Assembly: GCA_035510735.1 (NCBI GenBank) | Contig: DATKGN010000010.1 | Span: 27,814 to 91,813, forward strand | Length of the DNA stretch: 64,000 bases | Source: Patescibacteria group bacterium | GTDB lineage: Bacteria; Patescibacteriota; Microgenomatia; UBA10105; UBA927 | Direction of reading: 5' to 3' | In this document: one piece after another, positions 1-64,000 of the stretch | How the letters are laid out: each line of letters starts with the position of its first letter | Position numbering within the stretch: position 1 is the stretch's first letter | Made by a program: the position numbers and the translations under genes | Notes under the pieces: model-generated | Told to the model about the DNA's origin: nothing | Database searches by the model: none | The model's input: the letters and a program-made list of their open reading frames with translations, nothing else

Positions 1-1709
1 ACCTCAGGAGAAGGCTTGCGCGCCTGATCCCGCCGTAAAGCAGGAATTATCGTGGCGTCAGCCACTCCTGTCCCGATATACTCGATCTCCGGTTGAATAA
101 CTTGAGCGGGTTTTTCTACTTGCTCCGGCTCTTTGCTGATTTTCACAAAGCCATCTTTATCCAATCGTTGCGTGAGATTCCTAAGACTACTGACAACTAA
201 TTCGATCGGCATGTTGTATATTTCAGCTATTTTTTGCGCATCCATGTGACGGAGGTAAAAAGAGGAATACAGATGACCGAATGTTACGACATATTCAGCT
301 GAAAATGTGTGTAACTCATTTGTTGAAATATCTGAATCCTCATCATGAGTCGGACTCGTTTCAAAATAAAAGAAGTATCCATCTTTTGCGATAACCGGAT
401 CATCGAGCGTACCGTCCTCAAAAACATACGTCCCATCGGTTAAGAATAATTTTGGATTTGGGATAATAGTTCGTTTGCTTAATCCGATGGTAGCCCATTG
501 AATTTTTGTATCATCAAATCGTTCAGACCGTACTCCTAATTCATACAGTTTCTCATCAATGTCAGGCTCATTTTCCCAATCTTCTTCTGCATCAGCGTCG
601 TGTTCTGCGTCATCATCCTCACTAAAATTACTGGAGTCAAAATCAGCATCGCGCATCTGGTGAGCGTGTTCGATGGCTATATCATCGACGGAAAAACGCT
701 CGGAAATACCATATACGGACGACAATATATCCTGGACGTCGGCATTGATGGGTTGATCAGCGCGAAGACCTAAAAATACCCGGGTTATATCAACGTTATT
801 CGACCGTAAATATTCATCAAGAGCAAATATCATCGCCTTATTTGGATTGCCCCTTGAATCTTTATCAACACGCAGCACAAAAAGTATGCAACCCATCAGA
901 TGCACCATATCGTTATGATTCAGATGCCATCGGCTTTCCATGAGGGTCTGAGCAAGACGATGTGGAAAACCCGAGTCCAAACGACCGCGCGCCATACTCA
1001 TAACTTTATTTGCTTCGTCGCTATATTCATAACCAACGCGTTTACTTATCTCCATTTGATGTACACGTCCACCAACCCAATGGGCGCGCCGCGGCGAAAG
1101 CGCAGTACCTTTATATTGTATTTCCGGAAGCGATTTCTTTTGACGTCGTTTCTGAAATAATTCATGCATCATTGCATCGTTAAGCGCCCGGTTGATATCT
1201 AAGTCTGGCACTATGCGATGGACCAGACGAATATTTTCCATCATCTCCGTAGACACTTTGATTCCCGTCTTCTTCGGCATCGCGTCTGAGAGCTTATCAA
1301 TATCAGAATCCATCGTTACGGCTAAAGGTGAAAGCGGAACAATTGTCTTTTTTGGATCGGCATATTTGCTCCACACGGATAGTGTGTATATCAAACGATT
1401 CCTGGCAATTTCATCAAGTTGCCATCTACCGGTCTCTGCTGTTTGTTGCATCTCTTGTTTAGCCTGAAGTACTACTGTATCGGCTAAATTTTTATCAAGC
1501 GCCAACAGTTGCATCCATTGAAAGTGCAGATGTTCTTTTGCAGTTTGGGTCACTTCATTATCCCCGATAAGATGGAGATTCTTCAAATCGTCATTTGTTA
1601 TCCATTGCTGCGCATTATCAGCCATTTGGCGCAACTGGCCGATTGGCGATTGGGCGAAGCTTTGTTTCGCCTGAGAGAACTCCCGATCAAAACTGACGTC
1701 TACTACCAT
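1..1709 (-). CDS. hypothetical acidic protein (start at 1709; C-terminus runs past the window start)
   Basis: Hand translation of the minus strand gives an uninterrupted ORF from ATG at 1707-1709 to position 1. It includes a long Asp/Glu-rich segment. The plus-strand track ORFs at 900-1796 overlap it and look spurious. Confidence 0.45.
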   Translation of the reverse strand, partial: MVVDVSFDREFSQAKQSFAQSPIGQLRQMADNAQQWITNDDLKNLHLIGDNEVTQTAKEHLHFQWMQLLALDKNLADTVVLQAKQEMQQTAETGRWQLDEIARNRLIYTLSVWSKYADPKKTIVPLSPLAVTMDSDIDKLSDAMPKKTGIKVSTEMMENIRLVHRIVPDLDINRALNDAMMHELFQKRRQKKSLPEIQYKGTALSPRRAHWVGGRVHQMEISKRVGYEYSDEANKVMSMARGRLDSGFPHRLAQTLMESRWHLNHNDMVHLMGCILFVLRVDKDSRGNPNKAMIFALDEYLRSNNVDITRVFLGLRADQPINADVQDILSSVYGISERFSVDDIAIEHAHQMRDADFDSSNFSEDDDAEHDADAEEDWENEPDIDEKLYELGVRSERFDDTKIQWATIGLSKRTIIPNPKLFLTDGTYVFEDGTLDDPVIAKDGYFFYFETSPTHDEDSDISTNELHTFSAEYVVTFGHLYSSFYLRHMDAQKIAEIYNMPIELVVSSLRNLTQRLDKDGFVKISKEPEQVEKPAQVIQPEIEYIGTGVADATIIPALRRDQARKPSPE

Positions 1710-1801
1710 ATATCTACATCCAGATTAACGGGAACCTGTAATAAAGTAAACATAGTCCAACATTTTCTTCTCTCCCCCGTTCGTATGGTATACTAATCCC
1801 C

Positions 1802-4087
1802 ATGAACGTTTCATCGTGGTGCACGAAAGTAATCCGTTGGTCGTTTTATCTTCTCTTCATCCTCGTGCCCTTAATTCTCACACCTGTCAATTACGAACTG
1901 TTTGAATTCAATAAGATGATGGTGACGTATGCCATAACGATCATTATCGCCTCAGCATGGCTCATCAAGATGGTGAGCGACCGGCAAGTACGCATCGTGA
2001 AAACTCCCCTTGACGTGCCGATTGCACTTTTTGTCGCATCCCAACTAGTCAGCTCCGTGTTTTCCATAGATCCCCACGTTTCGTGGCTTGGATATTACAG
2101 CAGGTTTAATGGCGGCATGTGGTCAGTGATTTCCTACGTCGTACTCTACTATGCATGCGTCACTAATTTTTCAACTTCAGGCTCCAATGAGGCACAACGC
2201 GAAGATAGAGGCTCGAAGTCTTCTATCATCTATCTTCTCCTACGAGTTATCCTGGGCACCGCCTCGGTCGTCGCTCTTTACGGCGTCGCAGAGCACTTCG
2301 GCATCGATAAACACCTCTGGGTCCAGGATGTGCAGGACCGCGTATTTTCAACACTCGGACAACCCAACTGGCTCGCTGCATATTTGATCGCACTGTTCCC
2401 CATCGCGATGGCACTCGCGTTACAAACTCAAATTACAAAACTCAAAACTCAAAATAATATAAAAGTTCCAAATTCAAAACAATTTGGTTCTTTAAATTTT
2501 GAATTTCCTTTGGATTTGGGGTTTTGGATTTGGAGCTTTATCTCTGTTCTTTTTTTCCTCGTTCTTCTGTTTACCCGTTCACGCTCAGGACTTTTAGGAA
2601 TTACTGTCGCTGACGTATTATTCTGGGTCGTCATGTATTTGAGCACAAAGGATGTCAAACGGATACTCCCAGCTGGAATTCTTCTCCATGTTCTTTTTGT
2701 CGTCATCGTGTTTTTCAACGGAACCTCGATAAGTCAGATCGATAACCATTTCACTTTAAGCGGCATACAAAATATTTTTGCTAGTCACACCGCTTCAAAA
2801 GCGCCAACTCCTGCTCCGCCCGCATCAACCGGGCCGCAACTTGAAGAAGGCGGCACGGAATCAGGCACTATAAGGAAATACGTCTGGCAGGCGGCAGTTT
2901 TTGCATGGCAGAGCTCCGTCAAAACGGTTCTCATAGGGACGGGAACGGAAACATTTACCTTTGATTTCTACCGGTTTAGGCCTGCCGGACACAACCTCAC
3001 GAGCGAGTGGGATTTTCTTTACAATAAAGCACACAATGAATATCTCAATTATTTAGCGACAACCGGTTTATTCGGTTTAGGAAGCTACCTATTTTTTATC
3101 GGAGCGTTTATCGTTTGGTTTATTAAATCCCAAATTCTAAGCACAAAATCCAAAATAAATCTAAAGACTCAAATACAAAATTCAAAACAATTCGGAAATT
3201 CTGAATTCGGATTTCCTTTGGATTTGGAATTTGGAATTTTGGAATTGGCCCTCTTCGCCGGCTGGATTTCCATCCTCATTACGAACTTTTTCGGTTTCTC
3301 CGTCGTCATCATGCAACTATTGCTTTTTCTCATACCCGCCATGGCGTTTGTTATCTCAGAGTCAGAGTCAAAAATGCTCCGGGTCTACGTGGTGAAACTC
3401 GCTGTCCCATCATGGATTTCCTGGCTCGTCGCAATATCAGGCATCCTTCTCGTCGTCCGGGTCGGATCGTATTGGTACGCCGATAAACTCTATGCGACCG
3501 CCTATCGTCTCGCGAGGAGTGGACAGTACGCTCAGGCAGAAAACTATGATCTCCAATCGATTGCAATAAATTCCAACGAGCCCGTCTACCACGACGAACT
3601 AGCTACGACGATCGCAACTATAGCCGTCTCGCTCTTTGATCAGCAAAATGCAACGCTCGGAGGCCAACTTGCTAACCGTGCACTCAAAGAAAATGACCTG
3701 ACACTTATGACCTCGCCGCAAAACGTCAATTTCTGGAAAACGAGAACGAAAATTTTCTACTCCCTGTCGGCTTATGACCCGAAACTAAACACCGACGCGA
3801 TTAATGCGCTTACACAGGCGTCTGCGCTTTCTCCTAACGACCCGAAAATTTATTACAACCTAGCGATTCTGTATGGGCGCCAGGGAGATAATCAAAAGGC
3901 AATCAGCCTCCTCCAAAAATCAATTTCCCTCAAACGAGATTACCACGATGCGTACTATGCGCTCTATATATTTTATATTGATTTGAAGCAACCGGATCTT
4001 GCAAAAGGAGTCCTCCAAGATTACGTCAGCCATATTGACGCCAAAGATCAGCAATTTACGGAATTATTAGGTAAAATGGGACAATGA
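1802..4087 (+). CDS. O-antigen ligase (Wzy_C)-like polytopic membrane protein with C-terminal TPR repeats
   Basis: Many TM helices. Motif 'YNKAHNEYLNYLATTGLFGLGSYLFF' resembles the Wzy_C/O-antigen ligase signature. The C-terminus has TPR-like 'YYNLAILYGRQGDNQKAISLLQKSI'. Two in-frame copies of a palindromic repeat are present (see findings). Confidence 0.6.
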   Translation: MNVSSWCTKVIRWSFYLLFILVPLILTPVNYELFEFNKMMVTYAITIIIASAWLIKMVSDRQVRIVKTPLDVPIALFVASQLVSSVFSIDPHVSWLGYYSRFNGGMWSVISYVVLYYACVTNFSTSGSNEAQREDRGSKSSIIYLLLRVILGTASVVALYGVAEHFGIDKHLWVQDVQDRVFSTLGQPNWLAAYLIALFPIAMALALQTQITKLKTQNNIKVPNSKQFGSLNFEFPLDLGFWIWSFISVLFFLVLLFTRSRSGLLGITVADVLFWVVMYLSTKDVKRILPAGILLHVLFVVIVFFNGTSISQIDNHFTLSGIQNIFASHTASKAPTPAPPASTGPQLEEGGTESGTIRKYVWQAAVFAWQSSVKTVLIGTGTETFTFDFYRFRPAGHNLTSEWDFLYNKAHNEYLNYLATTGLFGLGSYLFFIGAFIVWFIKSQILSTKSKINLKTQIQNSKQFGNSEFGFPLDLEFGILELALFAGWISILITNFFGFSVVIMQLLLFLIPAMAFVISESESKMLRVYVVKLAVPSWISWLVAISGILLVVRVGSYWYADKLYATAYRLARSGQYAQAENYDLQSIAINSNEPVYHDELATTIATIAVSLFDQQNATLGGQLANRALKENDLTLMTSPQNVNFWKTRTKIFYSLSAYDPKLNTDAINALTQASALSPNDPKIYYNLAILYGRQGDNQKAISLLQKSISLKRDYHDAYYALYIFYIDLKQPDLAKGVLQDYVSHIDAKDQQFTELLGKMGQ

Positions 4088-4632
4088 AGCAGCATATCGT
4101 TACCGTACCAAACGAAGTTTTGACAACCCCGTCGCGTCCCGTTAGTGCTTTTGACAAACGACTTCTCAAACTCATTGACGATCTAACAACTACTCTTATA
4201 GCAACGAGGAATCCTAAGGGCGTTGGACTCGCCGCACCGCAGATCGGTGAATCATATAGGATTTTTGTCACGCGTCCCCACGAAAAGGATACGATCCGCA
4301 TATTTATAAATCCTGAAATCATACATAAATCGGACGGAAAAACCCAAGGCGTGCCGGAGCGGGAAAATAAACTTGAGGGATGCCTGTCGATCCCCCATAT
4401 CTGGGGCAAGGTCGCGCGCAGTGCATCAATCACGCTCCGTTTTCAGGATGAAACCGGCAAACAGCACGAAGAGGATTTTAAAGGATTTTTCGCGACAATT
4501 ATCCAGCATGAAACCGACCACTTAAACGGCATCCTATTCACCCACCGCGTACTTGAGCAGCAGGGTAAATTTTATGAGTCCAGTCGCGACGAACACGGGA
4601 AAGAAATACTCGAGGAAATCGAATTAAAATAG
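4084..4632 (+). CDS. def: peptide deformylase
   Basis: All three PDF motifs are present: 'GVGLAAPQIG', 'EGCLSIP' and 'QHETDHLNG'. Start overlaps the upstream stop by 4 nt. Confidence 0.9.
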   Translation: MKQHIVTVPNEVLTTPSRPVSAFDKRLLKLIDDLTTTLIATRNPKGVGLAAPQIGESYRIFVTRPHEKDTIRIFINPEIIHKSDGKTQGVPERENKLEGCLSIPHIWGKVARSASITLRFQDETGKQHEEDFKGFFATIIQHETDHLNGILFTHRVLEQQGKFYESSRDEHGKEILEEIELK

Positions 4633-4738
4633 ACATCATTTGTCATCGCGAGTCCGTTCTTACGGCGCGGCGATCTCCAAAACCTGCATGTGTAGGACGG
4701 AAAGATTGCTTCGTCGCTCGACGACTCGCACGATCGCA

Positions 4739-5893
4739 ATGACACAGATAATAAAAATACTATTTTTCGGCTCGACGGCGGACTCGGTCATCGTCCTTTC
4801 ACGTTTAAACGGATTACGAATGACGGATTACGAATTACGTGTTGTCTGTATAGTAACCCAGCCGCCAAAACCCGTGGGACGACAACTCGTAATCACGCCG
4901 ACGCCGGTTGAAGACTGGGCGAAACAACATACCATACCGGTTGTCTCATTTGCGTCAAGTAATGAAAATCCGTCGCTCTACGAACGTGAAGAATTGGTCG
5001 CAGATACGCTCGCACCGTTTAAAGCTGACCTTCTGGTGAGCGCTTCCTACGGTCAGCGAATTCCGATGCGGACCATTAACGAAGCCCGGTTCGGCGGCCT
5101 CAATGTCCACCCGTCAATTCTCCCCCGCTGGCGGGGCGCCGACCCTGTGCCATGGGCAATTCTTGCCGGCGACCATCAAATCGGCGCAACAATAGTGACA
5201 CTCACCGAAAAATTCGATGAAGGCAAAATTATCGCGCAAAAGAAAATCTCAATTATGGATACGGATACATCCGATCCTCTTCGAACAAAACTTTTTGATC
5301 TGGGAGCCCACCTCCTCATCACGTCTCTGCCTAACTATCTTAGTCAAAATCACAAGGAATTCCCTCAACAATATAACAATAAAACAATAAAACAATCATC
5401 TTCTTATGCCCGTAAATTTGTACGGGAAGACGGCTACATTCCGTGGGAATTGATACAGGCGGTTATCCAACCGGCGACAAGGAACACGGAACAAGGGACA
5501 AGCAAATCGGCAAATGTTTCAACAATAGAACACTATAACAATATAACAATTATAAAAGACTACCTGAAGTGTAGAGGCAGTTCCGATCAGGATAAGCCTC
5601 TCGGTGTGATTCTTGAGCGTTTTTTCCGTGCGCTTTCCCCATGGCCGGGGGTTTGGACTAAAATAACAATTCAACGAGAACAACAAATTAACAAATTGAC
5701 AACACAACAAAGCGATAATACAACAAAACAACGAAATAACACGGAAGAAAAACGGTTAAAAATACTCGCTTGTCACTTACAACCTACAACCAACAACCTC
5801 ATTCTGGATTCCGTCCAACTCGAAGGCAAAAAATCGGTTTCGTGGAAGCAATTTGAGGCTGCTTATTTGTACCAATCAACCCCTCAGAAATAA
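4739..5893 (+). CDS. fmt: methionyl-tRNA formyltransferase with low-complexity in-frame insertions
   Basis: 'ILFFGS' N-terminus and 'NVHPSILPRWRGADPV' (Fmt HPSLLP..RG motif). The track ORF starts at 4640 but reads through a TGTCAT palindromic element. ATG 4739 (MTQIIKILFFGS) lies inside the element's terminal repeat. The C-terminal half carries Asn/Gln/Thr-rich inserts. Confidence 0.8.
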   Translation: MTQIIKILFFGSTADSVIVLSRLNGLRMTDYELRVVCIVTQPPKPVGRQLVITPTPVEDWAKQHTIPVVSFASSNENPSLYEREELVADTLAPFKADLLVSASYGQRIPMRTINEARFGGLNVHPSILPRWRGADPVPWAILAGDHQIGATIVTLTEKFDEGKIIAQKKISIMDTDTSDPLRTKLFDLGAHLLITSLPNYLSQNHKEFPQQYNNKTIKQSSSYARKFVREDGYIPWELIQAVIQPATRNTEQGTSKSANVSTIEHYNNITIIKDYLKCRGSSDQDKPLGVILERFFRALSPWPGVWTKITIQREQQINKLTTQQSDNTTKQRNNTEEKRLKILACHLQPTTNNLILDSVQLEGKKSVSWKQFEAAYLYQSTPQK

Positions 5894-5905
5894 CACCGTA
5901 AACGA

Positions 5906-6213
5906 TTACGTTTGCGTTTCCGGATTATCAAAATACAACTCCGCGGAATTTGCCCGTTTATCTACAATCACATAATACATGTGACCTTTTTCTAATAGTG
6001 AATTATTTTTAGGCCTATCAAACGGCCACTCAATGAGGAGCTGCATTGTATCGGGAACGCCCAAGAGAACCCGTGCATCTGTAGCCGTAAGCGCAGGATC
6101 CCCATCCATTGAAATGCAATCGGCTTTCCGTCTGACATATACACAATCGTCATCTTCGCTGGGTTAATTACATCGCCTTGTTGGGCTAAAAGTTCATTTC
6201 CCATAAAATGCAT
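5906..6213 (-). pseudogene. possible frameshifted cupin-like small gene
   Basis: Two overlapping minus-strand ORFs in different frames (5992-6213 and 5906-6109) both look like fragments of one small beta-barrel (cupin-like) protein. A single frameshift near 6110 would join them. Confidence 0.2.
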
Positions 6214-6286
6214 TATACTCTAACGTGAATAGTCGTTGAAACTTTCACACAAATATCCTATAATTTGTATTCCTAAAGAATAGCAT

Positions 6287-8038
6287 ATGGCAATAGAATC
6301 ACCTCAATGGCTCAGCGACTGGACCTCAAACAACCAGGAACAGGTCTTTGATGTATCAATCGAAGAACGGTACGACGAGAATCTCGAAGAAACCGGCCTT
6401 GTCATTCACGGTCAACTCGCAGTGTCACAGTTTGACGGCGATACAACGGTTGCAATCTCAACCCCTATTGAAGTAGTTCCAAATGAAGATGAAGACGGTT
6501 GGTTTATGGATATTGAGGCCCGGATTCTCGAGCTTGATAGCGTAGTTGCAGAAAAAATGGACAACCTCATTGATGTATTGGAATCGGAGTGGCATAGATA
6601 TGAAACTGAGGTACTGTCAAAAGACGGTATTATCCTAAATTCCGGAATCGGTGACCCGGACGCCGATGAAGAAGCGGAAATCCCTTATGTTCAGATTGAA
6701 ACGGGAGATGAAGATGAGGGAGGAGACCATCCGGGCATCTCCTTATTCTGGGAAGAAGCAAGCGGAAAAGATCCACGGGAAGTACTTAACGCTAAAACCG
6801 CTATCATCCAGACACTATTCCCCTATTTTCGCCATTTTACTCAGTGGTTTATCGAAAACCGCCTCCCGGAGATTGAAGCACACTTAGCACAAATGCATCC
6901 TGATTGGCCTAAACACGTGCTTCAAAATTATCCCAATGCTCATAATATCCACGAAGATCAAAATGAAGATACAACATATGTATATGCGGATCTCACGGTA
7001 AACAACAATGGAAGCATGTCAGAAACACCCGTCAGGATACGGTATGAAGACGCTAACAGCGTCAATAGTGACATCAGTGTGAATCTCGTTATATGGTCAG
7101 CCGCGACCGATGCTGATAATAGACTTTTGAATAGAACAAATCGTTTAGCAGGAGGACTTCGGGATGACTGGGGGAAATTTACAACATCATCGCTTCATAA
7201 GGCATATAAGCGCGCGGGCCTCACGGACGATGAGATAGACGCAATACGCCCATATTTTTTCTTATTGGATGTTTTTACCGATAAATCCTTGCCGTCAGGC
7301 ATCTCATTGAGCCCGCATCTATTCGGGCAGGGATCTGAATTCACATCCGAAGATTCTCTTGCCTCAATGCTTTCCGTTCTTCCGAAATTATACCCCGAAG
7401 TCCGTAGATTCCTTGAAAATTTTTTCAATCATAGACTTCCGGAACTTGAAAAACAACGGGAAATGAATACAAAACAGAAACCAGATGGCATTATCGGATT
7501 ATGGGCATCTACACCCCGCCAATATTTTGTCGAACCAAAACATGAGTGGATCGAACCAGAGATGGGTCTTGATCCGTATATCGAACTTATTGCCGGTAAA
7601 ATCGTGGGTGCAACGGGCACTGTCTTAGATGGATATGAAATAGCACTCACGGACTATACGAATGAATACCATGAGGAACAGATGAAAATATCTATAAAAC
7701 TTCCCCAATATGTCGTCCGAGCTATCGAAGCCAATCAAAAACAGTTTACTGAATTAATGAGGAATCTTCAGAATGATCCGCAGAGCTTACCGGTTACTCC
7801 AACCATTGGAGATATTCAACTGCCGACTGACTTAGAAATTATGAGAGAAATAAACGGCAATCACGTATTTATACTCATGCATTGGATCGTCAATCGAGAG
7901 GTTTATACGTCCTTAAAAACGGTCGGGTGGACGAAGCAAATCATATTGGGAGAGCTCTATCCGCAGTGCATGAATATGTTTTTCGCATGGCAGCCGCATT
8001 TGGAAACCTTCGCCTCGGGATTTAAGACAACCTCTTGA
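6287..8038 (+). CDS. hypothetical protein, acidic N-terminal half
   Basis: 583-aa ORF, Asp/Glu-rich, with no recognisable catalytic motif. Confidence 0.5.
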   Translation: MAIESPQWLSDWTSNNQEQVFDVSIEERYDENLEETGLVIHGQLAVSQFDGDTTVAISTPIEVVPNEDEDGWFMDIEARILELDSVVAEKMDNLIDVLESEWHRYETEVLSKDGIILNSGIGDPDADEEAEIPYVQIETGDEDEGGDHPGISLFWEEASGKDPREVLNAKTAIIQTLFPYFRHFTQWFIENRLPEIEAHLAQMHPDWPKHVLQNYPNAHNIHEDQNEDTTYVYADLTVNNNGSMSETPVRIRYEDANSVNSDISVNLVIWSAATDADNRLLNRTNRLAGGLRDDWGKFTTSSLHKAYKRAGLTDDEIDAIRPYFFLLDVFTDKSLPSGISLSPHLFGQGSEFTSEDSLASMLSVLPKLYPEVRRFLENFFNHRLPELEKQREMNTKQKPDGIIGLWASTPRQYFVEPKHEWIEPEMGLDPYIELIAGKIVGATGTVLDGYEIALTDYTNEYHEEQMKISIKLPQYVVRAIEANQKQFTELMRNLQNDPQSLPVTPTIGDIQLPTDLEIMREINGNHVFILMHWIVNREVYTSLKTVGWTKQIILGELYPQCMNMFFAWQPHLETFASGFKTTS

Positions 8039-8082
8039 CAGAAAACCAACTTCACCGTACGCTCAATATAAGGAGTAAATAT

Positions 8083-8346
8083 ATGGCAAAACGAAGAACA
8101 TCACGGTCAAATTTTAAAACAGAAGATTTCGGTTCATGGAACTTTGTTCTCTTCTTAACGCTCGCATTCATCCTCCTTGTCGTACTTCTATCAGCCATGA
8201 AGGGCGTCAGCAACGATATTAGGAGTAAAGCTGGCTTAATTTGTCCGACGGTTGCCCTCCCCAGAGCCGAAGATTGTCCGGGCGGCTGGAAATATATGCG
8301 GGACGTGACGAACGGCTGTCCAACCTTCGTGTGTGAAGCGAAATGA
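8083..8346 (+). CDS. small membrane-anchored Cys-containing protein
   Basis: SD 'aaggag' lies 8 nt upstream of ATG 8083 (MAKRRTSRS). One TM helix and a C-terminal 'CPGGWKYMRDVTNGCPTFVC'. Confidence 0.45.
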   Translation: MAKRRTSRSNFKTEDFGSWNFVLFLTLAFILLVVLLSAMKGVSNDIRSKAGLICPTVALPRAEDCPGGWKYMRDVTNGCPTFVCEAK

Positions 8347-8349
8347 ATA

Positions 8350-8386
8350 ACGTATAACCAATTGACAAATTAACCAATTAACAAAA
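8350..8386. repeat. 'aaccaattgacaaattaaccaattaacaa' block, inverted relative to the 'ttgttaat' tandem repeats downstream of the gene
   Basis: Reverse complement of the unit repeated at 8752-8830. Confidence 0.5.
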
Positions 8387-8388
8387 AT

Positions 8389-8751
8389 GTGAAAACATTT
8401 CGTTTTCTTGATTTTCCCGTTTATAAGGAATCAAAACTCTTTCATCAATACTGCATTAAAATAACCACAGCATTACCTCGAACATATTGGGAATTAGGTG
8501 ATCAATTGCGACGTGCTGCACTCTCCATTTGTTTGAATATTTCAGAGGGATCAGCTAAATATTCTGACCGAGATTTTAAGCGTTTTATTGAAAACGCATT
8601 AGGGTCCGCAAATGAGTCATTCGCATGTCTTGATATCGCGATTAACCAGAAATTAATTACCCAAAAAACATTTCTAGAAGGGCAAACGCTAATAGAGAGC
8701 ATTACTAGGCAACTTGGAGGATTATCAAAAAAGCTTCGTGCGTTTTGTTAA
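8389..8751 (+). CDS. four-helix-bundle protein (23S rRNA intervening-sequence protein family)
   Basis: Family motif 'DQLRRAALSICLNISEGSAKYSDRDFKRFIENALGSANE'. Flanked by inverted 'ttgttaat' repeat blocks. Confidence 0.8.
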   Translation: MKTFRFLDFPVYKESKLFHQYCIKITTALPRTYWELGDQLRRAALSICLNISEGSAKYSDRDFKRFIENALGSANESFACLDIAINQKLITQKTFLEGQTLIESITRQLGGLSKKLRAFC

Positions 8752-8830
8752 TTTGTTAATTTGTTAATTTGTTGTTTCCGTCAATTTGTTAATTAGTTAC
8801 TTTGTTAATTGGTAAATTTGTCACAATCGC
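8752..8830. repeat. tandem 8-nt 'ttgttaat/aatttgtt' repeats
   Basis: 'tttgttaatttgttaatttgttaatttgttg...ttgttaattagttactttgttaattggtaaatttgtc'. Confidence 0.7.
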
Positions 8831-9055
8831 GGCTTTCCTGATATCAAACTTCACCCGTTTAATGCATTTTGCACACGAACGGACTCTGGTTGAAACCCCA
8901 TGAATCGGCATCGTAATCCAGTGAAGGTTCGGGGCAAACGACCGCACGGTCTTTTGTGCACGTTTTTTCCACTGTCCACCAGCAACACCTGTGTGATGGG
9001 TGTGCTGTCTTCCTGCGTGAGTTTTTTTACTGCAAAGGTCACATTGGTACGCCAT
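8789..9055 (-). CDS. rpmB: 50S ribosomal protein L28
   Basis: 'MAYQCDLCSKKTHAGRQHTHH...FAPNLHW...VRSCAKCIK' matches the L28 pattern (MxxVCxxCGKK...NxSHx...PNLQ). Confidence 0.75.
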   Translation of the reverse strand: MAYQCDLCSKKTHAGRQHTHHTGVAGGQWKKRAQKTVRSFAPNLHWITMPIHGVSTRVRSCAKCIKRVKFDIRKAAIVTNLPINKVTN

Positions 9056-9067
9056 ATTAAAAGAAAT

Positions 9068-9155
9068 GAGAGCATTAGTGTTTAGAATTTAGCGTGAATT
9101 AATTAACTGAGCCCAAGTCTCTAATGCACTAAACTCTAATTTACTAAGCTCCTCT
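9068..9155. repeat. 'TAGAG/CTCTA'-word imperfect palindromic element (family copy 1)
   Basis: 'agcattagtgtttagaatttagcg...ctctaatgcactaaactctaatttactaagctcc'. Confidence 0.55.
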
Positions 9156-9175
9156 ATTGCCGTATACTATACCAC

Positions 9176-9823
9176 ATGATCGGCCAATTGATCAATAACC
9201 CCATCGCATTTGTCTTCTGGATCATCGCGCTCGTTGTTGCTATATCGATACACGAATTTTCCCATGCGTTTATGGCTGACTACCTCGGAGACCCCACGCC
9301 CAGGCTCCAGGGCCGGCTCACACTCAATCCACTCGCCCACCTGGATCCGATCGGTACGATACTGCTTCTCATCGCCCGGTTCGGCTGGGGAAAGCCGGTC
9401 ATCTTTGATCCGTATAATCTACGAAATCCGAAGCGTGACAGCGCGCTTATTTCTATTGCCGGCCCCATCTCAAACTTCCTCCTGGCATCAGTTTGTGCGA
9501 TTATCGTACATTTTTTAATGAATATAAATTCCACAGCCGTTGACGTACTCATTGCGCTTCTCCAATCCATCATTGTCCTCAGTGTCATGCTCGGAGTGTT
9601 TAACCTGGTCCCGATCCATCCGCTGGACGGATTTAAGATTGTTGAGGGGATATTACCCGATGAATATGCAAGACAATGGCACGAGCTTCAACCGTACGGG
9701 CTTATTTTCCTCCTGTTTCTTGCGTTTCCGATTCTCGGGAATGTCGCACCGCTAACCCGCGTGATCTCACCGGTGATTAATGGAATTCTTGGGATTTTGC
9801 TGCCAGGGACTTCGCTGTTCTAA
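9176..9823 (+). CDS. site-2 protease family (peptidase M50) membrane metalloprotease
   Basis: 'HEFSHAFMA' (HExxH) in a TM helix, and a downstream 'LVPIHPLDGFKIV' (LDG motif). Confidence 0.75.
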   Translation: MIGQLINNPIAFVFWIIALVVAISIHEFSHAFMADYLGDPTPRLQGRLTLNPLAHLDPIGTILLLIARFGWGKPVIFDPYNLRNPKRDSALISIAGPISNFLLASVCAIIVHFLMNINSTAVDVLIALLQSIIVLSVMLGVFNLVPIHPLDGFKIVEGILPDEYARQWHELQPYGLIFLLFLAFPILGNVAPLTRVISPVINGILGILLPGTSLF

Positions 9824-10011
9824 TGATGCGTAGGTGGACCACCTTCATCACCCGCGAGTGCTGCCGCCAAGTCTTGTTCCTGCATCTGTAATTCACCTTC
9901 ACCGAGAAATGGTATTGCGAATAGCCAAAGGGTTAACAGCTTCGTAATCACATTGCCGGCAAGCGCTGCTGCTTCTTTAGCTTTTTCATAGGGCGCAATC
10001 GTTTCGCTCAT
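9820..10011 (-). CDS. small hypothetical membrane protein
   Basis: 63-aa ORF filling the gap between convergent genes, with a hydrophobic core. Weak. Confidence 0.25.
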   Translation of the reverse strand: MSETIAPYEKAKEAAALAGNVITKLLTLWLFAIPFLGEGELQMQEQDLAAALAGDEGGPPTHH

Positions 10012-10082
10012 GGGGTAATTATATCATTTAGCGCTTCATATTTGGTACTTTCTTGATCCTTACAGTATAATAACCATATTGT

Positions 10083-10646
10083 ATGAATGTTTACTTCACG
10101 GCCTCCATCGTCGGCAAGAAAGACTATTTATCAAACTACAAGAAAATTATTAACCTTTTAATGGCCCGCGGCTACACCGTCCAATCAGAACACATCCTGA
10201 ACGTCACGGAACCCGAGATTCATATGAAAACCCGTGAGGAAAGGCTCAAGTTCCATAAGAAGCTCGAAAACTGGATCCAGCACTGTGATTTTATGGTCGT
10301 CGAGAGCTCCTTCCCGAGTATCAGTGTCGGGTATGAGATTTCGCTTGCGCTCCAATACCGGAAGCCCGTCCTTATCCTCTATAGTGTCGGCGACCCGCCC
10401 AGCCTCTTCGCCTCTCACGCAGATGAAAAAGTCGTATGTGAAAAATATACACTGGATACAGTAGAAGAAACCATTAATGAATTTATCAATTTTGTCCACG
10501 GGGCGGCAGACACCCGTTTTACCTTTTTTATCACTCCGCAGATTGCCGCGTACCTTGACCGTATATCGGTCGCCGAGAAGATGCCGAAATCAGTGTATCT
10601 AAGGAAACTCATCGAGCACCACATTAAAGAACATCCCGCGAAATAG
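10083..10646 (+). CDS. nucleoside 2-deoxyribosyltransferase-like domain fused to a C-terminal ribbon-helix-helix-like tail
   Basis: N-terminal 'MNVYFTASIVGKKDY...CDFMVVESSFPSISVGYEISLALQYRKPVLILY' matches the NDT-like fold pattern. The C-terminal 'RFTFFITPQIAAYLDRISVAEKMPKSVYLRKLIEHHIKEH' is RHH-like. Confidence 0.45.
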   Translation: MNVYFTASIVGKKDYLSNYKKIINLLMARGYTVQSEHILNVTEPEIHMKTREERLKFHKKLENWIQHCDFMVVESSFPSISVGYEISLALQYRKPVLILYSVGDPPSLFASHADEKVVCEKYTLDTVEETINEFINFVHGAADTRFTFFITPQIAAYLDRISVAEKMPKSVYLRKLIEHHIKEHPAK

Positions 10647-10746
10647 CCTCAAAACATCCTAAAATCCCATATGTGCATCATGGTGATGTATAGGTTGTTT
10701 GTGATATGGCACTATACAATAAGTAAGATATCTCACAGACAAAAGT

Positions 10747-10980
10747 ATGGAACTGACTTACGATGCAATTAGTTTTCCGGCACAATTTATGAAAAAAACA
10801 CGATTATCACCGATAGCGTTTTTAAGTGGAGCCCTCTACAATAATGTCGTCCTGTGGCGGTCTACATTTTGGCATGTCTGGGAACCGCTTCGGTTCGATG
10901 AGAAACTCACGTGGATCGTATTTATCGGTCAGACCGTCGCCGTCATTACGCTTCTTGAATTTATTCTCTTCAAGAGATAG
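10747..10980 (+). CDS. small hypothetical membrane protein
   Basis: 77-aa ORF with two hydrophobic segments. Weak. Confidence 0.25.
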   Translation: MELTYDAISFPAQFMKKTRLSPIAFLSGALYNNVVLWRSTFWHVWEPLRFDEKLTWIVFIGQTVAVITLLEFILFKR

Positions 10981-11409
10981 CTCCAAAATGCCATATTGAC
11001 AACCAAAGATTCAGTGTACTACGATAACTATGCTCGTGTGGAGAACTTGAAGCTTATTTTTCTCTACAAGTTCAAAACAATTGAGGTATCCTGATAATTT
11101 CTATCAGGAGACAGGACTACGTGTCTTATTACCCGAGGGTACTAAGCCAGTCCATCCGATTTACGAATCGGGAAAAATACTTCAAGCCCACACAAGCGGA
11201 ATTATTTATTTGATTGGACATTTTCCCCTCTTCTCGTTCCCTTTTCACTCTCCGTTTGATACCCGAGTAGAACACTCGCCGTTCCCGATCCGTCAGCTGA
11301 CGGATTCGCGCCCGCCCGCCAGCGAGGCAGGTCACGGTGTCGTGTCTACAGGGCCCGGCAATTTATGTTCCACTCATCGAGTAAATTTGATACAATCTAT
11401 AAAACACTC

Positions 11410-11481
11410 GCCTCTCTAGCTCAATGGCAGAGCGACGGTTTTGTAAACCGCTGATAACAGTTCGATTCTGTTGAGAGGCTC
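11410..11481 (+). tRNA. tRNA-Thr (anticodon TGT)
   Basis: Cloverleaf: acceptor gcctctc/gagaggc, D-stem gctc/gagc, anticodon loop ttTGTaa, T-arm aacag-ttcgatt-ctgtt. CCA not encoded. Confidence 0.7.
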
Positions 11482-11498
11482 ATGTTCATCAATGAGGC

Positions 11499-11822
11499 TC
11501 ACTTGAAGTATTTCGAAAGCACCTCTTTTTCAAACGGCGTATCTTCAAATAACCGGTTAAATTCAAAAAACGCCTTTTCGTTTAAACGATAGGTGATAAG
11601 TCTGCCGCGCTGAAGCTTCAACACCCACCCGCCCAGATATAGCTGCTTCAAGTGATGGGAAACAAGATTTTCCGCGAGTCCCAAATGATCCGTTATTTCA
11701 TTGACTTCCATCGGCTCATGAGCCAATAAATAGAGAATAGCCAACCGGTGTGTGTGGGCAACCCCGTGGATCCGCCTCGCAAATGGTTTCACTTTTTCAC
11801 GCAATCGTGCCCGGGTCAACAT
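11499..11822 (-). CDS. ArsR/SmtB-family transcriptional regulator
   Basis: HTH 'HRLAILYLLAHEPMEVNEITDHLGLAENLVSHHLKQL'. Confidence 0.75.
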   Translation of the reverse strand: MLTRARLREKVKPFARRIHGVAHTHRLAILYLLAHEPMEVNEITDHLGLAENLVSHHLKQLYLGGWVLKLQRGRLITYRLNEKAFFEFNRLFEDTPFEKEVLSKYFK

Positions 11823-11835
11823 ATGAAAGTGAATA

Positions 11836-12150
11836 TTATTGAACTACCTGAATCGAATCAACGTAGAGTGTCGTTCCGGAATTCTGGCCGGTAGCTGCAA
11901 CTTTTTTACCCAGATATAGGTCTAAATTGACGGAATAAGAAGCGACTCCCCACGAATTTCCGTCACCGACGATAATATGGGTGAAATCGGCTCCGGCTAC
12001 TGTTGATTTGCTTAATATCCCGGTCCGCGTAATTTTTGCAGTCTGATAGACCGTACTTGCGGCTTCTTTACTGCCGAAATACCGAATAGCGAAATACCCG
12101 CCAACTGCAACAATGACGAGAAAAAGAATACCTACTAAAAATGCTTTCAT
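11836..12150 (-). CDS. hypothetical secreted/membrane-anchored protein
   Basis: N-terminal TM/signal 'MKAFLVGILFLVIVAVGGYFAI'. Upstream of ArsR. Confidence 0.5.
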   Translation of the reverse strand: MKAFLVGILFLVIVAVGGYFAIRYFGSKEAASTVYQTAKITRTGILSKSTVAGADFTHIIVGDGNSWGVASYSVNLDLYLGKKVAATGQNSGTTLYVDSIQVVQ

Positions 12151-12234
12151 ATATAGTCACTGTATAAAGATCCGCACACCTCGTCAAGGACATCGTATTC
12201 AAAGAAGTAAAAAACAGATATAATAGGCACCATA

Positions 12235-12285
12235 GCTGGGATGGCGGTCGCCTCATCGGTGACCCGCCGATGAGGCGGGAGTGGC
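12235..12285 (+). other. tRNA-Tyr 5' fragment interrupted by a perfect 11-bp hairpin
   Basis: 'gctgggatggcgg' (identical to the first 13 nt of the tRNA-Tyr at 12547) + hairpin 'cgcctcatcgg-tgaccc-gccgatgaggcg' + 'gcgggagtggcc' (compare tRNA 'gcggagtggtc'). Confidence 0.6.
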
Positions 12286-12291
12286 CAATGT

Positions 12292-12543
12292 ATGTACTAT
12301 GTCTATATACTCAGAAGTATTAAAGACGGTAAACTATATATTGGCAAAACACGTAATCTCAGAGATAGATTTAATAAACATGAGCAAGGCCAAGTAACTG
12401 CAACAAAAAATAGATTACCCGTGCAGTTAGTCTTTTATGAGGCATTTGTCAATAAAACGGACGCGGGACGAGAAGAATTATTTTATAAAAGCGGTTTTGG
12501 ACGTGAGGCATTACAAAGCAAATTATTGAACACACTAAAATAA
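12292..12543 (+). CDS. GIY-YIG nuclease superfamily protein (small stand-alone)
   Basis: 'MYYVYILRSIKDGKLYIGKTRNLRDRFNKH' contains the GIY...YIG motif. Confidence 0.75.
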   Translation: MYYVYILRSIKDGKLYIGKTRNLRDRFNKHEQGQVTATKNRLPVQLVFYEAFVNKTDAGREELFYKSGFGREALQSKLLNTLK

Positions 12544-12546
12544 CAA

Positions 12547-12631
12547 GCTGGGATGGCGGAGTGGTCAAACGCAACAGTCTGTAAAACTGTCGCCTTAACG
12601 GGCTACCTAGGTTCGAATCCTGGTCCCAGCA
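12547..12631 (+). tRNA. tRNA-Tyr (anticodon GTA), class II with long variable arm
   Basis: Acceptor gctggga/tcccagc, 3-bp D-stem, anticodon stem acagt/actgt with loop ctGTAaa, long variable arm, T-arm ctagg-ttcgaat-cctgg. Confidence 0.8.
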
Positions 12632-12864
12632 CCCTTCGACTCGCGCGGGCTCGCTCAGGGCAAGCGTACGAGTCGATAGTAAGACCAGAATGAGAAGTTG
12701 AGTCGTAATCGACGAAATCCTGAGCGTTTACCCTGAGTACTATCGAAGGAAAGTCGAAGGGAATCCTGGTCCGGAGCACTTTTCGACTCTCCGCCAATTG
12801 GCGGATCGTTCAGGGCAGGCTCATAAATTGACGAAGGATACGAATCTATACTATAGTAAGTTTC

Positions 12865-13833
12865 ATGGATCCAACTGTCCCATCTGACCCGACAAACATC
12901 GCTCCTCCGATTGATTCCACACCGGTAAAACCATTAGATCCTGTCATACCTTCCCAAATTAAACCCTCCTTTTTCGATAAAATCATTGCGCTTTTTATGC
13001 CACCGTTTACACCACAGAAGATATTGGCAATTGTGTTATGTGTCATTGTTGTTCTAAGTATAACCGGCGGACTATTCGTATTCGGCATGAGAGCGCAGTC
13101 AAAAAACGGTACCCCATCACAGGCTCCGGTCGCATTATCATCATCGCCAACACCGACAGACATCCCAACGGATACACCAACAGATGCAGTCGTACCGACG
13201 GACACCGATACACCAACTCCAACGATCGCCGTTTCACCGACGCCAACAGTGAACCCGATGCCGACATCTACAGGAACACCTACTCCAACACCGACACCAA
13301 GTACTCAAACGCAGACGATTACATCGCAGGCATCACTGGATGGCTATGAGTCAAGCGACGGAAGCGGCAGCACGACGGGAGATATTCAGGCGGGAAGAAA
13401 TAATGCGCTGACTATGAGGGGTTTTGTCAGTTTCCCGTTAAATTCAATTCCCACAGGCGTCACCATTGATCAGGCAACGATCCGGCTATACCAAAAGAGT
13501 GTTGATGGTAATCCATACAGTGCTTTAGGCAATCTGGTATTAGACCATCTGAATTATGCAACACTTGATAATTCAGACTATGACAATAGCTCAGAGATTA
13601 TTTTATCCAACTTCGCAACACTCAGTTCTTCGGCCGCAACGGGAGAATGGCGGGAAGCCGATGTATCGGATAGGGTTAGAGATGATATAACAAACCATAG
13701 AAGTAACTCACAATACCGATTGCGCTTCTCAACGGAAACTGTCGGCGGCGGAGGAAGTGGAGACTTTGCACATTTTGAAGCAGCAGATACCGGATCAAAT
13801 ACTATTCCACAACTCTTCATCCGTTATCATTAA
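12865..13833 (+). CDS. secreted Pro/Thr-linker protein with C-terminal DNRLRE-like beta domain
   Basis: TM/signal, long 'PTPTDIPTDTPTD...TPTPTPTPS' linker, then 'LDGYESSDGSGSTTGDIQAGRNNALTMRGFVSFPLNSIPTGVTIDQATIRLYQ', which resembles the DNRLRE domain. Confidence 0.45.
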   Translation: MDPTVPSDPTNIAPPIDSTPVKPLDPVIPSQIKPSFFDKIIALFMPPFTPQKILAIVLCVIVVLSITGGLFVFGMRAQSKNGTPSQAPVALSSSPTPTDIPTDTPTDAVVPTDTDTPTPTIAVSPTPTVNPMPTSTGTPTPTPTPSTQTQTITSQASLDGYESSDGSGSTTGDIQAGRNNALTMRGFVSFPLNSIPTGVTIDQATIRLYQKSVDGNPYSALGNLVLDHLNYATLDNSDYDNSSEIILSNFATLSSSAATGEWREADVSDRVRDDITNHRSNSQYRLRFSTETVGGGGSGDFAHFEAADTGSNTIPQLFIRYH

Positions 13834-14027
13834 ATTCTCTGAACTTTCGACTTTTATTTTTCATATACACTTATGTCGAGAGTCCTCATTATTAGCCTAT
13901 ACATCAATGTAATTTACATTACAAAAACTTCGAAAAATCATCAATAAATCATAAAATATTTTCTGCCCACGACCCCCTCATTTTACCCTATTGCATTTCT
14001 ATAAAATAGTGTTTATATTATGGTTAT

Positions 14028-14531
14028 ATGGAAGAAGAAACAATGGAAAACTCAACCAGCAGCAGTAGTTCTATGTATTATGTATTGGGTGCTATCGTTC
14101 TTGTCGCAGTCATCGGGGCAGGCTATATGCTGAGACCGAAAACTGACACTTCAACATCAGCCCCTGTTGCTATGACACCGGCACCGACGCCGACACCGGG
14201 TCCGATTACACGGCTTGCATGTGATACGCAATATTACAATCCGGTTCTCGGATTTCCGAAATACTACCTCTCTGCACAGGGAGGCGATGTGACCGGTGCG
14301 ACAAAAGTTGACTGTGCGATGACAATGATACAGGAAAATAAAGTCGTAGCTACTCAGACAATCACGTCACCGTTGACGGCAAATCCGGCACGGGGCGGAA
14401 GTGAATTTAAGTGTACGACACCGGGTGTTGAGCTTAAACCGACAGTTCCTACCAAAGTTGACGTCGTATTGACGGATGACCAGGGAGCAAAAGCAACATG
14501 CAGCGCGTCATTCTCGCTGCCTAAATCATAA
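14028..14531 (+). CDS. small secreted protein with TM anchor and PT linker
   Basis: 'YYVLGAIVLVAVIGAGYML' TM helix, 'PAPTPTPGP' linker and a Cys-containing C-terminal domain. Confidence 0.5.
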   Translation: MEEETMENSTSSSSSMYYVLGAIVLVAVIGAGYMLRPKTDTSTSAPVAMTPAPTPTPGPITRLACDTQYYNPVLGFPKYYLSAQGGDVTGATKVDCAMTMIQENKVVATQTITSPLTANPARGGSEFKCTTPGVELKPTVPTKVDVVLTDDQGAKATCSASFSLPKS

Positions 14532-14546
14532 ATCTATTTGAAACTA

Positions 14547-14580
14547 TAAAAAACCGCGGGATTAGCCGCGGTTTTTTTTG
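14547..14580 (+). terminator. rho-independent terminator
   Basis: 'aaaaaccgcggg-atta-gccgcggtttttttt'. Confidence 0.65.
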
Positions 14581-14589
14581 ACATTTTGG

Positions 14590-14660
14590 ATGTCATTGCG
14601 AGACCGTTCATACGCCTGCCTGCGCAGGCAAGGAGAAGCAATCTCTCAAAGAGAATGCAC
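14590..14660. repeat. TGTCAT-element (partial copy)
   Basis: 'tgtcattgcgagaccgttcatacgcctgcctgcgcaggcaaggagaagcaatctc'. Shares the 'tgtcattgcgag' and 'gaagcaatc' blocks. Confidence 0.55.
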
Positions 14661-14705
14661 ATCAACATCGAGAAAAACGTAAGAAATCAGGAAGAATCCC
14701 GGAGT

Positions 14706-15692
14706 TTATTTTAAATACTTAGTGTAAAATGCAACATCGCGGGCGACAACCGTATTCCAGGATCCTGTCATATCATGATCAGCGCCGGAATAGGTATAAT
14801 ACGTAACATCCTTCCCCTTCCCTTTCAGTTGGCTTGCAAGCGCGTCACTCCAAGCCAAAGGAACTGCATTGTCAGCTGTCCCCTGATGAAGTTGAATAGG
14901 TCCTTGGACCCTGTCGAGGTAATTGGTTAGCGAAAATAATTCAACGTCATAGAGTTTTTCAAACGCTGCCAACTCTTTGCGTAATAATTTTCCGTGATCA
15001 TCGGCGTCATCCGTGTAATATAAAATGGAATACGGAAATGGTTTTGAAACCGGTGCCCATAGCACTAGGGGATACGGTTTAGCTACTATTTCTGAAACGG
15101 TAAGAGCGATATGACCGCCGTTACTGTGGCCCCAGACACCCACACGCGATGCGTCTACCATTGACAGTGATCCCACTGAAACCAAGAGATTGACTGCAGT
15201 CGTATACGTTTGAAACCGCTCCTCAAACACATCGCCTGATGGTTTGTCCGATCCTCCGAATCCCAAAAAATCAGGAGCCAGCGTTATAAATCCGTTTTGT
15301 GCATATACCTCTGCACTATGCGCTGTCCCATCTCCCGAAAAATAATTTGCCGGATCTATAAAACCGCGGTACTCTACGATCACCGGTTTTTTATTGACTG
15401 GGGAAGCGTCGTTCGGAATATGTGCAACACCCGTTACTTTGAGCCCGTCACTTATATAATGGAAGGCGTATACGGTATAGGCTGATGTTGTCGCGGTGGC
15501 ACCATCAAGAATAATTTGCGTCGGAACATATTGCCGCCTACTGAGATTTTCTATCGTATATTTGAGAAGCGGCTTCGGCGTTACCATCCCAAGCGGCGAG
15601 AGGATTCCTGAAGATATAGCACGATTCCCGATGTAATATCCCGCCCCGAACGCAACACAAACAGAAATGACGAGGATAACGATCCATTTCAT
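14706..15692 (-). CDS. alpha/beta hydrolase (S9/dienelactone-hydrolase-like), secreted
   Basis: N-terminal TM, nucleophile elbow 'GVWGHSNGGHIAL' (GxSxG). Confidence 0.7.
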   Translation of the reverse strand: MKWIVILVISVCVAFGAGYYIGNRAISSGILSPLGMVTPKPLLKYTIENLSRRQYVPTQIILDGATATTSAYTVYAFHYISDGLKVTGVAHIPNDASPVNKKPVIVEYRGFIDPANYFSGDGTAHSAEVYAQNGFITLAPDFLGFGGSDKPSGDVFEERFQTYTTAVNLLVSVGSLSMVDASRVGVWGHSNGGHIALTVSEIVAKPYPLVLWAPVSKPFPYSILYYTDDADDHGKLLRKELAAFEKLYDVELFSLTNYLDRVQGPIQLHQGTADNAVPLAWSDALASQLKGKGKDVTYYTYSGADHDMTGSWNTVVARDVAFYTKYLK

Positions 15693-15862
15693 GCGATTAA
15701 GTGTATCACGCTTCTGTCGTCATTGCCTCTTCTCTCTCGAATTTGATAGAATCGAAGAATCACGCCGGAGATGGCTCCCACCTTCGTGATGACTTCCGCC
15801 TTCGCTGAAGCTTCGGTGGACAAGTCGGTGGGCGGCAGTGGTAAAATGTTTCTTTATAAGCA

Positions 15863-15890
15863 CAGATAGCTCAGTGGTAGGGCGAGTTCC
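15863..15890 (+). other. truncated 5' half of a tRNA-Thr (pseudo-tRNA fragment)
   Basis: 'agatagctcagtggtagggcgagttc' closely matches 'ggatggctcagtggtagagcgagttc' of the intact tRNA-Thr 30 nt downstream. Confidence 0.45.
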
Positions 15891-15921
15891 GGTGCCGTAA
15901 TCTAAGCCGTGTAAAAAATAC

Positions 15922-15993
15922 GCCTGGATGGCTCAGTGGTAGAGCGAGTTCTTGGTAAGAACTAGGTCGGGGGTCCAATTCCCCCTCCAGGCT
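15922..15993 (+). tRNA. tRNA-Thr (anticodon GGT)
   Basis: Acceptor gcctgga/tccaggc, D-arm gctc-agtggta-gagc, anticodon stem agttc/gaact with loop ttGGTaa, T-arm ggggg-tccaatt-ccccc. Confidence 0.8.
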
Positions 15994-15995
15994 CA

Positions 15996-16110
15996 AGAGC
16001 TTACGCGGCGAGATTACGGGATAATACCTAGATCGAGGGTCCCCCGCCTGCCAATCGCCTTCGGCGATAACCGATGGCGGGCAGGGATTCCTGCCTCAAC
16101 GCTTGCCTCA
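15996..16110. repeat. tRNA-associated element (copy 1)
   Basis: 'agagcttacgc...ccccgcctgcc...ggcgggcaggga', shared with the segment downstream of tRNA-Trp. Confidence 0.5.
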
Positions 16111-16253
16111 TCGCGATCCGGTTCAAAAAAATTCTCCCAAAAACCACTCGTGTTGCCATCTAGTCCATAAATATGTAACTATGGATATATACCCTTCACA
16201 ATTCTAAATTGTTTCGGGTATAACTCCTTCTCATCCAAATCCGCAAGGAGGAT

Positions 16254-17186
16254 TTGGAAAGAAGCGTATATATGAGTTTATTCTCATTTTTTATTGGCGT
16301 GGTGTTTGCGGCAGAGATGGTGATTTCCCCGCTGGCTGACAGCGTTTCACCAATATCGACAAATACAGCGAAGCCAACAATCTCATTCGGAAACCTTCTG
16401 AGTTACAAATCATCAATATCGGAAAATGTTTTAGGAGCATCCGTCGAAGCTTCGCCAACCGCAACGCCCGCCGAAGCTTCAGCGCAGGAGGGAACGCCAA
16501 CCCCTATTTCATACCATGCACGGAAAAGCCATTATACGATTGCGCTCCTCGGCGATTCGATGATAGATACGTTAGGGCCTGACGCTCCCCAATTAAAGGA
16601 TAAATTACACGTACTTTTTCCTGTGACAACATTCAAAATACTTAATTACGGCGTCGGAGGAACCAATATCGATTACGGGCTCGAGCGTCTCACGAATGCC
16701 TACACCTATCTCGGAAACAACATCCCGTCTCTTATATCAACAAATCCCGACGTCGTCGTCGTCGAGTCATTCGGGTATAACCCATATCCGTATGATGCAG
16801 GAGCCTTAGATCACCATTGGCTGCAGCTTGCGGCGATCGTCCAAACGGTTAAGACCGATATCCCGGGCGTGAAGATAATCATAGCGGCAACTATCGCACC
16901 TAACAGCCAGGTATTCGGTGACGGAGCACCGGGGATTTCCTTTGCCCCGGATGATAAAATCAGAAGAACTTCGACCATAAAACAATATCTTGATTCAACG
17001 GTAAAGTTTGCGCTTAGCCAACATCTGCCGCTTGCGGATGTGTTTCATGCAAGTATCGACAGAAACGGAGACGGCCTTCTCATGTATATTAATCCCGGCG
17101 ATCACATTCATTATTCTGATGCCGGACGCACGCTTTTTGCCCAAATTCTTGCAGGTACCATTATCGATAACCATATACTCGAATAA
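16254..17186 (+). CDS. secreted SGNH/GDSL-family hydrolase
   Basis: Signal/TM, block I 'IALLGDSMIDT', block II 'GVGGTN', block V 'DHIHYSDAG'. Confidence 0.65.
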   Translation: MERSVYMSLFSFFIGVVFAAEMVISPLADSVSPISTNTAKPTISFGNLLSYKSSISENVLGASVEASPTATPAEASAQEGTPTPISYHARKSHYTIALLGDSMIDTLGPDAPQLKDKLHVLFPVTTFKILNYGVGGTNIDYGLERLTNAYTYLGNNIPSLISTNPDVVVVESFGYNPYPYDAGALDHHWLQLAAIVQTVKTDIPGVKIIIAATIAPNSQVFGDGAPGISFAPDDKIRRTSTIKQYLDSTVKFALSQHLPLADVFHASIDRNGDGLLMYINPGDHIHYSDAGRTLFAQILAGTIIDNHILE

Positions 17187-17230
17187 TAAACCCCTTGGCG
17201 GGAACGCTCGAATGCGATATAATTGTTTTT

Positions 17231-17302
17231 GAGAGATTAGAGCTTAGGGTTTAGAGCTTAGTAAATTTCTTACTAAACTCTAATGCGCTAAACACTATAC
17301 TC
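17231..17302. repeat. TAGAG/CTCTA palindromic element (copy 2)
   Basis: 'gagagattagagcttagggtttagagcttag...ctaaactctaatgcgctaaacactatactc'. Confidence 0.6.
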
Positions 17303-17310
17303 TATTTTAT

Positions 17311-17484
17311 ATGGCCAAGAAAGATCAACGGGAACTGCTTGCACTCATCTGCACTGTATGTAAATCCCAGAACTATATTACAAAGAGGAATAAGATCAAT
17401 ACGCCGGAAAAACTGGTGCTTCAAAAGTATTGTCCTCACTGCCGAAAACATACACAACACAAAGAGACGAGTAAGTTGGATTAA
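17311..17484 (+). CDS. rpmG: 50S ribosomal protein L33
   Basis: 57-aa ORF 'MAKKDQRELLALICTVCKSQNYITKRNKINTPEKLVLQKYCPHCRKHTQHKETSKLD', the canonical L33 CxxC...CxxC zinc ribbon. Too short to appear in the ORF track. Confidence 0.8.
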   Translation: MAKKDQRELLALICTVCKSQNYITKRNKINTPEKLVLQKYCPHCRKHTQHKETSKLD

Positions 17485-17520
17485 AAGAGCTTAGGGAATT
17501 AGGGTATTAGAGTTTAGGAA
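17485..17520. repeat. TAGAG/CTCTA palindromic element (copy 3, short)
   Basis: 'aaaagagcttagggaattagggtattagagtttaggaat'. Confidence 0.5.
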
Positions 17521-17521
17521 T

Positions 17522-17896
17522 ATGGAAAAGTCCGTATTTAACTTCGAGAGACTCACGGTATACCAACGTGCATTAGCATTCGCCTTGAACATTTATTCAC
17601 GTACACAAAAATGGCCGCGGGAACATCTTTTTGGTTTAACAGATCAACTAAGAAGAGCATCTTTATCCATTCCGTTAAATATCGCTGAGGGGTATAGTAG
17701 GTCGCGAAAAGACTTTCAGCATTTTTTGACTCTATCACGGGGATCCTGTTTTGAATGTGTTCCGATAATAAAACTAGCGGAGTCTCTCACTTTGCTTACT
17801 TCAAAAGAAGCTGATATGTTTTATAATGAATTAGAGGAAATTGCTAAGATGCTTAGTGGACTACGGAGTTCGCTATTGAAACAACCTAAACTCTAA
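17522..17896 (+). CDS. four-helix-bundle protein (23S rRNA IVS protein family)
   Basis: 'DQLRRASLSIPLNIAEGYSRSRKDFQHFLTLSRGSCFEC'. Bracketed by TAGAG-family repeats on both sides. Confidence 0.8.
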   Translation: MEKSVFNFERLTVYQRALAFALNIYSRTQKWPREHLFGLTDQLRRASLSIPLNIAEGYSRSRKDFQHFLTLSRGSCFECVPIIKLAESLTLLTSKEADMFYNELEEIAKMLSGLRSSLLKQPKL

Positions 17897-17935
17897 AACC
17901 CTAAGCTCTAATCTCTAATGCTCTAAACTCTAACT
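17897..17935. repeat. TAGAG/CTCTA palindromic element (copy 4, short)
   Basis: 'aaccctaagctctaatctctaatgctctaaactctaact'. Confidence 0.5.
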
Positions 17936-18457
17936 ATGCATCGTAATACGTATTTTGTCGTGACGTTCTTAGCGGTTTTTGCCGCACTGGTAGTCGGAGT
18001 TAACATCGGGAAGAAATTCACGGGTCAAAATGCCCCGCCAATCCAACCTTCTCCCACCGCTTCACCCACACTTGCATCTATCCCATTATCTACTTATACA
18101 AATTCTGAGTGCGGCGCTACGTTAGAATTTCCAAGCACCCTTACGAAGCTTGAAGACGGCTCAGGAAGCGCAGTCCTTGTCAACCAGACCGATACAAAAC
18201 AATCCATTCTTATCACCTGCCAGGATAGTATCCCGCGGCCGCCCTTAGATTCAAATAAAATTGTGCAGGCGTTCGTACCGTATTCAACCGGCACCGGAAG
18301 CGTCGCGGCAACGCTCTATCACGACAGTTCGGCAAAAGACGGAACACCGGTCGACGACTTTATCGTCCGGATTCCGAAAACAACATTGGATTTTTATCTC
18401 TCAGGATTCGGCACCGCCTTCGATGACGTTGTGAAATCTATTCGACTCACCCACTAA
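17936..18457 (+). CDS. hypothetical membrane-anchored secreted protein
   Basis: TM 'YFVVTFLAVFAALVVGV', Pro-rich linker, no catalytic motif. Confidence 0.5.
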   Translation: MHRNTYFVVTFLAVFAALVVGVNIGKKFTGQNAPPIQPSPTASPTLASIPLSTYTNSECGATLEFPSTLTKLEDGSGSAVLVNQTDTKQSILITCQDSIPRPPLDSNKIVQAFVPYSTGTGSVAATLYHDSSAKDGTPVDDFIVRIPKTTLDFYLSGFGTAFDDVVKSIRLTH

Positions 18458-18568
18458 CCTCTTTTTATCACCGCATTAGCATTAAAACAGACTGGAAAAC
18501 GTTAAAACAATTCGGGTGTTCGTATCACGGTTTAATTAAACAGCTGAAACTGATAAAATAGGTCCATT

Positions 18569-18638
18569 AGGGCCATGATGCAATGGTAGCATGAGGGTCT
18601 CCAAAACCCTTCATCCAGGTTCAAGTCCTGGTGGCCCT
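18569..18638 (+). tRNA. tRNA-Trp (anticodon CCA)
   Basis: Acceptor agggcca/tggccct, D-arm atgc-aatggta-gcat, anticodon stem agggt/accct with loop ctCCAaa, T-arm ccagg-ttcaagt-cctgg. Confidence 0.8.
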
Positions 18639-18717
18639 GCAAAGGGGTCGTGGTTCCCCGCCTGCCAGAGCTTACGCTCAGGCGTTAGCGGGCAGGGACT
18701 CCACGTGGCCCTGCAAA
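18639..18717. repeat. tRNA-associated element (copy 2), bounded by a direct repeat of the tRNA-Trp 3' end
   Basis: 'gtggccctgcaaa' occurs at 18631-18643 and again at 18705-18717. Between them lies 'ccccgcctgccagagcttacgctcaggcgttagcgggcaggga'. Confidence 0.6.
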
Positions 18718-18791
18718 CCAAACACGTTAGAATGACACTATTGTTCATTATTTCGTTTCATTTCGAAAATCTTCTATTATAGAATATAACT

Positions 18792-19322
18792 ATGCGTAAA
18801 CAATATTTACTTATACTCTGTGGACATCCATTTTCCGGCAAAACAACTCTCGCTCAAGCGATTGTAAATCAATATGATTTGGCATTTGTAAATCTTGACG
18901 AAATAAATCGAAGCCGAGGTGTTGGAATCAAGGGTAAGCCCATGACTCCTCGACTCTGGAAAGAAACGTACGAGTTGGGTTTTAAAGAAACAAAAAAACT
19001 ACTACAAGGTGGAAAATCAGTTGTATATGAAGGAGCCAACTTTACCGAACTACTTCGGTCAGAAATTCTAGCCATAACAAAACATACAAATATTATTCCA
19101 ATCATCATACACGTTGCCACAACCCAGAACGAATGCCATAAAAGATTACTACACAACCGGAAAACAAATAGTAGATACGACGTTAAAGACAAAGATTTTT
19201 CATTAGTATGTAATAACTTTCAGATACCGACTGAAAAAGAAGCAAAAGTACTTACGTATAATGCAGACTCTCCTCTGGGTTATTGGCTAATAGAGAATCT
19301 AGATGTTTGCTTTAAAAAATAA
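18792..19322 (+). CDS. P-loop NTPase/nucleotide kinase-like (AAA_33/zeta-toxin-like fold)
   Basis: Walker A 'LCGHPFSGKTTLA'. AT-rich by eye compared with its neighbours. Confidence 0.55.
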   Translation: MRKQYLLILCGHPFSGKTTLAQAIVNQYDLAFVNLDEINRSRGVGIKGKPMTPRLWKETYELGFKETKKLLQGGKSVVYEGANFTELLRSEILAITKHTNIIPIIIHVATTQNECHKRLLHNRKTNSRYDVKDKDFSLVCNNFQIPTEKEAKVLTYNADSPLGYWLIENLDVCFKK

Positions 19323-19365
19323 TATAATTCATCACAGTCTACCGGTGCCGGCATCTTAAAACACT

Positions 19366-20091
19366 ATGTTTACCTACGAACAAATATTTAAGGATAAACA
19401 CTCAGTTTTATTCGTAACTGCGCATCCTGACGATATTTTGGTTTATTATGCTGCTCTCGTTCATAAACTTCGAAAAGAAAATAAAAACGTATATGCCGTA
19501 ACGGTAACGAATGGCGCCCGGGGCAGTGGTGATAAAAACATATCGGAATCGGAACTTTCCCGTATGCGCATAAAAGAAGAAACTGCTGCCCTCAAGTTTT
19601 TGGGAGTCAATGCGGAAAATACGCTTTGCCTCGATTATAAAGACGGCGAGGTGGAAAGTAACTACAAGTTCATTGGTGAAATTTCAAAATATATTCGCAA
19701 ATTCAAAGCTGACATCGTCTGCACTCATGAGCCAACGGCAATCTATCAAGCGACGTATAAACGTGATGGATTTTTCGTCCAACATCGGGATCATCGAAAA
19801 GTAGCGGAAGCGGTGGTTGATGCCGTATATCCCTTCTCACGAGATCGATCATTCTTTCCCGAGCAAATAAAAGAAGGCATCGAACCGCATACGCTTTACG
19901 ACATCGTTATGACGGACGAAATCTCATGTAATTTTGAACTGGATTACACTGAAGATTTAGAGGTTAAAAAGGCAGCGATGCGTATTCATAAAAGCCAGTT
20001 TGATGAAGCATTTATCAACGATATTGTGGATACGGTACGAAATAATGATCGGTACGTGGAAAAATACTTCTATGTAAAACTATTATGGTAA
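19366..20091 (+). CDS. PIG-L/LmbE-family N-acetylglucosaminyl deacetylase
   Basis: 'LFVTAHPDDILVYY' (AHPDDE motif) and downstream His/Asp-rich motifs. Confidence 0.7.
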   Translation: MFTYEQIFKDKHSVLFVTAHPDDILVYYAALVHKLRKENKNVYAVTVTNGARGSGDKNISESELSRMRIKEETAALKFLGVNAENTLCLDYKDGEVESNYKFIGEISKYIRKFKADIVCTHEPTAIYQATYKRDGFFVQHRDHRKVAEAVVDAVYPFSRDRSFFPEQIKEGIEPHTLYDIVMTDEISCNFELDYTEDLEVKKAAMRIHKSQFDEAFINDIVDTVRNNDRYVEKYFYVKLLW

Positions 20092-20804
20092 ACAAGCTCC
20101 GACCGACTGTTATTTGCCATATGATGATGACCATCGATGGGAAAATCACGAGTGGTGAACAAACAGATATTCTCAACAACTATTTTGACCTCTATACCAA
20201 AACGGAAGATATGCTCCCCGCTCATACAGCTTGGATGTGCGGACGTGTGACGATGCAAATGTTTGCGAGTACTAAAGATGTCTCCCTACCAACGCCATCA
20301 CATGCTATTGAGCCAATAGATTATATAGCCCCGCACGAGGGCAATCTGTTCATGTTCGGTGTGGACACTAAAGGCGTACTCCGTTGGGGTAAAAACTCAA
20401 TAAAACTCTCAAATGTTGCCGAGCCGCTCCATCTGGTAGTCATAGTGACCACATCAACTCCGAAAGAGTATCTCCAATATCTGCAAAATAATGGTATCTC
20501 GTATCTCGTAGCGGGTACTAATGAAATAGATTTCCTTAAACTTTTTACAACAATGAAGGAAAAATTCGGAGTTGAAACGCTTCTTCTTGAAGGTGGCGGT
20601 CTTCTCAATGGATCAGTAATGGCAGATAACCTCGTCGATGAAATTAGTATACTCGTCACACCTACAGTGACCAATCGAAGCAAAGCTCCATCAGTATTTG
20701 AACGAAAACAAGAAGAACCCCTAAACCTGCGACCCTACTCGCTCGTGGGTGTACAAAAACTAGATAAAGACACGGTTTGGTTGAGGTATAAAAAACATGA
20801 ATGA
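20085..20804 (+). CDS. RibD C-terminal domain/dihydrofolate-reductase-like reductase
   Basis: 'VICHMMMTIDGKIT' start typical of the RibD_C/DHFR-like family, and 'LLLEGGGLLNGSV'. Confidence 0.6.
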   Translation: MVNKLRPTVICHMMMTIDGKITSGEQTDILNNYFDLYTKTEDMLPAHTAWMCGRVTMQMFASTKDVSLPTPSHAIEPIDYIAPHEGNLFMFGVDTKGVLRWGKNSIKLSNVAEPLHLVVIVTTSTPKEYLQYLQNNGISYLVAGTNEIDFLKLFTTMKEKFGVETLLLEGGGLLNGSVMADNLVDEISILVTPTVTNRSKAPSVFERKQEEPLNLRPYSLVGVQKLDKDTVWLRYKKHE

Positions 20805-21081
20805 TAGCATTTATACACAAATACAAACAATTTCTGACGGTGGATTTGGCTCATGTGATGTATACACAATGAAGTCCGGCGGGATCGAGCGGAAACACTA
20901 CCATAACGGCATCGAAATCGTATATGTCATCAAAGGAAACTGTAAAACTCACAAGCAGGGACAAGTATACGTCTATCAAAAAGGTCAAATCCACGAAGTG
21001 ATTAATGACTCGAAAAATGAACTTGTTTTTGTTTGTTTAACAATCCCTCCGGAATCAAAAGAAAATACTATGTATATATAG
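20797..21081 (+). CDS. cupin-domain protein
   Basis: 'HYHNGIEIVYVIKGNC...GQVYVYQKGQIHEV', the two cupin motifs. Confidence 0.6.
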   Translation: MNDSIYTQIQTISDGGFGSCDVYTMKSGGIERKHYHNGIEIVYVIKGNCKTHKQGQVYVYQKGQIHEVINDSKNELVFVCLTIPPESKENTMYI

Positions 21082-21118
21082 AGCAACTATTATTTAATAA
21101 AACCATAAATTATCCTCC

Positions 21119-22003
21119 ATGTTTCAAATACTAAACTTTTTTGAACGAATGTATTGGAAAATATCACGAAAAATTGTGGGATTGACGAGCTACAAAGTCT
21201 ACCATGATGACCCACTTCATGAATTTCCCATCCTGCCATTTCCTAAGTTTGTCCGGTCAGTAAAAACCAAACTGAAACGAAACAACGGCACGTGGTTTCT
21301 TGACATGAAACTCGGAAATGAAAAGCGTATGACCTACGCATTTTTGGAAAAACCATTTGACCCCAAACAACCGACAATTATTTTTCATCACGGAGCCGGA
21401 ATGATCAATTATCGAAATTTATTATGGCTCTATTTCCTCCGCGGACCATTAACCAAATACAACCTTATTTCAATTAAAGCCCAGGAGCATGAATCCACGA
21501 TGACGTTTGCGAAAACCGGATTTAATACGCTTACTCACCAGCTGGCGACATTCGCGGGATCCGTTCTCATGGTCGAAGCGCTGGTGAAATGGCTGCGGGC
21601 AGAGCGATCAATGCCTGTGGTAATCGGCGCGTCCATGGGCGGGATTGTCGCTTCTTGGCATTGGTTATTATTTAATACGGCAGCGTTTTATTTTCCCATC
21701 ACCGCATATCCAAATGTGACGGAAATATTTTTAGGTGTCGGCTATGACGGCGCGACCGACCACCGATACGAAAGGCAATTATTATCAACATATGCGAATG
21801 CATTTCTTGCGCCTTGGAAGAATCCAAAATTATATAAAGACAAGGTGTTTCCCATTCTCGGAAAAAATGACACGATTGTCCCCTATCAACACGCACGCGA
21901 ATTCTGGAAGGGATATGATGTACTCACCTTCCCGAATGGCCACATGACAACGGCGCTTCATTATAATAAGATAACCACACACATCGCATCAAAGCTGCCG
22001 TAG
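21119..22003 (+). CDS. alpha/beta-fold hydrolase
   Basis: 'IFHHGAGM' and nucleophile elbow 'VIGASMGGIVA'. Confidence 0.5.
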   Translation: MFQILNFFERMYWKISRKIVGLTSYKVYHDDPLHEFPILPFPKFVRSVKTKLKRNNGTWFLDMKLGNEKRMTYAFLEKPFDPKQPTIIFHHGAGMINYRNLLWLYFLRGPLTKYNLISIKAQEHESTMTFAKTGFNTLTHQLATFAGSVLMVEALVKWLRAERSMPVVIGASMGGIVASWHWLLFNTAAFYFPITAYPNVTEIFLGVGYDGATDHRYERQLLSTYANAFLAPWKNPKLYKDKVFPILGKNDTIVPYQHAREFWKGYDVLTFPNGHMTTALHYNKITTHIASKLP

Positions 22004-22025
22004 AATCAAAAAGTATATTATCCCG

Positions 22026-23129
22026 TTATAGAACTGATAGGAGTATGAGTTGTACCCAATGAACGACACCGAGGGGCTGGACACAGGCAAAAATAACCCA
22101 CGCAATAAACGCCGCATTGCGCCTTTGGTCGCGCTTTTTTGAAATCCCGTAAAATATGGAAAGTGTCCATCCGATGAATAGTAAAAGACCGATACTCCCC
22201 GACCAGAGTGCAACGTCAAGAAATACGTTATGCGACCGGTCGATCATGAAATTCACAAGATTCACGTGCTCTAGTTTCATCGCATTATCGTAAATCACCT
22301 CTTCTGTTTCGGCGCCGTATCCGAGTATCGGCCGCTTGAGAAATTCCCCAAGTCCGACGCGCCAATAAAGAAGACGATTCTCGTAAATAGACGGGGGGCG
22401 GGACAATGTAATGGAGCGATATTGCATTAAACCTGCGATTGCGATCGCCACAAATATCAAAATCATGCCAACAACAACGAGGGTGTGTTTCCTCTTTTCC
22501 ATAAGTGACCGGACACCGAATCCGAGCATTACGATCACGGCACAAATGAGTGCGCTCCGCGATTCCGTTGCTACAATTGCAGCTCCGCTAATGATATAAA
22601 AAATAATCCGCATCCAATTGGGTATTCGCGGCCACAGAAGTATCCACAATAATCCGACCGCTAGATAGCCGCCGAGTGCATTGGGTTCTCCGAATGTGCC
22701 AAGCGGCCGCACGGACCACGCAAGGATTTTTTGCTCTAAGGTAAGTACGCTTTCGATAAGTACCCCGAAACCGAGAAGCGACAATACATATTCACGGTGT
22801 TTCAATGAGAACTGTCGTACGGTTTCGAGAATTAACAGTAAGGTAAAGAAAAATAATATTCCCTGATGCCGGTAGCTGCCGCCGATGAACGAATCAATCG
22901 GGTGAATACCGATAAGACTTGCAATGCCCAAAATTCCAATCCACCCCAATAACCACTCACCCGTTTGGCTTAACCGGAGCGGGTGCAAACGGATGAGCCG
23001 TATGAACCAATACAGTGTCAGGAAAAATCCTCCGATCCACAGCCACACAACTTTTGTGCCCTCGAACGCGCCGTAAAGCATGACGAACGGCATACATGCA
23101 ATCCAGTAGGTAAGTAGCAGTGTAAGCAT
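22026..23129 (-). CDS. O-antigen ligase (Wzy_C)-family membrane protein
   Basis: About 10 TM helices, 'ATESRSALICAVIVMLGF', 'RSHNVFLDVALWSGSIGLLLF'. Confidence 0.55.
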   Translation of the reverse strand: MLTLLLTYWIACMPFVMLYGAFEGTKVVWLWIGGFFLTLYWFIRLIRLHPLRLSQTGEWLLGWIGILGIASLIGIHPIDSFIGGSYRHQGILFFFTLLLILETVRQFSLKHREYVLSLLGFGVLIESVLTLEQKILAWSVRPLGTFGEPNALGGYLAVGLLWILLWPRIPNWMRIIFYIISGAAIVATESRSALICAVIVMLGFGVRSLMEKRKHTLVVVGMILIFVAIAIAGLMQYRSITLSRPPSIYENRLLYWRVGLGEFLKRPILGYGAETEEVIYDNAMKLEHVNLVNFMIDRSHNVFLDVALWSGSIGLLLFIGWTLSIFYGISKKRDQRRNAAFIAWVIFACVQPLGVVHWVQLILLSVL

Positions 23130-23227
23130 CTACTAAAAGTATACGGACTTTCGGATATTCCTGCTACCCATAAATAAGTAAAGTTAAATATATATATATT
23201 TGTAATCTATATTACTTTATTAGTTAT

Positions 23228-23256
23228 TGACGACTCATACACATGACGATACGATG
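23228..23256 (+). promoter_or_regulatory. candidate sigma70-like promoter for the giant surface-protein gene
   Basis: 'TTGACG' - 17 nt - 'TACGAT' in an AT-rich leader before ATG 23262. Confidence 0.3.
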
Positions 23257-23261
23257 ATAGT

Positions 23262-26200
23262 GTGAATTTATATCAATCGAGAACGCATTTTGTCATGACT
23301 CAGCGGAATTATCTTCTGCGCGTTTTTATCGGCCTTGTTCTCCTTTTCCTCTTGCCGTTATTTATTTGGGCCGTATTGACACAGCGGATTGAGCTTCGTA
23401 AACGGGCTGCTTCTGCCGAACCGGTCACATGTTGGGGTCGGGCTTTCGAACAAAATAATACTCCTTATTGGCCTGACCGATGCGGCGCCGGCGGAGCAAA
23501 CGCAAGTTCAAGCGCCTGTGCACAAGTGACAACGCCGTTATCAATCGTTGAAATGTCCGGATACAAAAAATGGAAAACGGAAGGAAGAAAACCAATCTAC
23601 GGTTGTGTTGCCCCAATTAACTGGCAAACACAATACGCTTCCCTTCAGGCGAGTGACATATTGGTCGTAGCAAACGATAGCTCATTCACAGCAAATTACG
23701 CAACCGATCTCGTGCTACATTCAAATCCACCCGATACAGATCCCAACTACATGACGCTTGAGTCAACGTGGACGCAAAACGGGTTCAATATGGGATTGAA
23801 TATGTATTTTACGGCAGAGACGGCAACCCCAGCCGGGATACTCGGGATATTCGGAACCCCGTCCCGAAAGTGGCGCGTCACGGAAATCAGAACGTCTGAC
23901 AGCCAAGTCGGCAGCGGTTGGATTTATTATAAAAATCCGAACATCCCCGCGATGAATATAGGGAAACCATTCACAGGAACTATTGATTTGACGTCAACGG
24001 ATGGCGGCACCGGAGAGATACGATTTACGAACCTTCGTCTCCAGGCATTCTTAAACGAAACTCCTCCTAATCCAAGTCACACGCCTAAACCGATACCAGC
24101 ATCTTCAGAATGCGGCCCCTGCGGTTCTGGTTGCCCTTCGGGTCTGGTTTGCCAAACTATGCCGACGCCTACGCCGTTTTGCCCAAATGGCTCCAACGGA
24201 CCCTGTAGCACGATAGTCGTTAGCCCCTATCAGGCATGTGTGAAACCGGACGGCTCAAGCCTGTGTCCCGTACAACGTGATGCTATGTGTTTCGGGCAAC
24301 CCAACGGAAAACAATGTAACGGCGCGTGTACCGATTCGATGCCAACGCATTGTTCTACCGGCGTCTGTCAAAACAACCAGTGTGTCTTTGACTCGACCCC
24401 CACGCCGACGCCCGTAGCATGTCTTGACGTCACAAGAGCGCTCGCGAGCGTTGCTCCCCTGAAAGCTGGCTCGAGTATTGGCTTAAATTGGGGCGGCCTC
24501 AATGAAAAATGGTTCCAGGATAAAAATAATCAGTGGTATTATATTTACGCAGATCCGAGCGGCGTACCGCCGCTCTATGTTGTTTGGCTTTGGAACGGGG
24601 CCACGGGACTTCAGCAAAATGGTTATAATGTCCGAGGAGATGCCCCAATAACGCCTTCAACAAAAAGCTGTTACGACGCCATAACGCCGGACTATGTTTT
24701 CCCATCAATTGCACATAGCTCGTGTGCGGGCCCAAATGGCTCAACATGTCAATACGACGATTGCAATACATGTACTACAGTTCCTAACGGAAAAGTTCAT
24801 TGCACATTAGAGAAGGCATGCATGAAAACGGGCATCTGTACGAACAATCTCTGCCAACCACCCCCTGCCCCGACTCCAACGCCGCACAATTACTGTGCCG
24901 GTGCGAACGGCTCAACCTGCCAATACGACGCCAGCAATACGTGTACTACAGCTCCTAACGGAAAAGTTGCTTGCACATTAGTGAAGGCACGTATGAAAAC
25001 GGGCATCTGTACGAACAATCTCTGCCAATCTGCGCCAAGCCCGACTCCAACGCCGCACAATTACTGTGCGGGCGCAAACGGCACGGCTTGTCCGTATACA
25101 CCGTGTACTCCCTGTAACGGCACAAATTGTACAAACATCTGGTGCCCTGCCACTCCCGGAATGTGTACAAATAATCAATGCCAGCCACCGCCTCAAGCGG
25201 GATGTTATTATCAGACAATGGAATGTTTTGCGGCGCCGTGCCCGGTTACGCTCGTGTGTCCGACGCCTACGCCGACACCCGCCTGTGTCAGAAACAACCC
25301 GACTATAACTATTAATCCATCAAATCAATCCGGCCACCCGGGCGATAATCTATTTTATAAAATATTATTTACCGATACAGACAGCCGTGAATGTGCCCCA
25401 TCTGAATTTTCCATAACTGCACAGCCGGGCACGGGTCTGACATCCTTATTAACATTTACAACCTTACCTAATGTGTATCCCCAAAATACTCCCGGTGATG
25501 GCATGAATGTGACGTCTGCCACGTCAGGTTTTTCATCACCCACAACGGTTCCGATTATTGTCACCGTAACTAATAACAATTCAGGATTGTATACACAGCT
25601 CAATACAACAACATACACCATCGTACCAACGCCGACTCCAACGCCTACTCCGACACCCTCACCCACACCGACGCCGACAGTTACGCCGACGCCGACCAAT
25701 AGCCCGACGCCGACGCCGACGCCCACGCCGACGCCGCAGAATTTGGAATTCCTGGTGAAGCTCGCCGGCGTTACCGGTGGAGCAGCTGAAGGCGCAAAGA
25801 TAACCGTTAAATTTAATGTGCAGGGCGGATCGACGCTCCAATTATCATCACCCCTCACGCTTACTCATATCGGCAACGGTGTGTATAGAACAACAGCTAC
25901 GATCACAAATCCATTCCCAGCAGGCACAAACTATACTATTTCCATCAAAGGTGAAAAGCACGCGGCAATTGTATTCACTCATCAATCGAGCCAGACGAAT
26001 GAATGTTCCGACGGGCAATATATTACGATGCCGAACCCCGTGCCAAGCGGATTGACATTTGACTTTACCGGTGTACCACTCCCTGCGGGAGACACAAATC
26101 CTCAGGATAATCAGGTTAATCAAACTGATATCGACCGCGTCGTAGCGCTCATGGGGAAATCAAGTAGTAGTCTGACGGATAACGATAAACTCGTCGGCGA

Positions 26201-26282
26201 TCTCAATTATGACGGAGTCATTAATATCAATGATTTATTCCTGATGTATAAAACATTACAGACACGCTGCGATGCAAATTAA
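23262..26282 (+). CDS. giant secreted Cys-rich repeat protein with PT linkers and C-terminal dockerin-like module
   Basis: N-terminal TM. Three tandem Cys modules 'YCAGANGSTCQYD..NTCTT.PNGKV.CTL.KA.MKTGICTNNLCQ'. '(TPTP)n' linkers. C-terminal 'GDLNYDGVININDLFLMYKTL' plus a preceding 'DNQVNQTDIDRVVAL' (dockerin-type Ca-binding repeats). Confidence 0.6.
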   Translation: MNLYQSRTHFVMTQRNYLLRVFIGLVLLFLLPLFIWAVLTQRIELRKRAASAEPVTCWGRAFEQNNTPYWPDRCGAGGANASSSACAQVTTPLSIVEMSGYKKWKTEGRKPIYGCVAPINWQTQYASLQASDILVVANDSSFTANYATDLVLHSNPPDTDPNYMTLESTWTQNGFNMGLNMYFTAETATPAGILGIFGTPSRKWRVTEIRTSDSQVGSGWIYYKNPNIPAMNIGKPFTGTIDLTSTDGGTGEIRFTNLRLQAFLNETPPNPSHTPKPIPASSECGPCGSGCPSGLVCQTMPTPTPFCPNGSNGPCSTIVVSPYQACVKPDGSSLCPVQRDAMCFGQPNGKQCNGACTDSMPTHCSTGVCQNNQCVFDSTPTPTPVACLDVTRALASVAPLKAGSSIGLNWGGLNEKWFQDKNNQWYYIYADPSGVPPLYVVWLWNGATGLQQNGYNVRGDAPITPSTKSCYDAITPDYVFPSIAHSSCAGPNGSTCQYDDCNTCTTVPNGKVHCTLEKACMKTGICTNNLCQPPPAPTPTPHNYCAGANGSTCQYDASNTCTTAPNGKVACTLVKARMKTGICTNNLCQSAPSPTPTPHNYCAGANGTACPYTPCTPCNGTNCTNIWCPATPGMCTNNQCQPPPQAGCYYQTMECFAAPCPVTLVCPTPTPTPACVRNNPTITINPSNQSGHPGDNLFYKILFTDTDSRECAPSEFSITAQPGTGLTSLLTFTTLPNVYPQNTPGDGMNVTSATSGFSSPTTVPIIVTVTNNNSGLYTQLNTTTYTIVPTPTPTPTPTPSPTPTPTVTPTPTNSPTPTPTPTPTPQNLEFLVKLAGVTGGAAEGAKITVKFNVQGGSTLQLSSPLTLTHIGNGVYRTTATITNPFPAGTNYTISIKGEKHAAIVFTHQSSQTNECSDGQYITMPNPVPSGLTFDFTGVPLPAGDTNPQDNQVNQTDIDRVVALMGKSSSSLTDNDKLVGDLNYDGVININDLFLMYKTLQTRCDAN

Positions 26283-27468
26283 ACTGCCGACATCTGTTCT
26301 CGCATTAATCCTCGCCATCCTGGCGTTTAGTTTCCCTGTGGCGAAAGCCTATGCAGCACCGAATCTGCAATTTGATCAGACATCCGTCACTGCCGCCCAA
26401 AATGCAACGTTCCAGTTAAATATAACTATCAATGTTGATACAAATACGGTGATGGGAAGTGATGCGGTCGTCAACTACGCGGCCGCTGACTTACAGGTCA
26501 CGGATGTTTCAAGCGGGGGATTTTTTCCCCAATTTACAAAAGCAACAGATACTGCAGGTAAAATAGAAATTCACGGCTTTACCGGACAAAACGACAGCAG
26601 AACCGGCACCGGAACGTTCGCAACTATCACGTTTAAAGCGTTAAAAAACAGTGGCAGCAGTAATATCTCCTACACATGCACCGGTTCAGGAACGGACACT
26701 GATATCATTACTACAACAGGGCAAAATATCCTCGTTTGCACACAACTTAATAACGCAGGCATTAGTTACGCCTCAAGCGGAACGAGCTCGCCTACACCTA
26801 CGGCAACGACAGCGCCCGGGGTCACTGCGACGCCTACGCCAACCACCGCGCCATCAACGGGCGGCAATACGATCCCAACCTGTTCAGGACTAACGGCCAA
26901 CGTTACATCATCCGTCGGAACTCCACTGGCCGTAACGTTCACTTGCAGCGGAACTGATCCGGACGGCTATATGAACGGTGCACTCTTTACGTTCGGTGAC
27001 GGTACAAATCAGACAATAACGAAAAATGTCGGTAGTCCGGGCTCGATAGCAACCACGCACACCTATACAACCATCGGCGCACTCGGCGCCTCCTGTATCG
27101 TTCAGGATAATAATAATGCATGGTCAAACAGCGTAAGCGCGTGTACATCAGTTATTACCATTCAACCAACTCCATCGCCGACACCGCGGCAATCGATAGC
27201 CTATATCAGTGGCTACACAACTGGTCAGATAACCCCGACGCCTACTCCCGTTATCGTTTCAATTATTTCGGAGACTCCGGAGCCTACGTTTGAACTTACC
27301 CCAACGCCGACACCGGTATCTGAAGGAGAATCTAATGGCTCTGGTCGGCTGTGGTGGATAATTGGCGGAGTCATCGCAGTAGTCGTTGCGCTCATCCTCA
27401 TCCTGAGGCGCAAAAATCCCCCACCGAAAATTCCCCTAGCGAATGAAATCCCTATTGCCGAAGGATAG
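26272..27468 (+). CDS. membrane-anchored cohesin-like protein (cohesin-like + Ig/PKD-like + PT linker + C-terminal TM)
   Basis: Start overlaps the stop of the dockerin protein by 11 nt. Signal peptide. 'TAAQNATFQLNITINVDTNTVMGSDAVVNYAAADLQVTDVSSGGFF...GTFATITFKALKNSGSSNISY' is cohesin-like. C-terminal 'LWWIIGGVIAVVVALILILRRK' anchor. Confidence 0.5.
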   Translation: MQIKLPTSVLALILAILAFSFPVAKAYAAPNLQFDQTSVTAAQNATFQLNITINVDTNTVMGSDAVVNYAAADLQVTDVSSGGFFPQFTKATDTAGKIEIHGFTGQNDSRTGTGTFATITFKALKNSGSSNISYTCTGSGTDTDIITTTGQNILVCTQLNNAGISYASSGTSSPTPTATTAPGVTATPTPTTAPSTGGNTIPTCSGLTANVTSSVGTPLAVTFTCSGTDPDGYMNGALFTFGDGTNQTITKNVGSPGSIATTHTYTTIGALGASCIVQDNNNAWSNSVSACTSVITIQPTPSPTPRQSIAYISGYTTGQITPTPTPVIVSIISETPEPTFELTPTPTPVSEGESNGSGRLWWIIGGVIAVVVALILILRRKNPPPKIPLANEIPIAEG

Positions 27469-27832
27469 AACGGACACTCCTAACATCCTCTTCCATCTGA
27501 CGTGTGAGTGCGTCAACGGACGGAAATTTTATGATATCACGAAGCTTTCTCATCGGTTCGACCAATATCTGCGTCATATCGCTCATTGATAAATCCATCC
27601 CATCCAAACCTAATAAAAAAACTTCAAGATTGCGGCTGGCGTCATCAAACGTCGGTATCGGACCCCAGTGCATGGCTCCCCGAAATTTCGTACCGCTTAT
27701 CGTGACCCATGCAGCGTAGACACCTTCCGCAAGATCAAACCCCTCTGGAATTGCCATATTGACGGTAGGGTATCCCAAAAATCTTCCTCTTCCTTTTCCC
27801 TTTATTTGTTTCGTTACGAAATGCGTGGTCAC
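27452..27832 (-). CDS. riboflavin kinase (monofunctional, RibF C-terminal-type)
   Basis: 'KGKGRGRFLGYPTVNM' (GRGRxLGxPTAN flavokinase motif). Confidence 0.7.
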   Translation of the reverse strand: MTTHFVTKQIKGKGRGRFLGYPTVNMAIPEGFDLAEGVYAAWVTISGTKFRGAMHWGPIPTFDDASRNLEVFLLGLDGMDLSMSDMTQILVEPMRKLRDIIKFPSVDALTRQMEEDVRSVRSILRQ

Positions 27833-27838
27833 AGTAGG

Positions 27839-28405
27839 TTATTGGATAATTTCGTCAATAGGAGGACCGACTACCATGGATTTTTTACTTCTCCCCAACC
27901 GCTTCCAGTTCGGATTGACGTGCCCCAGAATAAGGACATCTTCAAAAATATCGTACGCATAATGCGTGAGCATCGCACCAAACAGAATGACCCAAAAACG
28001 CGAATCATACATATACGCAATCACGCACCCGGTGAATAATAATGCAACAACATAATAGTTATGAAACGTAAGATTGGTATTATATTTATGTCCCCTTGCT
28101 ATGAATTTGACAAGAATCCGCCATTCCTTATTCTTCAAAAAGGTAAATATCGCTTTTGTGTACGGATCGCGTTTGCCGTAGGTTAACCAGTATACAAAAT
28201 GGTCAGCGTCAGGAAGAAGACTGCCGAATATCGCCGTCCAAATCCATTTAACATTAAACTCCTGCCACTGTTCGCGCATCACCCACGCCCACATGAGCCC
28301 GAGAAGAACATGATAAAACTCATGTCGTGCCTGCCAGAGAATAAAACCCATTCCGCGGATGCGGGCAACACTCCGTCTGAGACGTGTCGGTTTCTTCGCT
28401 TTCAT
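27839..28405 (-). CDS. membrane-bound metal-dependent hydrolase-like (YdjM/DUF457-like)
   Basis: Several TM helices and 'GSLLPDADHFVYWL'. Confidence 0.35.
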   Translation of the reverse strand: MKAKKPTRLRRSVARIRGMGFILWQARHEFYHVLLGLMWAWVMREQWQEFNVKWIWTAIFGSLLPDADHFVYWLTYGKRDPYTKAIFTFLKNKEWRILVKFIARGHKYNTNLTFHNYYVVALLFTGCVIAYMYDSRFWVILFGAMLTHYAYDIFEDVLILGHVNPNWKRLGRSKKSMVVGPPIDEIIQ

Positions 28406-29287
28406 TTAAATCTTCAAAGTCTTCAAGTACGCACGAAATTCACCGTTTACTTCTTTATGCGTGAGAGCAAATTCAACAACGGTCTTCAAATATTCAAGTT
28501 TATTGCCGGTATCATAATACTTTGCGTCCGCCACTTCACACGCGTAAATAGGCCGTGTCTTCATAAGTTCCTTTATAGCATCCGTAAGCCATATTTCACC
28601 GCTTCTCCCCGGTCGCACCTCTTCTAATATAGGGAAAATATCAGGGGTCAACACATAGCATCCGTGCGCTGCAAGATTTGACGGCGCTTCGTCCGGAGAC
28701 GGTTTCTCCAGCAATTTTTTTATCTGCCAGATATTTTTCTCGACATTGGTCGCTTCAACAATGCCGTAGCGGGAAACGTCTTCCTTTGGCACACGGACGG
28801 CGGAGATGACGGGATCACCGTATTTCTCAAAAACCCTGATGCATTGAAGGGCTCTCGGTGGCTTCGCATAGATAAATTCATCTCCCCAGATAGCGACAAA
28901 CGGTTCGTCCCCGATAACGTTTTTCGCACATAAAACCGGCGTTCCGTTACCGTACGGGCCCTTTTGGCGGATATAGATGAAATTAGCAAGCGATGCGGTC
29001 CGCTTCACCTCATCCAACAGATCATACTTGTTTTGCTGTTCAAGCGTTTTAATAAGCTCATACGGATAGTCAAAATGATCCTCAATCGCCCGTTTATGCC
29101 AACCGGTGACGATAACAATATCGGTAATCCCCGAGGCCACAAGCTCCTCAACGACATATTGAATAACGGGTTTATCGACGATGGGGAGCATCTCCTTAGG
29201 CATCGCTTTGGTCTGAGGCAAAAATCTGGTACCAAAACCGGCCGCCGGTATGACTGCTTTTCGGACTTTAGTGGTTCGTTTTACCAT
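28406..29287 (-). CDS. galU: UTP--glucose-1-phosphate uridylyltransferase
   Basis: 'AVIPAAGFGTRFLPQTKAMPKEMLPIVDKPVIQYVVEE' is the GalU signature. Confidence 0.85.
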   Translation of the reverse strand: MVKRTTKVRKAVIPAAGFGTRFLPQTKAMPKEMLPIVDKPVIQYVVEELVASGITDIVIVTGWHKRAIEDHFDYPYELIKTLEQQNKYDLLDEVKRTASLANFIYIRQKGPYGNGTPVLCAKNVIGDEPFVAIWGDEFIYAKPPRALQCIRVFEKYGDPVISAVRVPKEDVSRYGIVEATNVEKNIWQIKKLLEKPSPDEAPSNLAAHGCYVLTPDIFPILEEVRPGRSGEIWLTDAIKELMKTRPIYACEVADAKYYDTGNKLEYLKTVVEFALTHKEVNGEFRAYLKTLKI

Positions 29288-29333
29288 ATGAATTCAAGGC
29301 AGATGTCACAATTGTATTGCGCTTCCTTCCCTT

Positions 29334-31205
29334 TTGTCAATTTGTTATCATACAAATAGCATGAAGCGTTTTATCCTGTACCTCAGTGTTATCTTCGTTT
29401 TTAGTTCAATTGTCCTAGCGTTACCCCGACAACACGTCTACGCCGCGGCCTCTTCCTCCGACTATCCGATTCTCCAGGCTATTCTTGATTTTTTAGGCAT
29501 CCACCCAATTAAAAAGGTGCCACCGCAGGTTGCGGGTGAAGGATCGTGGAATTTCAAAGTAGACTTTGGCAGAGGCTCAGGTATAAGAGACGTTCTAACC
29601 GGCCAGCTCAAGGGGCAATCAAATTCGTGGCAGCATACGCTCCCGACGCTCGATAATATCCAAGAGGGATTAGAACTCAAAAATGGCTGTATTTCTCTCT
29701 TATCAAACACACTCCAGCAAAATGCAGTCCACTGGCCACCGGATCATCTAAGTCTTTTAAATAGTTCAACATTTTATCATATTACTGCAAACCATACGCT
29801 CCAATTTTATGATGAAAACGGCGGCTCTTGTCATCACCCGGATCAGGGGCGGCCGACACAGCTTGATGATCTCGGGTGGAATAATGTGTACCCGGCCTCA
29901 GAACTTTGCTGGGCGACGCTGTCAAATGGAACACTTTCGACAGATGATTTGAACTTCCCGGTTTCACTTCCCGACGAAAAAGTATCACTCGAGAATGGGT
30001 TCTGCAACCAACAGGATAAAGGCCAACCGATCAAGGTCCTCCCATGGGGCGATACAAGTGATGAATATTATACCGGTATTGACGCGACGCAATTCACAGA
30101 CACCCATTTTTTCTCTGCTCAGGAAATAGCTGATGCGAAAGCATGTGTTTCTCATGTACGAAACCATAGAATTGACGGTAATCCCTGCCAGCCTCTTGTT
30201 GCCGGCGTCGGCGCCAATATCGTACTTTCGACGAATAATCCGGGAGCTGCAAATGTAGCGCTCTGGACGGGAAAAGGACCAAACGGCGAAAAAGAGGGTT
30301 TTACCTATACGCTCATTCCCAGCATGTTTAATCTGTCCAACGAACACGGAATTTTCGAAGGCTTTTTACAGTTAAACGCATCAGCCCTGTCGCAGGCCGG
30401 AGCAAAATTTAATGGTGAAATTGATATCCCGAAGGCAGTCTATGCATACGAATTCGGCAGAAGACAGCACATCCAGGCATTTAACTGCGCCCTCACTCCC
30501 CAGTCAGAAATCGCGAGATCCGGACAAACGTGCCAATTTCCGATAACTCCCGTAAGTACCGGAGTACCCGTGCCGTCCGGAACTATTACCAGTTCCGCCG
30601 GTCTGCCCCCGACAAGACCTCCAAATCTCTGCACAGATCCTTCGGCTTCAGGCGGGCTCATCAGCAATGATGCCATTAAAAGTGCGATAACGCAGGCTAC
30701 AGCGGGTAAAATTCCGTCCTGCGTTCTTGACGGCGTCGCGCAAAACGAGGGCGCATATGATGGAACATATTTAGTTAACGGCAAGTGCTCTCCTAATGAA
30801 TGCGGAGCGACAGGGCCCTTCCAGATCACGATTGGCCACACATATTCGACACAGCGCGTATGCGCACAGGACACTTCGTGTAATGCCTGCAGTACCCTCG
30901 CGGATAAATCTTCCTGTCCGGATGCAATAAAGGCGTACGGCTTACCGTCTAATACCAATCCGTGTGACCCGGTATCCGCGGCTAATGCTGCGGTTTCACT
31001 CCTCATTGATAAATCGTTTAATCAGTTAAATAATGGCGATTATGCAAGCCAGCAGGCTGCGATCATCACGGCCGGAAATGGGTATTACGGAACCTCAGAT
31101 CCTCAGGATCGTTTCGGCGGATGCAGCTACGGAGAACAAGTCTACAAAAACTGTGACGCGTCGTATGTGTGCCAGAGCCAGGCTCAACCGACTCCGACGC
31201 CGTAA
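29334..31205 (+). CDS. secreted Cys-rich protein with C-terminal lysozyme-like/SLT-like region
   Basis: Signal/TM, many Cys. C-terminal 'GVAQNEGAYDG...NECGATGPFQI...ITAGNGYYG' loosely matches the lytic transglycosylase 'AQQES...GAxGLMQ...AYNAG' blocks. Confidence 0.4.
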   Translation: MSICYHTNSMKRFILYLSVIFVFSSIVLALPRQHVYAAASSSDYPILQAILDFLGIHPIKKVPPQVAGEGSWNFKVDFGRGSGIRDVLTGQLKGQSNSWQHTLPTLDNIQEGLELKNGCISLLSNTLQQNAVHWPPDHLSLLNSSTFYHITANHTLQFYDENGGSCHHPDQGRPTQLDDLGWNNVYPASELCWATLSNGTLSTDDLNFPVSLPDEKVSLENGFCNQQDKGQPIKVLPWGDTSDEYYTGIDATQFTDTHFFSAQEIADAKACVSHVRNHRIDGNPCQPLVAGVGANIVLSTNNPGAANVALWTGKGPNGEKEGFTYTLIPSMFNLSNEHGIFEGFLQLNASALSQAGAKFNGEIDIPKAVYAYEFGRRQHIQAFNCALTPQSEIARSGQTCQFPITPVSTGVPVPSGTITSSAGLPPTRPPNLCTDPSASGGLISNDAIKSAITQATAGKIPSCVLDGVAQNEGAYDGTYLVNGKCSPNECGATGPFQITIGHTYSTQRVCAQDTSCNACSTLADKSSCPDAIKAYGLPSNTNPCDPVSAANAAVSLLIDKSFNQLNNGDYASQQAAIITAGNGYYGTSDPQDRFGGCSYGEQVYKNCDASYVCQSQAQPTPTP

Positions 31206-31254
31206 TAGTTCGCCCGCCCCTCTTTACAAAAGCCCCATCATGCGCTACACTATG

Positions 31255-31282
31255 CGGGAACCCCTGGGAGGGGGTTTTTGTT
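31255..31282 (+). terminator. rho-independent terminator
   Basis: 'gggaacccctgggagggggtttttgtt'. Confidence 0.5.
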
Positions 31283-31361
31283 AGCCTTTCTTTCCACTCA
31301 GGTGGATTAGAAAGACTTACATCCGCCGACTTGTCCGCCGTAGCTTTAGCGAAGGTGGAAG

Positions 31362-31394
31362 CATTGGCGAAGAAGAAGCGGTGAGATATAATGA
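31362..31394 (+). promoter_or_regulatory. candidate promoter for secE-nusG
   Basis: 'TTGGCG' - 17 nt - 'TATAAT', then a GAGG SD before ATG 31403. Confidence 0.3.
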
Positions 31395-31402
31395 GGTATT
31401 GT

Positions 31403-31618
31403 ATGGATAAACCAAATACGCCATCGATCCCAAATGTATCACCGGTCAGATTCTTAAATGAAGTAGTCGCTGAACTTAAGCGCGTCACCTGGCCGACACG
31501 CGAAGAGTTAATCAAGCTCACGACAGTCGTGATCGCGATTTCAATTCTCGTCGGTGCATTCATCGGCGGATTGGACGCACTTCTCGTTCAAGTACAAAAA
31601 ATAGTCTTTACACGATAA
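31403..31618 (+). CDS. secE: preprotein translocase subunit SecE
   Basis: 'FLNEVVAELKRVTWPTREELIKLTTVVIAISILVGAFIGGLD' is the SecE pattern. Immediately precedes nusG. Confidence 0.75.
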   Translation: MDKPNTPSIPNVSPVRFLNEVVAELKRVTWPTREELIKLTTVVIAISILVGAFIGGLDALLVQVQKIVFTR

Positions 31619-31620
31619 CT

Positions 31621-32244
31621 ATGGCAGACCAAACAACAGTTCAGGAAGAAAAGAAAACAGAAGTAGCTCACCCTGCGGCCCCACCGATTATTGAGGAAGC
31701 TAAACCGCGCGTCGCCCCCGCCAATGCAAAATGGTACGTTGTGCACACATATTCAGGCCATGAAAACAAAGTCTCCACAAATTTGAAGCAGCGCATTGAA
31801 ACGATGAAATTGGCTGATAAAATCTTTGATATCGTCGTACCAACCCGTAATATCGTGACAGTGAAGCACGGTAAAAAGGAAGAACAGAAGGAAAAGATCT
31901 TCCCGGGGTACATTCTCGTCAAAATGGTGCTTGATGACGAATCCTGGCTCGCTGTGCGGACTACACAAGGCGTAACGGCATTCGTAGGCGCCGGCAATAA
32001 ACCAACACCAATCTCAGAATCCGAGGTAGCCACAATCCTGAAGTTCATGCAGATGGAAGCGCCGAAATACAAAACGTCCTTCTCTATGGGTGAAGCGGTG
32101 AAAATTGTTGACGGGCCGTTTGCCGACTTTTTGGGTACGATTGACGCAATTGATGAAGAAAAAGGCAAAGTGAAGGTGTTGGTCTCAATATTCGGCCGCG
32201 AAACGCCGGTTGAGCTAGATTTCTTACAAGTATCAAAATTATAG
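31621..32244 (+). CDS. nusG: transcription termination/antitermination factor NusG
   Basis: NGN domain 'KWYVVHTYSGHENKV' and KOW 'GEAVKIVDGPFADFLGTIDAID'. Confidence 0.9.
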   Translation: MADQTTVQEEKKTEVAHPAAPPIIEEAKPRVAPANAKWYVVHTYSGHENKVSTNLKQRIETMKLADKIFDIVVPTRNIVTVKHGKKEEQKEKIFPGYILVKMVLDDESWLAVRTTQGVTAFVGAGNKPTPISESEVATILKFMQMEAPKYKTSFSMGEAVKIVDGPFADFLGTIDAIDEEKGKVKVLVSIFGRETPVELDFLQVSKL

Positions 32245-32264
32245 ACTTATCTAGCGAAATCCAG

Positions 32265-32391
32265 AGCGAAGCGTCGGATTGAGCTAGACTTCCTTCAAGT
32301 TAGTAAATTATAAATCTTCTCCAGCGAGATCCCGATGAGCGAAGCGATATCGGGATACGAACTCGACTTCCTCCAAGTTTCAAAACTTTAA
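32265..32391 (+). repeat. two re-coded tandem copies of the nusG 3' end (last 10 codons + stop), each with an adjacent hairpin
   Basis: 'gagctagacttccttcaagttagtaaattataa' (32281-32313) and 'gaactcgacttcctccaagtttcaaaactttaa' (32359-32391) both encode ELDFLQVSKL-stop, the same as the nusG C-terminus, with different codons. Hairpin 'atcccgat-gagcgaagcgat-atcgggat' lies at 32329-32356. Confidence 0.75.
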
Positions 32392-32457
32392 TCTTTTCTC
32401 GGTTGACCTCCACGAAAAGGAACACCCGTATAACGTTACTTCCGGAATCAGATGAAA

Positions 32458-33759
32458 CTATAGCGATTTATAGTAGACGTACGCGCCGAATCCTACGGCC
32501 ACAAGGACCATGATAAGGATGATCCATCCCCATCCGAAGCCGCCTTTGGCGGACGCGATGACAGTGAATGATTGCTTCACCTGACCCTGACCGTCCGCGA
32601 GCTTTGCGACAACAAGAAGATCTTTTTTACCTGCTGTTAATGGTTTTGTCGGCCTCCACGTCCATTTTCCTGCTGAGTCTGCGATAACCTCACCGTTCAC
32701 GCCATCCGGTAATATGGATATATCGATCGTGGCGCCGGGCTCGCTAATGCCGGAGATAGTCGGTGTATCGTTCGTCTCACCTTTACCATTCGTGAATGTC
32801 GACACAGACAACACGATCGTGCGCCCTGAGACAATGGGAGTCGGCTCAGCTACGGAGGGCACAACCGTCAAATTACCGCCGGTTGAGCTGTTGCCGCAGA
32901 TACAGGACGATTCCCCGGAACAGAATGCGCTACGGCATACTTTACCTCCGGTTAATTGAGTCACACAAACAAGTCCACCCGGACAATCCAAATTATCGAC
33001 ACACGTTTGCCCGCAGGCGCTCAATATATAGAACGTCGGCGTGGGCGTCATGGTCGGCGTATCCGTCGGCGTATTGTAGTTGTAATAATATGTGGTCGGC
33101 GTATTGTAGTAATACGTTACCGGTGTATCAGTCGGCGCACAGGAACAACTGGTGTCGCTAAGACAATTCGAATTTCTACAACTTCCTGACGATCCAACGA
33201 TTCCGCTTGAAGAATAACAGACATAGCCGTTCTGGCAATTCGTCGGCGGATTAGTTGAGGGATTGCAGGTCGAATTACATCCGACCGTTACCGGAGTCGG
33301 TGTACTCGTCGGCGTATCAGTGTTGGGTGGATTGGTAGTCGTCGGATTTGTTGTCGGGTTTGTCGTTGTTGCCGGCGCCACGCACGGACCGGAATACGTA
33401 TTTCCTGCACAAGCGCTCATGTCTGTCGTCCAGTGCGCTCCAAATCCCGGACAGCAATATTGCGCGCCACCGCAAAGCCCCACACGACCTGCTCCGTTAC
33501 ACAGTTGTATATCCCCATCCGGCTCTGCGGGACAGTTCGTGAAATTCGTAATCTGCCACATGCTGCCGTTTTGACACTGATTGCAGCTGGCGGGATTACA
33601 CTTTGAGGCTAAATCACGAATTTCAGTCGTATGGGATGAAGCAGCGACAAGTACAATAAGTCCGATTAATAATGAAAACAGAAGGAGAACAGGTCCCCAA
33701 TTAAACCAAATGCCGGTTCGGCGGATACTTCTATTATGTCGTCTTTTTGCCATAATCAC
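32458..33759 (-). CDS. Pro/Thr- and Cys-rich surface protein with N-terminal signal/TM and C-terminal TM anchor
   Basis: 'TTNPTTNPTTTNPPNTDTPTSTPTP' linkers, 'NTPTTYYYNYNTPT' repeats, C-terminal 'GWGWIILIMVLVAVGFGAYVYY'. Confidence 0.5.
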   Translation of the reverse strand: MIMAKRRHNRSIRRTGIWFNWGPVLLLFSLLIGLIVLVAASSHTTEIRDLASKCNPASCNQCQNGSMWQITNFTNCPAEPDGDIQLCNGAGRVGLCGGAQYCCPGFGAHWTTDMSACAGNTYSGPCVAPATTTNPTTNPTTTNPPNTDTPTSTPTPVTVGCNSTCNPSTNPPTNCQNGYVCYSSSGIVGSSGSCRNSNCLSDTSCSCAPTDTPVTYYYNTPTTYYYNYNTPTDTPTMTPTPTFYILSACGQTCVDNLDCPGGLVCVTQLTGGKVCRSAFCSGESSCICGNSSTGGNLTVVPSVAEPTPIVSGRTIVLSVSTFTNGKGETNDTPTISGISEPGATIDISILPDGVNGEVIADSAGKWTWRPTKPLTAGKKDLLVVAKLADGQGQVKQSFTVIASAKGGFGWGWIILIMVLVAVGFGAYVYYKSL

Positions 33760-33970
33760 CTTCTATGATCACGCATATTTCATCCTTTTGCAAGGGCGTA
33801 TTTGCCTCACTCTTGCCAATAGCGGCATTGTTATGATATAGTTCAACTTACTTCGTCCGTCGGAAGACTCATGAAGGAGAAACCGGGATTTTGTTTGGGT
33901 TTCGATCGTAAAGTAAGACTGACTTCAAAAGCATCTTCTTTCTTTCGCACCACTCCCCGATTTTTAGTCA

Positions 33971-34052
33971 AGAGCTTAGAGCATTAGAGTGTAGAGCTTA
34001 GTATTTCTAAACTCTAAACCTAAACTCTAATGCCCTAATTTACTAAACCCTA
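33971..34052. repeat. TAGAG/CTCTA palindromic element (copy 5)
   Basis: 'agagcttagagcattagagtgtagagcttag...ctaaactctaaacctaaactctaatgccctaatttactaaaccctaact'. Confidence 0.6.
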
Positions 34053-34056
34053 ACTT

Positions 34057-34485
34057 ATGGTCGCAAAAAAAATCAAAACAATTATCAAGTTAAACCTCAA
34101 AGCCGGTGAAGCGACGGCAGCCCCTCCGGTCGGACCCGCGCTGGGACAGCACGGACTTCCGATCATGGAATTCGTCAAAGCCTACAATGAAAAGACGTCA
34201 AAACTCAAGGGTCAGATTATCCCTGCCGTCATTACCGTCTTCGTGGACCGGACGTTTACCTTTATCACCAAGCTTCCGCCGGTATCCGCAATGATCAAAA
34301 AGACACTGGGAATTGACAAGGGTGGCGGTAAAGCAGGCCGCGAAATTGCCGGAAAACTCACCAAAGAACAGGTAAAGCAAATTGCAACAGATAAATTACC
34401 GGACATGAATGCAAATACCGTTGAAGCCGCTATAAAAGTGGTTATGGGGACAGCGAGAAGTATGGGGATTGAGGTTGAAAGTTGA
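34057..34485 (+). CDS. rplK: 50S ribosomal protein L11
   Basis: 'KLNLKAGEATAAPPVGPALGQHGLPIMEFVKAYNEKT'. Confidence 0.9.
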   Translation: MVAKKIKTIIKLNLKAGEATAAPPVGPALGQHGLPIMEFVKAYNEKTSKLKGQIIPAVITVFVDRTFTFITKLPPVSAMIKKTLGIDKGGGKAGREIAGKLTKEQVKQIATDKLPDMNANTVEAAIKVVMGTARSMGIEVES

Positions 34486-34487
34486 TA

Positions 34488-34560
34488 GAGCTTAGAGCAT
34501 TAGGGCATTAGAGATTAGAAAAACTAAACTCTAAGTTCTAAATACTAAACTCTAATTTAT
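34488..34560. repeat. TAGAG/CTCTA palindromic element (copy 6)
   Basis: 'gagcttagagcattagggcattagagattagaaaaactaaactctaagttctaaatactaaactctaatttatt'. Confidence 0.6.
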
Positions 34561-34561
34561 T

Positions 34562-35419
34562 ATGGGCAAAATCAGAGTCGCCAAATTAGGCGACGAATCA
34601 CAGGAAAAAGAACAAAAACGACGTGCAGACGCACGGCGCCAAACGAAGGATTCCAAAAAATCCAAAGTAGAGGGCGTCCATCTCCATGGCGGTGAACGGG
34701 TCGCAGTCGTTGAGGGAACCGAAATCAGACCGGAGTTTAAAAAGCTTATTGAAGAAGTTGAAGGCACCGATACCGCTAAAGACGGGAAAAAAGCGAAAAA
34801 AGAACATAAAGCGCGGGTTCGCTCAAAGCGGTATGTTGAAAAAGCCTCGCTCATTGAAAAAAATAAATTGTATCCCCTTGGCGACGCCGTATCACTCGTC
34901 AAACAAACAAGCCTTACGAAGTTCGACGGCACGGTAGAGATGCATATCAATTTAAATTCGCAAATGTTAGGAGAAAAGAAAGATTTCCGCGGATCAGTCT
35001 CGCTTCCTCATGGCACGGGCCGCGAGGTCCGGGTCGTCATCGCCGATGATGCAGTAATAGCCGCCGTCACGGATGGAAAAATTGATTTTGATATTCTGGT
35101 TGCCCACCCCAGCATGATGCCAAAGCTCGCTAAAATAGCTAGAGTGTTAGGGCCCAAAGGGCTTATGCCCAATCCCAAAAACGGCACGGTATCTCCTGAT
35201 CCTGAAAAACGCGCAAAAGAGCTCTCTCACGGGCAGGTGAACTTTAAAACTGAACCGGATCAGCCGCTTATTCACTTATCCGTCGGCAAAGTATCGTTTG
35301 ATGACACGAAGCTCGTCGAAAACATTGAAGCGGTTGTCCGCGCCGTCGGCGCCAATAAAATCTCGCGTGCCACCCTCACCGCCACCATGGGCCCGGGTGT
35401 TAAAATCGCACTTTCGTAA
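34562..35419 (+). CDS. rplA: 50S ribosomal protein L1 with ~85-aa Lys/Glu-rich N-terminal extension
   Basis: Core 'LYPLGDAVSLVKQTSLTKFDGTVEMHINLN...GSVSLPHGTG' is L1. It is preceded by 'MGKIRVAKLGDESQEKEQKRRADARRQTKDSKKSK...KKAKKEHKARVRSKR'. Confidence 0.85.
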   Translation: MGKIRVAKLGDESQEKEQKRRADARRQTKDSKKSKVEGVHLHGGERVAVVEGTEIRPEFKKLIEEVEGTDTAKDGKKAKKEHKARVRSKRYVEKASLIEKNKLYPLGDAVSLVKQTSLTKFDGTVEMHINLNSQMLGEKKDFRGSVSLPHGTGREVRVVIADDAVIAAVTDGKIDFDILVAHPSMMPKLAKIARVLGPKGLMPNPKNGTVSPDPEKRAKELSHGQVNFKTEPDQPLIHLSVGKVSFDDTKLVENIEAVVRAVGANKISRATLTATMGPGVKIALS

Positions 35420-35468
35420 AACTCAACTTGCTATAGCAGCCTAAACCCCGTATAGTACGCTCCTATCT

Positions 35469-35888
35469 ATGGGCAATCCGCGGACAAACGGACAATTAAA
35501 GCGTGAGGAAACCGAAAACGCACTTATGACCATCATTGAGTGGCTAGCTGACCAAAACGAAGAGAAGTTCAGACCACGGACGCTTGAGGGTATATATTTC
35601 AAAGATCTAAAAGGAAGATCTCATCTCATATCATGGGCTAGATTTTCTGTAGAAAATCTAGAACTTCTACACAAGAGGCTTACGAGTGAATTGCGTGACG
35701 AACAGACGACCGGAGAAGATCGATTTACGTTTGGCACTATACGCAACTCACATGAAGATGTCCTCGGTTTAGCCTTTGCTCGTCCAAGCATCGCCCGGGA
35801 ATACGGTGCAAACAGCAAACTTCTCGATCATATGATCGCCGCAGAGGGAAATGTCACTCTCAAAGCCAGCTGTTCTAAGGAAACATAA
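35469..35888 (+). CDS. hypothetical protein (inserted between rplA and rplJ)
   Basis: 139-aa ORF, no recognisable domain. Confidence 0.4.
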   Translation: MGNPRTNGQLKREETENALMTIIEWLADQNEEKFRPRTLEGIYFKDLKGRSHLISWARFSVENLELLHKRLTSELRDEQTTGEDRFTFGTIRNSHEDVLGLAFARPSIAREYGANSKLLDHMIAAEGNVTLKASCSKET

Positions 35889-35955
35889 CAAATTGACCTT
35901 CCCCAATCTCTCCGCACTTGTCCCCCATCTTATAATTGACTATAGTGAATATAGT

Positions 35956-36519
35956 ATGATTGATACGCGCATCGTGCAGTCCCTCAAAGACTCAGCAAGC
36001 GTATTTGTGACTGAGTGCGTCAATAACCCCCAAAAGTGCGGACTCTCGCGGAGTGAAAAGAATTGGATGGAGGAATTAAGTAAAGTCTACCTCTGTGCCG
36101 AGCTTCACGTCGACCTCCCTGCCCATCCAACCCGCGAATTCCTGGAAAAAATCAGGAAAATGACGGAATTCGGCCACGACAGCGCCGTTACGACGCGTAT
36201 GATTCTCTACAGCGCCAATATCGCCTGCGAGAAGGATTTTGCTACCAACACTCCCGCCTATTTAGCCACGCTCGAGCACCACCAGGAGCACTGGAGCCAG
36301 AAACATGTTGAATCCCAGCATGCATATATACAAAAACGGTCGATAGAGGATTTCATGCAGGCGTATTTTGATACACCGGAATCAATATCAGAGCCCGAAC
36401 TCACGTTCTACCTCACTCTCTACTTTAAGCATTTTTATCGACTCCTCTACCAGTTTATGCTATTCTATACGCAGTCGCAGTCACCTGTTTACTATGGCAG
36501 AGGAAACCCAAAATCCTGA
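35956..36519 (+). CDS. hypothetical protein
   Basis: Track ORF 35851-36519. An internal ATG at 35956 (MIDTRIVQSL) avoids overlap with the upstream gene. Confidence 0.35.
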   Translation: MIDTRIVQSLKDSASVFVTECVNNPQKCGLSRSEKNWMEELSKVYLCAELHVDLPAHPTREFLEKIRKMTEFGHDSAVTTRMILYSANIACEKDFATNTPAYLATLEHHQEHWSQKHVESQHAYIQKRSIEDFMQAYFDTPESISEPELTFYLTLYFKHFYRLLYQFMLFYTQSQSPVYYGRGNPKS

Positions 36520-36655
36520 CAACGACGAAGCAAGGTTTGATAAATCCCGCAATATGACGGCCGTGCTTGAGCGCGCTCTGGAGGGAGCTGGGAAAATCGG
36601 CGCCAAACTCATAGACGCCGCAGGCGAAATCTTCAGCATGATTTTTAAACGGTAG
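36494..36655 (+). CDS. small hypothetical protein
   Basis: 'MAEETQNPDNDEARFDKSRNMTAVLERALEGAGKIGAKLIDAAGEIFSMIFKR'. Weak. Confidence 0.25.
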   Translation: MAEETQNPDNDEARFDKSRNMTAVLERALEGAGKIGAKLIDAAGEIFSMIFKR

Positions 36656-36718
36656 AGTCCCCTTTCTTGCATTTTCCAACCCTCCTTGTTATAAAGCCAC
36701 TAACTACCCGAACGTGAT

Positions 36719-37561
36719 ATGACCATCCAAGAACAAGCTGAATTAAAACGCGGAGCCCCCTCGCATGAAACTCCAACATTTGATAAGGAATCGGTCATTG
36801 GCGCTACTCGTGTCTTAATTGGCCAACTCGACGGTTTGAGGCAGTTTGCAGATCGCGAGAACCTTGACACCTCAATGGAAATCCTCACAAATCTCTTAGT
36901 GCGCGTGCCTCCCACGGAGGAAATCAGGGAATCGCTCACTGATTTTGTTACCAATGTGCCGGATAAATCAAATGAGAAGGAAAAAAGACATTATGTCCGG
37001 ATGCTCAGATTCCTGGCTCCATTTGTCGACTCCGCAAGCGTACTTAACGGTTTAAATCATGCAAAAAGATATCCGGGATTCAACAAGTTCAAAGATGCAC
37101 TCCCGATCCTCATACAGCTAGATGATAAGTCAGAGGCAATCTCAGCGATGCAAACATTAGCAAAAAATACGAACAGGTGGTCCCGAGAATTTGTATCAGT
37201 AGCAACCGTTTTTGAAGGGTTAGCCTATATTCACAACGAAGATGCGGTCACTATGCTCCAAGAAGGACTCACGATAACAAACCAAAAAATGGAAACAATT
37301 GAACGCAAATCGGCCTACACTGCAAAAGACGGTGATGATATGCACGCGTATTCCTATATCCGTGAGTCCATAATATCCGCGCTTGCCCATAATAACGACC
37401 CTCATGCGCTGGCCGTATTAACACAAGAACTTGAAATTGTGACTAATCAGATAGTCGATTATAAGGAAGCAAATAAAAGAGTTTTCGAAGTAAATCATAC
37501 AACGAATCTGCTAGAGATAGTCAGAGCACTGATGGCGAAGGCTGATGGGCGCGCCGCTTGA
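36719..37561 (+). CDS. hypothetical alpha-helical repeat protein
   Basis: 280 aa, helical-repeat-like composition. Overlaps the next ORF by 17 nt in another frame. Confidence 0.45.
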   Translation: MTIQEQAELKRGAPSHETPTFDKESVIGATRVLIGQLDGLRQFADRENLDTSMEILTNLLVRVPPTEEIRESLTDFVTNVPDKSNEKEKRHYVRMLRFLAPFVDSASVLNGLNHAKRYPGFNKFKDALPILIQLDDKSEAISAMQTLAKNTNRWSREFVSVATVFEGLAYIHNEDAVTMLQEGLTITNQKMETIERKSAYTAKDGDDMHAYSYIRESIISALAHNNDPHALAVLTQELEIVTNQIVDYKEANKRVFEVNHTTNLLEIVRALMAKADGRAA

Positions 37562-38303
37562 TCAAAAAACGTTTGACGCGTGTATGCGGGCGTTCTCGTT
37601 GGGTAACACAGAAATAACGAATATCGTCGGGTATTCGTTGCTCCCATCCGGCCCGCTCGATCATGACGAAGCAACATTTGAACTTCGCCCATGGGACTAC
37701 CAAGAATGTGATCTGTTTATGGCGGAGTTGGCAATACTCCATAATCAGGGTTCAGAGAGCGACAAGCGTCTTGTCAAAAATAAAACGCTCTACACAAACA
37801 TGGTTGAGTTTGTCCCTTATAACCACCGCGCACACGATTTAGACGTTATAGCCCGATACATCGGGATAAATAATAAATCATTCTTACCTGAAGCGGTATT
37901 CAATACTCCAATGCCTACCCTCCAAAACATCGATAACCTTATGATGAATAAAGCTATTGTAAAACTTCCTAAAATAATCGAACCCATTTGGTATCAAAGG
38001 TTTGGTCCAATAAGCATGATAACACTGCATAACCCTCATGCATCCGTTGAGGATCGTATTGGCGCGGCGATGGCAATAAAAGATAAATATGTGCGAAAAC
38101 CCGTGGAAAGCATTGAGAGGTCACTTAGATTCGCAGAATTAGTGGGTGAGCTTTTTAAGAACAATCCTGATCTTGTAAAAACTGCTGTGGCAGCAGTCTG
38201 TGTGAGCATTGTGCCCGGACGGACCGCAGAACTGCTTAACAACTTCTCCGGTGATACGGCCATTAAGCGCGGTATTTTGTGGGCACTTGAACAATCGAAG
38301 TAA
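37545..38303 (+). CDS. hypothetical alpha-helical protein
   Basis: 252 aa. Possibly the continuation of the previous ORF after a frameshift. Confidence 0.4.
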   Translation: MGAPLDQKTFDACMRAFSLGNTEITNIVGYSLLPSGPLDHDEATFELRPWDYQECDLFMAELAILHNQGSESDKRLVKNKTLYTNMVEFVPYNHRAHDLDVIARYIGINNKSFLPEAVFNTPMPTLQNIDNLMMNKAIVKLPKIIEPIWYQRFGPISMITLHNPHASVEDRIGAAMAIKDKYVRKPVESIERSLRFAELVGELFKNNPDLVKTAVAAVCVSIVPGRTAELLNNFSGDTAIKRGILWALEQSK

Positions 38304-38380
38304 AACGAATATAATACACTAATCCTAAAGACCGTGCGCCATTCGATAAAGGATATAAGCCGCACCGAGGGAAATTAGTA

Positions 38381-38448
38381 AGAACTTAGGGCGTAGAGCA
38401 TTAGAGCTTAGAAAAACTAAACTCTAAGCACTAAACCCTAAACTCTAA
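38381..38448. repeat. TAGAG/CTCTA palindromic element (copy 7)
   Basis: 'gaacttagggcgtagagcattagagcttagaaaaactaaactctaagcactaaaccctaaactctaaca'. Confidence 0.6.
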
Positions 38449-38474
38449 CATTCCCTCATCAAGAGGGATTTTTT

Positions 38475-39020
38475 ATGGAACACCCATCGAAAGGGACGCC
38501 GAAAAAAGTAAATACCGTAACCGAACTAACGGAGAGGGTCGCAAAGGCCAAATCCATGATCGTCGTGGAATATCAGGGTGTCAAACACAAGCAATTTGAA
38601 GAGCTCCGGAAAACCCTCAGGAAGACGAATGCGGAATTTGTCGTGACGAAAAACAGACTTTTCAAACGCGCGCTCGGCGATAAATCAAAATTACTGGAAT
38701 CACTTCTCGAACAGCCGACGGCTACCCTTTTCACCTATGGTGACGAGGTTGCCCCCCTTAAAGATCTCATGAAGTTTTTCAAGACTGTGGGATTCGGCAA
38801 AGCCAAAGGCGGGCTGTTGGGCACAACCGTATTAAGTGACACGGATGTAACCCGGCTTTCCACCCTTCCCACCCGAGAACTTCTCCTCGGCAGTCTGGTA
38901 CGGCAGCTTAACGCGCCGATCCAAAGCCTGCACTACGGACTTCAATGGAATTTGAATAAGTTAGTTTGGGCGATAAATAGTATAAAAAATTCAAAATCCG
39001 AAGCACTAAATTCAAAATAA
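38475..39020 (+). CDS. rplJ: 50S ribosomal protein L10
   Basis: 'AKSMIVVEYQGVKHKQFEELRKTLRKTNAEFVVTKNRLFKRAL'. Confidence 0.85.
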   Translation: MEHPSKGTPKKVNTVTELTERVAKAKSMIVVEYQGVKHKQFEELRKTLRKTNAEFVVTKNRLFKRALGDKSKLLESLLEQPTATLFTYGDEVAPLKDLMKFFKTVGFGKAKGGLLGTTVLSDTDVTRLSTLPTRELLLGSLVRQLNAPIQSLHYGLQWNLNKLVWAINSIKNSKSEALNSK

Positions 39021-39029
39021 TATCAAAAT

Positions 39030-39115
39030 TCAAATATCGAATGTTTTGAATTTAAGATTTGTTCATTTAGATTTATTTTGGATTTAGAGTTTTGAAATTA
39101 GGATTTGTTTATTGA
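39030..39115. repeat. 'aattcaaaa/ggatttgg' low-complexity repeat, related to the in-frame repeats inside the O-antigen ligase gene
   Basis: 'aaaattcaaatatcgaatgttttgaatttaagatttgttcatttagatttattttggatttagagttttgaaattaggatttg'. Confidence 0.45.
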
Positions 39116-39134
39116 AAGGTGGTGACAACAAATT

Positions 39135-39524
39135 ATGGCAAAATTATCCAAAGATGAAATACTAGCGGCAGTAGGTGAAATGACCGTACTCGAACTGGCA
39201 GATCTCGTGAAAGCACTCGAGGAAAAATTTGGTGTCACCGCAGCTCCTGTCGCCGTTGCCGGTGCCGCACCAGCAGCCGCAGCAGATAGCGGAGAACCCA
39301 AAGAGGAACAAACAGTATTTAACGTCGTTCTGGCTGCCGCAGGCGCCAACAAAATCGGCGCTATTAAAGCGGTCCGTGAACTCGTTCCGACGCTCGGTCT
39401 TCAGGAAGCAAAGACACTCGTTGAGAGCGCTCCCAAAGAAGTCCTGACAGGCGTTAACAAAGCAGCAGCTGAGGAAGCCAAGAAAAAGCTGGAAGCCGCA
39501 GGGGCCAAGGTGGAACTAAAGTAA
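39135..39524 (+). CDS. rplL: 50S ribosomal protein L7/L12
   Basis: '[34 protein letters not shown]...[12 protein letters not shown]'. Confidence 0.9.
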
Positions 39525-39925
39525 TAACTGAAGCAAAAGGAAGTCCGTGGTCAGTTTTCGAGTTTTCGAGAAATTACTGCCACGGATCCCGCATGAGCGC
39601 TCTTTCGAGTCGAGGATGTAAACCTCGCGAGAAAGTAAGCTTCGTGCGGGACGAAAAAGAAATTAGAGGCCGCGGGCGCGAAGGTCGAGCTCAAATAAAA
39701 AATACGATAAAACCCAATTCATATTGGGTCGAGATCCCGACGAATAATATGAGTCGGGATAAGAGCTCAAATAAGAATAAAATAGAAATCCGGCGAAGCC
39801 GGATTCGAGATTCTGATGAGATTTACGAATCAGAATGTGAGCTCAAATAATTATAAAATAAAGTCCAGCTTAGCTGGACCGACATCCCGATAAGTTATAC
39901 GAATCGGGATAAGAGCTCAAGTAAT
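39525..39925 (+). repeat. array of hairpins each followed by a re-coded copy of the rplL 3' end plus stop codon
   Basis: 39669-39698 'gccgcgggcgcgaaggtcgagctcaaataa' encodes AAGAKVELK-stop, the same as the rplL C-terminus, with different codons. Then 'gagctcaaataa' at 39763 and 39839 and 'gagctcaagtaa' at 39913 (ELK-stop). Each is preceded by a hairpin such as 'atcccgac..gtcgggat', 'attctgat..atcagaat' or 'atcccgat..atcgggat'. Confidence 0.75.
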
Positions 39926-39933
39926 GACTTTCT

Positions 39934-40013
39934 TGTCATCGTGAGTCGAGTCTTCGAGACGTGGCGATCTCAAACAAGATTGCTTCGCCGTCCGAACGGT
40001 CTCGCAATGACAT
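39934..40013. repeat. TGTCAT-element (complete; TIR 'tgtcatcgtgag...ctcgcaatgaca')
   Basis: Internal 'tcgagtcttcgagacgtggcgatc...gattgcttcg' is nearly identical to the copy at 61945-62037. Confidence 0.7.
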
Positions 40014-40025
40014 TACTATAAAATC

Positions 40026-40070
40026 TAAAAATCCCCCGCAACCCTTACAGGGTAAAGGGGGATTTTTTTG
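40026..40070 (+). terminator. strong rho-independent terminator
   Basis: 'aaaaatccccc-gcaacccttacagggtaaa-gggggatttttttg'. Confidence 0.6.
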
Positions 40071-40155
40071 ATAACACGTGTAATCTACTTGACAATTAGA
40101 CCCTTTTGATCGACACTACGCACCAATAACTCCTGCCCGCCAAAAAGGAGAATAT

Positions 40156-40707
40156 ATGAAGGAATATATATTAGGTCATGTCGAGAAAGGTCCCGCTCCG
40201 GTTCAGGCGGCGGACCGGTTATTAGCCAAGCTTCTTGCAAATCATATTGTGTTACGATCATCCTACATAGCGGATAAGGATTATCCGAACCTTCGTAAGG
40301 GGGCTCCAATAGAAAACCGCGAGATACGGTTGGGTTTAGTCGATGCGCCAAAAGGTGCACCGCATGTCGTATTTGTCGGAAAGGAATCCGACCTAAAGGG
40401 GATGAAGGCAGCGTTCTTACAGGGAGAAACAACCGAGACATGGTCCCTTAAAATCCAATCCACCAACAAAGTCTCCGAGGGTGAACGAACGATTACCATC
40501 GTCAACGGCTTTGTGTGTAGCGATATAATGAAAGTCGAAGACAGGTTGGAGCCGTTAGTTATCAGCACCCGCGCGATGGGGACCGGCAATCTTATAGAGG
40601 GACATCCCTCAACACCCGCTGATGGGATTATTGTTTTTGTCGGCACACGACTGAGTGATACAGGTACAGAGATAGCCAGCATAAACGCTGTACATGTAGG
40701 AGATTAA
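40156..40707 (+). CDS. hypothetical protein
   Basis: 183-aa ORF with SD-like 'aaaaggag' upstream. No recognisable domain. Confidence 0.45.
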   Translation: MKEYILGHVEKGPAPVQAADRLLAKLLANHIVLRSSYIADKDYPNLRKGAPIENREIRLGLVDAPKGAPHVVFVGKESDLKGMKAAFLQGETTETWSLKIQSTNKVSEGERTITIVNGFVCSDIMKVEDRLEPLVISTRAMGTGNLIEGHPSTPADGIIVFVGTRLSDTGTEIASINAVHVGD

Positions 40708-41094
40708 TTTCTTATCCCTCTACGGTCACTACAGTGGCTTGTGGAAATGGCCTAAGCAATCACCGAAGATAAGTGCTACACCAAGCTAAACTGCTTTTCC
40801 CGAAGCTATCCCGAACGCCAAAAATAGCCTGAAGCACTCCCTAGGGCTCATTGCCAACAACGTGGAAAAGCATCGTTACTACAGGATAACATAGTTTGAT
40901 ATGGTTACAGCTCCCCGCCTTTCTGCGGGGATACGGAAATAATCAAAGACGAATACCCCCAGGTTACCACTATAACACCATCACCTGTATTGAACACAAT
41001 TCGTATCCTATTTTGTTCCGATTCAAATTTTTGGACACTTTTTGTTGACAACGGATATTTTAATGAACACAACATTTATAGGACATTACTTGAG

Positions 41095-41182
41095 TGTCAT
41101 TGCGAGTCCGTTCGGACGGCGAAGCAATCTCGTTCACCAAGAAAGAGATCGCCACTCCGCCAGTCGGCGGATCGCGATGACA
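41095..41182. repeat. TGTCAT-element (TIR 'gtgtcattgcgag...atcgcgatgaca')
   Basis: Contains 'ggcgaagcaatctcg'. Confidence 0.65.
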
Positions 41183-41262
41183 AAAAATGTCAATACAGTG
41201 ACGTCGCAAAATACATTATTATTACCACAAGTTATCAACAAACGTCTTATTATCCCAGACTT

Positions 41263-41339
41263 TTGTCATCCTCGGGTCAAGCCCGAGGATCTGCTTTAAA
41301 TTGAAGCCAAACCGATTCCCGCCTTCGCGGGAATGACAT
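41263..41339. repeat. TGTCAT-element variant ('ttgtcatcctcgggtcaagcccgaggat...ttcccgccttcgcgggaatgacat')
   Basis: Shares the 'cctcgggtcaagcccgaggat' arm with the in-gene copy at 50152-50179. Confidence 0.6.
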
Positions 41340-41390
41340 AAGGATATAATCAATAACAATCTATATCGTACTATCTGCATTCATTTGATA

Positions 41391-41419
41391 CCCCTTGACA
41401 ACGTTTGATGTGACGTGTA
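41391..41419 (+). promoter_or_regulatory. candidate sigma70-like promoter upstream of the excisionase-like gene
   Basis: 'TTGACA' - 17 nt - 'TATTGT'. Confidence 0.3.
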
Positions 41420-41561
41420 TTGTTGTGAATGATTAACAATCATTTATAGTTTCTCCCCTCCTTCTCCGTCAGTTGACGGATTCGGAGGGCAGGCTGCTCA
41501 AAATATAAATATACGTCTTCTTGCCCTGAGGTTTGTTATTTAACCTTAGCATTCGGTCTTC

Positions 41562-41598
41562 ACGAATTAACTAAGTAACTAAGTAACAAAGTAACTAT
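41562..41598. repeat. tandem 8-nt 'taactaag/taacaaag' repeats
   Basis: 'taactaagtaactaagtaacaaagtaac'. Confidence 0.6.
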
Positions 41599-41599
41599 T

Positions 41600-41800
41600 A
41601 TGTCATTAGGAGATGAATGGCCGGACCTGTTAACAGTCCGCGAGGTCGCAAAAATATTACGCGTCTCGCCGCTCACGATCAAACGCTGGGGCAAGCGCGG
41701 TAAGCTTCCTGCTATCCGCATCAACTCACGGGGCGACCGCAGATATAAGAAAGAGGCCGTCATGTGGCTCCTGGGACTACAGCAAAAAGGGGCTGTGTAA
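41600..41800 (+). CDS. excisionase/AlpA-family helix-turn-helix DNA-binding protein
   Basis: 'LLTVREVAKILRVSPLTIKRWGKRGKLPAIRINSRGDRRYKKE' is the Xis/MerR-type HTH of excisionase-family proteins. Confidence 0.6.
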   Translation: MSLGDEWPDLLTVREVAKILRVSPLTIKRWGKRGKLPAIRINSRGDRRYKKEAVMWLLGLQQKGAV

Positions 41801-41872
41801 TATAGCAACACGAGCAAGGCCGGTTACTTAGTTACTTGGAAAACACGAGCGTGAGCAAGACTAGTTACCTAG

Positions 41873-42226
41873 TCACTTAGAAAGACTTGAACGGAGTGCC
41901 GTAAGCATCTTCGATATCTCAAATATTTTCTGTTTTAACTCTTGAAAATCACGTTCTGCTATAAGGCGTTGATCCTTTGCAATAGTGATAATTGGTACGC
42001 ACTCATAGCAAGATCCCCTGGCAATTGAAAGAAAATGCTGAAAGTCTTTTCCTGTTCTACTGGACCCCTCGGCAATATTTAGAGATATAGATAAAGCGGC
42101 GCGATTTAGCTGATCCCCTAAACTAAATCGCAGTTGTGAGGGCCATTTGCCCGTTAAAGTGAATATTTTGTTTGATAGAACAACAGCCTCCTGATAAACC
42201 AACAGATTTTCAAATCGAAATTCCAT
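41873..42226 (-). CDS. four-helix-bundle protein (23S rRNA IVS protein family)
   Basis: 'MEFRFENLLVYQEAVVL...GDQLNRAALSISLNIAEGSSRTGKDFQHFLSIARGSCYEC'. Flanked by 'gttacttagttacttgg' / 'ccaagtaac' inverted octamer repeats (41825-41880 and 42232-42262). Confidence 0.75.
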   Translation of the reverse strand: MEFRFENLLVYQEAVVLSNKIFTLTGKWPSQLRFSLGDQLNRAALSISLNIAEGSSRTGKDFQHFLSIARGSCYECVPIITIAKDQRLIAERDFQELKQKIFEISKMLTALRSSLSK

Positions 42227-42267
42227 AGTGTTACTAAGTAACCAAGTAACTTGCGTTGCTCGCGTTG

Positions 42268-43086
42268 CTATATTGACACTTTCGCTTCCCCAAACTCCCC
42301 TATTTTTTTCATCGATCGTGCATGACCCCACACAAAATCAAACATCTGCTTCTGCATGGAGGCAAAGTCGGGATTCACAATCTCCACGCAGAATATATCG
42401 TCGTGTAAATAGTGATATTGGGCCGTCACATCGTTATAAATAACAATCTCGGAGGTAATGGCAAGTTCTTTGGGGTCCATATACCGCGGCGTCCAGAATG
42501 TAACCGCAGCTGCTTTGATTTTCGTCCACGCCTCCATATGGGCGATGTTGGTGAGCTGGAGCGTATGAATTTTATGTTCAACCAGTTCCGCTCTCACTTT
42601 TTCACTGAATTCCTGGGGAAGGAAGGCGGTCATGCTTGTGGCCACTTCATAAATCCGAAGCTCTCCCCGGGCCCTGATCGAATTCCATGTGACGTGCTTT
42701 AACCCGTCAATCCCATGATGGTAATAAACCTTTGATCCCGTCATCCCCCGCCTGTGGAGGGCCGCAAGCTCCTCAAATACAGCAGGCATGGAGGCTTTGA
42801 GGCTGTCCAGATCGCTTTGCCTCTGGGCAAGGATGAGTTCCATCTGCTCATACGGGCTGGCCGTGAACTTGAGACCAAGCGTATCGAACTTCTGGGTGAC
42901 AAGTCCGTGAGCCTCCAGCTTGTCCAAAAGCCGATACACGCGTGTTCTGGCCATATGGATCTGACGGCTGATCTCAAGCGCTGAAAGCGTGCCTTTTTCC
43001 AGTAAATACAGGTAAATCTCCACTTCGGGAGTGGCAAGGCCCAAGCGGGTCAACGTGCGGGTGAGTATGTCTGTTTGATCGGACAT
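42268..43086 (-). CDS. TrmB-family transcriptional regulator (sugar-responsive type)
   Basis: N-terminal 'LGLATPEVEIYLYLLEKGTLSALEISRQIHMARTRVYRLLDKLEAHGLV' TrmB HTH, plus a C-terminal effector domain. Confidence 0.7.
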   Translation of the reverse strand: MSDQTDILTRTLTRLGLATPEVEIYLYLLEKGTLSALEISRQIHMARTRVYRLLDKLEAHGLVTQKFDTLGLKFTASPYEQMELILAQRQSDLDSLKASMPAVFEELAALHRRGMTGSKVYYHHGIDGLKHVTWNSIRARGELRIYEVATSMTAFLPQEFSEKVRAELVEHKIHTLQLTNIAHMEAWTKIKAAAVTFWTPRYMDPKELAITSEIVIYNDVTAQYHYLHDDIFCVEIVNPDFASMQKQMFDFVWGHARSMKKIGEFGEAKVSI

Positions 43087-43140
43087 CAGCTTGGAGTATA
43101 GCGCTATCAGACCATATAATCAAATACGAAAAGGAGACAT

Positions 43141-43473
43141 ATGGAAAAACCAATTCAAACAAATATAACAGACCGTGGACTTTTATCGGTGGATCTACTT
43201 ACATATATTTTAACGCGTCGTCCCGGTAGAGGTTTACATCAGCTCTTTGCTCCCGATATTCCGATCGGCGAGCAGCTGGCCCAAAGTTATTTGCTCACAG
43301 GTCCGGAGGGATTGCCAGAGCCCATGACAACAAAAGCTGAAGAACAGCGAAAAACTCTGAATATGACTCGTGAAGAGGCTAAAAATCGATTTGACGCACA
43401 GCTTGCTAAAGTCGGAATTACTCGAGATACATTTTTGGGATGGACGGAATCAGTGGCCAATAAAATACAATAA
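43141..43473 (+). CDS. hypothetical protein
   Basis: 110 aa, no motif. Confidence 0.35.
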   Translation: MEKPIQTNITDRGLLSVDLLTYILTRRPGRGLHQLFAPDIPIGEQLAQSYLLTGPEGLPEPMTTKAEEQRKTLNMTREEAKNRFDAQLAKVGITRDTFLGWTESVANKIQ

Positions 43474-43485
43474 TCATTTGCATAT

Positions 43486-44065
43486 GAAACCGATATTTCT
43501 ATTATTAAGTATCATCCTGCCAATCTATTCTCCGATCCTCTACATCAAGTCCATCCTTAGAGGCGGAGCAAGGCCGCACCGGACAACGCGGTTTGTCATC
43601 CTCATGACAACCACGCTGACGACGCTATCGCTCCTTGCGGCTCATGATCATGTGGCTCTTTGGTTGTCAGTAATATCAACCTTGCAGGCTATCGCTATAT
43701 TTTCCCTCAGTATCAAATACGGCATGGGTGGATGGGCAAAAAGCGATATTGTGTGCATGGGATTAGCCGTTATCGGAATCGTGGTGTGGCAAGTCACGAA
43801 AAATCCGGTCTATGGTTTATATTTTGGGATATTGGCCGATTTCATGGGGATGTTGCCTACTATTCTTAAAACGTATCGGTATCCTGAAACGGAAATGTGG
43901 CAATTCTTCGGCATTGACGCCCTGGCGGGTACGTTTAATTTTCTCGCATTGAGTTCATTTGCCCCGGCAACTTTCTCCTATCCGCTCTATCTGGTGTTTA
44001 TTAACGGGGTTATTGCAATCCTTGCAATACGAAAAAAAACAGACCGTTACCTACGCTATAACTGA
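43486..44065 (+). CDS. hypothetical polytopic membrane protein
   Basis: ATG 43486 'MKPIFLLLSIILPIYSPIL', about 5 TM helices. Confidence 0.45.
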
Positions 44066-44068
44066 AAG

Positions 44069-44890
44069 TTAATGTCCGTGGTGGCCTTCGTCTTTACGTT
44101 CTTTCGCTTCTTCATTCCTAAGGTCAGCTGCCATTTGATCTAAAAGCATCAACGGAGCTAATCTTATCGCCTCTTGAACAGCCTGAGCCAGTTGACCAAG
44201 ATGTTCAAGACGTGTACGGATCGGGAAGAGAATTGATTTGACCTCTTTATATCCCCTTGGCGCAAAAGCATTTAATTCATTGTCGGTAAATAGATCAGTT
44301 ACCTTACCTGTATTATAAAACCGTAATTTGGTAAGTGCCGGTGTTTTTGGATCATTAATCGCATATAAATATTCAAGCCGCGTAGCAGTGTCACGTTGGG
44401 TTTCTTTATCAACCCGGCTATGGCTCAAGCGAGCATAAACTTCTTGAAGATCGTCTTGATTGACGGGTTCCGGTTTGCCATGCGCGTTTTTTTCAAAACG
44501 GGGCGCCCATAAAAGACCGAATTTATGAAACATACCATCCATCATCGGATTATTAAAAATTGACCCCTTCACCGTGACGTCGCCCGATGACCCTCTGGTA
44601 AGAGTGACTATGCCATCATCCCATCGATACACCGAAGCCTTACTATGCCAGGCAAGTTGGACAATTGTCCTTTGATCTGATGTTCCAGAGGCAATGATGT
44701 GAAAGTCAGTCTGCTCAAACGGATCAGTAAGAGCCGCGACATATTGATTATGAACACCGGGAAGGTGACCGGTTGGCACTTCTACCCCTTTTATCGCGCG
44801 ATCTAAGACTAAATCAAATAAATCTGAAGGAGTTACTTCTTTATCTTCTATCTTACGTGCGTTACCGGGAAAAATGTATTCTGGTTGCAT
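44069..44890 (-). CDS. hypothetical protein
   Basis: 273 aa, no recognised motif. Confidence 0.45.
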   Translation of the reverse strand: MQPEYIFPGNARKIEDKEVTPSDLFDLVLDRAIKGVEVPTGHLPGVHNQYVAALTDPFEQTDFHIIASGTSDQRTIVQLAWHSKASVYRWDDGIVTLTRGSSGDVTVKGSIFNNPMMDGMFHKFGLLWAPRFEKNAHGKPEPVNQDDLQEVYARLSHSRVDKETQRDTATRLEYLYAINDPKTPALTKLRFYNTGKVTDLFTDNELNAFAPRGYKEVKSILFPIRTRLEHLGQLAQAVQEAIRLAPLMLLDQMAADLRNEEAKERKDEGHHGH

Positions 44891-44968
44891 AATCCGTTTA
44901 TTATAGGATAATAATTACCCCGTGTCAAGCTTAGACTTTCACATTTTGAAGCTCCTCCTCAGCGGTTT

Positions 44969-45241
44969 TTATCGATATAACTGGTTATGTGTACCGAGAG
45001 CAACAAAGTATGCAAACGGACCATCGATAAGCGAATCAACTTCTCGATATATTGCCCTCCAATCGCCGGTAATATTAATGCTGCGACGCCCCATGTATTC
45101 CCCAACGAGTTTATGATTTCTTAAAAGCGGATGATAGGGGTTGGAAACAAACAAATCTAACCGGATACTAACTACCCGTTGGACATCATGGGGCGAATTC
45201 TGTAATTGTTTATCAAATTTCGGACTAAACTTAATCCTCAC
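44969..45241 (-). CDS. type II toxin, RelE/ParE family
   Basis: 'HKLVGEYMGRRSINITGDWRAIYRE' matches the RelE/ParE core. Confidence 0.65.
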   Translation of the reverse strand: MRIKFSPKFDKQLQNSPHDVQRVVSIRLDLFVSNPYHPLLRNHKLVGEYMGRRSINITGDWRAIYREVDSLIDGPFAYFVALGTHNQLYR

Positions 45242-45250
45242 CTTATCAGA

Positions 45251-45529
45251 TTATCGCTTGCGATGTAACCACGCAATGGCATCTTTCGCATTATCAAAGA
45301 CAGGCGATCCTTTATCGTCTTTCAAATCCTTGTCAGCCTTCTTGAGAATCCGCGCGAGATACGGCGTAGGTTCGTAGGATTCTGAAAACTCTATAGTCTT
45401 TGTTTTCACCAAACTGCGCAAATAGGCATTAACGAGTGAACTAAGAGTAAACCCCAAGGACTCTGCTACCTTGGCAGCTTCCCTTTTCACTTTCGGATCA
45501 GTACGGACATTCAGGATTGTGGTCCTCAT
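45251..45529 (-). CDS. type II antitoxin, RelB/DinJ (RHH) family
   Basis: 'MRTTILNVRTDPKVKREAAKVAESLGFTLSSLVNAYLRSLV'. Immediately upstream of the toxin. Confidence 0.6.
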   Translation of the reverse strand: MRTTILNVRTDPKVKREAAKVAESLGFTLSSLVNAYLRSLVKTKTIEFSESYEPTPYLARILKKADKDLKDDKGSPVFDNAKDAIAWLHRKR

Positions 45530-45569
45530 ATATACAAAGTATATACATTGTATATACACCTGTCAAGAG

Positions 45570-46430
45570 CTACAATGCAACCTTCTGGAGTTCTTCCGCC
45601 GCAGTCGCAGGGTCAACGACGTTGACGTTAAGGCCGGTGCCAAGCTCAAAGCCCGCACGATGGATGAATCGGGGTACGATCCGGATAAACCAGCTTTGCC
45701 CGTGGGAAATATAATAATTGTACATAAAGGGGTCTGTCTGACGATCCTTCGGCCGGATCACGGAATCTCGCCAGATATATTCAATCTTTTGGAGCGCGCG
45801 CTGGAGAACGCCTGCAAAATCGGTCAAGTGATTTTCCGGCAGGTCACCAAACATGTCTCCCTCCCCTTTTGGCGCAATCCATACTTCATAGGGCCATTGG
45901 GAAAAATCCGGACAATACATCACGAAATTGGTGTCTTCCTCGACCACATTATTGATGGGCTCCCTGGAGAGTGAATCGAGGTTAATCTGTTTCGGCACAA
46001 CAACAAGCTGTGAGTGGGGGTGGGCAAGACTTGCGCCTGCGTGGTAGCCGTGGTTACAAAATATAAGCACCTGGCCGTCATTCTCGTGCGCCCGAAAGCG
46101 ATCGCGGTATGCGGAGAGAATCCGCGTGACTTGATCTAGCGGCAGCTTATCCACATCATCCGTGTGACTTGTACTATGGATGAATACTTCATGCGTATCG
46201 GTGATCGGGAATTTATTGGGAACTACGCGGACTTGCCATCCCGGTCCATCCTTCTCGCCCGTGCCGATGCGGTATACCTCTGGCGGCGTTGACTTCTCAT
46301 TGCCCGCACAAAAAGGGCATCCCTTCACCGACACTACTGCGGGTTGGGCGGTTGAGTCAGGCCGTTTCGTACGCATGGGCGAGATAACCACCCACCGCTG
46401 CGTCTTCACATCAGGAACATATCTGGCCAT
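45570..46430 (-). CDS. galT: galactose-1-phosphate uridylyltransferase (HIT family)
   Basis: 'CPFCAGNE' zinc site and 'HGYHAGASLAHPHSQLVVVP' (HxHxQ). Confidence 0.8.
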   Translation of the reverse strand: MARYVPDVKTQRWVVISPMRTKRPDSTAQPAVVSVKGCPFCAGNEKSTPPEVYRIGTGEKDGPGWQVRVVPNKFPITDTHEVFIHSTSHTDDVDKLPLDQVTRILSAYRDRFRAHENDGQVLIFCNHGYHAGASLAHPHSQLVVVPKQINLDSLSREPINNVVEEDTNFVMYCPDFSQWPYEVWIAPKGEGDMFGDLPENHLTDFAGVLQRALQKIEYIWRDSVIRPKDRQTDPFMYNYYISHGQSWFIRIVPRFIHRAGFELGTGLNVNVVDPATAAEELQKVAL

Positions 46431-46470
46431 ACTTATAGAATACTACAAATCCGACAAATACTATAAATAT

Positions 46471-46848
46471 TCAAATGACAGACTTTCGTCTGGTTTTTTC
46501 TAAAATGGCACTTACAATTCGTAGGATTTCTGTACATTCACTAATATACGAATCACTTGTTGTATTTGTCAAAAGCTTTGAATCACGAACAAACGACAAC
46601 CAGTAGATTGTCTCCTTCGTTTCTTTCTTGACGATCATATATTTCGCAATAAAGTCTTTTTTTGACGAAGAAGCATCAGCCTCCTGATCGTTAGCACCCA
46701 TAGAAGTAAGTGAAGACGCTAACTGGGAAATAATAGGAGTTGCCTCAATAGATTTAGGAATTTTTTTTACTATATCTCGAAAACAATTGAGAATAAACAG
46801 ATATATTCTCCTGTGAATATCTTTATCAGTGTTGCGATATTTATTCAT
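46471..46848 (-). CDS. divergent four-helix-bundle (IVS-like) protein
   Basis: 'ISQLASSLTSMGANDQEADASSSKKDFIAKYMIVKKETKETIYWLSF' follows the family pattern (QL..A.S...N..EG...KDF......E....WL). Confidence 0.45.
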   Translation of the reverse strand: MNKYRNTDKDIHRRIYLFILNCFRDIVKKIPKSIEATPIISQLASSLTSMGANDQEADASSSKKDFIAKYMIVKKETKETIYWLSFVRDSKLLTNTTSDSYISECTEILRIVSAILEKTRRKSVI

Positions 46849-46938
46849 TAATTGATTCTATAATTGTTATAAATCATTTGTCGGATTTGCTTATTTGTAG
46901 TATTTGTAGTATTTATCGGATTTGTAATATTTATCGCA

Positions 46939-47910
46939 TTATGTGAATCGTGTAAGCAAACGAGCAACCTCGGTTTTCTTCTCTTTGGTGACCACAACCT
47001 CAACAAGTCCTTCGCGTCCTGTCGACGGCGGATGACCGTAATAGACGATACTGCCGATGGGTGCGTGAACAATAACAGGGAGGGTCAGAAGATCTTCTTC
47101 ACCGTCAATAACCAACACTATTCTTTTGCGTTCCCTAATGCCGCTCGCCCATGCTTCGACGGCTTCAATTGCCGCCTTTGCAATATAACCGGGCCCGCTT
47201 TTCACCCGGACAATGGTATATTCTTTGGGAAATTTGAACGATTCAAATGGTTGGTAGGGCTTCCGCTCGACCTGTAAATCGATAATGGCAAGCGCTGGTT
47301 TCACACCGCACAAAAACACGGTCTCCGTGGTCACGTCGCCAACCGCGATAACAACGTTATCACGATTTTTAAGAACCGCTTGTTTAATACCACTTGATTC
47401 CAATATTTTCCCCAAGGGGCGTTGTAACTCCGGTCGTAAACTATCAGGAAGAAGCAGTCTTCCTTCGCCGTCAATTTCCCCTTCGCGCATACGCGTTGAT
47501 GAGATGGTCCGCTGATCCTCGGCTGGGATAAGCTCAACCTCGACAATGGCAAGCGGCGGAAGCCCACGCTCATGCCGGAGCATATTAATCTCGTCGGCGG
47601 TAGTACGGTTATCACGGGTTACGGCGATGGCATCGATATCCTGGGCGATGATTGTCGACCCCCACCGGTTATCCAGTGGCACGATCATCGTCCGCTCGGC
47701 TACACCCTGATGCCTTAACCATGAAGTAAGTGCCTGATAGCGCTTACTGTGGGGCGTTATATCCTTACCCTTTTTAAACCGACGGATATAGGCTTCCGAT
47801 GTTAATCCGATCGTAACCCGTGCTCCTGATGCAAATGTTTTGGTAAGCAAATAGGTATGGCCCTTATGAAGCCCGTCAAATGTCCCGCCGACGACGATGT
47901 GTTTGTACAT
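46939..47910 (-). CDS. fused archaeal-type phosphopantetheine adenylyltransferase (N-terminal) and DUF359-type GTP-dependent dephospho-CoA kinase (C-terminal)
   Basis: N-terminal 'IVVGGTFDGLHKGHTYLL' (cytidylyltransferase HxGH). C-terminal 'VVIAVGDVTTETVFLCGVKPALAIIDLQVERKPY' matches the DUF359/DPCK core. Confidence 0.55.
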   Translation of the reverse strand: MYKHIVVGGTFDGLHKGHTYLLTKTFASGARVTIGLTSEAYIRRFKKGKDITPHSKRYQALTSWLRHQGVAERTMIVPLDNRWGSTIIAQDIDAIAVTRDNRTTADEINMLRHERGLPPLAIVEVELIPAEDQRTISSTRMREGEIDGEGRLLLPDSLRPELQRPLGKILESSGIKQAVLKNRDNVVIAVGDVTTETVFLCGVKPALAIIDLQVERKPYQPFESFKFPKEYTIVRVKSGPGYIAKAAIEAVEAWASGIRERKRIVLVIDGEEDLLTLPVIVHAPIGSIVYYGHPPSTGREGLVEVVVTKEKKTEVARLLTRFT

Positions 47911-47970
47911 GATACGATCATACTACGCGGCTTCGCCATGCGAGTAAAGGGAGTAGTATAATAGGTCTTC

Positions 47971-48960
47971 ATGACGGTCATAAACGAACAAACTCATGCA
48001 TTCTATCAACAGGCAAATATGTATTTTCTCAATTTACCACCTGAGTTGAAAAATGCTCCTCTTTCGATCTTAACTGTGGATCTCGGGCGAAACAATGCTA
48101 TATCCGCCAAGTACATCGAACAGGCATTAGAGTCGCAAGATTTTGATTCTGTCCCCGAACAGTACCCAATTGGTGCCCGAATACTCGCCGAAACGGCACG
48201 GTTAATGGGATCCGCCTCACTGTCGACACCCGCCCAATTTCCGATCTCATTTAATAGGGAACGTGTGAGTAATTGGTCGGAGGGGATATTTAAACTGACA
48301 CTCTCATGGCAAAAAGAGGCATGGAAGAAGAATGGGAAAATAGTGAAGTGGGATCATAAGGTTGCATCCGCACGGTTGTATGAGCTGGGAATATCAGGAG
48401 ACCAGTACGGTCATCTCGTCATTCGTGGGGTTCAAAAACATCGTCTCAACCTCGTTTACCGACAGACACAGAATGCGCAAAATGTAGGACTTTTAGAAGA
48501 AAAGCGGGCAGGTGAAAATATTTGGAAATATATTAAAAAACATTCCGGTCGTAAGCCCGAACTATTCGGATTCTTAACTGCCGCACTCATCTTTGGCCCG
48601 CATGCCCGGGACGGAAAAATTGTCTTCCCGACGCCTGATTTCCAGCCAGAAATACGAAGTAGAGCAAACGAGATTAATGCCCTAAAAAAGAGCTCAGGAG
48701 ATTACTTAGACGATCATGCAAAAGACGAGATTAAAAAACGAGAAGATACTATCGCTATGATCCGTAAACGGACGGACTTTGCCGGTATGCTCGGCTCATT
48801 GGGTGTTCCAGTTGCAGAAGGTTCGCGTGAAGGCTATATGACGACAACACTCAACGATATTCTTAAGGGGATTGAGCGTTCCTGGCTAGACGATACGGGA
48901 GCGACGGTATATCCCCTCCGCACGATTCTCAATAAGCTCTATACCATGCAGATGCAATAA
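47971..48960 (+). CDS. hypothetical protein
   Basis: 329 aa, no motif. Confidence 0.45.
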   Translation: MTVINEQTHAFYQQANMYFLNLPPELKNAPLSILTVDLGRNNAISAKYIEQALESQDFDSVPEQYPIGARILAETARLMGSASLSTPAQFPISFNRERVSNWSEGIFKLTLSWQKEAWKKNGKIVKWDHKVASARLYELGISGDQYGHLVIRGVQKHRLNLVYRQTQNAQNVGLLEEKRAGENIWKYIKKHSGRKPELFGFLTAALIFGPHARDGKIVFPTPDFQPEIRSRANEINALKKSSGDYLDDHAKDEIKKREDTIAMIRKRTDFAGMLGSLGVPVAEGSREGYMTTTLNDILKGIERSWLDDTGATVYPLRTILNKLYTMQMQ

Positions 48961-48972
48961 CGAAGCGCAAAT

Positions 48973-50463
48973 TTATTTATTGATTCTATACACCCCGACG
49001 AACTCATCATCCAGCGGTTTTTTATATTTTGCCACTAGCGTCATGTACTTTTCCAAACCCCCGTATTGATTTCCCCGTGACACAAAATACCACGGACGAT
49101 TGTTAAATACTCCAAAGCCTGCGACTTCTTTCATTTGTTCAAGGTAAAAGACCGGAATATGTTCGCGCGTCATATAGCTTAGGACCGCATCCTCAGGATT
49201 GCCGCTGTCAAGGCGCACAAAGACCACAATCGGCTGTTTTGCCGATTGGCGAGTCAGATACCCGACAGCCTCACTGACCCCCCAGCCTGACGTCCAGCCG
49301 GTCACATATTGGCTGAAATCCAACCGCGCCGCGGGAAGCGGTTTCAGAATAGAATAGAACTGTAACGGGAAAAAACTCAAAAGAACGCCCTCAAATGCAA
49401 CGGAAACGATAACAGCATACACAATAACACGCTTCTTACAATACGATAACCATAAAGCCGCCAATAATAATAAAGGAACCGAGCTCACGGCGAGATAACG
49501 GGCGGTTAAACTCGTTAACAGCATATATTCGATGAATATCGGGCCGAAAATCCACAGAGCCAATACCTGTACTTCCCGTTTTTTCCAGAATTGCCAGAGT
49601 GCGATACAAAAGACAATAACGGCAACGGGCCCTACAAATGCAAGAAGCCAACTCACAATCGCCTGTGCATTATTGAACCATTGATCGGGTGGCGTTGCTA
49701 AAATTTGCATGAGTGTTCTTGTTCGCACAATAGCCGTCATAGTTTTTGAATAATCGATATTCGGATTAAAGAGCACCGGCACCATGAGGGCAAATGCCGT
49801 CAATACTCCGCAAATAACCCAACTGACTACCACCTGCCACGTGGCGGCCCACTGTTTCCAGTTGATAAGCAGGGTGAAAAATACCAAAGGAACCGCAAGG
49901 AGCATGGTCGATTTATACCACCAGCCTGTGGCAACAACCGCGCCAAGGAGTATTCCTTTTGCGAGGGTAGGCTTCTGGGAAAACAGCAAGGAAAGATACA
50001 GAGCAAGCGTGAAGCACGCGGTAACCGGGCTTTCGGCAAGAGCCAACGTGTCAAAAAGGATGAGAAATGGACAGAGTGCGATGAGGAGTAATGTATAGTT
50101 TATGTCATTCTCGCGCAGGCGAGAATCGGTATTCATTTTCAAAGAATATATGGATCCTCGGGTCAAGCCCGAGGATGACAATATGGAAAAAACGCCCCAG
50201 AAGGTTACACAGGACCAGAGGATGCTGACAAGCCGCATGGAAATCAAGGGATCGAAGGGCAAACGTTGTATTATACCAAATGAAATGGCGACGAGCGGCT
50301 GTTTGCCGTCAAGGGTCCACGCCCACCAACGGCTGGGATCCTGTAAAAACCCAAGTCCCCAGTGCATATAAATGGCTTCATCATTAAAAATCGGTAAGCG
50401 GAAAGCCAATAGGAGCCGGAGGGTCAGGAATAATCCAAATATCACCCAAATACGACGGTTCAT
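48973..50463 (-). CDS. GT39/ArnT-like (PMT_2 family) membrane glycosyltransferase carrying an in-frame palindromic-element insertion
   Basis: Polytopic membrane protein. Nt 50100-50180 is a TGTCAT-element read in frame as 'GLTRGSIYSLKMNTDSRLRENDINY'. Confidence 0.6.
   Translation of the reverse strand: MNRRIWVIFGLFLTLRLLLAFRLPIFNDEAIYMHWGLGFLQDPSRWWAWTLDGKQPLVAISFGIIQRLPFDPLISMRLVSILWSCVTFWGVFSILSSSGLTRGSIYSLKMNTDSRLRENDINYTLLLIALCPFLILFDTLALAESPVTACFTLALYLSLLFSQKPTLAKGILLGAVVATGWWYKSTMLLAVPLVFFTLLINWKQWAATWQVVVSWVICGVLTAFALMVPVLFNPNIDYSKTMTAIVRTRTLMQILATPPDQWFNNAQAIVSWLLAFVGPVAVIVFCIALWQFWKKREVQVLALWIFGPIFIEYMLLTSLTARYLAVSSVPLLLLAALWLSYCKKRVIVYAVIVSVAFEGVLLSFFPLQFYSILKPLPAARLDFSQYVTGWTSGWGVSEAVGYLTRQSAKQPIVVFVRLDSGNPEDAVLSYMTREHIPVFYLEQMKEVAGFGVFNNRPWYFVSRGNQYGGLEKYMTLVAKYKKPLDDEFVGVYRINK
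50100..50180. repeat. TGTCAT-element inserted in frame within a coding sequence
   Basis: 'tgtcattctcgcgcaggcgagaat...atcctcgggtcaagcccgaggatgacaa'. Confidence 0.65.
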
Positions 50464-50577
50464 GAGTAAATAGTATCACGAAATTGATATATACGAGGTC
50501 AAATCGAACGTGATAGTAAGAAAATTTGCATTAATGCGATATATCAATTATAATTATAGGACATTCAGAACTCTCAT

Positions 50578-51051
50578 ATGACGGAAAAGCTCCAGCAAAT
50601 TTCAGTGAAAGATATTGACTTCGCAAGGCGTAGATTGGACCCCTTTTTAAATTACGAACTGCAGCAAAAGGATCCTGAGAGGCAAATTACTGAAACGTTA
50701 GGGTATCACTTTGAGTCGTTAGGACACAAACTAACACATGAAGGCTATCCATGTGAACTTTCAGAATACAGGGAAGGTTTTATACATGCGATTAGAAATG
50801 TATCTCAGGCAATTGAAACAGATGAAACTCAAATTCAATTTGACAGCCTCATTGCGATAAATATAGTTCAGTTTGTAAATTACAATGATAAAGCGGAGAT
50901 CGGAATAATGCACACGACAGGATATATAGATGCGTTGGCATTTCTTAAAAAGTATTATGATATATCGAAGAGAAAAGATCTAACATTTACTGAAATGACC
51001 CACGTGCTCGTACAATTTCATAATGCCGCAATGGGTTATCAATTTAGTTAA
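50578..51051 (+). CDS. hypothetical protein
   Basis: 157 aa, no motif. Confidence 0.4.
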   Translation: MTEKLQQISVKDIDFARRRLDPFLNYELQQKDPERQITETLGYHFESLGHKLTHEGYPCELSEYREGFIHAIRNVSQAIETDETQIQFDSLIAINIVQFVNYNDKAEIGIMHTTGYIDALAFLKKYYDISKRKDLTFTEMTHVLVQFHNAAMGYQFS

Positions 51052-51901
51052 CTATCCCCTTCCAATCCTCCCAAAACCGGGCAACGCCGGAATCAGTAAG
51101 ATCATGGTGAAGATCAAATACTTTCCAATCCTGATCAAGAGAAAGTTCTTTATACGGAATCGGGATTAACCCCGGCACGTCATACACAAAATCATCGGAC
51201 GGTAAAGTAAATCCCCCATCACTCCACTCTTTAAATACTTTGAAAGGGATTGTTATGACGTGACTTTTTAGCCATAATGCATACAGTAAGTGTTTGATCG
51301 TCCGAACACTTGCCGTAAGGACATTGACATGTCCGTCACCCATCTTAAGCATGGCAAGTTCGTTGACGACTACGTCCATCCCGTTTTCCCCTTTATCATC
51401 AAGCCTGCCTACAAACGGCGAGAGAAATACGTCATAATTGTGTGTTTTGGTCACCGCGTAAACCGCAGCCGCCTGTTCCTGGGAAAAGTTTAACGTGATG
51501 TTAACCGGCCCCTCTTCACAAAATTCCTCGACAGCGGAGAGTCCCGCCGTCGTACACGGAAATTTAATAACGCCGTTCTTAATCCACGTAATGCGGTCGC
51601 GGGCTTGGGAAAGCATTTCTTCACTCGTCAATATCGCAGGGTCGCCGATCACCTGGATGGAAATTTTGCCATCGGGGATGATCTTACTCATTTGTGTAAC
51701 AACCCGGCGGTACTCGCTAAATGCTTCACCCATCGAAACCTTTTTCCCGCCGTTTTTGGCGGCAAAATTCTTGGCAATGAGGGTCGGGTTTGTCGTCTGC
51801 CCATCCAGTCCGTGATGACCTGCTTTTTTAAGCAGGTCATCCGCCTGTCTGGTCTCTTCCGGATCCCCGCCGTCTATATAAATATGTGATGGTAAATTCA
51901 T
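51044..51901 (-). CDS. tal: transaldolase (short/FSA-type)
   Basis: 'DGQTTNPTLI' and 'IKFPCTTAGL...SPFVGRLDD'. Confidence 0.8.
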   Translation of the reverse strand: MNLPSHIYIDGGDPEETRQADDLLKKAGHHGLDGQTTNPTLIAKNFAAKNGGKKVSMGEAFSEYRRVVTQMSKIIPDGKISIQVIGDPAILTSEEMLSQARDRITWIKNGVIKFPCTTAGLSAVEEFCEEGPVNITLNFSQEQAAAVYAVTKTHNYDVFLSPFVGRLDDKGENGMDVVVNELAMLKMGDGHVNVLTASVRTIKHLLYALWLKSHVITIPFKVFKEWSDGGFTLPSDDFVYDVPGLIPIPYKELSLDQDWKVFDLHHDLTDSGVARFWEDWKGIVN

Positions 51902-52032
51902 AGTTCCTTTCTTTGCTTAAGGTCGGTGTGCAATTTGTGCGCAACTCTCAGGTAACATAAATTATCACCTTTCGGTATCCATAAGCTACGTGAGAGTGCT
52001 GAGCAAATTGTACACCTCCCCGCGCAGTATTA

Positions 52033-53946
52033 TTATTTACTCACTTTCACGAATGCATTAACCGATTCAATTATATCTGGCGCCGCAATCCCCTCATAGT
52101 CAAGAAGCTCTTTCGCTTTTCCCGACCTTGGCGTTTTGTTAACGGCAAGATGGATAAACGGAATCTTCGATCTTCCGACAATGGCTGATGCCACCGCTTC
52201 TCCCAATCCCCCTTCAGGATAATGGTCTTCAACAACAATGATTGCCTTCGTCTCCTTTGCAGCAGTGAGTAACGTCTTTTTGTCTATCGGTTTAACGGAA
52301 TACGCATCAATTACCCGGATGCCCACGCCGTCATTCTCTAGTTGTTCCTGCGCTTTGAGCGCTTCAAAAAGCGTGATGCCTGCGGCAACAACCGTAACAA
52401 TCTCTTTGGTATTTGCGTGATGGGTTTTACTGCCGCCAACAGGAAATTCATCGCTCTGGGTGTAGAGAATCGACGTCTCGGGACGGGTTGTTCGGATATA
52501 ACAAATGCCCTTTGTATTTAATGCATCTTCGGTAAGCCGCTCCGTGGCGTACGCATCAGCCGGGTAAAGAACGGTCGATCCGTGCACAGTGCGGAATAAG
52601 GCAAGATCTTCAAGCCCCATCTGCGATGGACCATCCTCACCAATTGAGACGCCTGCGTGCGAGCCGTTGAATATAATTGATGAACCGGAAAATGCCGCCA
52701 TCCGGATCTGATCGGCAGCACGGGTTAAAAAGCATGCAAATGATGAGACGACCGGATGAAAGCCGCGCGCGGAAAGACCGACAGCAACGCCGGTCATATT
52801 CTGTTCGGCGATAAAAAGCTCAAAAAACCGCTTCGGATACGCCACTCCGAAAAACTCGGTATAGGTTGAATTTTTCACATCCCCGTCAACAACGACAATA
52901 TGGGGGTCCGTCGCTCCGACCCGTTTCAAAGCGTTACCGAATGCTTTACGCGTTGCAACAGGTTTTGTGGGATCATAAAAAGGTGATGTCGGCTTGGTTT
53001 TATCGAGCGTGAGAGACACAGTAACGCTTGGCGCCTTATTGATGATGCCTCTCACTTTCTTATCAACAGGTGCAATTTCAGCGATCGCCTTTTCAAGCTC
53101 CTCTTTGGATAGCGGTTTCCCGTGCCACCCCGGCATATTTTCTATGAACGAGACGCCTTTGCCCTTCGTGGTTTTAGCAAGAATTACTGTTGGCCCCTTG
53201 CCGCCCAGCGCTTCCATCCACGCCGAATCAACGGATGCGACATCATTCCCGTCACTAACCGTAATGACGCGCCAACCGAATGCTTCAAAGCGCCGCTGAT
53301 ATATTTCAAGTTCATATTCGTACATCGTCGGGTCCGACTGTCCTAAACGGTTGACATCGACAACAAGGTAAAGATTGTTTATCTTTTTAAAGCTCGCGGC
53401 TGCTGCTGCCTCCCACACGGACCCTTCGGCAATTTCTCCGTCACCGGCGAGAATAAAGACACGAGGTAACGTATTAGGGGTTTCGTATTTTGTATTAGGG
53501 TTAATATTATTGTTTTCTCCGTACCCCCTAATTCCAATTCCCTGATACGACAAGCTCATCGCCAATGCTTCACCCAAACCGATGGACAATCCCTGTCCTA
53601 AGCTACCGGTTGCCGCCTCTGTATAGCGGAAACGCTCCGTCGGATGGCCCTCAAGATTGCTGTCAAACGTCCGGTACTTCATGAGCTCTTCTTCGGTAAT
53701 GGCACCCGCTGCTGCATACAAAGAATAATAAAGAGGCGATGCATGACCTTTGCTGAAAATCACGCGGTCGTTGCCTGGGTCTTTGGGATCAGCGAGGTTG
53801 TACCGCAAGTACTTAAAAAATAATACGGTCATAAGTTCCACAGCGGAAAGCGATGATGACGGGTGTCCGCTTCCGGCCTGGGTCGTTATTGTGAGGATGT
53901 AGTAGCGGATAAGATGCGTCAGTTTATCAAGTGATGTCTTATTCAT
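52033..53946 (-). CDS. tkt: transketolase
   Basis: 'GSGHPSSSLSAVELMTVLF', 'ILAGDGEIAEG', full length 637 aa. Confidence 0.9.
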   Translation of the reverse strand: MNKTSLDKLTHLIRYYILTITTQAGSGHPSSSLSAVELMTVLFFKYLRYNLADPKDPGNDRVIFSKGHASPLYYSLYAAAGAITEEELMKYRTFDSNLEGHPTERFRYTEAATGSLGQGLSIGLGEALAMSLSYQGIGIRGYGENNNINPNTKYETPNTLPRVFILAGDGEIAEGSVWEAAAAASFKKINNLYLVVDVNRLGQSDPTMYEYELEIYQRRFEAFGWRVITVSDGNDVASVDSAWMEALGGKGPTVILAKTTKGKGVSFIENMPGWHGKPLSKEELEKAIAEIAPVDKKVRGIINKAPSVTVSLTLDKTKPTSPFYDPTKPVATRKAFGNALKRVGATDPHIVVVDGDVKNSTYTEFFGVAYPKRFFELFIAEQNMTGVAVGLSARGFHPVVSSFACFLTRAADQIRMAAFSGSSIIFNGSHAGVSIGEDGPSQMGLEDLALFRTVHGSTVLYPADAYATERLTEDALNTKGICYIRTTRPETSILYTQSDEFPVGGSKTHHANTKEIVTVVAAGITLFEALKAQEQLENDGVGIRVIDAYSVKPIDKKTLLTAAKETKAIIVVEDHYPEGGLGEAVASAIVGRSKIPFIHLAVNKTPRSGKAKELLDYEGIAAPDIIESVNAFVKVSK

Positions 53947-53985
53947 GAAGCTATCATACTCTAGGGATTATTATCCGTCCAGAGA

Positions 53986-54831
53986 TTAAAATAGGATCCA
54001 GAGTACGAAGAGGTATATCGCACCCATTTGGGTTAAAAACTTAACGACCTTGACTCCCCGCTGAAGCGAGACTATCTGTTGAGCTCCGCGTCCGGAGAGT
54101 GAAATCCAAATACCGTAAAATACCAATAATATAGGAAGCTGAATGATAATCGGGATGGTAAAAGTTGCCCAGGAGTACATATTGAAAACCAGGTAAAGAA
54201 TACCTGCCGCTGCTGCCAAAACCAAACCTGAAACGAGACTCCGGTCAATTCCTAATACGACATGGGTGTTGGCCAATCCCGCCTTTTCATCAGCCTGAGT
54301 GTCCGCAATTTGATACGGGAACATACCTGCAAGAATCGCAAGACTAGATATGATGCTAAATGCGGCAATAAAATTGACATTTGCTTTTCCCCATAAAGGA
54401 GCAAAAAACGGCAGCATCCAGGTAGCCACTATCTGTGAAATCAAATCCAGACCAAATCTGCGTTTGAGACGAATAGGCTCAAGGGAGTACGAAAGAGCGA
54501 TAGCGTAAATAACTACTGCCCACCAAATAAACCCGACATACCAACTCAATGCTAATCCAACGAGGGAACAAGTAATAAACATCAAAAGTACGACACGCTT
54601 ATCCAGGATGTCATTCTTTCTTATATGAATATTATTCCAACTGAGCCTGTCCGTATCGTTCCGGTCGGTGATCTCATTCACGATAAATGCAGAGATGGAG
54701 AGGAGTACTACCCCTATCGCCCACCAAAAGATGGACCAGTTACGGATTCCGGCGAATAGTCCGGCAGCAATTACTGAACTGAATGCCAGATATTGATCCT
54801 GGAGACGGAAAAGACGGATATATTTCCCCAT
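53986..54831 (-). CDS. UbiA-family prenyltransferase (DPPR-like)
   Basis: Polytopic. 'IVNEITDRNDTDRLS' is an Asp-rich UbiA motif. Confidence 0.55.
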   Translation of the reverse strand: MGKYIRLFRLQDQYLAFSSVIAAGLFAGIRNWSIFWWAIGVVLLSISAFIVNEITDRNDTDRLSWNNIHIRKNDILDKRVVLLMFITCSLVGLALSWYVGFIWWAVVIYAIALSYSLEPIRLKRRFGLDLISQIVATWMLPFFAPLWGKANVNFIAAFSIISSLAILAGMFPYQIADTQADEKAGLANTHVVLGIDRSLVSGLVLAAAAGILYLVFNMYSWATFTIPIIIQLPILLVFYGIWISLSGRGAQQIVSLQRGVKVVKFLTQMGAIYLFVLWILF

Positions 54832-54846
54832 ACGGGAAATATCATA

Positions 54847-55518
54847 TCACGAAGACGAGACGTCCTTGAGTTGTTCGATGGCCGAGGGAATTCCGTCGGG
54901 ATTGTTGTATATAAACGAGGTAGACACCAATCTTGTGGCTCCTGCATCTACTGCAATTCTCGCTGTTTTATCATTAATCCCGCCGTCTACTTCAATAGGC
55001 AAATCCGGATAATGTTCATGGATCCGGCGTATTTTTTCCGTCGTCTCTTCAAGAAACGGCTGACCGCTGAAACCGGCCTCAATCGTCATCACGAGAACCG
55101 TATCAACCTGGTCCAAAAACGGCTCGGCCACCTCAAGCTCGGTTGCCCCGTCAATGGCTATCCCAACCTCGACGTGCTCATACTGAGCCTGGTCAAAGAA
55201 CACACGCGGATCATGTGCCTCAACGTGCGCAATAATCCGTTTGAATCCGTTATCGACAAGGGTTTTGAGATATTTTTCGGGACTGACGACCATGAGATGC
55301 GCTTCAAAAGACAAATGGGAAAGCTCGCGTTTGAGTACTGGCGTCCCAAACTTGGAAAAATCGAGGATGGTCGTATTTTGGACTAGCGTGTTATCGGCAA
55401 TATCAATTTGCACCCACTCCACATGCGGAGCTACAAGTAACAACCGTTCCTCAACGCGCGCCCACTCTTTTTCTAATATTCCCGGGATTACGTCAATCAT
55501 AGATTCGTCATCAGACAC
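54847..55518 (-). CDS. rpe: ribulose-phosphate 3-epimerase
   Basis: 'WVQIDIADNTLVQNTT', 'HLMVVSP', C-terminal 'VDGGIN'. Confidence 0.8.
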   Translation of the reverse strand: MSDDESMIDVIPGILEKEWARVEERLLLVAPHVEWVQIDIADNTLVQNTTILDFSKFGTPVLKRELSHLSFEAHLMVVSPEKYLKTLVDNGFKRIIAHVEAHDPRVFFDQAQYEHVEVGIAIDGATELEVAEPFLDQVDTVLVMTIEAGFSGQPFLEETTEKIRRIHEHYPDLPIEVDGGINDKTARIAVDAGATRLVSTSFIYNNPDGIPSAIEQLKDVSSS

Positions 55519-55519
55519 T

Positions 55520-55605
55520 CGTCATTCGTCATCCGGAGTCCGATATTCGACATTCGGGATTACATATTGCGGATCACGAATTACGGATGTCGGATTACTT
55601 TTGTA
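55520..55605. repeat. degenerate heptanucleotide tandem repeats
   Basis: 'cattcgt catccgg agtccga tattcga cattcgg gattaca tattgcg gatcacg aattacg gatgtcg gattact'. Confidence 0.6.
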
Positions 55606-56049
55606 TTATGTATCTCTTTCACTAATCTTATTTAAGCGCCGGTTATGCCGTTCGCCTGCTTCAAATTCAACAAGCAAAAAAGCCTTCACGAGCTCTTTTG
55701 CCTCGTCAAAATCGGTAAAATCTGCGGATAATGAAAGCACATTGATATCATTACTCTGACGATTGTGTTTTACATCCGCAACATGGACCGCAGTCGTGCT
55801 CCGTATACCATGAACCTTATTTGCCGCTATCGTGACGCCTCCACCTGATCCGCAAATCACAATACCGCGGCTCCCGGGGTCAGCTGCCACCTTATCTGCA
55901 ACGGCAAATGAAAAATCGGGAAAATCATCATCGGGATCATACTGTGTGTTCCCGCAATCCTGTATATCATTTCCCTGTTCACGAAGCCATAAAATCAATT
56001 TCTCCTTGAGGTGAAACCCGCGATGGTCGGCGCCTGTATAGATGGTCAT
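55606..56049 (-). CDS. rpiB: ribose-5-phosphate isomerase B
   Basis: 'GIVICGSGGGVTIAANK'. Confidence 0.85.
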   Translation of the reverse strand: MTIYTGADHRGFHLKEKLILWLREQGNDIQDCGNTQYDPDDDFPDFSFAVADKVAADPGSRGIVICGSGGGVTIAANKVHGIRSTTAVHVADVKHNRQSNDINVLSLSADFTDFDEAKELVKAFLLVEFEAGERHNRRLNKISERDT

Positions 56050-56069
56050 AAGTTAACAAATCAACAATA

Positions 56070-56112
56070 CAACAAAGTAACAAAGTAACAAAGTAACAAA
56101 GTAACAAAGTAA
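56070..56112. repeat. tandem octamer 'caaagtaa' x5
   Basis: 'caaagtaacaaagtaacaaagtaacaaagtaacaaagtaac'. Confidence 0.75.
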
Positions 56113-56113
56113 C

Positions 56114-56842
56114 TTATTTTAGAGTACCAACTGCCTGATCAGTGTACAAGAGGCAGTGTGGCATTTCATTTATTATCCGGGCCGGAGTTTTATACAGCTC
56201 ACCCGTTGGCGCGAGCGCCGCATCAAGCGCTTTCTTTTTCCCTGATCCAACCGCATACACAATAGATGTCGTCACTTTCCGCAAAAACGGCAGGCTGACT
56301 GTAACCCGAAGCGGAAAGGGGTTGCGCCAACTGGCATCGTAGCCCACGACCCAGGTATCGCTATCCTCAAAGTAAAACTCAAATGTCCGCTTATCATCGG
56401 CGTACGGCATGATACCCGCGGTGTGTCCGTCCGGCCCCACTCCCTGAAGAGCGATAATAATGCCATCCGTATGAGCCATACTCCATGCTTTGAGAAAATC
56501 TTCAAACCGTTTAGCTAATTCTCCAATCGCTTCGTTGTCTTTAGGAACGCTTTCAAACGTTGTCACCCCACGCTTCACCGCTTCTTTATAAAAGTCGGTC
56601 TGGGAAAGCCGCAGGAAATTGTTGACGCCGGGATCTTTGGAAAACCGTTCGTCAAGAACCGCAACCGCCACATGCGCATCAAAAAGATCCATGGGAATGG
56701 AATGGAGAAGATTCAGTGATGAACCGCCGGAAACCAACAGAAGAACTGGTGTATTTTTATTCTCCCCAAGAACCTGGGTAAGCGCTTCCGATGCTTCCCG
56801 TGTCACTGTTGCTGTGTCTGAATATGAATGTATGTCGACCAT
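56114..56842 (-). CDS. pgl: 6-phosphogluconolactonase
   Basis: 'VLLLVSGGSSL'. NagB/Pgl fold; located between gnd and rpiB. Confidence 0.7.
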   Translation of the reverse strand: MVDIHSYSDTATVTREASEALTQVLGENKNTPVLLLVSGGSSLNLLHSIPMDLFDAHVAVAVLDERFSKDPGVNNFLRLSQTDFYKEAVKRGVTTFESVPKDNEAIGELAKRFEDFLKAWSMAHTDGIIIALQGVGPDGHTAGIMPYADDKRTFEFYFEDSDTWVVGYDASWRNPFPLRVTVSLPFLRKVTTSIVYAVGSGKKKALDAALAPTGELYKTPARIINEMPHCLLYTDQAVGTLK

Positions 56843-56936
56843 AATTATTTCGTTAACCGTTAACCGAAAATCGTTAAACGCTTTCTATCTATTTTAAGGG
56901 TTGACGGTTCACGATTCACGCTTAACGTTTTTTCGT

Positions 56937-57932
56937 TTACCGCGGCTCCTTATGTCCGCCGTACCCGGCCCGCAGAGCCGAGACTACTTTCCCTGCAAAC
57001 GTCGGATTGGTCACTGATTTTTCCCTGGCCCGTATTGAATCCTCAATAACTTTTGCTTCAACACCAAGTTCATATGCCTCCTCAAGGGTCCATTTACCGG
57101 TCTCTCCTCCGCCGACTTTTCCCGAATACGCTGTAAGTTTCGGATCACTGTCGAAAGCATTCGCCAATAGTTCAACGAGCCAACTCCGGACGACACTTCC
57201 ATGGCTCCACGTATGGGCAACCTTGGCAAAGTCAAGATCGTATGGCCCGTCTGCAAGAATCTCAAATCCTTCGCCGATTGCTTCATTCATCCCGTATTCA
57301 ACTCCGTTGTGAACCATTTTAACGTAATGTCCGGCGCCTGACGGACCGAAGTGCGCCCATCCATCTTTCACCGCAGCTGCATTCCAGAGCCAATCGAGCT
57401 TTTGAACTTCAGAAGTCTCCCCACCGATCATGAGACATGCGCCGTGCCGGGCTCCGGAGAGTCCTCCGCTCGTGCCGCAGTCGATGTAATGAATCCCTTT
57501 CGCCGCAAGCTCCTTACTACGTCGAACCGTATCTTTGTAGTAACAATTGCCTCCATCTATAACAATATCCCCTTTTTGTATACCAGAGGACATCAATTGT
57601 TCCAATACTTCATCGACGGGTTTACCATTAGGAACCATGAGCCAGATAACTCGAGGTGGAATTAATTGTTTTATGAGATCCAGAAGATCATAGGCGGGGT
57701 TGAGAGTACCAAGCTTTATCTTCTCGTGATCCGTGATCCGTGATCCGTGATCCGTATTAGCTTTTCCAATAACCGATGTCGGATTCCGAATGTCGGATAT
57801 CGACTTTGCGAACTCTTCCGTCACTTCACGTGTCCTGTTAAAGGCGACCACGTCAATATCCTGCTCCAACAGATGAAGCACCATATTCTTTCCCATGCGA
57901 CCAAGCCCAATAAAACCGAGTTGATGGCCCAT
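56937..57932 (-). CDS. gnd: 6-phosphogluconate dehydrogenase (decarboxylating, short Gnd-like form) with in-frame repeat insertion
   Basis: 'LGFIGLGRMGKNMVLHL'. Residues ~50-73 ('SISDIRNPTSVIGKANTDHGSRITDHEKIK') are encoded by the 'gtgatcc' x4 and 'gatgtcggat' repeats. Confidence 0.8.
   Translation of the reverse strand: MGHQLGFIGLGRMGKNMVLHLLEQDIDVVAFNRTREVTEEFAKSISDIRNPTSVIGKANTDHGSRITDHEKIKLGTLNPAYDLLDLIKQLIPPRVIWLMVPNGKPVDEVLEQLMSSGIQKGDIVIDGGNCYYKDTVRRSKELAAKGIHYIDCGTSGGLSGARHGACLMIGGETSEVQKLDWLWNAAAVKDGWAHFGPSGAGHYVKMVHNGVEYGMNEAIGEGFEILADGPYDLDFAKVAHTWSHGSVVRSWLVELLANAFDSDPKLTAYSGKVGGGETGKWTLEEAYELGVEAKVIEDSIRAREKSVTNPTFAGKVVSALRAGYGGHKEPR
57713..57810. repeat. heptanucleotide tandem repeats located inside the gnd coding sequence
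   Basis: 'cgtgatccgtgatccgtgatccgtgatccgt' and 'gatgtcggattccgaatgtcggatatcgac'. Confidence 0.7.
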
Positions 57933-58496
57933 ATACCCATGGTAAATATAATTGATAAAACAATCAATAGAGAGGAATATCCCCGATCCCCACCCGCTCT
58001 ATGCCTCTCTGGCGGGCCCGCTTTCGTGCAAATCATAGCGGGTCCTGCTGGCTTCACTACTAATCGCTCGGGAACGGATTTTTAAAGACACGTTCGGTAG
58101 AGTCTTTGCGTATGAGTAATAGGTTGTTCCCACCTCACTAAGTGCGCGTTTGCACCATAGTAAGACACCTTTATTCCTGTGCAAACGCGCGAGTTGTCTT
58201 TAGAAAATCGTTCCCTTCGCGCTTTCTCTCGTTTACGGGTGGCGTGGGATAAGGGACCCCGGCAGCACGGAGCGCGACCACGAATACCACAAGAAATAAG
58301 AAAGAATACGTCCGTGGTATGAATGTGGGCAGAAGACGTGATATATCAATACCACGGTTGGTGGTGCCGGGAGTACTGACGGGAATATATCCCACGACAG
58401 GACCCGTAAGTTACGGGAGATTCTCCGCTATAGCCACAAAAAAGCCCCGCATCGCTGCAGAGCTTTTTTGTTTTTTTTGTACTTTTTTTACCGAGT

Positions 58497-58883
58497 TTAA
58501 TACCGGTTTCCGCCACCACGTCGATCGTGTCCGCCGCCGTGACCGCCACCGAATCCGCCGCCACCGCGTCGATCTCCACCACCACCGCCGCCGCGATATC
58601 CGCCGCCGCCACCACCGAACGAGTTATCTCGCGGTGCCTGGGGTTTGGCCTCATTGACGACGATTGCACGTCCGTCAAGCGTCTGGCCGTTTAATGTTTC
58701 GATTGCCTTTTTCGCTTCCTCTTCAGAGGACATTTCGACAAATCCGAATCCTCTGGATTTTCCAGAGTATTTGTCCATGATGACGGTTGCACTGACAACC
58801 GTACCTGCCTGACCAAAAAAATCATGGAGCGACGCATCGGTCGTGTCCCATGAAAGACTTCCTACAAACAATTTCGCTGCCAT
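58497..58883 (-). CDS. RRM-type glycine-rich RNA-binding protein
   Basis: RNP1/RNP2 'KLFVGSLSW' and 'RGFGFVEM', plus an RGG/Gly-rich tail. Confidence 0.8.
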   Translation of the reverse strand: MAAKLFVGSLSWDTTDASLHDFFGQAGTVVSATVIMDKYSGKSRGFGFVEMSSEEEAKKAIETLNGQTLDGRAIVVNEAKPQAPRDNSFGGGGGGYRGGGGGGDRRGGGGFGGGHGGGHDRRGGGNRY

Positions 58884-59065
58884 ACTGGCCCTCCTAATAA
58901 ACCTTCCTTCGCGTCAATAGACGTGAGAAAAACTAATACGGCCCTAATAATACCGTATTGGTGAAATAATAGCTAGTACGAAAATGAGGTTGTGGTTGAC
59001 ATGAGGGCGTGATTGCGCTATAACGCTCGTACTGTCCGCTAGTGACAGTATTTTTTTAAAAAACT

Positions 59066-59572
59066 ATGAAAGAAGATATTAAAAGCGCAATCGTCACATT
59101 AACTCAACACACAAATAATTCTGGAGTTTCCGAGGAGCAATGGAAAGAAAACAAAGAAATGGAACATGCGATCGAACAGGCCTGGATGCACGCAGATGAC
59201 ATTACGGTAAAGTACGGTCTTCCAAAAACTAACTCGCTGAAAGAAAAATCACATGCTGATACGAAACAAATACCATTATTTTCAACTGAAGATGAACAAA
59301 TTCCTCAAGAACTTTGGTTCAATTTAACCGGAATCAATCCTCCTGAATCGGGAAAATCCAATTCATTTTCACAGATAACGTGCTGGGTTCGGAACGAAAA
59401 TAACGCAGTAGATCCTTTATTTGTACTATCCCATGACTCTGCGACTTTGATGCATAACCAGAAACTAGTCAAATTAGAATTATCGCATATAGAAGCTATA
59501 GAAACGATCCTTTCATTTATAGAACAGGGTTGTGCAGAAATGGCAAACGCACCGGCTCCTACCGAAGCCTGA
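59066..59572 (+). CDS. hypothetical protein
   Basis: 168 aa, no motif. Confidence 0.4.
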   Translation: MKEDIKSAIVTLTQHTNNSGVSEEQWKENKEMEHAIEQAWMHADDITVKYGLPKTNSLKEKSHADTKQIPLFSTEDEQIPQELWFNLTGINPPESGKSNSFSQITCWVRNENNAVDPLFVLSHDSATLMHNQKLVKLELSHIEAIETILSFIEQGCAEMANAPAPTEA

Positions 59573-59608
59573 ATATCGGGCTCGCCTTCATAAACTGCAG
59601 AATTTCTT

Positions 59609-59923
59609 TTACCGGGGTAATTTATTCGACAAGGCTTCATAGGCCCCGTCGAGCTTGGCAAAAACGTCATCGGGAAGCGCATCCTGCGCCCAGGCCACGG
59701 AGAGCATGCTTCTGACGCCTGCAACAAGCCCCATGGCATCGCGGAGGATGTCATCGTGTAATCGTCGGTCGCGCCTCGAAACGCCGTCTGCGATCGTTGT
59801 AAGGGTTTTGAGACCTAATCGTTGGGCACGTTTGACTACCATATTACTGTCATCAAGCTCCAAGAGATCAAGAACCGCCGTGTAGGCTTCCTGCCAAAGT
59901 TTATCGTCGTGGAATGTAGACAT
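59609..59923 (-). CDS. hypothetical protein, possibly a divergent four-helix-bundle paralog
   Basis: 'KLWQEAY...RLGLKTLTTIADGVSRRDRRL' weakly follows the family pattern. Confidence 0.3.
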   Translation of the reverse strand: MSTFHDDKLWQEAYTAVLDLLELDDSNMVVKRAQRLGLKTLTTIADGVSRRDRRLHDDILRDAMGLVAGVRSMLSVAWAQDALPDDVFAKLDGAYEALSNKLPR

Positions 59924-59924
59924 A

Positions 59925-59962
59925 TGTTTCGTAATCCGTCATCCGTAATCCGTCATCCGAGT
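59925..59962. repeat. tandem 'cgtaatccgtcatc' repeats
   Basis: 'cgtaatccgtcatccgtaatccgtcatccgagtac'. Confidence 0.6.
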
Positions 59963-59964
59963 AC

Positions 59965-60330
59965 TTATCCGGTCGCGTGCACTCGAATCAGACCATTGAT
60001 GACTTGACCTCCTCGAATTATCAATGAATATAATGCATCAAACTCTTTTTCCTTTATCAAGCCCAGATCTTTTGCGAGTATGAGAAAATTTGCCACCTCA
60101 CTGTTCGACCCGCGTGCTTGATAGTAAAAGCGTAGCTTATCTGGATAATGGTATCGACCAAATCCTTCGGCAATATTCGCAGTTACAGAACTTGCTGCTC
60201 GCCTTAACTGATCAATGATACCAAACTTTTCCTCTTTCGGAAAGCCAACCGTCAATTTATAGATAGCGAGTACAATTTGATGGTTAATTTTCCACGCTTC
60301 CAAATCAGTAAATGAAGCAATTTTGCTCAT
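59965..60330 (-). CDS. four-helix-bundle protein (23S rRNA IVS protein family)
   Basis: 'IDQLRRAASSVTANIAEGFGRYHYPDKLRFYYQARGSNSEVANFL'. Start likely 'MSKIASFTDLEAWK' at 60330. Confidence 0.75.
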   Translation of the reverse strand: MSKIASFTDLEAWKINHQIVLAIYKLTVGFPKEEKFGIIDQLRRAASSVTANIAEGFGRYHYPDKLRFYYQARGSNSEVANFLILAKDLGLIKEKEFDALYSLIIRGGQVINGLIRVHATG

Positions 60331-60351
60331 ATTTATACTCGTCACTCGGAA

Positions 60352-60432
60352 CTCGTCATCCATCATCCGTATTGCGCTTCCCAGCTGTCAAATGTTGGAT
60401 GTCGGATGTCGAGTGTCGAATGTCGCCGCTAC
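60352..60432. repeat. degenerate heptanucleotide tandem repeats
   Basis: 'ttggatgtc ggatgtc gagtgtc gaatgtc gcc'. Confidence 0.6.
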
Positions 60433-61919
60433 GCGTCGTCCTCCAAATACCAATGCCTGCCGTCTTTTTTCATAAGTTCGTTCGATTCAGACGGGCCCCA
60501 TGTCCCCTTGGTATAGGTGATGAGCGGCGCTTTCTTGGCGTGCGTTTTCCAGCCCTCAAGAATTTTTGTTGCAAACGACCACGACGCATCAATCTCGTCG
60601 GTTCGGGAGAATAGCGTCTGATCACCGCCAATGGCATCAAGAAGAAGCCGCTCATACGCCATCGGCTGTGGTTCTTTTGTAAATGAATCTTTGTAGGCGA
60701 AGTTCATCTGAACGGGCGTTAATTTCATGCCAAATCCCGGTTTTTTGGCCATAAGCCGGAGGATAATCCCCTCTTTCGGATCAATCCGGATAGCAAGGAC
60801 GTTCCGCATCACATCGGGTTCAGGAAATAGGCACACGTCGCCAATGCACACTGCCGGTTTTTTGTAATGGATGGAAATCTCCGTCGTTTTTTTAGATAAG
60901 TGTTTGCCGGCACGAAGGTAAAATGGCACGTCGCGCCACCTCGGGGTATCAAGTGTGAGACGAAGTGCGACGAATGTTTCGGTCGTCGAGTGGGAGTCTA
61001 CATTTTTTTCCTTCGTATAGCCCTCATATTGTCCGCGGACAACATAGCGGCCGACATCTTTTGGCTCAATACAGTTAATCGCCCGCGTCACTTTCACGCG
61101 CTGGTCCCTAATGGACTCGGCATCAAACGCGCGCGGCTGGTCCATGGCGGTCGTCGCAAGCATCTCGAGCATATGGTTCTGTACAACATCCCGTAGGGTG
61201 CCGACGCCATCATAGAACTCACCACGGGTGCCGACGCCGATATCTTCAGCGAGCGTTATCTGCACGTGGTCGATAAACTTGCGGTTCCATGTCGGCTCAA
61301 AAATACCGTTGGCGAACCGGAAACTAAGCAAATTCTGCACGGTTTCTTTCCCCAGATAATGGTCAATCCGGTAAATTTGCCGCTCTTCAAAAATAGTCCC
61401 CAGCAACTGGTCGAGGTGCTGTGCTGTTGTAAGATCTTTCCCGAACGGCTTTTCAATAAGCACGCGGGTATACAAACTAGTTCCCTGTCCGCAGCCCTCT
61501 GAGAGTTTGCTTTTGTGGAGATGGTTTAATATGGTTTCATAATGCTGCGGCGGTGTGGCTAAGTAAAAAAACCGGGGAACACAAGCTTGTATCTCTGTAT
61601 CAAACCCTTCAAGAAGCTTTGTAAGATCACTGTAAAGTGCTGCGTCTTCAAATTTCCCCTTACTGTAGTGCATGTGCTCGATAATATGGCTCCAGAGAGT
61701 GAGGTCAAACTCGCTCCCAAGTGATTCACGGACGGCGGCCGCCATCATCTCGCGGAATTGATCGGTCGTGATCTCCCGCCGGCCAACGCCCACAATATAA
61801 ATATCCCGCGAAACTGCGCCGTCCCTTATAAGATGGTAGAGCGCCGGCATAAGTTTCCGGTGCATGAGATCGCCGGTCGCACCGAAGATAACCATAACAA
61901 GGAGGGATGAGGAAGTCAT
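60429..61919 (-). CDS. zwf: glucose-6-phosphate 1-dehydrogenase
   Basis: 'IFGATGDLMHRKLMPALYHL', 'RIDHYLGKE', 496 aa. Confidence 0.9.
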   Translation of the reverse strand: MTSSSLLVMVIFGATGDLMHRKLMPALYHLIRDGAVSRDIYIVGVGRREITTDQFREMMAAAVRESLGSEFDLTLWSHIIEHMHYSKGKFEDAALYSDLTKLLEGFDTEIQACVPRFFYLATPPQHYETILNHLHKSKLSEGCGQGTSLYTRVLIEKPFGKDLTTAQHLDQLLGTIFEERQIYRIDHYLGKETVQNLLSFRFANGIFEPTWNRKFIDHVQITLAEDIGVGTRGEFYDGVGTLRDVVQNHMLEMLATTAMDQPRAFDAESIRDQRVKVTRAINCIEPKDVGRYVVRGQYEGYTKEKNVDSHSTTETFVALRLTLDTPRWRDVPFYLRAGKHLSKKTTEISIHYKKPAVCIGDVCLFPEPDVMRNVLAIRIDPKEGIILRLMAKKPGFGMKLTPVQMNFAYKDSFTKEPQPMAYERLLLDAIGGDQTLFSRTDEIDASWSFATKILEGWKTHAKKAPLITYTKGTWGPSESNELMKKDGRHWYLEDDA

Positions 61920-61944
61920 AAAATATAATCTACCACGTCTCCCC

Positions 61945-62037
61945 TGTCATTGCGAGTCGAGTCCGCGAGACGTGGCAATCTTATTATTGGGATTGCTTCG
62001 TATTCGCAACGTCGCTCGGGATCCTCGCAATGACAAT
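61945..62037. repeat. TGTCAT-element (complete; 'ctgtcattgcgagtcgagtccgcgagacgtggcaatc...gattgcttcg...ctcgcaatgacaa')
   Basis: Near-identical arms to the copy at 39934-40013. Confidence 0.7.
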
Positions 62038-62044
62038 GTTGAAT

Positions 62045-62803
62045 TTATTTCTTATCCGCCCCGAGAATAACGAGGAAATCAGATGAGGGCGTCGCTTCTC
62101 CTGCCGGAAGCGGACTAACGGTAAGACCCAAGTCTTTTGCAAGCTGTTCCGCCTGCGCCTTATTTGTCCCGGTTACGTCGATAAGGAGCGACGTCGCGTA
62201 ATCCCTACTCTTTGCGTTATCGGTGTCTGTGACAACAGAGTTTGGCACCTTCGACTTGAGTTCCGTCTCATATTTCCGGGTCAACCCGATTGTGCTTGTG
62301 CCGTTTAAAATAACGAATTTAACCTGCACGGGTGTAGGCGTTGCTGCCGTTTGAGTAGCAGACGCCGTCGCCGAGTTTGTCGTTGCGGGCCCGATATTCA
62401 CCGGTGCAACGGCAATTATTTTACCGAGTGAAGGCCGATATAAAATAGCTTCTTTGGCATTCGTGTAGATGAGGACTTTATCACCGTTTTGGGCGTGAGA
62501 AAAAAATGCCTGACCTTTTAATTTATCTTTGTCCTGTACCGTTGCAATCGTCGGCGTCTCGTCGGTCGGTAAAGTCATGAGCTTTCCGACGTCGGCGACC
62601 AGACTTTTCACTTCCTGCTGTGCAAAAATTGACGGATTGGTTAATCGAAGTTGTGCCTGTTGGTATTGGTGATAAAAATAGATGGAAGGGACCAGTGCGA
62701 TAATAACAATAATTGTTCCGATAATATATTCCTTCTTTATTTTTGTTATATCGGGGAATGAAAATTTTCCGTAATCTGGAGTTTCCAAAGACATATGACC
62801 CAT
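62045..62803 (-). CDS. LytR_C-domain (LytR/CpsA/Psr C-terminal) membrane-anchored protein
   Basis: TM anchor, PT linker, 'VKFVILNGTSTIGLTRKYETELKSK...TSLLIDVTG'. Confidence 0.55.
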   Translation of the reverse strand: MGHMSLETPDYGKFSFPDITKIKKEYIIGTIIVIIALVPSIYFYHQYQQAQLRLTNPSIFAQQEVKSLVADVGKLMTLPTDETPTIATVQDKDKLKGQAFFSHAQNGDKVLIYTNAKEAILYRPSLGKIIAVAPVNIGPATTNSATASATQTAATPTPVQVKFVILNGTSTIGLTRKYETELKSKVPNSVVTDTDNAKSRDYATSLLIDVTGTNKAQAEQLAKDLGLTVSPLPAGEATPSSDFLVILGADKK

Positions 62804-62846
62804 TATAACGACTTTTTACGCTAAGGCAAGTGCTGCCTCCTGAGGA

Positions 62847-63029
62847 TTAAAATAACGTGTAGATGAACGGTGAAACCGGTGACGTTTGGGCGAGAACGAT
62901 AAGAATGCCGAACAGAACCACGACAACAACAAACGGGATAATCCACCATAGTCTGTTTTCCCATAAAAAGGCAAATAGCTCTTTAAGGGTCGCACTCCTA
63001 CTTGCAACCGATCGCAGTACTTTTTTCAT
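62847..63029 (-). CDS. small membrane protein (DUF5989-like)
   Basis: 'LKELFAFLWENRLWWIIPFVVVVVLFGILIVLAQTSPVSPFIYTLF' matches the conserved small-protein pattern. Confidence 0.45.
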   Translation of the reverse strand: MKKVLRSVASRSATLKELFAFLWENRLWWIIPFVVVVVLFGILIVLAQTSPVSPFIYTLF

Positions 63030-63041
63030 ATAATAAGTAGT

Positions 63042-63629
63042 TTACTTTACACCGACAATAAGCTCTGCCGCAGCAGTTGATCCGGTAAGGTCACCTGAAT
63101 TAGTAGCAACGCTAAATAACGCTGCAGCATCCCCAAGGATTTGCGCTTGGACTTGGGAAGAGAGCGATGAACTAAAATAGAGCTTCGTCGTTGCACTTTG
63201 TTTTGCATTGCCGACCGATACAACCACATATCCTTTCGAGGCAAGTTGTTGGGCTGCTTTTCCTGCCGCCCCCGTTACACCCGATGCGTTCAATACCGCA
63301 AATGTTACCGGAGCGAATGCTGGAGTTGGGGTGGGCGTCATAGCAGCCGAAACGACCTCTTTTTTGGCAGGCATTGTTTGGGAGCTTCTCAGATATACCA
63401 AACTGACACTCATTACGATGACTATGATTATTGCCGTAATAACAAGGCCAATACTGAACAATACGGTATTTTTTTGTTCAAGCGGAGCGACTTCGTCATT
63501 TTCTTCAAGAATCGACTCAAGATTAGGAGCTACCGGCGGGTCAGTATCATCGGGCTTAGACACCAAAGGGACAACAACTGTCGTATCATTTTGGGATAAT
63601 TCTGTAGTCTTTTTCTTTTGGGCAGGCAT
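63042..63629 (-). CDS. LytR_C-domain membrane-anchored protein
   Basis: TM anchor, 'VTFAVLNASGVTGAAGKAAQQLASKGYVVVSVGNAKQSATTKLYF'. Confidence 0.55.
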   Translation of the reverse strand: MPAQKKKTTELSQNDTTVVVPLVSKPDDTDPPVAPNLESILEENDEVAPLEQKNTVLFSIGLVITAIIIVIVMSVSLVYLRSSQTMPAKKEVVSAAMTPTPTPAFAPVTFAVLNASGVTGAAGKAAQQLASKGYVVVSVGNAKQSATTKLYFSSSLSSQVQAQILGDAAALFSVATNSGDLTGSTAAAELIVGVK

Positions 63630-63725
63630 GGGTTAGTTCATGGTGTATGGTTCATGGTGTATGGTTCATGGTCAATGGTGATTACAATGAACTATGAACA
63701 ATGAACTATGAACGAATAACCGTTC

Positions 63726-64000
63726 TTATGACCCCGGCACGTCTTCGCGGCTGTGCGCTGCAATAATTTCTTTTACCATCGCGACTACCTGCTTCGGGTC
63801 ATATTCGCTCTTCACGATATATTTAACGGCTCCCTTAAGGAGTGCGTTTTCTGCATCCTTCTCTCCGGCAAGATTCGTGAGCATGATGACCGGAATACCT
63901 TTCATCTCGGGGTCAACCTTTAACTTCTCAAGGACCTGAAGTCCGTTCATCTTGGGCATCATGACATCAAGAAGAATAAGTGTTGGCTTAATCTGACGGG
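63726..64000 (-). CDS. response-regulator receiver domain protein (N-terminus beyond the window end)
   Basis: 'LDVMMPKMNGLQVLEKLKVDPEMKGIPVIMLTNLAGEKDAENALLKGAVKYIVK' is a CheY-like receiver C-terminal half. The ORF is still open at 64000. Confidence 0.7.
   Translation of the reverse strand, partial: RQIKPTLILLDVMMPKMNGLQVLEKLKVDPEMKGIPVIMLTNLAGEKDAENALLKGAVKYIVKSEYDPKQVVAMVKEIIAAHSREDVPGS

Follow-up and report, generated by a model that had tools for sequence, protein, structure and literature searches.

Self-contained gene units and turnover of the intervening slots in the rpmG-secE-nusG-rplKAJL region of Microgenomates

In the analyzed stretch of 64 kb (further referred to as the window), which belongs to a Gottesmanbacteria-like bacterium from the Microgenomates (CPR), the cluster of transcription and ribosomal protein genes has its breaks only at the borders of self-contained gene units, which is the normal state across Microgenomates, a group of tiny uncultured bacteria. 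We consider it likely that the window represents the lineage-wide normal form of the region, in which autonomous units are separated by spacers occupied mostly by old residents, with turnover proceeding through recombination at the unit ends. According to this reading, the window would keep the ancestral gene order as five units (rpmG; tRNA-Trp; secE-nusG; rplK-rplA and rplJ-rplL, each of the latter two with a promoter and a leader), rpoBC and tuf being located elsewhere throughout the group. The inter-unit spacers would tolerate foreign genes because each unit has its own expression signals; they would serve as slots whose content is renewed at the time scale of genera to families. The present slot genes would mostly be old, the later arrivals being a PF05635 hairpin unit and an AT-rich kinase-to-cupin stretch.

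Gene order and control signals of the units

The gene map, based on Pfam and ARAGORN, agrees with the preliminary description in that the rpmG-tRNA-Trp-secE-nusG-rplKAJL block is interrupted by other genes, and the described order is real. All backbone genes of the block are encoded on the plus strand: rpmG (L33, 17311-17484; Pfam Ribosomal_L33, E 6e-21), preceded by a periodic hairpin (17230-17304, fold z -4.1); tRNA-Trp (CCA) of allele class A, as defined by allele comparison (18569-18640; ARAGORN, Rfam 62.8 bits); and the Pfam-supported secE (31391-31618), nusG (31621-32244), rplK (34057-34485), rplA (34562-35419), rplJ (38475-39020) and rplL (39135-39524). The breaks are more numerous than the three originally counted, since rpmG is also separated from tRNA-Trp by two genes. 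The tRNA-Thr/Tyr/Thr group located upstream is likewise spread out and lacks tuf.

The order was recovered in 12 contigs from independent metagenome assemblies (six found via NusG and six via PIG-L), and the same backbone is present in related complete chromosomes. The source is a metagenome-assembled genome and the nusG stack of the related locus L089 contains a run of N, which might point to a chimera of assembly or binning; but since the same order recurs in 12 contigs obtained from several samples with several assemblers, it is not an assembly artefact, and we find a chimera barely conceivable.

Consensus promoter scans and conserved leaders suggest that the units are transcribed independently. 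The secE-nusG unit (31391-32244) is preceded by a promoter-like site at 31364-31392 (10 of 12 matches). The rplKA control region (33813-34056, plus strand) comprises a promoter-like site (33813-33842), an L1-leader-like motif GAAGGAGAAACC..GGTTTCGA (about 33865-33905), kept upstream of rplK in relatives, and a periodic hairpin (33971-34050, z -3.7); apart from the hairpin, the region is more than 85% identical to that of L089. One more periodic hairpin lies between rplK and rplA (34486-34555, z -6.2), and the L1 protein of the window is extended N-terminally by about 85 aa. The rplJL control region (38287-38474, plus strand), delineated by a promoter/terminator scan and the conserved leader, includes a promoter-like site (38287-38315), a leader of the form AAGAC-helix-CCGAGG conserved in 27 Microgenomates, a periodic hairpin (38381-38448) and a putative terminator/SD-sequestering hairpin (38452-38468). 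The leader helix covaries: it is 99.3% paired and shows 23 double-sided changes, a result that none of 500 shuffles equalled. Like the autoregulatory leaders of L10 (rplJ) and L1 (rplK), these are conserved structured elements directly 5' of rplJ and rplK, with a separate promoter-like site for each, the rplJ element ending in the hairpin mentioned above. Unlike them, the rplJ leader gave no match to the Rfam L10_leader model even at E up to 5, so that its equivalence to the known L10 leader is suggested by position and covariation, and each leader of the window has a hypervariable periodic hairpin embedded in it.

Junctions between and within the units in relatives

The region was compared with 83 species-level relatives, with flanks of up to 10 kb per locus, so that the longest gaps are minimum lengths. 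Within the units the distances are short: secE and nusG adjoin in nearly all loci, the rplK-rplA gap does not exceed 468 nt (68 loci) and the rplJ-rplL gap does not exceed 202 nt (38 loci). The junctions between the units are dynamic, as the preliminary description had supposed. The nusG-rplK gap ranges from 6 to 8526 nt, and the rplA-rplJ gap, which had been described as normally inviolate, from 91 to 7825 nt; the rplJ leader remains with rplJ, the break being 5' of the rplJ promoter. Moreover, 20 loci hold at least 3 kb 3' of rplA yet lack rplJ there, and rplJL is inverted in two loci. The rplA|rplJ break occurs also in Mycobacterium tuberculosis.

The tRNA-Trp|secE and rplL|rpoB junctions are separated in every relative examined, which does not support the notion of recent splits there. 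The distance from tRNA-Trp to secE is never below 2.6 kb (2.6-9.4 kb in 25 loci), with tRNA-Trp absent within at least 5 kb of secE in 33 further loci, and that from rpmG to secE, measured in 23 loci, is never below 3 kb. The absence of rpoB after rplL was noted correctly and extends to the relatives: in none of the 83 does rpoB directly follow rplL (at least 3.5 kb of sequence 3' of rplL is available in 24 loci), nor is tuf ever nearby. Signature motifs of rpoB, rpoC and tuf (used without a positive control) were detected neither in 86 loci with flanks of up to 10 kb nor in the 64-kb window, the largest ORF anywhere in the window is of 1006 aa, and no ORF above 1000 aa directly follows rplL in the loci of relatives. 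The ORF after rplL in L077, considered as an rpoB candidate, was rejected as an HTH_17 fusion. The next backbone gene 3' of rplL, at the place expected for rpoB, is a 66-aa HTH_17/MerR gene (41600-41800, plus strand; Pfam), which follows rplL past a variable gap also in L087, L089, L091, L092 and L093.

Genes inserted between the operons of this cluster have been described to relax its synteny (Brandis, 2021, PMC8046335), and a separation of rplKA from rplJL by other genes is known from other phyla, being reported for Bradyrhizobium and Actinomyces (PMC12993453). The window resembles the known secE-nusG/rplKA/rplJL-rpoBC cluster of these works in gene content and order, in breaking at the operon borders of E. 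coli (nusG|rplK, rplA|rplJ and rplL|rpoB), and in the between-operon insertions with further loosening reported there. It differs in that all inter-unit junctions are open at once across a superphylum-level group, rpoBC appears fully detached, tRNA-Trp and rpmG are 3-13 kb from secE, and the slot contents turn over between genera.

Residents of the slots and later arrivals

The major part of the tRNA-Trp-secE interval is a clade backbone (22026-31205) of native GC3, encoding Wzy_C (22026-23129, minus), a 1006-aa protein (23262-26282), a cohesin and PKD protein (26272-27468), flavokinase (27452-27832, minus), YdjM (27839-28405, minus), a GalU-like protein (28406-29287, minus) and a 623-aa secreted protein (29334-31205). 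Homologues or Pfam-matched counterparts occur in the same order in relatives, with the exception of the 1006-aa protein, for which tblastn revealed no homologue in any locus. Of the proposed dockerin/cohesin pair, the cohesin was supported by Pfam, but the 1006-aa protein of the window has no Pfam dockerin match, while its gene-order counterparts in relatives match Dockerin_1; the label 'SLT-like', given to the 623-aa protein, found no Pfam support. The galU, YdjM, flavokinase, cohesin, Wzy and 623-aa protein genes are old residents. So is, at the family level, the gene of a Big-domain membrane or surface protein in the nusG|rplK slot (32458-33759, minus; weak Big_13/Big_6 matches; native GC3 of 0.52): its family occurs in 15 loci, on the minus strand in all. 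The rplA|rplJ slot (35469-38303, plus strand) contains, in accordance with the approximately five hypothetical genes noted there, four ORFs (139, 222, 280 and 252 aa) and one small ORF. The four orphans, with native GC3, have no Pfam, PADLOC or NCBIfam match; they are shared, at about 71% DNA identity, with L089, a relative of about 72-87% DNA identity, where the 280- and 252-aa genes form one 524-aa gene, and the 222-aa gene is also found in L087, its family giving 6 matches among 1.84 billion representatives.

The stability of some residents might suggest that the intervening genes are retained by functional or regulatory coupling, for example that envelope genes (galU, Wzy, dockerin/cohesin, Big protein) are co-expressed with secE-nusG and ribosomal proteins and the arrangement is selected. 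Indeed, galU, on the minus strand, precedes secE in 33 Gottesman-like loci and 9 others, immediately 5' of it across several Microgenomates classes, a secreted protein of about 600 aa is always encoded between the two in Gottesman-like loci, the Big-family gene is always divergent from rplK, and surface and membrane proteins (Big_13, Dockerin_1, MFS, LPG_synthase_TM) are enriched among slot genes. However, slot contents differ between clades, slots are empty in many loci, many slot genes are orphans or toxin-antitoxin genes, and several are on the opposite strand, hence we regard such coupling as quite improbable.

Only two parts of the region look newer. The first lies in a variable slot adjoining tRNA-Trp (18792-22003, plus strand), with Pfam-assigned genes of an AAA_33 kinase (18792-19322), PIG-L/LmbE (19366-20091), RibD_C (20085-20804) and a cupin (20797-21081), and a putative alpha/beta-hydrolase (21119-22003; weak Pfam match). 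Except for distant PIG-L genes, they have no counterpart in the loci of relatives; PIG-L orthologues elsewhere occupy unrelated contexts, and the PIG-L and RibD_C pair is retained in an 83%-identical relative. The composition check bore out the suspected AT-richness of the kinase region: GC3 is 0.27 for the kinase, 0.38 for PIG-L, 0.40 for RibD_C and 0.38 for the cupin, against 0.49 +/- 0.06 for background genes, and the newer-looking stretch is 18792-21081. GC3 of the region is otherwise native, except for the PF05635 gene (GC3 0.33).

The latter gene (23S rRNA IVS-protein family; 17522-17896, plus strand; Pfam E 2.9e-33) is the second newer-looking part. It lies within a lineage-specific insertion (17485-17935, plus strand) between complementary heptamer-repeat arms (17486-17521 and 17897-17935), which when joined fold with -35.8 kcal/mol (z -7.1). 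The next gene, for a 173-aa membrane-anchored protein (17936-18457, plus strand), is a clade-wide resident between rpmG and tRNA-Trp: in L012, L013, L018, L020, L024, L031, L033 and L044 tblastn revealed homologues of 39-47% identity at this position, where L088 has a 174-aa gene; its distance from rpmG is 451 nt in the window versus about 6-35 nt in relatives. As in intervening sequences of 23S rRNA with a PF05635 ORF, a long complementary stem encloses the gene in its loop in three of the four copies in the window; unlike there, the insertion separates two protein genes (rpmG and that of the 173-aa protein) and is not in rRNA, and the stems are made of 7-9-nt periodic repeats.

Displaced 3' ends at the break points

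The repeats noted at the tRNA-Trp and nusG 3' ends exist. The exact 13-mer GTGGCCCTGCAAA at 18631, at the 3' end of tRNA-Trp, recurs at 18705 in a displaced 3' fragment of allele class B (18644-18717, plus strand), which is made up of the T arm, its loop containing a hairpin of 44 nt (z -2.95), and the acceptor 3' strand. In sequence this fragment matches the live tRNA-Trp of L012, L013, L024 and L037 and not that of the window itself. Downstream of nusG (32245-32391, plus strand), two extra 3' ends are stacked (32281-32313 and 32359-32391), giving three copies versus 0.06 expected. Each encodes ELDFLQVSKL*, with 8 and 9 nt different from the live end; the distal copy is nearest to the live end of another lineage, differing by only 2 nt from that of L007. 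The spacer hairpins of this stack are no better than shuffles (z -1.0 and -1.7). The stack 3' of rplL (39525-39945, plus strand) contains a second rplL end of 14 residues (39654-39698), 13 nt different from the live one, and then three units of 56 nt that all end in ELK*; the ORF of 85 aa at 39593-39850 is probably not a real gene. All differences of the nusG and rplL end copies are synonymous, and the peptide was retained in 0 of 200000 simulations.

Streptococcal ICEs are known to integrate at the 3' ends of tRNA genes, rplL and rpmG (PMC4701971), and in Prochlorococcus islands repeated integration is recognizable by stacks of partial tRNAs (10.1101/2020.12.28.424599). With these precedents, one could suppose that a contiguous block was recently split by three horizontally acquired islands through site-specific insertion at the 3' ends of tRNA-Trp and nusG and at rplA|rplJ, in line with the kinase, PIG-L, cupin and PF05635 genes being low in GC3, with the end copies at tRNA-Trp, nusG and rplL, and with the two nusG-end copies that bracket 2.6 kb of cargo in L039. 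The end repeats are indeed located exactly at the break points, but the copies are 36-174 nt apart, the genes are not flanked by them, and no distal copy of the tRNA end is present in the window. No integrase domain was found among the 30 ORFs of the region or the 25 commonest among the 47 Pfam families matched by 139 slot ORFs of relatives, and no flanking repeat brackets the cargo of the window. Most slot genes are native in composition and occupy corresponding positions across other species and genera, and no relative is contiguous at tRNA-Trp|secE or rplL|rpoB. What remains of the idea of recent insertions is the dynamic junctions, the AT-rich kinase region and the end repeats; for most cargo it is already contradicted, and we hold the three-island explanation unlikely.

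The preferred reading, that of autonomous units, treats the displaced 3' ends as probable fossils of recombination at unit ends with DNA of related lineages, in which every event would leave behind, in a displaced position, a copy of the 3' end from another allele; mechanistically, this could be integration at a specific site with subsequent decay, or else recombination that uses the conserved gene as its anchor. The end copies are stacked and therefore suggest repeated events at one site. The window shares with the streptococcal ICEs/IMEs at rplL, rpmG, rpsI and tRNA genes (PMC4701971) and with tycheposons (10.1101/2020.12.28.424599) the copies of target 3' ends directly after tRNA-Trp, nusG and rplL, their belonging to another allele, and stacking. 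It differs from both in that no integrase or other recombinase was found in the region and that its inter-copy units are gene-free, the gene cargo being outside the repeats; furthermore, nusG did not appear among the target genes in PMC4701971. Stacks of the nusG type occur also in L089, L038, L039 and L084, similar rplL-end copies in L009, L025, L028 and L037, and in relatives 3'-end copies were found after rpmG, secE and galU as well.

Gene order of the window and its source

The gene order of the preliminary description, which had been read there as a conserved block recently split by accessory DNA, was borne out by Pfam, ARAGORN and Rfam. From rpmG (17311-17484) onward it runs through genes for an AAA_33 kinase, a PIG-L/LmbE protein, a RibD_C protein, a cupin and a weakly matching alpha/beta-hydrolase; a Wzy_C protein (minus strand), a 1006-aa protein and a cohesin and PKD protein; a flavokinase, YdjM and a galU-like gene (all on the minus strand) and a 623-aa protein; secE, nusG and a 433-aa membrane protein (minus strand) with weak Big_13/Big_6 matches; and, finally, rplK, rplA, four ORFs without a family, rplJ and rplL. 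Both ARAGORN and Rfam placed four tRNA genes in the window: tRNA-Thr(tgt) at 11410, tRNA-Tyr at 12547, tRNA-Thr(ggt) at 15922 and tRNA-Trp at 18569-18640. The order is no assembly artefact, because 12 contigs from several samples and assemblers share it.

Three gene pairs are adjacent in the window, namely secE-nusG (gap of 2 nt), rplK-rplA (76 nt) and rplJ-rplL (114 nt), and the same pairs were tight in all relatives. The spacers between nusG and rplK (1812 nt) and between rplA and rplJ (3055 nt) contain genes and are not leader-sized; neither rpmG nor tRNA-Trp lies directly upstream of secE, the distance from tRNA-Trp being 12.75 kb. The breaks claimed for the block are therefore real, their number (three) is not, since a PF05635 gene and a 173-aa gene also part rpmG from tRNA-Trp. 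The reported lack of rpoB after rplL was likewise confirmed: the longest ORF in the 64 kb is the one of 1006 aa, signature motifs of rpoB, rpoC and tuf (used without a positive control) were not detected in the 64-kb window, and the next backbone gene past rplL is an HTH_17 gene, not rpoB-rpoC. The same motifs, again without a positive control, were absent from 86 relatives' loci, and no large ORF directly followed rplL in any of the 24 loci having at least 3.5 kb past this gene. The sole large candidate for rpoB near rplL, in L077 (such labels denote nusG-centred loci of relatives), was rejected as an HTH_17 fusion, in which this domain stands at the start of a protein at least 950 aa long.

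The NusG protein of the window is 100% identical to a protein from a 'Patescibacteria group bacterium' MAG, 74-98% identical to many NusG proteins of Gottesmanbacteria and 60-73% identical to those of Davies-, Woese-, Levy- and Curtissbacteria; on these identities the source of the window is assigned to a Gottesmanbacteria-like member of Microgenomates. NusG and L1 both have a Lys/Glu-rich extension at the N-terminus, of about 35 aa in NusG (31621-32244) and about 85 aa in the L1 protein of 285 aa (rplA, 34562-35419); that of L1 is common to Gottesman-like relatives. In many bacteria, a tRNA-Thr/tRNA-Tyr/tRNA-Thr group precedes tufB; here (11410-17186) this group is spread across 4.6 kb with protein genes interspersed, and where tuf would come next there is a GDSL lipase gene. 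The secreted 1006-aa protein contains a Cys-rich module encoded by a 171-nt tandem duplication, as well as long Pro-Thr linkers encoded by ACGCCG-type repeats (24723-25082 and 25626-25738 region).

Junctions among relatives, age of the cargo and regulatory units

The proteins of the window were mapped onto 80 species-representative loci (nusG with 10 kb on either side) and several Pfam-labelled neighbourhoods. In these, rplA followed rplK within at most 468 nt (68 loci) and rplL followed rplJ within at most 202 nt (38 loci). The distance from tRNA-Trp to secE was 2.6-9.4 kb in all 25 loci with a visible tRNA-Trp, 33 more loci lacked this tRNA within at least 5 kb, and rpmG was at least 3 kb away from secE in 23 loci. 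The nusG-rplK junction ranged from 6 to 8526 nt, with a median of 2137 nt in Gottesman-like loci versus 222 nt in the others, and the rplA-rplJ junction from 91 to 7825 nt; it was inverted in two loci, and 20 loci lacked rplJ over at least 3 kb. For its clade, the window has ordinary or upper-range values at the latter two junctions; its tRNA-Trp-secE distance exceeds the range measurable with 10-kb flanks. The two ribosomal junctions thus vary in length, and the tRNA-Trp-secE junction is split in every relative where it could be seen. The broken arrangement appears to be lineage-wide.

The backbone common to Gottesman-like genomes comprises GDSL lipase, rpmG, a protein of about 170 aa, tRNA-Trp, a variable slot (that is, a spacer between self-contained gene sets), galU (minus strand), a secreted protein of about 600 aa, secE and nusG, then a second slot, rplKA, a third one, rplJL, a fourth one, a 66-aa HTH_17 protein, and GalT-like and CTP-transferase genes, both on the minus strand. 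The 66-aa HTH_17/MerR gene (41600-41800), with its excisionase-like fold, is the conserved backbone gene next after rplL, and shows 77-85% DNA identity among these genomes.

Judging from their distribution, the intervening genes of the window are mostly old. The flavokinase, YdjM, galU and 623-aa protein genes keep the same order in many relatives, and the Wzy and cohesin/PKD proteins recur in several. At the position of the 1006-aa protein, whose homologues tblastn did not find in the relatives' loci, a Dockerin_1 protein is encoded in L087 and L091. A Big-domain family, every time on the minus strand, occupies the nusG-rplK slot in 15 loci, whose NusG identity falls as low as 75%. The genes of the rplA-rplJ slot are collinear with those of L089, a different species, since its DNA is only about 72-87% identical (NusG 98%); different clades have residents of their own, such as a two-gene pair common to Daviesbacteria-like loci in the same slot. 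Slot content shows no presence/absence polymorphism within the population (12 contigs), is common to L089 and differs at the genus and family level. In relatives, the slot ORFs mostly encode surface or membrane proteins, regulators and toxin-antitoxin systems; one is an IS200-like transposase, and no integrase occurs among the 25 most frequent of the 47 Pfam families matched.

The orphan genes between rplA and rplJ matched no Pfam, PADLOC or NCBIfam family. One 222-aa protein of this slot had 6 matches among 1.84 billion representatives. ORFs of 280 and 252 aa (36719-38303), overlapping by 17 nt in different frames, correspond to a single 524-aa gene in L089 (9142-10716); in this population they represent a split gene, or else a pseudogene broken by a frameshift. 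When the 524-aa protein served as the query for homologues, it recovered only itself.

The more AT-rich look of the kinase region, remarked upon in the preliminary description, was confirmed: against a background GC3 of 0.493 ± 0.062 (20 genes), low values were found only in the kinase (0.27), PF05635 (0.33), cupin (0.38), PIG-L (0.38) and RibD_C (0.40) genes, the remaining intervening genes having native GC3. The PIG-L orthologues are 60-83% identical across Microgenomates, in unrelated neighbourhoods. Low GC3 together with this Microgenomates-wide occurrence makes it plausible that 18792-21081 arrived later or was translocated, and is no exotic import. A conserved kinase-PIG-L-RibD_C-cupin cassette was rejected, as the PIG-L and RibD_C pair alone recurs.

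Promoter-like sites (10 of 12 matches) precede secE (31364-31392), rplK (33813-33842) and rplJ (38287-38315). A motif GA[AG]GGAGAAACC..GGTTTCGA upstream of rplK is conserved across relatives, and an element upstream of rplJ, consisting of AAGAC, a 5-bp helix and CCGAGG, is common to 27 lineages. Counted on a construct minus the variable internal hairpin, this helix shows 99.3% pairing and 23 double-sided changes; none of 500 shuffles was as good and no slid register came close. A terminator or SD-sequestering hairpin lies at 38452-38468. Rfam L10_leader (RF00557) had no match in 31000-40300 even at E up to 5, and neither at gathering thresholds nor at E up to 5 was any L10 or L1 leader recognized; the leader searches gave nothing except miRNA matches to periodic hairpins, which are spurious. 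The rplJ element may be called L10-leader-like by position and structure only. The rplA-rplJ junction had been described as normally inviolate and carrying the L10 leader; here the leader is not violated, because the break falls upstream of the rplJ promoter and leader, leaving the regulatory unit intact. The breaks of the window coincide with operon borders known from E. coli, and might be tolerated since the units keep promoter-like sites and leaders of their own.

This cluster is often called universally conserved, and serves to anchor synteny comparisons and to supply phylogenetic markers. In Mycobacterium tuberculosis, rplA lies apart from rplJ, and rplL apart from rpoB. Comparable breaks of the cluster are known in other bacteria (PMC12993453, PMC8046335), the gene-order finding being a further example of those already described; it is the allelic 3'-end stacks and the hairpin/PF05635 units that deserve follow-up. 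Of this cluster, Microgenomates seem to keep only the autonomous units, strung together with open, fast-evolving slots between them, and selection appears to guard regulatory units (a leader plus its genes), not the whole cluster. In annotation and binning checks of CPR genomes, such breaks should not count as errors or recent islands.

Displaced 3' ends of conserved genes

Two extra copies of the last 11 nusG codons follow nusG, differing from the live end (that of the intact gene) by 8 and 9 nt, and a second rplL end, encoding a 14-residue peptide with 13 differences, follows rplL, with three shorter units after it. All these differences are synonymous, including TCA versus AGT for serine in nusG, and in random-substitution simulations the peptide was retained in 0 of 200000 cases. 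The copies therefore derive from functional alleles, and an origin by local tandem duplication and subsequent drift was rejected for them. The distal nusG copy differs by 2 nt from the live end of L007 versus 9 nt from that of the window itself. The fragment after tRNA-Trp has the T arm of the other tRNA-Trp allele class, live in L012, L013, L024 and L037. The coincidence of insertion points with 3'-end repeats, pointed out at the tRNA and nusG, is therefore real and more general than described, as it concerns rplL too, and displaced copies of a similar kind follow nusG, rplL, rpmG, secE, galU and the HTH_17 gene in various relatives' loci. In L087 (17452-17740), the copy after the HTH_17 gene has 7 synonymous differences. 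An 85-aa ORF across the rplL stack (39593-39850), whose sole Pfam match is of low complexity, is probably not a gene.

Readthrough of the nusG stop codon was rejected: the ends are in frame in the window and out of frame in L038, L039, L084 and L089. A diversity-generating retroelement, considered on account of PF05635, which is Avd-like, was rejected as well, because the positions at which the copies vary are synonymous sites and not adenines. Within the nusG stack, the spacers (32260-32350) contain GCGAAGC, the very stable DNA mini-hairpin motif; folds of the spacers were not significant versus shuffles (z -1.0 and -1.7).

Candidate mechanisms for the copies would be integrative elements that have since decayed, or a recombination process anchored in the conserved gene. 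The nearest known counterparts come from streptococci, in which tRNA genes, rplL and rpmG serve as integration targets at their 3' ends (PMC4701971), and from Prochlorococcus, whose islands contain partial tRNAs in stacks (10.1101/2020.12.28.424599). Two defining features of integrase-mediated islands (ICE/IME/tycheposon-like) fail in the window, however. No recombinase domain was found in 30 ORFs of 14.7-40.7 kb, nor in 20 flanking ORFs, and the 3'-end repeats lie 36-174 nt apart, before the cargo, with no distal target-end copy flanking it in the window. Cargo-flanking repeats were seen only in L039, where two nusG ends bracket 2.6 kb with an M29 peptidase and small ORFs, and no integrase. 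As to host-deviating composition, another trait of islands, only 18792-21081 and the PF05635 gene deviate (GC3 0.27-0.40). Given the lack of a recombinase in these ORFs and the position of the repeats outside the cargo borders, we treat the copies as putative fossils of recombination at unit ends. Of the insertion reading as a whole, junction hotspots and recombination scars are retained, and recent insertion is not, given the lineage-wide arrangement and the mostly old cargo. Slots and allelic 3'-end fossils would be concrete places to seek mechanisms of gene exchange in these organisms, whose mobile elements are poorly known.

PF05635 genes and periodic hairpins

The junction between rpmG and the 173-aa gene is about 6-35 nt long in the relatives examined versus 451 nt in the window, the extra DNA being a PF05635 gene (114.7 bits versus a cut-off of 33.8) between two complementary arms of heptamer repeats, which, when joined, fold with -35.8 kcal/mol (z -7.1). 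By this comparison, the unit reads as one clearly delimited insertion. Four PF05635 genes were recognized by Pfam in the 64 kb, at 8389-8751 and 17522-17896 on the plus strand and at 41873-42331 and 46471-46848 on the minus strand; three of them lie between complementary periodic-repeat arms (duplex z -4.1, -6.6 and -4.2), and two of the arm-flanked ones interrupt otherwise conserved backbone junctions. This architecture resembles rRNA intervening sequences but stands outside rRNA, none of which was detected in the window by Rfam. PF05635 with its arms may be a small mobile unit.

Hairpins of 7-nt periodic repeats, (TTAGAGC)n-loop-(GCTCTAA)n, stand directly upstream of rpmG (17230-17304), rplK (33971-34050), rplA (34486-34555) and rplJ (38381-38448), with fold z of -3.7 to -6.2, and one more lies at 9067-9132; between rplJ and rplL no significant periodic hairpin was found (z -0.16). 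At the same positions L089 (5930-6000, 6430-6510 and 10800-10880) has unrelated heptamers (GTTACTT, GTTCATA) within flanking leaders that are more than 85% identical, suggesting cassette-like replacement or very fast concerted evolution of the hairpins.

A broader proposal would regard the end copies (in each, a short spacer preceded by the last 11-15 codons, or by the T arm and acceptor strand, of another allele) and the replaceable hairpins, some carrying a PF05635 gene, as products of an undescribed CPR recombination or mobile-element system, which would act on conserved translation genes at their leaders and 3' ends, provide a new end for the gene and drive gene turnover in small genomes with no classical integrase at the site; we consider this unlikely. 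The window has further arrays of heptamers or octamers, among them those at 56071, 57725, 59930, 60386 and 63636/63687.

Follow-up and report, generated by a model that had tools for sequence, protein, structure and literature searches.

Why is an intact nusG gene followed by two further versions of its own last ten codons and stop, each spelled with other codons and set apart by hairpin-bearing spacers? This question is raised by a locus in the DNA analysed here, a 64-kb stretch from a Patescibacteria group bacterium (hereafter the window, i.e. the whole stretch at its full length). The portion of the genome that we examined comprises the 64 kb plus short flanks, and the comparisons with other lineages, designated by L-numbers where they have to be told apart, were made at the sequence level. 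Our preferred answer, to which we assign a probability of about 0.6, is that the stack was built by serial gene-end replacement through small, protein-less hairpin cassettes.

Three synonymous gene ends follow one another at nusG

The nusG product is 100% identical to a protein named NusG by NCBI (from a Patescibacteria MAG) and matches the Pfam NusG/KOW domains. The array at its end consists of the following features:

31621-32244, forward strand: nusG, intact ORF of 207 aa
32212-32244, forward strand: present nusG end, GAGCTAGATTTCTTACAAGTATCAAAATTATAG, translated ELDFLQVSKL-TAG
32245-32280, forward strand: spacer S1, 36 nt, with a shortened hairpin and the apex motif GCGAAGC
32258-32262 and 32276-32280, forward strand: arms AATCC and GGATT of the shortened hairpin in S1
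32281-32313, forward strand: end copy c1, putatively displaced, GAGCTAGACTTCCTTCAAGTTAGTAAATTATAA, translated ELDFLQVSKL-TAA
32314-32358, forward strand: spacer S2, 45 nt, composed of CGAG, then a perfect hairpin, then AC
32329-32356, forward strand: perfect hairpin in S2, ATCCCGAT-GAGCGAAGCGAT-ATCGGGAT, with an N12 loop
32359-32391, forward strand: end copy c2, putatively displaced and most distal, GAACTCGACTTCCTCCAAGTTTCAAAACTTTAA, translated ELDFLQVSKL-TAA

The two re-coded ELDFLQVSKL-stop copies and the perfect 8-bp hairpin between them had been reported in an earlier note on this DNA, and both were confirmed at these positions. The present end reads GAG CTA GAT TTC TTA CAA GTA TCA AAA TTA TAG. 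Compared with it, c1 carries 8 and c2 carries 9 mismatches, and the two copies differ from each other at 8 nt; every one of these differences is synonymous, a TCA->AGT serine switch included. When an equal number of random substitutions was made, the peptide and the stop survived in none of the 100,000 trials run for each pair. In the window as a whole, scanning for a repeated C-terminal peptide with stop gave nusG and rplL only. The nusG array is not an assembly artefact, as it is identical in L001-L005, which are independent assemblies of one species.

The spacers S1 and S2 are homologous, with an alignment score that was reached by 0 of 2000 shuffles. Within S1, TCTAGC is complementary to GCTAGA at the start of c1. 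The direct-repeat family at the array (D17) has spacings of 69 and 78 nt, and there is no ORF inside the units of this size. All three ends share one reading frame with no internal stops between them. This shared frame is not conserved elsewhere: the copies are in frame in the window and in L113 (spacers of 36 and 45 nt), and they are out of frame in L038 and L039, where the spacers measure 35 nt. The shortened hairpin in S1, the homology of the two spacers and the single-frame register, unconserved as it is, had all been overlooked previously.

Besides, c2 is only 2 nt apart from the real nusG end of L007, and the roughly 10 nt past each stop in the window units resemble the native nusG 3' flank of L011. 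The three ends resemble real nusG ends of other species, and their all-synonymous pattern is impossible for decay in place. The differences would be synonymous because each end was selected while it served as the real end of some nusG allele. In our reading, c1 and c2 are best taken as displaced former gene ends and not as ends regenerated in place, and the present end (32212-32244) would be the coding part of the youngest cassette.

A conserved hairpin lies just before the end copies

The pattern ATCCCGAY-N6-16-RTCGGGAT has three matches in the window (32329, 39734 and 39884) against 0 expected. A relaxed structural search added only the one at 39810, a compensated variant (ATTCTGAT/ATCAGAAT); these four and the shortened one in S1 bring the hairpins of the window to five. 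All of them belong to the nusG or the rplL array and adjoin end copies.

The hairpin spans 28 nt. Its 8-bp stem (ATCCCGAT/ATCGGGAT) is followed by an internal loop and, at the apex, by 2 bp that close a triloop. Among 13 instances, 97.8% of the stem cells are paired, and two-sided changes are found in three stem pairs and in both apex pairs; covariation as observed was reached by 0 of 500 shuffles. The apex helix is GC/CG in the nusG type and AT/TA in the rplL type. These compensatory changes support the predicted hairpin structure. The position of the hairpin is equally regular on one side: in 13 of 13 instances the copy begins 1-2 nt behind its 3' foot, while a variable stretch of 6 to about 35 nt separates the hairpin from the preceding stop. 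Immediately 5' of the stem, CGAR is invariant in the 13 instances, and an array with n ends carries n-1 hairpins. An outer helix (CGAG/CTCG) is just 67% paired; S1-type units have TCTAGC/GCTAGA in its place, in another register.

Rfam 15 gave no match in 32150-32470 at E<=10 and chance-level matches only on 39480-40080. The 231-nt region as a whole folds no better than its shuffles (z = -0.42), and only the local hairpins matter. Several simple origins of the spacer were considered and rejected. The window holds 15 GAGCTC and 11 GTYGARCTN sites, among which hairpins are confined to the arrays; a generic insertion of the hairpin into GAGCTC was rejected for this reason. Decayed upstream coding sequence was dismissed as well. 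In the four or five lineages compared, neither global nor local alignment of the spacer with the 45-60 nt that precede ELDF reached significance (p = 0.05-0.84); for S1, these 12 nt (GCGAAACGCCGG / GCGAAGCGTCGG) are the only resemblance to the upstream coding sequence (p = 0.12). The idea of a small ORF that crosses the hairpin and continues into the copy was discarded because its frame relative to the hairpin differs between the window and L038/L039/L113; what looks like a conserved peptide reflects only the conserved nucleotides of the hairpin.

The same hairpin family is present behind rplL

The second array of the window is located behind rplL and comprises:

39135-39524, forward strand: rplL, of which the last ~55 nt represent a putative imported tract (by comparison with L206)
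39525-39653, forward strand: spacer after rplL, 129 nt, with nested hairpins
39654-39698, forward strand: putative displaced former rplL end, 12 of 15 codons spelled unlike the present end
39699-39924, forward strand: three tandem units behind rplL, direct-repeat family D11
39734-39760, 39810-39836 and 39884-39910, forward strand: hairpins in the tandem units
39763-39774, 39839-39850 and 39913-39924, forward strand: ELK-stop remnants in the tandem units

The 129-nt spacer includes a hairpin-like ATCCCGCATGAGCG...CGTGCGGGAC with a long loop, and the other spacer length at rplL is about 64 nt. Each tandem unit consists of a small GC hairpin, CGAG or CGAC, the hairpin, two nucleotides (NN) and GAGCTCAARTAA (ELK-stop), so that the remnants at rplL are only 12 nt long. 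L206 has a single such unit behind rplL versus three tandem ones in the window.

In both genes the junction is a Val|Glu-Leu boundary (PVELD in nusG, KVELK in rplL). It precedes the stop by 33 nt in nusG and by 12 or 45 nt in rplL. The claim that one process acted at both genes holds, as the same hairpin is found 1-2 nt upstream of a gene-specific end copy at either locus; a check of whether such hairpins go with end copies of the gene upstream also came out in its favour, since each hairpin of the window does so and none occurs elsewhere in the window. The target had been placed near the stop codon, and it is instead this fixed codon boundary upstream of the stop. A link to TGTCAT elements was not borne out, the sole common item being a GCGAAGC-like loop motif.

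Comparisons between lineages point to an order of events

The nusG ends of L113, L040 and L038 allow a direct comparison of states before and after an event. L113 is closely related to L040 (12 mismatches over the 217 nt that lead up to the nusG end), and the two real ends differ at 7 of 33 nt. It is the displaced copy of L113 that lies 3 nt from the real end of L040, a lineage without hairpin. The present end of L113 equals that of L038 (0/33 differences), while upstream 47% of third positions differ between these two and the three codons before GAG are all different. Along the sequence, L113 is L040-like through GTC and L038-like past the shared 11-nt GAGCTCGATTT, and its net change is a 69-nt insertion flanked by 11-nt direct repeats (GAGCTCGATTT / GAACTCGATTT). 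Based on this three-way comparison, L113 would have gained 69 nt, i.e. a new end and a hairpin spacer, relative to an L040-like ancestor. The left crossover fell into the 11-nt core despite a 23-nt identical block 10 nt upstream. The spacers of L113 and L038 differ at about 8 of 36 nt although the ends are identical. Simple arithmetic on the counts gives a probability of about 9e-4 for 0 of 11 differing third positions at 47% divergence.

A similar situation is found at rplL. The long copy in the window has a single difference from the real end of L206 in its last 24 nt (GGCGCGAA[A/G]GTCGAGCTCAAATAA), and the two rplL genes have 13 mismatches in the last 60 nt and 9 in the first 330; upstream, the outgroups L207 and L212 side with L206. 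The simplest state is seen in L212, in which the real end GAGCTCAAATAA is followed by 13 nt, the hairpin, a T and the remnant GACTTAAAGTAA. At the position of this remnant, L207, which has no hairpin, carries its real end GAATTAAAGTAA, with the same terminator after it. In the window, the imported rplL tract already begins 10 nt or more before the duplicated segment.

A third comparison involves the sister lineage L192/L193, whose present nusG end is identical to that of the window and which carries one extra unit with yet another synonymous spelling. Of the 624 nt of nusG, 92 are different between the window and L192 (38% of third positions), and of the last 60 nt just one. The adjacent parts are similarly close, with 3/36 mismatches in S1 and 1/33 in c1, the latter being synonymous. 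In contrast, c2 and the distal copy of L192 show 9/33 differences, two of them non-synonymous (E->K, D->N), and the distal hairpin of L192 is degenerate. Again by arithmetic on counts, a divergence of 14.7% would leave 60 nt with at most one mismatch at a probability of about 7e-4.

The displaced ends also decay in several ways: i) the copy in L038 has lost its stop (KLW*), all of its first 27 nt being equal to the real end, ii) the rplL remnant of L206 has a 1-nt deletion, iii) that of L212 has an E->D change and iv) the distal copy of L192 reads KLNF. Taken as comparisons of sequence, these cases demonstrate in which order the events took place, that the new ends are of foreign origin, that the right junction is fixed and that the old ends decay. 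The earlier note had proposed a mechanism that regenerates the gene end. According to the comparisons, a new end together with its hairpin was brought in before the resident end, and the copies are displaced ends that gain non-synonymous changes, stop losses and indels.

Within the window, c2 would be the oldest of the nusG copies. The closest stack-free relatives tried (L213 and L214) are already saturated at third positions. Because all other relatives are synonymously saturated in this way, the age order of c1 and c2 rests on analogy to L113 and rplL and on the gradient towards the sister lineage. Unit number changes quickly between sister lineages.

Stacks are rare and confined to gene ends

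The relatives of the window's NusG are the uncultivated Candidatus Gottesmanbacteria, and the end ELDFLQ[VI]xK[LIV] is conserved across this clade. Among 80 species-level relatives, copies and hairpins were found in L038 and L039 only. A metagenome scan for CGAR plus hairpin produced 105 matches, which were nearly all unrelated; the relevant ones are limited to L113, L137 (the same as L039) and L190 (the rplL array of the window). Together with the sister lineage L192/L193, whose NusG is 98% identical to that of the window and which is also stack-bearing, 5 of roughly 90 lineages examined have stacks. In about 700 kb of related loci, we detected neither a hairpin away from nusG ends nor another gene with an end copy, and viral contigs gave chance-like matches only. 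Absence or variability of the copies among close relatives had been named in advance as evidence against a dedicated mechanism, and part of this was indeed observed: copies are absent from about 75 related species, and their number varies in close bearers.

The gap between nusG and rplK measures 34-200 nt in Daviesbacteria/Woesebacteria and 1-3.6 kb in most Gottesmanbacteria, and it is a hotspot for foreign genes in this clade. In the window it contains:

32458-33759, reverse strand: surface-protein gene, 433 aa, Ig-like

Homologues of this gene were located at the corresponding place in at least 19 relatives, most of them stack-free, and they occupy the same place and strand in at least 18 stack-free relatives. 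The assumptions that nusG is normally followed directly by rplK and that the surface-protein gene was inserted after the stack therefore had to be given up for this clade; the surface-protein gene is an old neighbour of nusG, separate from the stack event.

Neither the 64 kb, of which about 50 ORFs were scanned against Pfam, nor the 6.7 kb past the right edge revealed an integrase, a transposase, an HUH enzyme or a TnpB. Near the L038 and L039 arrays, no recombinase was present among the ORFs listed. Five Avd-like PF05635 genes lie in the window, none of them adjacent to an array. Hairpin-less micro-remnants after nusG showed no excess in the 80 relatives, with one 11-mer in L040. A larger insertion is found in L039, where two nusG ends that share their last 30 nt enclose a 2.6-kb cargo block. 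This insertion displaced a longer fragment (about 24 codons), there is no hairpin at that junction, and the cargo has no recombinase ORF among those listed. Within species, no empty-site polymorphism was seen, L001-L005 being identical, and a free or circular form of the cassette was not seen among assembled contigs.

Serial replacement of gene ends and competing explanations

In the mechanism that we propose, a nusG cassette of 68-78 nt would consist of the re-coded last 10 codons with stop, a short 3' flank, CGAR and the hairpin, the spacer part making up 35-45 nt and ending in the hairpin. Such a cassette would arrive from another lineage of the same clade, hairpin included, and recombine into the chromosome at the Val197|Glu198 boundary, within the short shared core GARCTNGAY; the insertion target at the nusG end would carry GAGCTCGAT. 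The gene would stay intact because it now reads into the end supplied by the cassette. In consequence, the resident end would move to 1-2 nt behind the hairpin, become non-coding and slowly decay. Repeated rounds would stack the old ends with the youngest adjoining the gene, and units could also be lost or duplicated through recombination between spacers. The same hairpin family would have acted at rplL, which also has Val-Glu-Leu at the junction.

By analogy with attC sites, the hairpin might serve as the site recognised by a recombinase that acts in trans and on folded DNA. A site-specific, hairpin-reading process is favoured by the recurrent right junction, the invariant CGAR and the conserved hairpin, and also by the two unlinked genes and the L113 crossover inside the 11-nt core. 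Since a 69-nt double-stranded circle is physically implausible, an intermediate that is single-stranded, linear or part of a larger molecule must be postulated. Events without one precise left boundary, i.e. the rplL tract and L039, fit homologous recombination as well. More tentatively, and with considerable doubt, the units may represent a new class of mobile DNA in the Candidate Phyla Radiation: protein-free gene-end cassettes of ~70 nt that would home into a fixed codon boundary close to the C-terminus of essential and highly conserved genes (nusG, rplL), with a re-coded rescue copy, an attC-like hairpin and a recombinase or nuclease acting in trans. In the strongest form of this class, hairpin and old end would act against uninserted alleles, as a natural analogue of home-and-rescue.

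A serious rival is passive homeologous recombination after DNA uptake, which would combine a homologous crossover in nusG or rplL with a microhomology join in the resident end and would amount to homology-facilitated illegitimate recombination. We regard it as unlikely on balance, and the same applies to its corollary that the hairpin is the donor's native 3'-UTR hairpin, travelling along and carrying no recombination signal. Such a process would readily account for the variable left boundary (at least 10 nt upstream in the rplL tract, about 24 codons in L039), for the lack of a recombinase among the genes found in the window, for the L011-like nucleotides behind the window stops and for the clade's habit of collecting foreign genes between nusG and rplK. 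It explains less well why at least four independent nusG units have the same right junction (hairpin + 1-2 nt | GAR CTN), why one hairpin family occurs at two unlinked genes and keeps its structure by compensatory changes, why the L113 crossover used the 11-nt core although a 23-nt identical block was nearby, and why hairpin-less remnants downstream of nusG are not in excess in the 80 relatives. Improbable, in our view, are stubs of tyrosine-integrase elements (prophage, ICE or IME) that accreted in tandem at the nusG and rplL ends and lost their bodies by deletion. Tandem accretion at the 3' ends of rplL, rpsI and rpmG is documented (PMC5357655), as is e14 at icd (PMC13626634), and the L039 cargo between two nusG ends would suit this scenario. 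Yet a compact spacer of 35-45 nt, homologous in sequence, is common to at least 8 units from five lineages, which independent deletions would not yield, and an integrase is found neither in nor near any unit, nor a recombinase ORF among those listed in the L039 cargo.

A functional role of the array, either as silent spare ends that allow an essential gene to change its DNA or RNA spelling or as a source of guide-like RNAs that attack old-end alleles while the re-coded new end provides the rescue (a cleave-and-rescue or homing drive), seems very improbable. Its layout is formally that of synthetic home-and-rescue drives, the hairpin directly adjoins the old end in the manner of a crRNA or omega-RNA scaffold next to its guide, the unit sizes of 36 + 33 nt are CRISPR-like, and the proximal units are anomalously conserved between sister lineages. 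All this is offset by the decay of the displaced ends, the mere 12 nt of the rplL remnants, the unequal spacer lengths (35-45 nt; 129 nt at rplL) and by searches that gave no nuclease gene in the window and no Rfam match. Hardly credible is in-place tandem duplication of end and hairpin with later divergence, including its variant as a readthrough or bypass device. The regular D17 spacings of 69 and 78 nt, the common frame of the three window ends with no internal stops and the 27/27 nt shared by the L038 copy and its real end are what it would lead one to expect. The random-substitution trials, none of 100,000 of which kept the peptide, speak against it, as do the foreign origin of the present ends in the L113/L040/L038 trio and at rplL, and the frame through the hairpin differs between lineages. 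Because the 35-nt spacers put the copies out of frame in L038 and L039, the readthrough or bypass variant was rejected. As the sole explanation, in-place duplication is already refuted by these comparisons and trials. Serial replacement by hairpin cassettes is the reading that we retain.

If this reading is true, the last few codons of the most conserved genes can be exchanged horizontally on their own, even between synonymously saturated lineages, and the genome keeps a readable stratigraphy of such exchanges behind the gene. The common denominator of the events would be a 28-nt hairpin and not a protein-coding element, which would point to an uncharacterised recombination activity in the CPR. 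In practical terms, nusG and rplL are standard phylogenetic markers, and stacks can mislead gene callers and distort marker-gene phylogenies; conversely, they could mark gene flow among uncultivated lineages. A natural precedent would also be of interest to the gene-drive field because engineers of rescue-type drives have chosen this layout, in which the old target comes after a re-coded rescue end.

Comparison with known systems

The closest precedent for a displaced gene end is e14 (and phage 21) in icd of E. coli. According to the account in PMC13626634, citing Hill et al. 1989, the element supplies its own gene end with mostly synonymous differences, and the original end is left as the C-terminal pseudogene fragment icdC on the far side. 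As in our case, a conserved gene receives in its 3' part an element that brings its own version of the end and displaces the old one. However, e14 is a 15-kb prophage with its own integrase and a single displaced fragment, whereas the cassettes described here measure 68-78 nt, are non-coding for proteins, share a conserved hairpin and are stacked two to three deep. Direct repeats of the target gene end flank the L113 insert and the gene is intact via a foreign end, as in an integrative element, but there is no integrase or recombinase gene inside the units.

Streptococcal ICEs, IMEs and CIMEs accrete in tandem at the 3' ends of rplL, rpsI, rpmG and fda, where successive arrivals enter attL or attR and the arrays are separated by repeated gene-end cores (PMC5357655). 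The use of ribosomal-protein gene ends, rplL included, as attachment sites is a clear parallel. In contrast to our units, these are kilobase elements with tyrosine or serine integrases, and their repeats are short, near-identical cores. To our knowledge, neither hairpin-only mini-units nor re-coded full gene ends in series have been described for them.

The likeness to integrons is formal only: a fixed proximal insertion point, a palindromic site plus core in each unit, no recombinase in the units and, as inferred here, the newest unit nearest the insertion point. The core is GARCTNGAY instead of GTTRRRY, the site covers about 43 nt in comparison to at least 57 nt for attC, the 'attI' lies within an essential gene and each cassette encodes the same ten residues. 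The pairing also departs from that of attC, which has two paired boxes (R''/R', L''/L') with unpaired bases, the site here having an inner stem paired at 97.8% and an outer helix that is paired at 67% and shifts register in S1-type units. Searches of the window for integrase domains gave no IntI-type integrase.

Homology-facilitated illegitimate recombination, a process of naturally transformable bacteria, can insert foreign DNA beside a conserved gene by means of a one-sided homologous anchor and a microhomology join. The term occurs in PMC6382021. It would leave a displaced fragment if the join falls inside a gene end, but it predicts neither a recurrent hairpin junction nor a shared hairpin at two genes. 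REP/REPIN-RAYT systems and IS200/IS605-derived palindromes are short extragenic hairpins after genes with a conserved tetranucleotide 5' of the stem, of which the 5' CGAR plus hairpin described here is reminiscent. They are dispersed in tens to hundreds of copies and have no neighbouring gene-end copies, in contrast to 5 hairpins per 64 kb that all adjoin end copies; no Y1_Tnp was found in the window. In synthetic home-and-rescue drives, a re-coded end of an essential gene is followed by the old target sequence.

Two further classes were rejected. For a CRISPR array, the 'repeats' would be of unequal length, with 36 or 45 nt here, 35-36 nt elsewhere and, behind rplL, 129 nt or about 64 nt, the 'spacers' are all the same 33 nt of nusG in the same register, and no cas domain was found in the window. 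For a diversity-generating retroelement, in which changes would be confined to adenines of the template repeat, the 53 mismatched sites have A in the copy at 14 and A in the gene end at 20, and no reverse transcriptase was found in the window.

We found no description of such gene-end cassettes in the searchable literature. What differs from these precedents is the combination of gene-less units of 68-78 nt, a hairpin as their sole constant part and complete, re-coded gene ends that follow one another in series.

Gene content between nusG and rplK

Across the 80 species-level relatives compared (L007-L086), the interval between nusG and rplK stands out in Gottesmanbacteria, the clade of the window species, as a hotspot where gene content varies, with lengths from 91 nt to 3.6 kb; in sister orders, the spacing stays at 34-200 nt.

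Further nusG-end fragments were seen in two relatives. In L039, a related lineage that also carries the nusG stack (nusG followed by displaced, re-coded end copies), one block separates this stack from a third, longer nusG fragment:

2670-5322 of L039: 2.6 kb with ORFs of 74, 139, 105 and 423 aa

The third fragment reads K-I-L-V-S-I-F-G, followed by a 21-nt insert and then ETPVELDFLQIRKL-stop, and its last 30 nt are identical to the real nusG end. Downstream of it lies one half of a hairpin, and next comes the promoter for a pair of genes; in L113, another lineage with the stack, this pair is found immediately behind the stack. L040, a close relative of L113, repeats its nusG end exactly over 11 nt (AGGAAATTATA) at 4583-4612, 18 nt past the stop codon and without a hairpin; by chance, about 0.2 cases of this type are expected among 80 loci.

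In the window, the canonical operon is further broken between rplA and rplJ (35469-38303) by the insertion of four consecutive ORFs of 139, 222, 280 and 252 aa, none of which has a Pfam match.

Hairpin families

The small GC hairpins of the tandem rplL units, together with neighbouring A-runs, score as intrinsic terminators at 39786-39806 and 39862-39880, on the minus strand and not on the rplL strand. Besides TGTCAT...ATGACA palindromes, the window holds a second hairpin family, TGTCATTCCCGCGAAGGCGGGAATC:

TGTCAT...ATGACA palindromic elements and TGTCATTCCCGCGAAGGCGGGAATC hairpins (window)
39935-40012
41095-41134
4641-4677
14591-14627
also 41311-41341
also 50100-50130

One TGTCAT...ATGACA pair, 95% complementary, encloses about 1.08 kb with a 183-aa ORF (40156-40707) without assigned identity. 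A GCGAAGC-like loop motif shared by the TGTCAT/TGTCATTCCCGCGAAGGCGGGAATC elements and the nusG hairpin is the only link established between them. The stem of the nusG hairpin also turned up many times in the metagenome scan in a recurring, unrelated context: GGCCGGGTAAAA-CGAA-ATCCCGAT-AACGCTTCGCT-ATCGGGAT, then GTGCA[AG]CTGGAAACC repeats, on rumen/gut contigs (L088, L090, L100, L130, L133, L134 and others).

PF05635 genes and repeat arrays

Short-repeat arrays of the TAGAGC/CTAAACTCTAA type stand beside some PF05635 genes. They also occupy, with no such gene, the rplK-rplA spacer and the intergenic DNA ahead of rplK and of rplJ:

TAGAGC/CTAAACTCTAA arrays (window)
33970-34052
34486-34567
38376-38448
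also 9061-9151
also 17273-17932

Pfam assigns five small paralogous genes of the 64-kb window to PF05635, the family of the 23S rRNA intervening-sequence (IVS) protein and Avd-like four-helix bundle:

PF05635 genes (Pfam)
8389-8751, plus strand
17522-17896, plus strand
41873-42331, minus strand
46471-46848, minus strand
59965-60366, minus strand

All five are flanked by tandem arrays of ~8-nt repeats in inverted orientation. With each gene bracketed in this way, they have the look of a family of mobile or IVS-like elements.

Follow-up and report, generated by a model that had tools for sequence, protein, structure and literature searches.

In the window (the whole 64-kb stretch of DNA analysed in this study), the spacer from rplA to rplJ contains five open reading frames, O1 to O5, all of them on the + strand. 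Comparison with relatives, from which both the organism and the synteny were determined, placed the host of this five-ORF block in Candidatus Gottesmanbacteria (CPR). The upstream neighbour, rplA (34562..35419, + strand; L1, 285 aa; Pfam Ribosomal_L1, E 8.7e-36), is the last gene of the rplKA unit. Its product has a K/E-rich N-terminal extension, and in relatives outside Microgenomates the alignment begins only at about residue 65-88. The downstream neighbour, rplJ (38475..39020, + strand; L10; Pfam Ribosomal_L10, E 8.6e-24), is the first gene of the rplJL unit. The block itself consists of O1 (35469..35888, 139 aa), O2 (35956..36519, 187 aa), O3 (36494..36655, 53 aa), O4 (36719..37561, 280 aa) and O5 (37545..38303, 252 aa). 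The start of O3 overlaps the 3' end of O2 by 26 nt, and the 17 nt that O4 and O5 have in common are read in different frames. A first-pass annotation of this DNA had given the same positions and the same O4/O5 overlap, and both proved exact. It had also seen no recognisable motif in the five proteins, which agrees with our searches: none of O1-O5 had a significant match in Pfam, NCBIfam, PHROGs or PADLOC.

Searches of PDB sequences with the profiles of O2 and O4O5, and with O1 and O3 singly, gave nothing significant. A full HMMER scan of 1.84 billion (1.84e9) representatives gave just 12 matches, several of which were the window's own proteins, and no relatives of the block proteins were found in viral contigs. 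One additional metagenome locus was recovered; it was assigned to the sister species of the window, L010. Our literature searches returned no account of the rplA-rplJ locus of Gottesmanbacteria, nor of any CPR L10 leader.

Compared with L010, the dN/dS values were 0.24 for O1, 0.05 for O2, 0.22 for O3, 0.19 for O4 and 0.37 for O5, and the reference values in the same comparison were 0.04 for rplA and 0.09 for rplJ. That is, the values of the block genes (0.05-0.37) are not about 1, and the proteins were not assigned to housekeeping families; these were the two outcomes that the first-pass annotation had named as speaking against its reading. The identity of O1, O4 and O5 to L010 was 46-61%, and that of the flanking proteins was 89-99%. 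Despite an amino-acid divergence of 40-55%, the lengths and boundaries of the ORFs are kept in L010. The tetranucleotide distance of the block stands at the 25th percentile of the window slices, which indicates a native composition. Thus, the five ORFs are real protein-coding genes, which are Gottesmanbacteria-specific and uncharacterised.

The block is a composite of three layers, namely the O2-O3 core, the putative O4/O5 solenoid and O1. Besides the window, the entire block is present only in the sister species, and O2-O3 alone is more widely kept. O1 and O4/O5 evolve fast and are essentially confined to the two species. The sole relative of O1 is P0008/L010 (46-47% identity), and O1 would represent the young, fast-evolving ORFan layer of the block. 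Supposed paralogues of O1, O3 and O2 at 45429-46044 of the window were weak matches antisense to a 286-aa minus-strand gene (45570-46430), and we judged them to be chance.

Promoter-like sites, leader and hairpins around the block

A consensus scan found a promoter-like site, TTGCTA-17-TATAGT, before O1 (35428..35456, + strand); it ends 12 nt before the O1 start codon. Its hexamers are identical in L010, and the surrounding stretch of ~45 nt differs by one base though the O1 protein is only 47% identical. A similar site, TTGTCC-17-TATAGT (35918..35946, + strand), ends 9 nt before the start codon of O2, and O2 may be near-leaderless. Before O4, a putative site, TTGCAT-17-TATAAA (36667..36695, + strand), was read from the sequence below the threshold of the scan, and both of its hexamers are conserved in L010. 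Directly after the O5 stop codon, the scan also found the promoter-like site of rplJ, TTGAAC-17-TATAAT (38287..38315, + strand; -10 box at 38310-38315). This -10 box stands at the same spacing from the leader motif in all Gottesmanbacteria loci examined. All promoter calls in this study are consensus matches only. Most start codons of the block are without SD boxes. The terminator scan found no terminator-like site between rplA and O1, nor within the block, and read-through from the strong rplKA promoter, and thus co-expression with the ribosomal proteins, is conceivable.

Downstream of the rplJ promoter-like site lies an L10-type leader core (38321..38374, + strand) of the form UCCU-AAA-GA-CC-stem ... 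stem-C-GA-GGGA, in which an unpaired UAA and a tandem GA make a K-turn-like motif. Across 18 distinct sequences, each locus has a single copy of the motif, and this copy is upstream of rplJ in all cases where the retrieved DNA includes that gene. In the consensus structure (10 pairs), 3/10 pairs have compensatory changes. It is followed by a terminator- or attenuator-like hairpin and T-run (38452..38474, + strand; hairpin 38452-38468) detected by the terminator scan. The 3' arm of this attenuator, GAGGG, is the SD-like box of rplJ, and the attenuator is conserved in relatives as CCTCGCTTTTGGCGAGGATTTTTT-type hairpins.

Published work describes the hallmarks of the L10(L12)4 target and the attenuation mechanism of B. 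subtilis (PMC4538822). The Gottesmanbacteria leader resembles the L10(L12)4 leader (RF00557) in its position upstream of rplJ, in its stem with unpaired UAA and tandem-GA kink-turn-like motif, and in the terminator hairpin and U-run that come after it, with the SD-like box in the 3' arm (PMC4538822). In contrast, it fails the Rfam model: a covariance search of 33700-39700 did not match RF00557 L10_leader at the gathering threshold or at E<=5, and gave no Rfam match. It also differs in that, in some species, the window's included, the binding motif is separated from the terminator by an additional hairpin, which is long and of low complexity. Judged from its sequence, the leader at 38321-38374 has the structural features of the L10(L12)4 autoregulatory class and is a candidate L10(L12)4 target. 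The comparison thus exposes a Gottesmanbacteria L10-type leader that is absent from Rfam.

The first-pass annotation had put the block in the place of the L10 leader and inside the most highly expressed operon of the cell. Neither placement held: the promoter, leader motif and attenuator of rplJ are intact downstream of O5, the block lies between the rplKA unit and this intact promoter and leader, and O1, O2 and O4 have promoter-like sites of their own. We infer that O1, O2-O3 and O4-O5 would each have a separate sigma-70-like promoter and a transcript with a very short leader, and that the unchanged rplJ promoter, L10(L12)4-type leader and attenuator would follow the block. The block would occupy the spacer between two separate units, rplKA and rplJL, and interrupt neither an operon nor the L10 leader.

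Repeat and fold analysis located long imperfect hairpins of the TAGAG type in the rplK-rplA spacer (about 34486..34556, + strand) and within the rplJ leader (38377..38450, + strand). The two elements have a common 55-nt direct repeat of 89% identity. Being imperfect, the hairpins were missed by a short-loop repeat search and found by a dedicated scan. The palindromes reported in the first-pass annotation thus exist, but they do not border the block. That is, the left element stands 909 nt upstream of O1, between rplK and rplA, and such hairpins precede all five r-protein genes in the window (rpmG, rplK, rplA, rplJ and rplL), with one extra half-element after the 23S_rRNA_IVP gene (17880-17935). 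A mobile cassette with repeat ends was rejected, as the left element is upstream of rplA and the right one is inside the rplJ leader. The TAGAG elements resemble REP/BIME palindromes in being intergenic imperfect palindromes of about 70 nt made of short repeated units, but in the window they are confined, except for the half-element, to the 5' regions of r-protein genes. In the rplK-rplA spacer of L010 and L092, equivalent hairpins built of other repeat units are in the same place. At the rplJ-leader position, a hairpin of different sequence is present in L010, L009, L008, L018 and L092, and there is none in L014, L017 and L021. The presence of hairpins of different sequence at these positions in relatives suggests a structural RNA role of the TAGAG hairpins rather than a dispersed selfish repeat. 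The comparison exposes a class of long hairpins at the 5' regions of r-protein genes.

The O2-O3 core and the split gene of a putative solenoid

O2, the conserved core of the block, is an all-alpha protein with 94-95% identity to its L010 orthologue. Its profile, searched against 5.8e9 proteins, gave a family of 15 clusters with a Pfam domain in 0/15, and a Pfam run on all 16 O2 members gave no consistent family. The AF2 model of O2 was highly confident (pLDDT 89.9, pTM 0.84) and contained eight helices. Foldseek with this model found no PDB match (best E 0.42), none in BFVD, and nothing with E<0.4. In the search of the O2 profile against PDB sequences, the only match was a chance-level one to L17 (E 0.38). 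Likeness to heme-oxygenase/TenA-like proteins and PhoU was discarded, as the TM-scores were <=0.29 and the probabilities <=0.14. The conserved E/H/R residues had raised the idea of a di-iron or HEPN-type motif, which was discarded because the histidines are lost in P0011 and other members. P0011, a distant homologue of O2, adjoins a DUF5671 membrane protein, not ribosomal genes. O2 defines a small new protein family with a confident predicted fold, no detectable relatives and a tiny overlapping partner, and it is well suited to structural and functional studies of the "dark matter" of CPR.

The partner, O3, is a helical small protein. In L010, L009, L091, L089 and L092 it has orthologues of 51-53 aa, whose overlap with O2 is 20-29 nt, and the P0024 contig has a 62-aa ORF, known by position and length, that overlaps O2 at the O3 position. 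Of 15 pairs of O3 sequences, 14 could be computed; their dN/dS was 0.2-0.55, with saturated dS, and none of them reached 1. The C-terminal motif of O3, G[ML]I[FL][KR]R, also occurs in small ORFs of L014 and L022; these O3-like ORFs stand directly upstream of the rplJ promoter, and both genomes are without O2. The rplA-rplJ spacer harbours O2-O3 in the window, L010, L009, L091, L092-94 and the P0024 contig, that is, in every locus with enough flank, and on the short L089 contig the pair is immediately upstream of the rplJ leader. The pair is conserved across at least six lineages of what a rough two-protein NJ tree gave as one subclade, and most Gottesmanbacteria are without it, including L008 of the same clade. 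The heptamer C CCA AAA near the end of O2 was considered as a -1 slippery site and discarded, since the O3 frame is +1 and is not reached by a -1 shift. From these features, O2 and O3 would form a strongly constrained, vertically inherited two-gene module. They are probably translationally coupled, and the all-alpha protein may act with the helical peptide as its partner.

O4 and O5 are the N-terminal and C-terminal halves, respectively, of a split gene for a putative HEAT/ARM-like alpha-solenoid. The first-pass annotation had suspected one frameshifted gene, and this was borne out by relatives in which the two are fused: the single-gene forms are of 524 aa in L010 and of 534 aa in the distant homologue P0010, and O5 aligns with residues 275-524 of the fused L010 protein. 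In a pairwise DNA alignment, an insertion of 7 nt relative to L010 was placed at approx. 37540..37546 (+ strand). The resulting +1 change of frame makes O4 stop at 37561, and the insertion also gives rise to the ATG of O5 at 37545. The split region is identical in seven independent metagenome assemblies. The fused O4O5 state is ancestral and the split is a 7-nt indel, and the gene documents fission by a 7-nt insertion that supplied its own start codon.

A search with O4 gave nothing, and one with O5 gave only itself. In the AF2 model of O4O5, which is helical-repeat (mean pLDDT 67), the O4 part has helical hairpins throughout, with pLDDT 80-95 at residues 20-250, and the O5 part is helical with low confidence save at the C-terminus. 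The helical-repeat look that had been noted in the first pass thus reappears as a predicted alpha-helical repeat in O4 and, at low confidence, as helices in O5. The top Foldseek matches of the O4O5 model were generic ARM/HEAT/importin proteins with probabilities up to 0.99, yet the best E was 5.8e-3, the TM-scores were <=0.35, and there was no match at E<=0.001. The structure search proposed in the first pass thus gave no fold match for O2 and this generic likeness for O4O5. Sub-threshold Pfam matches to HEAT_2 (13.7 bits, cut-off 27.7) and HEAT_PBS (11.6, cut-off 20.9) were found at residues 213-236 of O4. In its modelled stacked helical hairpins, O4O5 would resemble the HEAT/ARM proteins with importin-beta and PP2A-A folds; designed ARM/HEAT repeats, importins and PP2A-A were its best Foldseek matches. 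It differs from the HEAT_2 and HEAT_PBS families in falling below the Pfam thresholds, and in the window species the gene is split. O4/O5 would most plausibly be a protein-binding scaffold of the HEAT/ARM-like alpha-solenoid type. As a side observation, all seven contigs are identical at the split and hence carry no polymorphism signal.

We think it very improbable that a single protein is still produced from O4 and O5 through a programmed +1 frameshift of the ribosome at the stop codon of O4. For such a shift speak the O5 frame, which is +1 relative to O4, the intactness of both halves as ORFs, the fixation of the shift in the seven assemblies and an SD-like GAAGG just upstream. The prfB-type +1 slippery motif is CUU UGA C. 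However, GCT TGA T is no known +1 slippery motif of this type, and the fused orthologues require no shift. Moreover, the insertion creates an ATG preceded by GAAGG, so that reinitiation or coupling is a simpler reading than frameshifting. The 7-nt insertion in the window species has split the putative solenoid gene into two overlapping ORFs that are possibly still coupled. Recent pseudogenisation of O4/O5 is also conceivable.

The rplA-rplJ spacer in relatives and the origin of the block

The length of the rplA-rplJ spacer is 95-230 bp in L019, L012, L013 and L008, and reaches 4 kb in L022. The spacer contains an IS200-like Y1 transposase in L016, a PIN toxin and a HATPase_c protein on the P0024 contig and in L095, and a 1007-aa MutS_V/ABC-type protein in L022. 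In L088, 62 nt of the rplA 3' end are directly repeated on either side of an O4O5-like gene, and this repeat is an insertion footprint. No copy of the rplA 3' end flanks the block in the window, L010, L009 or L091, and no other direct repeat flanks it. O1-O5 contain no integrase, transposase or recombinase domains. The block and its parts were seen only at the rplA-rplJ spacer of close relatives. The idea that the same cassette might recur elsewhere between the same repeats was not confirmed, as the whole block is in the sister species only and O2-O3 alone is wider. The spacer of this clade would be evolutionarily plastic and a site where lineage-specific and accessory genes can settle.

Separate promoters (PL11 and PL10) drive rplKA and rplJL-rpoBC in E. 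coli, and the rplA and rplJ genes of Mycobacterium tuberculosis have about nine unrelated genes between them (mmaA1-4, lipG, fabD2 and others). The locus of the window resembles these two in having two units, with a promoter and an autoregulatory leader ahead of rplJ, between which genes can intervene and neither unit is disturbed. It differs from that of M. tuberculosis in that the intervening genes there are metabolic and here are Gottesmanbacteria-only ORFans, and from both in that the spacer content turns over between close relatives. Adjacency of rplA and rplJ should not be taken as one operon. We consider it probable that the block consists of Gottesmanbacteria-specific coding genes in an evolutionarily plastic spacer between the rplKA and rplJL units. 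If this ordinary reading holds, the locus is one more case of CPR operon boundaries filled with fast-evolving, lineage-restricted genes.

Chance or decaying frames in a long non-coding spacer would account for the lack of homologues outside a tiny clade and for the starts without SD boxes. However, this explanation is effectively refuted by dN/dS values well below 1 in all five genes, by the O2 family and the confident O2 model, by the ORF boundaries kept in L010 and by the conservation of O2-O3 across at least six lineages. We give a small chance to an accessory or defence-type islet arising from a recombination hot spot beside rplA, in which O2-O3 would be a toxin-antitoxin-like bicistron and O1 and O4/O5 would be conflict-related. 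The PIN toxin, the IS200-like transposase and the large two-P-loop ATPase in the spacers of relatives, the fast evolution of O1, O4 and O5 relative to the flanking proteins, and the repeat around the O4O5-like gene of L088 are consistent with it. O2-O3 also resembles type II toxin-antitoxin bicistrons in that the two genes are small, overlapping and co-oriented in a variable region, and a relative's spacer has a PIN-domain gene after an overlapping 86-aa ORF in a VapBC-like layout. In contrast, O1-O5 have no significant defence or TA match in PADLOC, PHROGs or Pfam, and O2-O3 matches no toxin or antitoxin family (Pfam, NCBIfam and PADLOC, with Pfam also run on all O2 members). A further difference from type II systems is that the second gene, O3, encodes a 53-aa peptide without a DNA-binding motif. 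Unlike mobile TA modules, O2-O3 is in one genomic context only, is vertically inherited and is under strong purifying selection. The absence of integrases and recombinases, of the rplA-end repeat in the window, L010, L009 and L091, and of relatives in viral contigs, together with the native composition, also argues against an islet. A defence island was rejected separately, as PADLOC gave only P-loop-level matches on the variable neighbours in relatives.

The first-pass annotation had suspected novel genes of ribosome- or translation-associated function. The novelty stood; the ribosomal reading was drawn from position, and this position is a variable spot that holds unrelated genes in relatives. 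There is a small chance that clade-specific factors acting with the ribosome or in translation are encoded by the block, or by O2-O3 at the least, and are kept at rplA-rplJ for co-expression. A factor of this kind might, for example, associate with the stalk, take part in assembly or regulate the neighbouring r-protein operons. O2-O3 lies between rplA and rplJ in six genomic contexts, which are all those with enough flank, while the flanking genes change, and the dN/dS of O2 is ribosomal-protein-like. O3-like ORFs upstream of the rplJ promoter even in the O2-less L014 and L022, and the lack of a detected terminator after rplA, point the same way. The evidence is, however, purely positional. 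In Pfam and NCBIfam, O1-O5 showed no homology to known ribosomal proteins or ribosome factors. With a pI of 4.9-6.1, the proteins of the window are acidic to neutral, unlike typical ribosomal proteins. P0011 has its membrane-protein neighbour, and relatives have a transposase, a PIN toxin and ATPases in this spacer. O2-O3 is missing from L008 and most Gottesmanbacteria, and is therefore not needed by a very similar ribosome. Nevertheless, O2 is constrained like a ribosomal protein and its position is kept while the neighbours turn over, which fits a locus-tied role at least as well as vertical inheritance. There is also a slim chance that O2-O3 is a so far unseen two-protein module, recruited by one Gottesmanbacteria subclade for the L1/L11/L10-L12 region of the ribosome or for regulation of the adjacent r-protein operons. 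Such recruitment would explain why O2-O3 alone has stayed between rplA and rplJ amid the turnover.

Position of the block and the region upstream of rplJ

The host of this DNA, judging from its L1 homologues, is Candidatus Gottesmanbacteria (CPR/Microgenomates). This DNA was independently assembled from seven metagenome runs, and the seven assemblies are 100% identical. Samples with the very same strain include SRR8693976, SRR8676592, SRR8693975, JGI 3300023075 and ERZ27248486. The sequence, including the change of frame between O4 and O5, is therefore not an artefact of assembly or sequencing. In the locus, secE (31391-31618) and nusG (31621-32244) are followed by a Cys/Thr-rich gene on the minus strand (32458-33759), by rplK (34057-34485) and rplA (34562-35419), by the block of five uncharacterised plus-strand ORFs, that is, O1 (35469-35888), O2 (35956-36519), O3 (36494-36655), O4 (36719-37561) and O5 (37545-38303), and then by rplJ (38475-39020) and rplL (39135-39524). 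The five ORFs, the 17-nt overlap of O4 with O5, and two TAGAG palindromes (about 34486-34556 and 38377-38450) were all found as the first-pass annotation had reported them. The same annotation had placed the block inside one ribosomal operon, at the site of the L10 leader and bordered by the palindromes, and this part did not hold. The block is positioned between two units, rplKA upstream and rplJL downstream.

Upstream of rplJ, the same layout was present in all Gottesmanbacteria loci examined. It starts with a -10 box (TATAAT or TATACT), and about 10 nt on comes the motif AUCCUAAAGACCGUAGG ... CCUACCGAGGGAA. The layout continues with a long low-complexity hairpin in some species, and closes with a CCUCGCUUUUGGCGAGG-UUUUUU hairpin immediately ahead of the start codon. 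In the window we located the -35/-10 site (38287-38315), the leader core motif (38321-38374), a TAGAG hairpin (38377-38450), and a terminator-like or SD-sequestering hairpin (38452-38468), of which the 3' arm GAGGG is an SD-like box. The O5 stop codon precedes the rplJ promoter, the leader core and both hairpins, so the block neither replaces nor interrupts the L10 leader, which is intact.

Each locus had a single copy of the core motif (18 distinct sequences), and this copy was upstream of rplJ wherever rplJ lay within the fetched sequence. Of the 10 pairs in the consensus structure of the motif, 3 show compensatory changes. In the core, whose stem pattern is UCCU-AAA-GA...GA-GGGA (UAA plus K-turn-like), a UAA is unpaired and GA steps occur in tandem; equivalents of the leader were seen in the related loci L008-L022, L089, L091 and L092. 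The UAA and the tandem GA are also the two hallmarks of the site that L10(L12)4 recognises in mRNA and in 23S rRNA (PMC4538822). The Rfam L10_leader model gave no match to the Gottesmanbacteria rplJ leader. We regard this leader as a candidate for a new ribosomal-leader model.

The TAGAG hairpins, which are long imperfect palindromes of TAGAG/CTCTA units, were mapped with a purpose-made scan of the 64-kb window. They were found upstream of rpmG, the L33 gene (hairpin 17235-17305; gene 17311-17484), of rplK (33970-34052), of rplA (34486-34556) and of rplJ, and in a weaker form before rplL (about 39040-39106); a half-element is present at 17880-17935. Such a hairpin precedes every one of the five ribosomal-protein genes observed in the window, and the loci L010 (from the sister species) and L092 have hairpins of other repeat units at the equivalent positions. 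The elements are not cassette borders but are typical of ribosomal-protein gene 5' regions. This distribution points to a conserved RNA structure in the mRNAs of ribosomal proteins, perhaps with a part in processing, stability or regulation.

Two further observations concern the rplKA unit. Ahead of rplK, several relatives share a conserved CUUCUUUCUUUCGCACCACUCCCCGA-like stretch (33860-33960 in the window, 5880-5920 in L010, about 2030-2060 in L092), which may be an L1-binding leader of this unit. The L1 protein has a Lys/Glu-rich N-terminal extension of about 65-85 residues (rplA codons 1 to about 85, 34562-34810), which is common to Gottesmanbacteria and a Woesebacteria relative; in L1 homologues of other phyla, the alignment begins no earlier than about residue 65-88.

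Coding status and make-up of the five ORFs

None of O1-O5 gave a significant match in Pfam, NCBIfam, PHROGs or PADLOC, nor among PDB sequences. When the concatenated proteins were searched with HMMER against all 1.84 billion cluster representatives, only 12 matches came back; several of these were proteins of the window itself, and a handful of relatives supplied the remainder. In a word-indexed search of 5.8 billion proteins, O4 had zero matches and O5 matched only itself. The Nei-Gojobori dN/dS values against L010, whose L1 is 93% identical, were 0.24 for O1, 0.05 for O2, 0.22 for O3, 0.19 for O4 and 0.37 for O5, compared with 0.04 for rplA and 0.09 for rplJ; dS is near saturation, so that these ratios are rough, and all are well below 1. 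For O3, 15 orthologue pairs were compared, and the 14 that were computable gave 0.2-0.55. The tetranucleotide composition of the block is native (25th percentile among window slices). Taken together, the low dN/dS, the narrow distribution and the native composition indicate that O1-O5 are genuine, lineage-restricted coding genes, and it is extremely unlikely that they are non-coding ORFs. Their description as uncharacterised genes stands, as neither an ordinary housekeeping family nor a dN/dS near 1 was found for any of them.

A tblastn search with the window proteins in 17 related Gottesmanbacteria loci, together with context look-ups, showed that the block is a composite of three layers. The most conserved layer is O2-O3. 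The identity of O2 is 94-95% in L010 and 62-64% in L009, and its profile search collected 15 clusters, none with a Pfam domain. A small overlapping ORF follows O2 in every context with enough flank. In loci with readable sequence, the O3 orthologues have 51-53 aa and overlap O2 by 20-29 nt; the contig of the homologue P0024, whose DNA was not retrievable, has a 62-aa ORF at this position. Wherever both flanks were available, the pair lay between rplA and rplJ, in the orders rplA-O2-O3-rplJ (L091), rplA-68aa-O2-O3-128aa-rplJ (L009), rplA-675aa-O2-O3-120aa-rplJ (L092-94) and rplA-HATPase_c-86aa-PIN-O2-62aa-rplJ (P0024 contig). In L089, a short contig with rplA off its end, O2-O3 is directly upstream of the rplJ leader. 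The sole exception in context is P0011, a distant O2 homologue (22-25% identity) beside a DUF5671 membrane protein.

In a rough NJ tree of L11 and L1, the O2-bearing genomes fall in one subclade, which also includes L008, a locus without O2-O3. The C-terminal motif of O3, G[ML]I[FL][KR]R, also occurs in L014 (10858-11091, 77 aa) and L022 (14366-14608, 80 aa), two loci without O2, in small ORFs that immediately precede the rplJ promoter. The O3-type small protein may predate O2 and have a wider distribution. The AlphaFold2 model of O2, from a 16-sequence alignment, is all-alpha with eight helices (pLDDT 89.9, pTM 0.84), and Foldseek found no match for it in PDB (best E 0.42, TM <=0.29) or BFVD. 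O2 represents a new family, whose predicted fold is confident and so far matchless and whose tiny partner is obligate.

The second layer is O4/O5. In L010 its equivalent is a single 524-aa ORF, and the 534-aa homologue P0010 (26% identity), directly after rplA in L088, is also fused. Relative to L010, the window has a 7-nt insertion at about 37540-37546, which shifted the frame by +1, ended O4 five codons on, and created the O5 ATG behind GAAGG. The suggestion that O4 and O5 are one frameshifted gene is thus right as history, and programmed frameshifting between them is very unlikely. The two halves could now be coupled ORFs or a recent pseudogene; because the seven assemblies are identical, they hold no polymorphism to test whether the halves still function. 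The AlphaFold2 model of the repaired protein is an alpha-solenoid, with pLDDT 80-95 at residues 20-250 and a poorly defined O5 half. Foldseek returned generic ARM/HEAT/importin/PP2A-A matches, none at E<=0.001, and below-threshold HEAT_2 and HEAT_PBS matches at residues 213-236 agree with this result. The alpha-helical-repeat look noted earlier is thereby backed as a description of the fold, and the model suggests a protein-binding scaffold. In L088 the O4O5-like gene has on its two sides a 62-nt direct repeat (81%; 69-130 and 1831-1892) of the 3' end of rplA; this is the footprint of an insertion at the end of rplA, and the repeat was not found in the window, L010, L009 or L091.

The third layer, O1, is confined to the window and L010 (46-47% identity); L010 has an additional 155-aa ORF between O1 and O2.

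Promoter-like sites precede O1 (35428-35456, TTGCTA-17-TATAGT), O2 (35918-35946, TTGTCC-17-TATAGT) and O4 (36667-36695, TTGCAT-17-TATAAA). The hexamers of the O1 site are identical in L010 despite the 47% identity of the O1 proteins; the O4 site, seen by eye and below the scan threshold, is conserved in L010. These sites would imply very short leaders. No terminator-like site was found after rplA, and for this reason read-through from rplKA into the block may occur.

The rplA-rplJ boundary in relatives and possible roles of the block

The distance between rplA and rplJ varies widely among relatives. It is 95-230 bp in L019, L012, L013 and L008, where promoter and leader directly follow rplA. 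In L011, L014, L017 and L021 it is 370-500 bp and includes small unrelated ORFs. L016 and L018 have 1.2-1.4 kb, L022 has 4 kb, L015 shows a rearranged region, and Pacebacteria- and Shapirobacteria-like genomes have 6.5-8.5 kb of housekeeping genes there. Among the identifiable spacer contents are an IS200-like Y1 transposase in L016, a 1007-aa MutS_V/ABC-type ATPase in L022, a PIN toxin in L095 and the P0024 contig, and a HATPase_c protein; on these, PADLOC gave no more than P-loop-level matches. In E. coli, rplKA and rplJL-rpoBC have separate promoters, and in M. tuberculosis about nine unrelated genes lie between rplA and rplJ, so genes at this boundary are in themselves not unusual. Clade-restricted genes of obscure role are the norm in CPR genomes.

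We think it fairly probable that the block consists of lineage-specific genes accumulated at a plastic operon boundary. In this reading, O2-O3 is a two-protein core under constraint, O4/O5 a split HEAT-like scaffold and O1 a young ORFan, and each of the three apparently has its own promoter. The ribosome-associated role proposed in the first-pass annotation would fit the position of the block and the strong constraint on O2, but O2-O3 is absent from most close relatives, the proteins have acidic to neutral pI, and unrelated genes fill the same spacer elsewhere; we consider this role rather improbable. That O2-O3 by itself is a clade-specific module tied to the ribosome or to ribosomal-protein operons is likewise doubtful. 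It is also unlikely that these are toxin-antitoxin-like or defence-like accessory genes: the neighbourhood fits and O1, O4 and O5 evolve fast, but none of the domain tests agreed with this reading and the single conserved context of O2-O3 does not fit. Of more interest, as by-products of the analysis, are a putative unrecognised L10-type leader and the hairpins linked to ribosomal-protein genes.

Other ORFs of the window

Candidate paralogues of O1, O3 and O2 at 45429-46044 (plus strand) showed weak similarities, which we judged to be chance; they fall on or antisense to a pair of ORFs (44969-45559) and a 286-aa minus-strand gene (45570-46430). The pair, adjacent small minus-strand ORFs at 45251-45559 and 44969-45241, has by eye the look of an antitoxin and a RelE/ParE-type toxin in its translations. 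The translations at 17522-17896 and 41873-42331 (minus strand) are also alike by eye, both near ribosomal-protein clusters, and a precomputed gene call assigns the ORF nested at 41873-42331 to Pfam 23S_rRNA_IVP.
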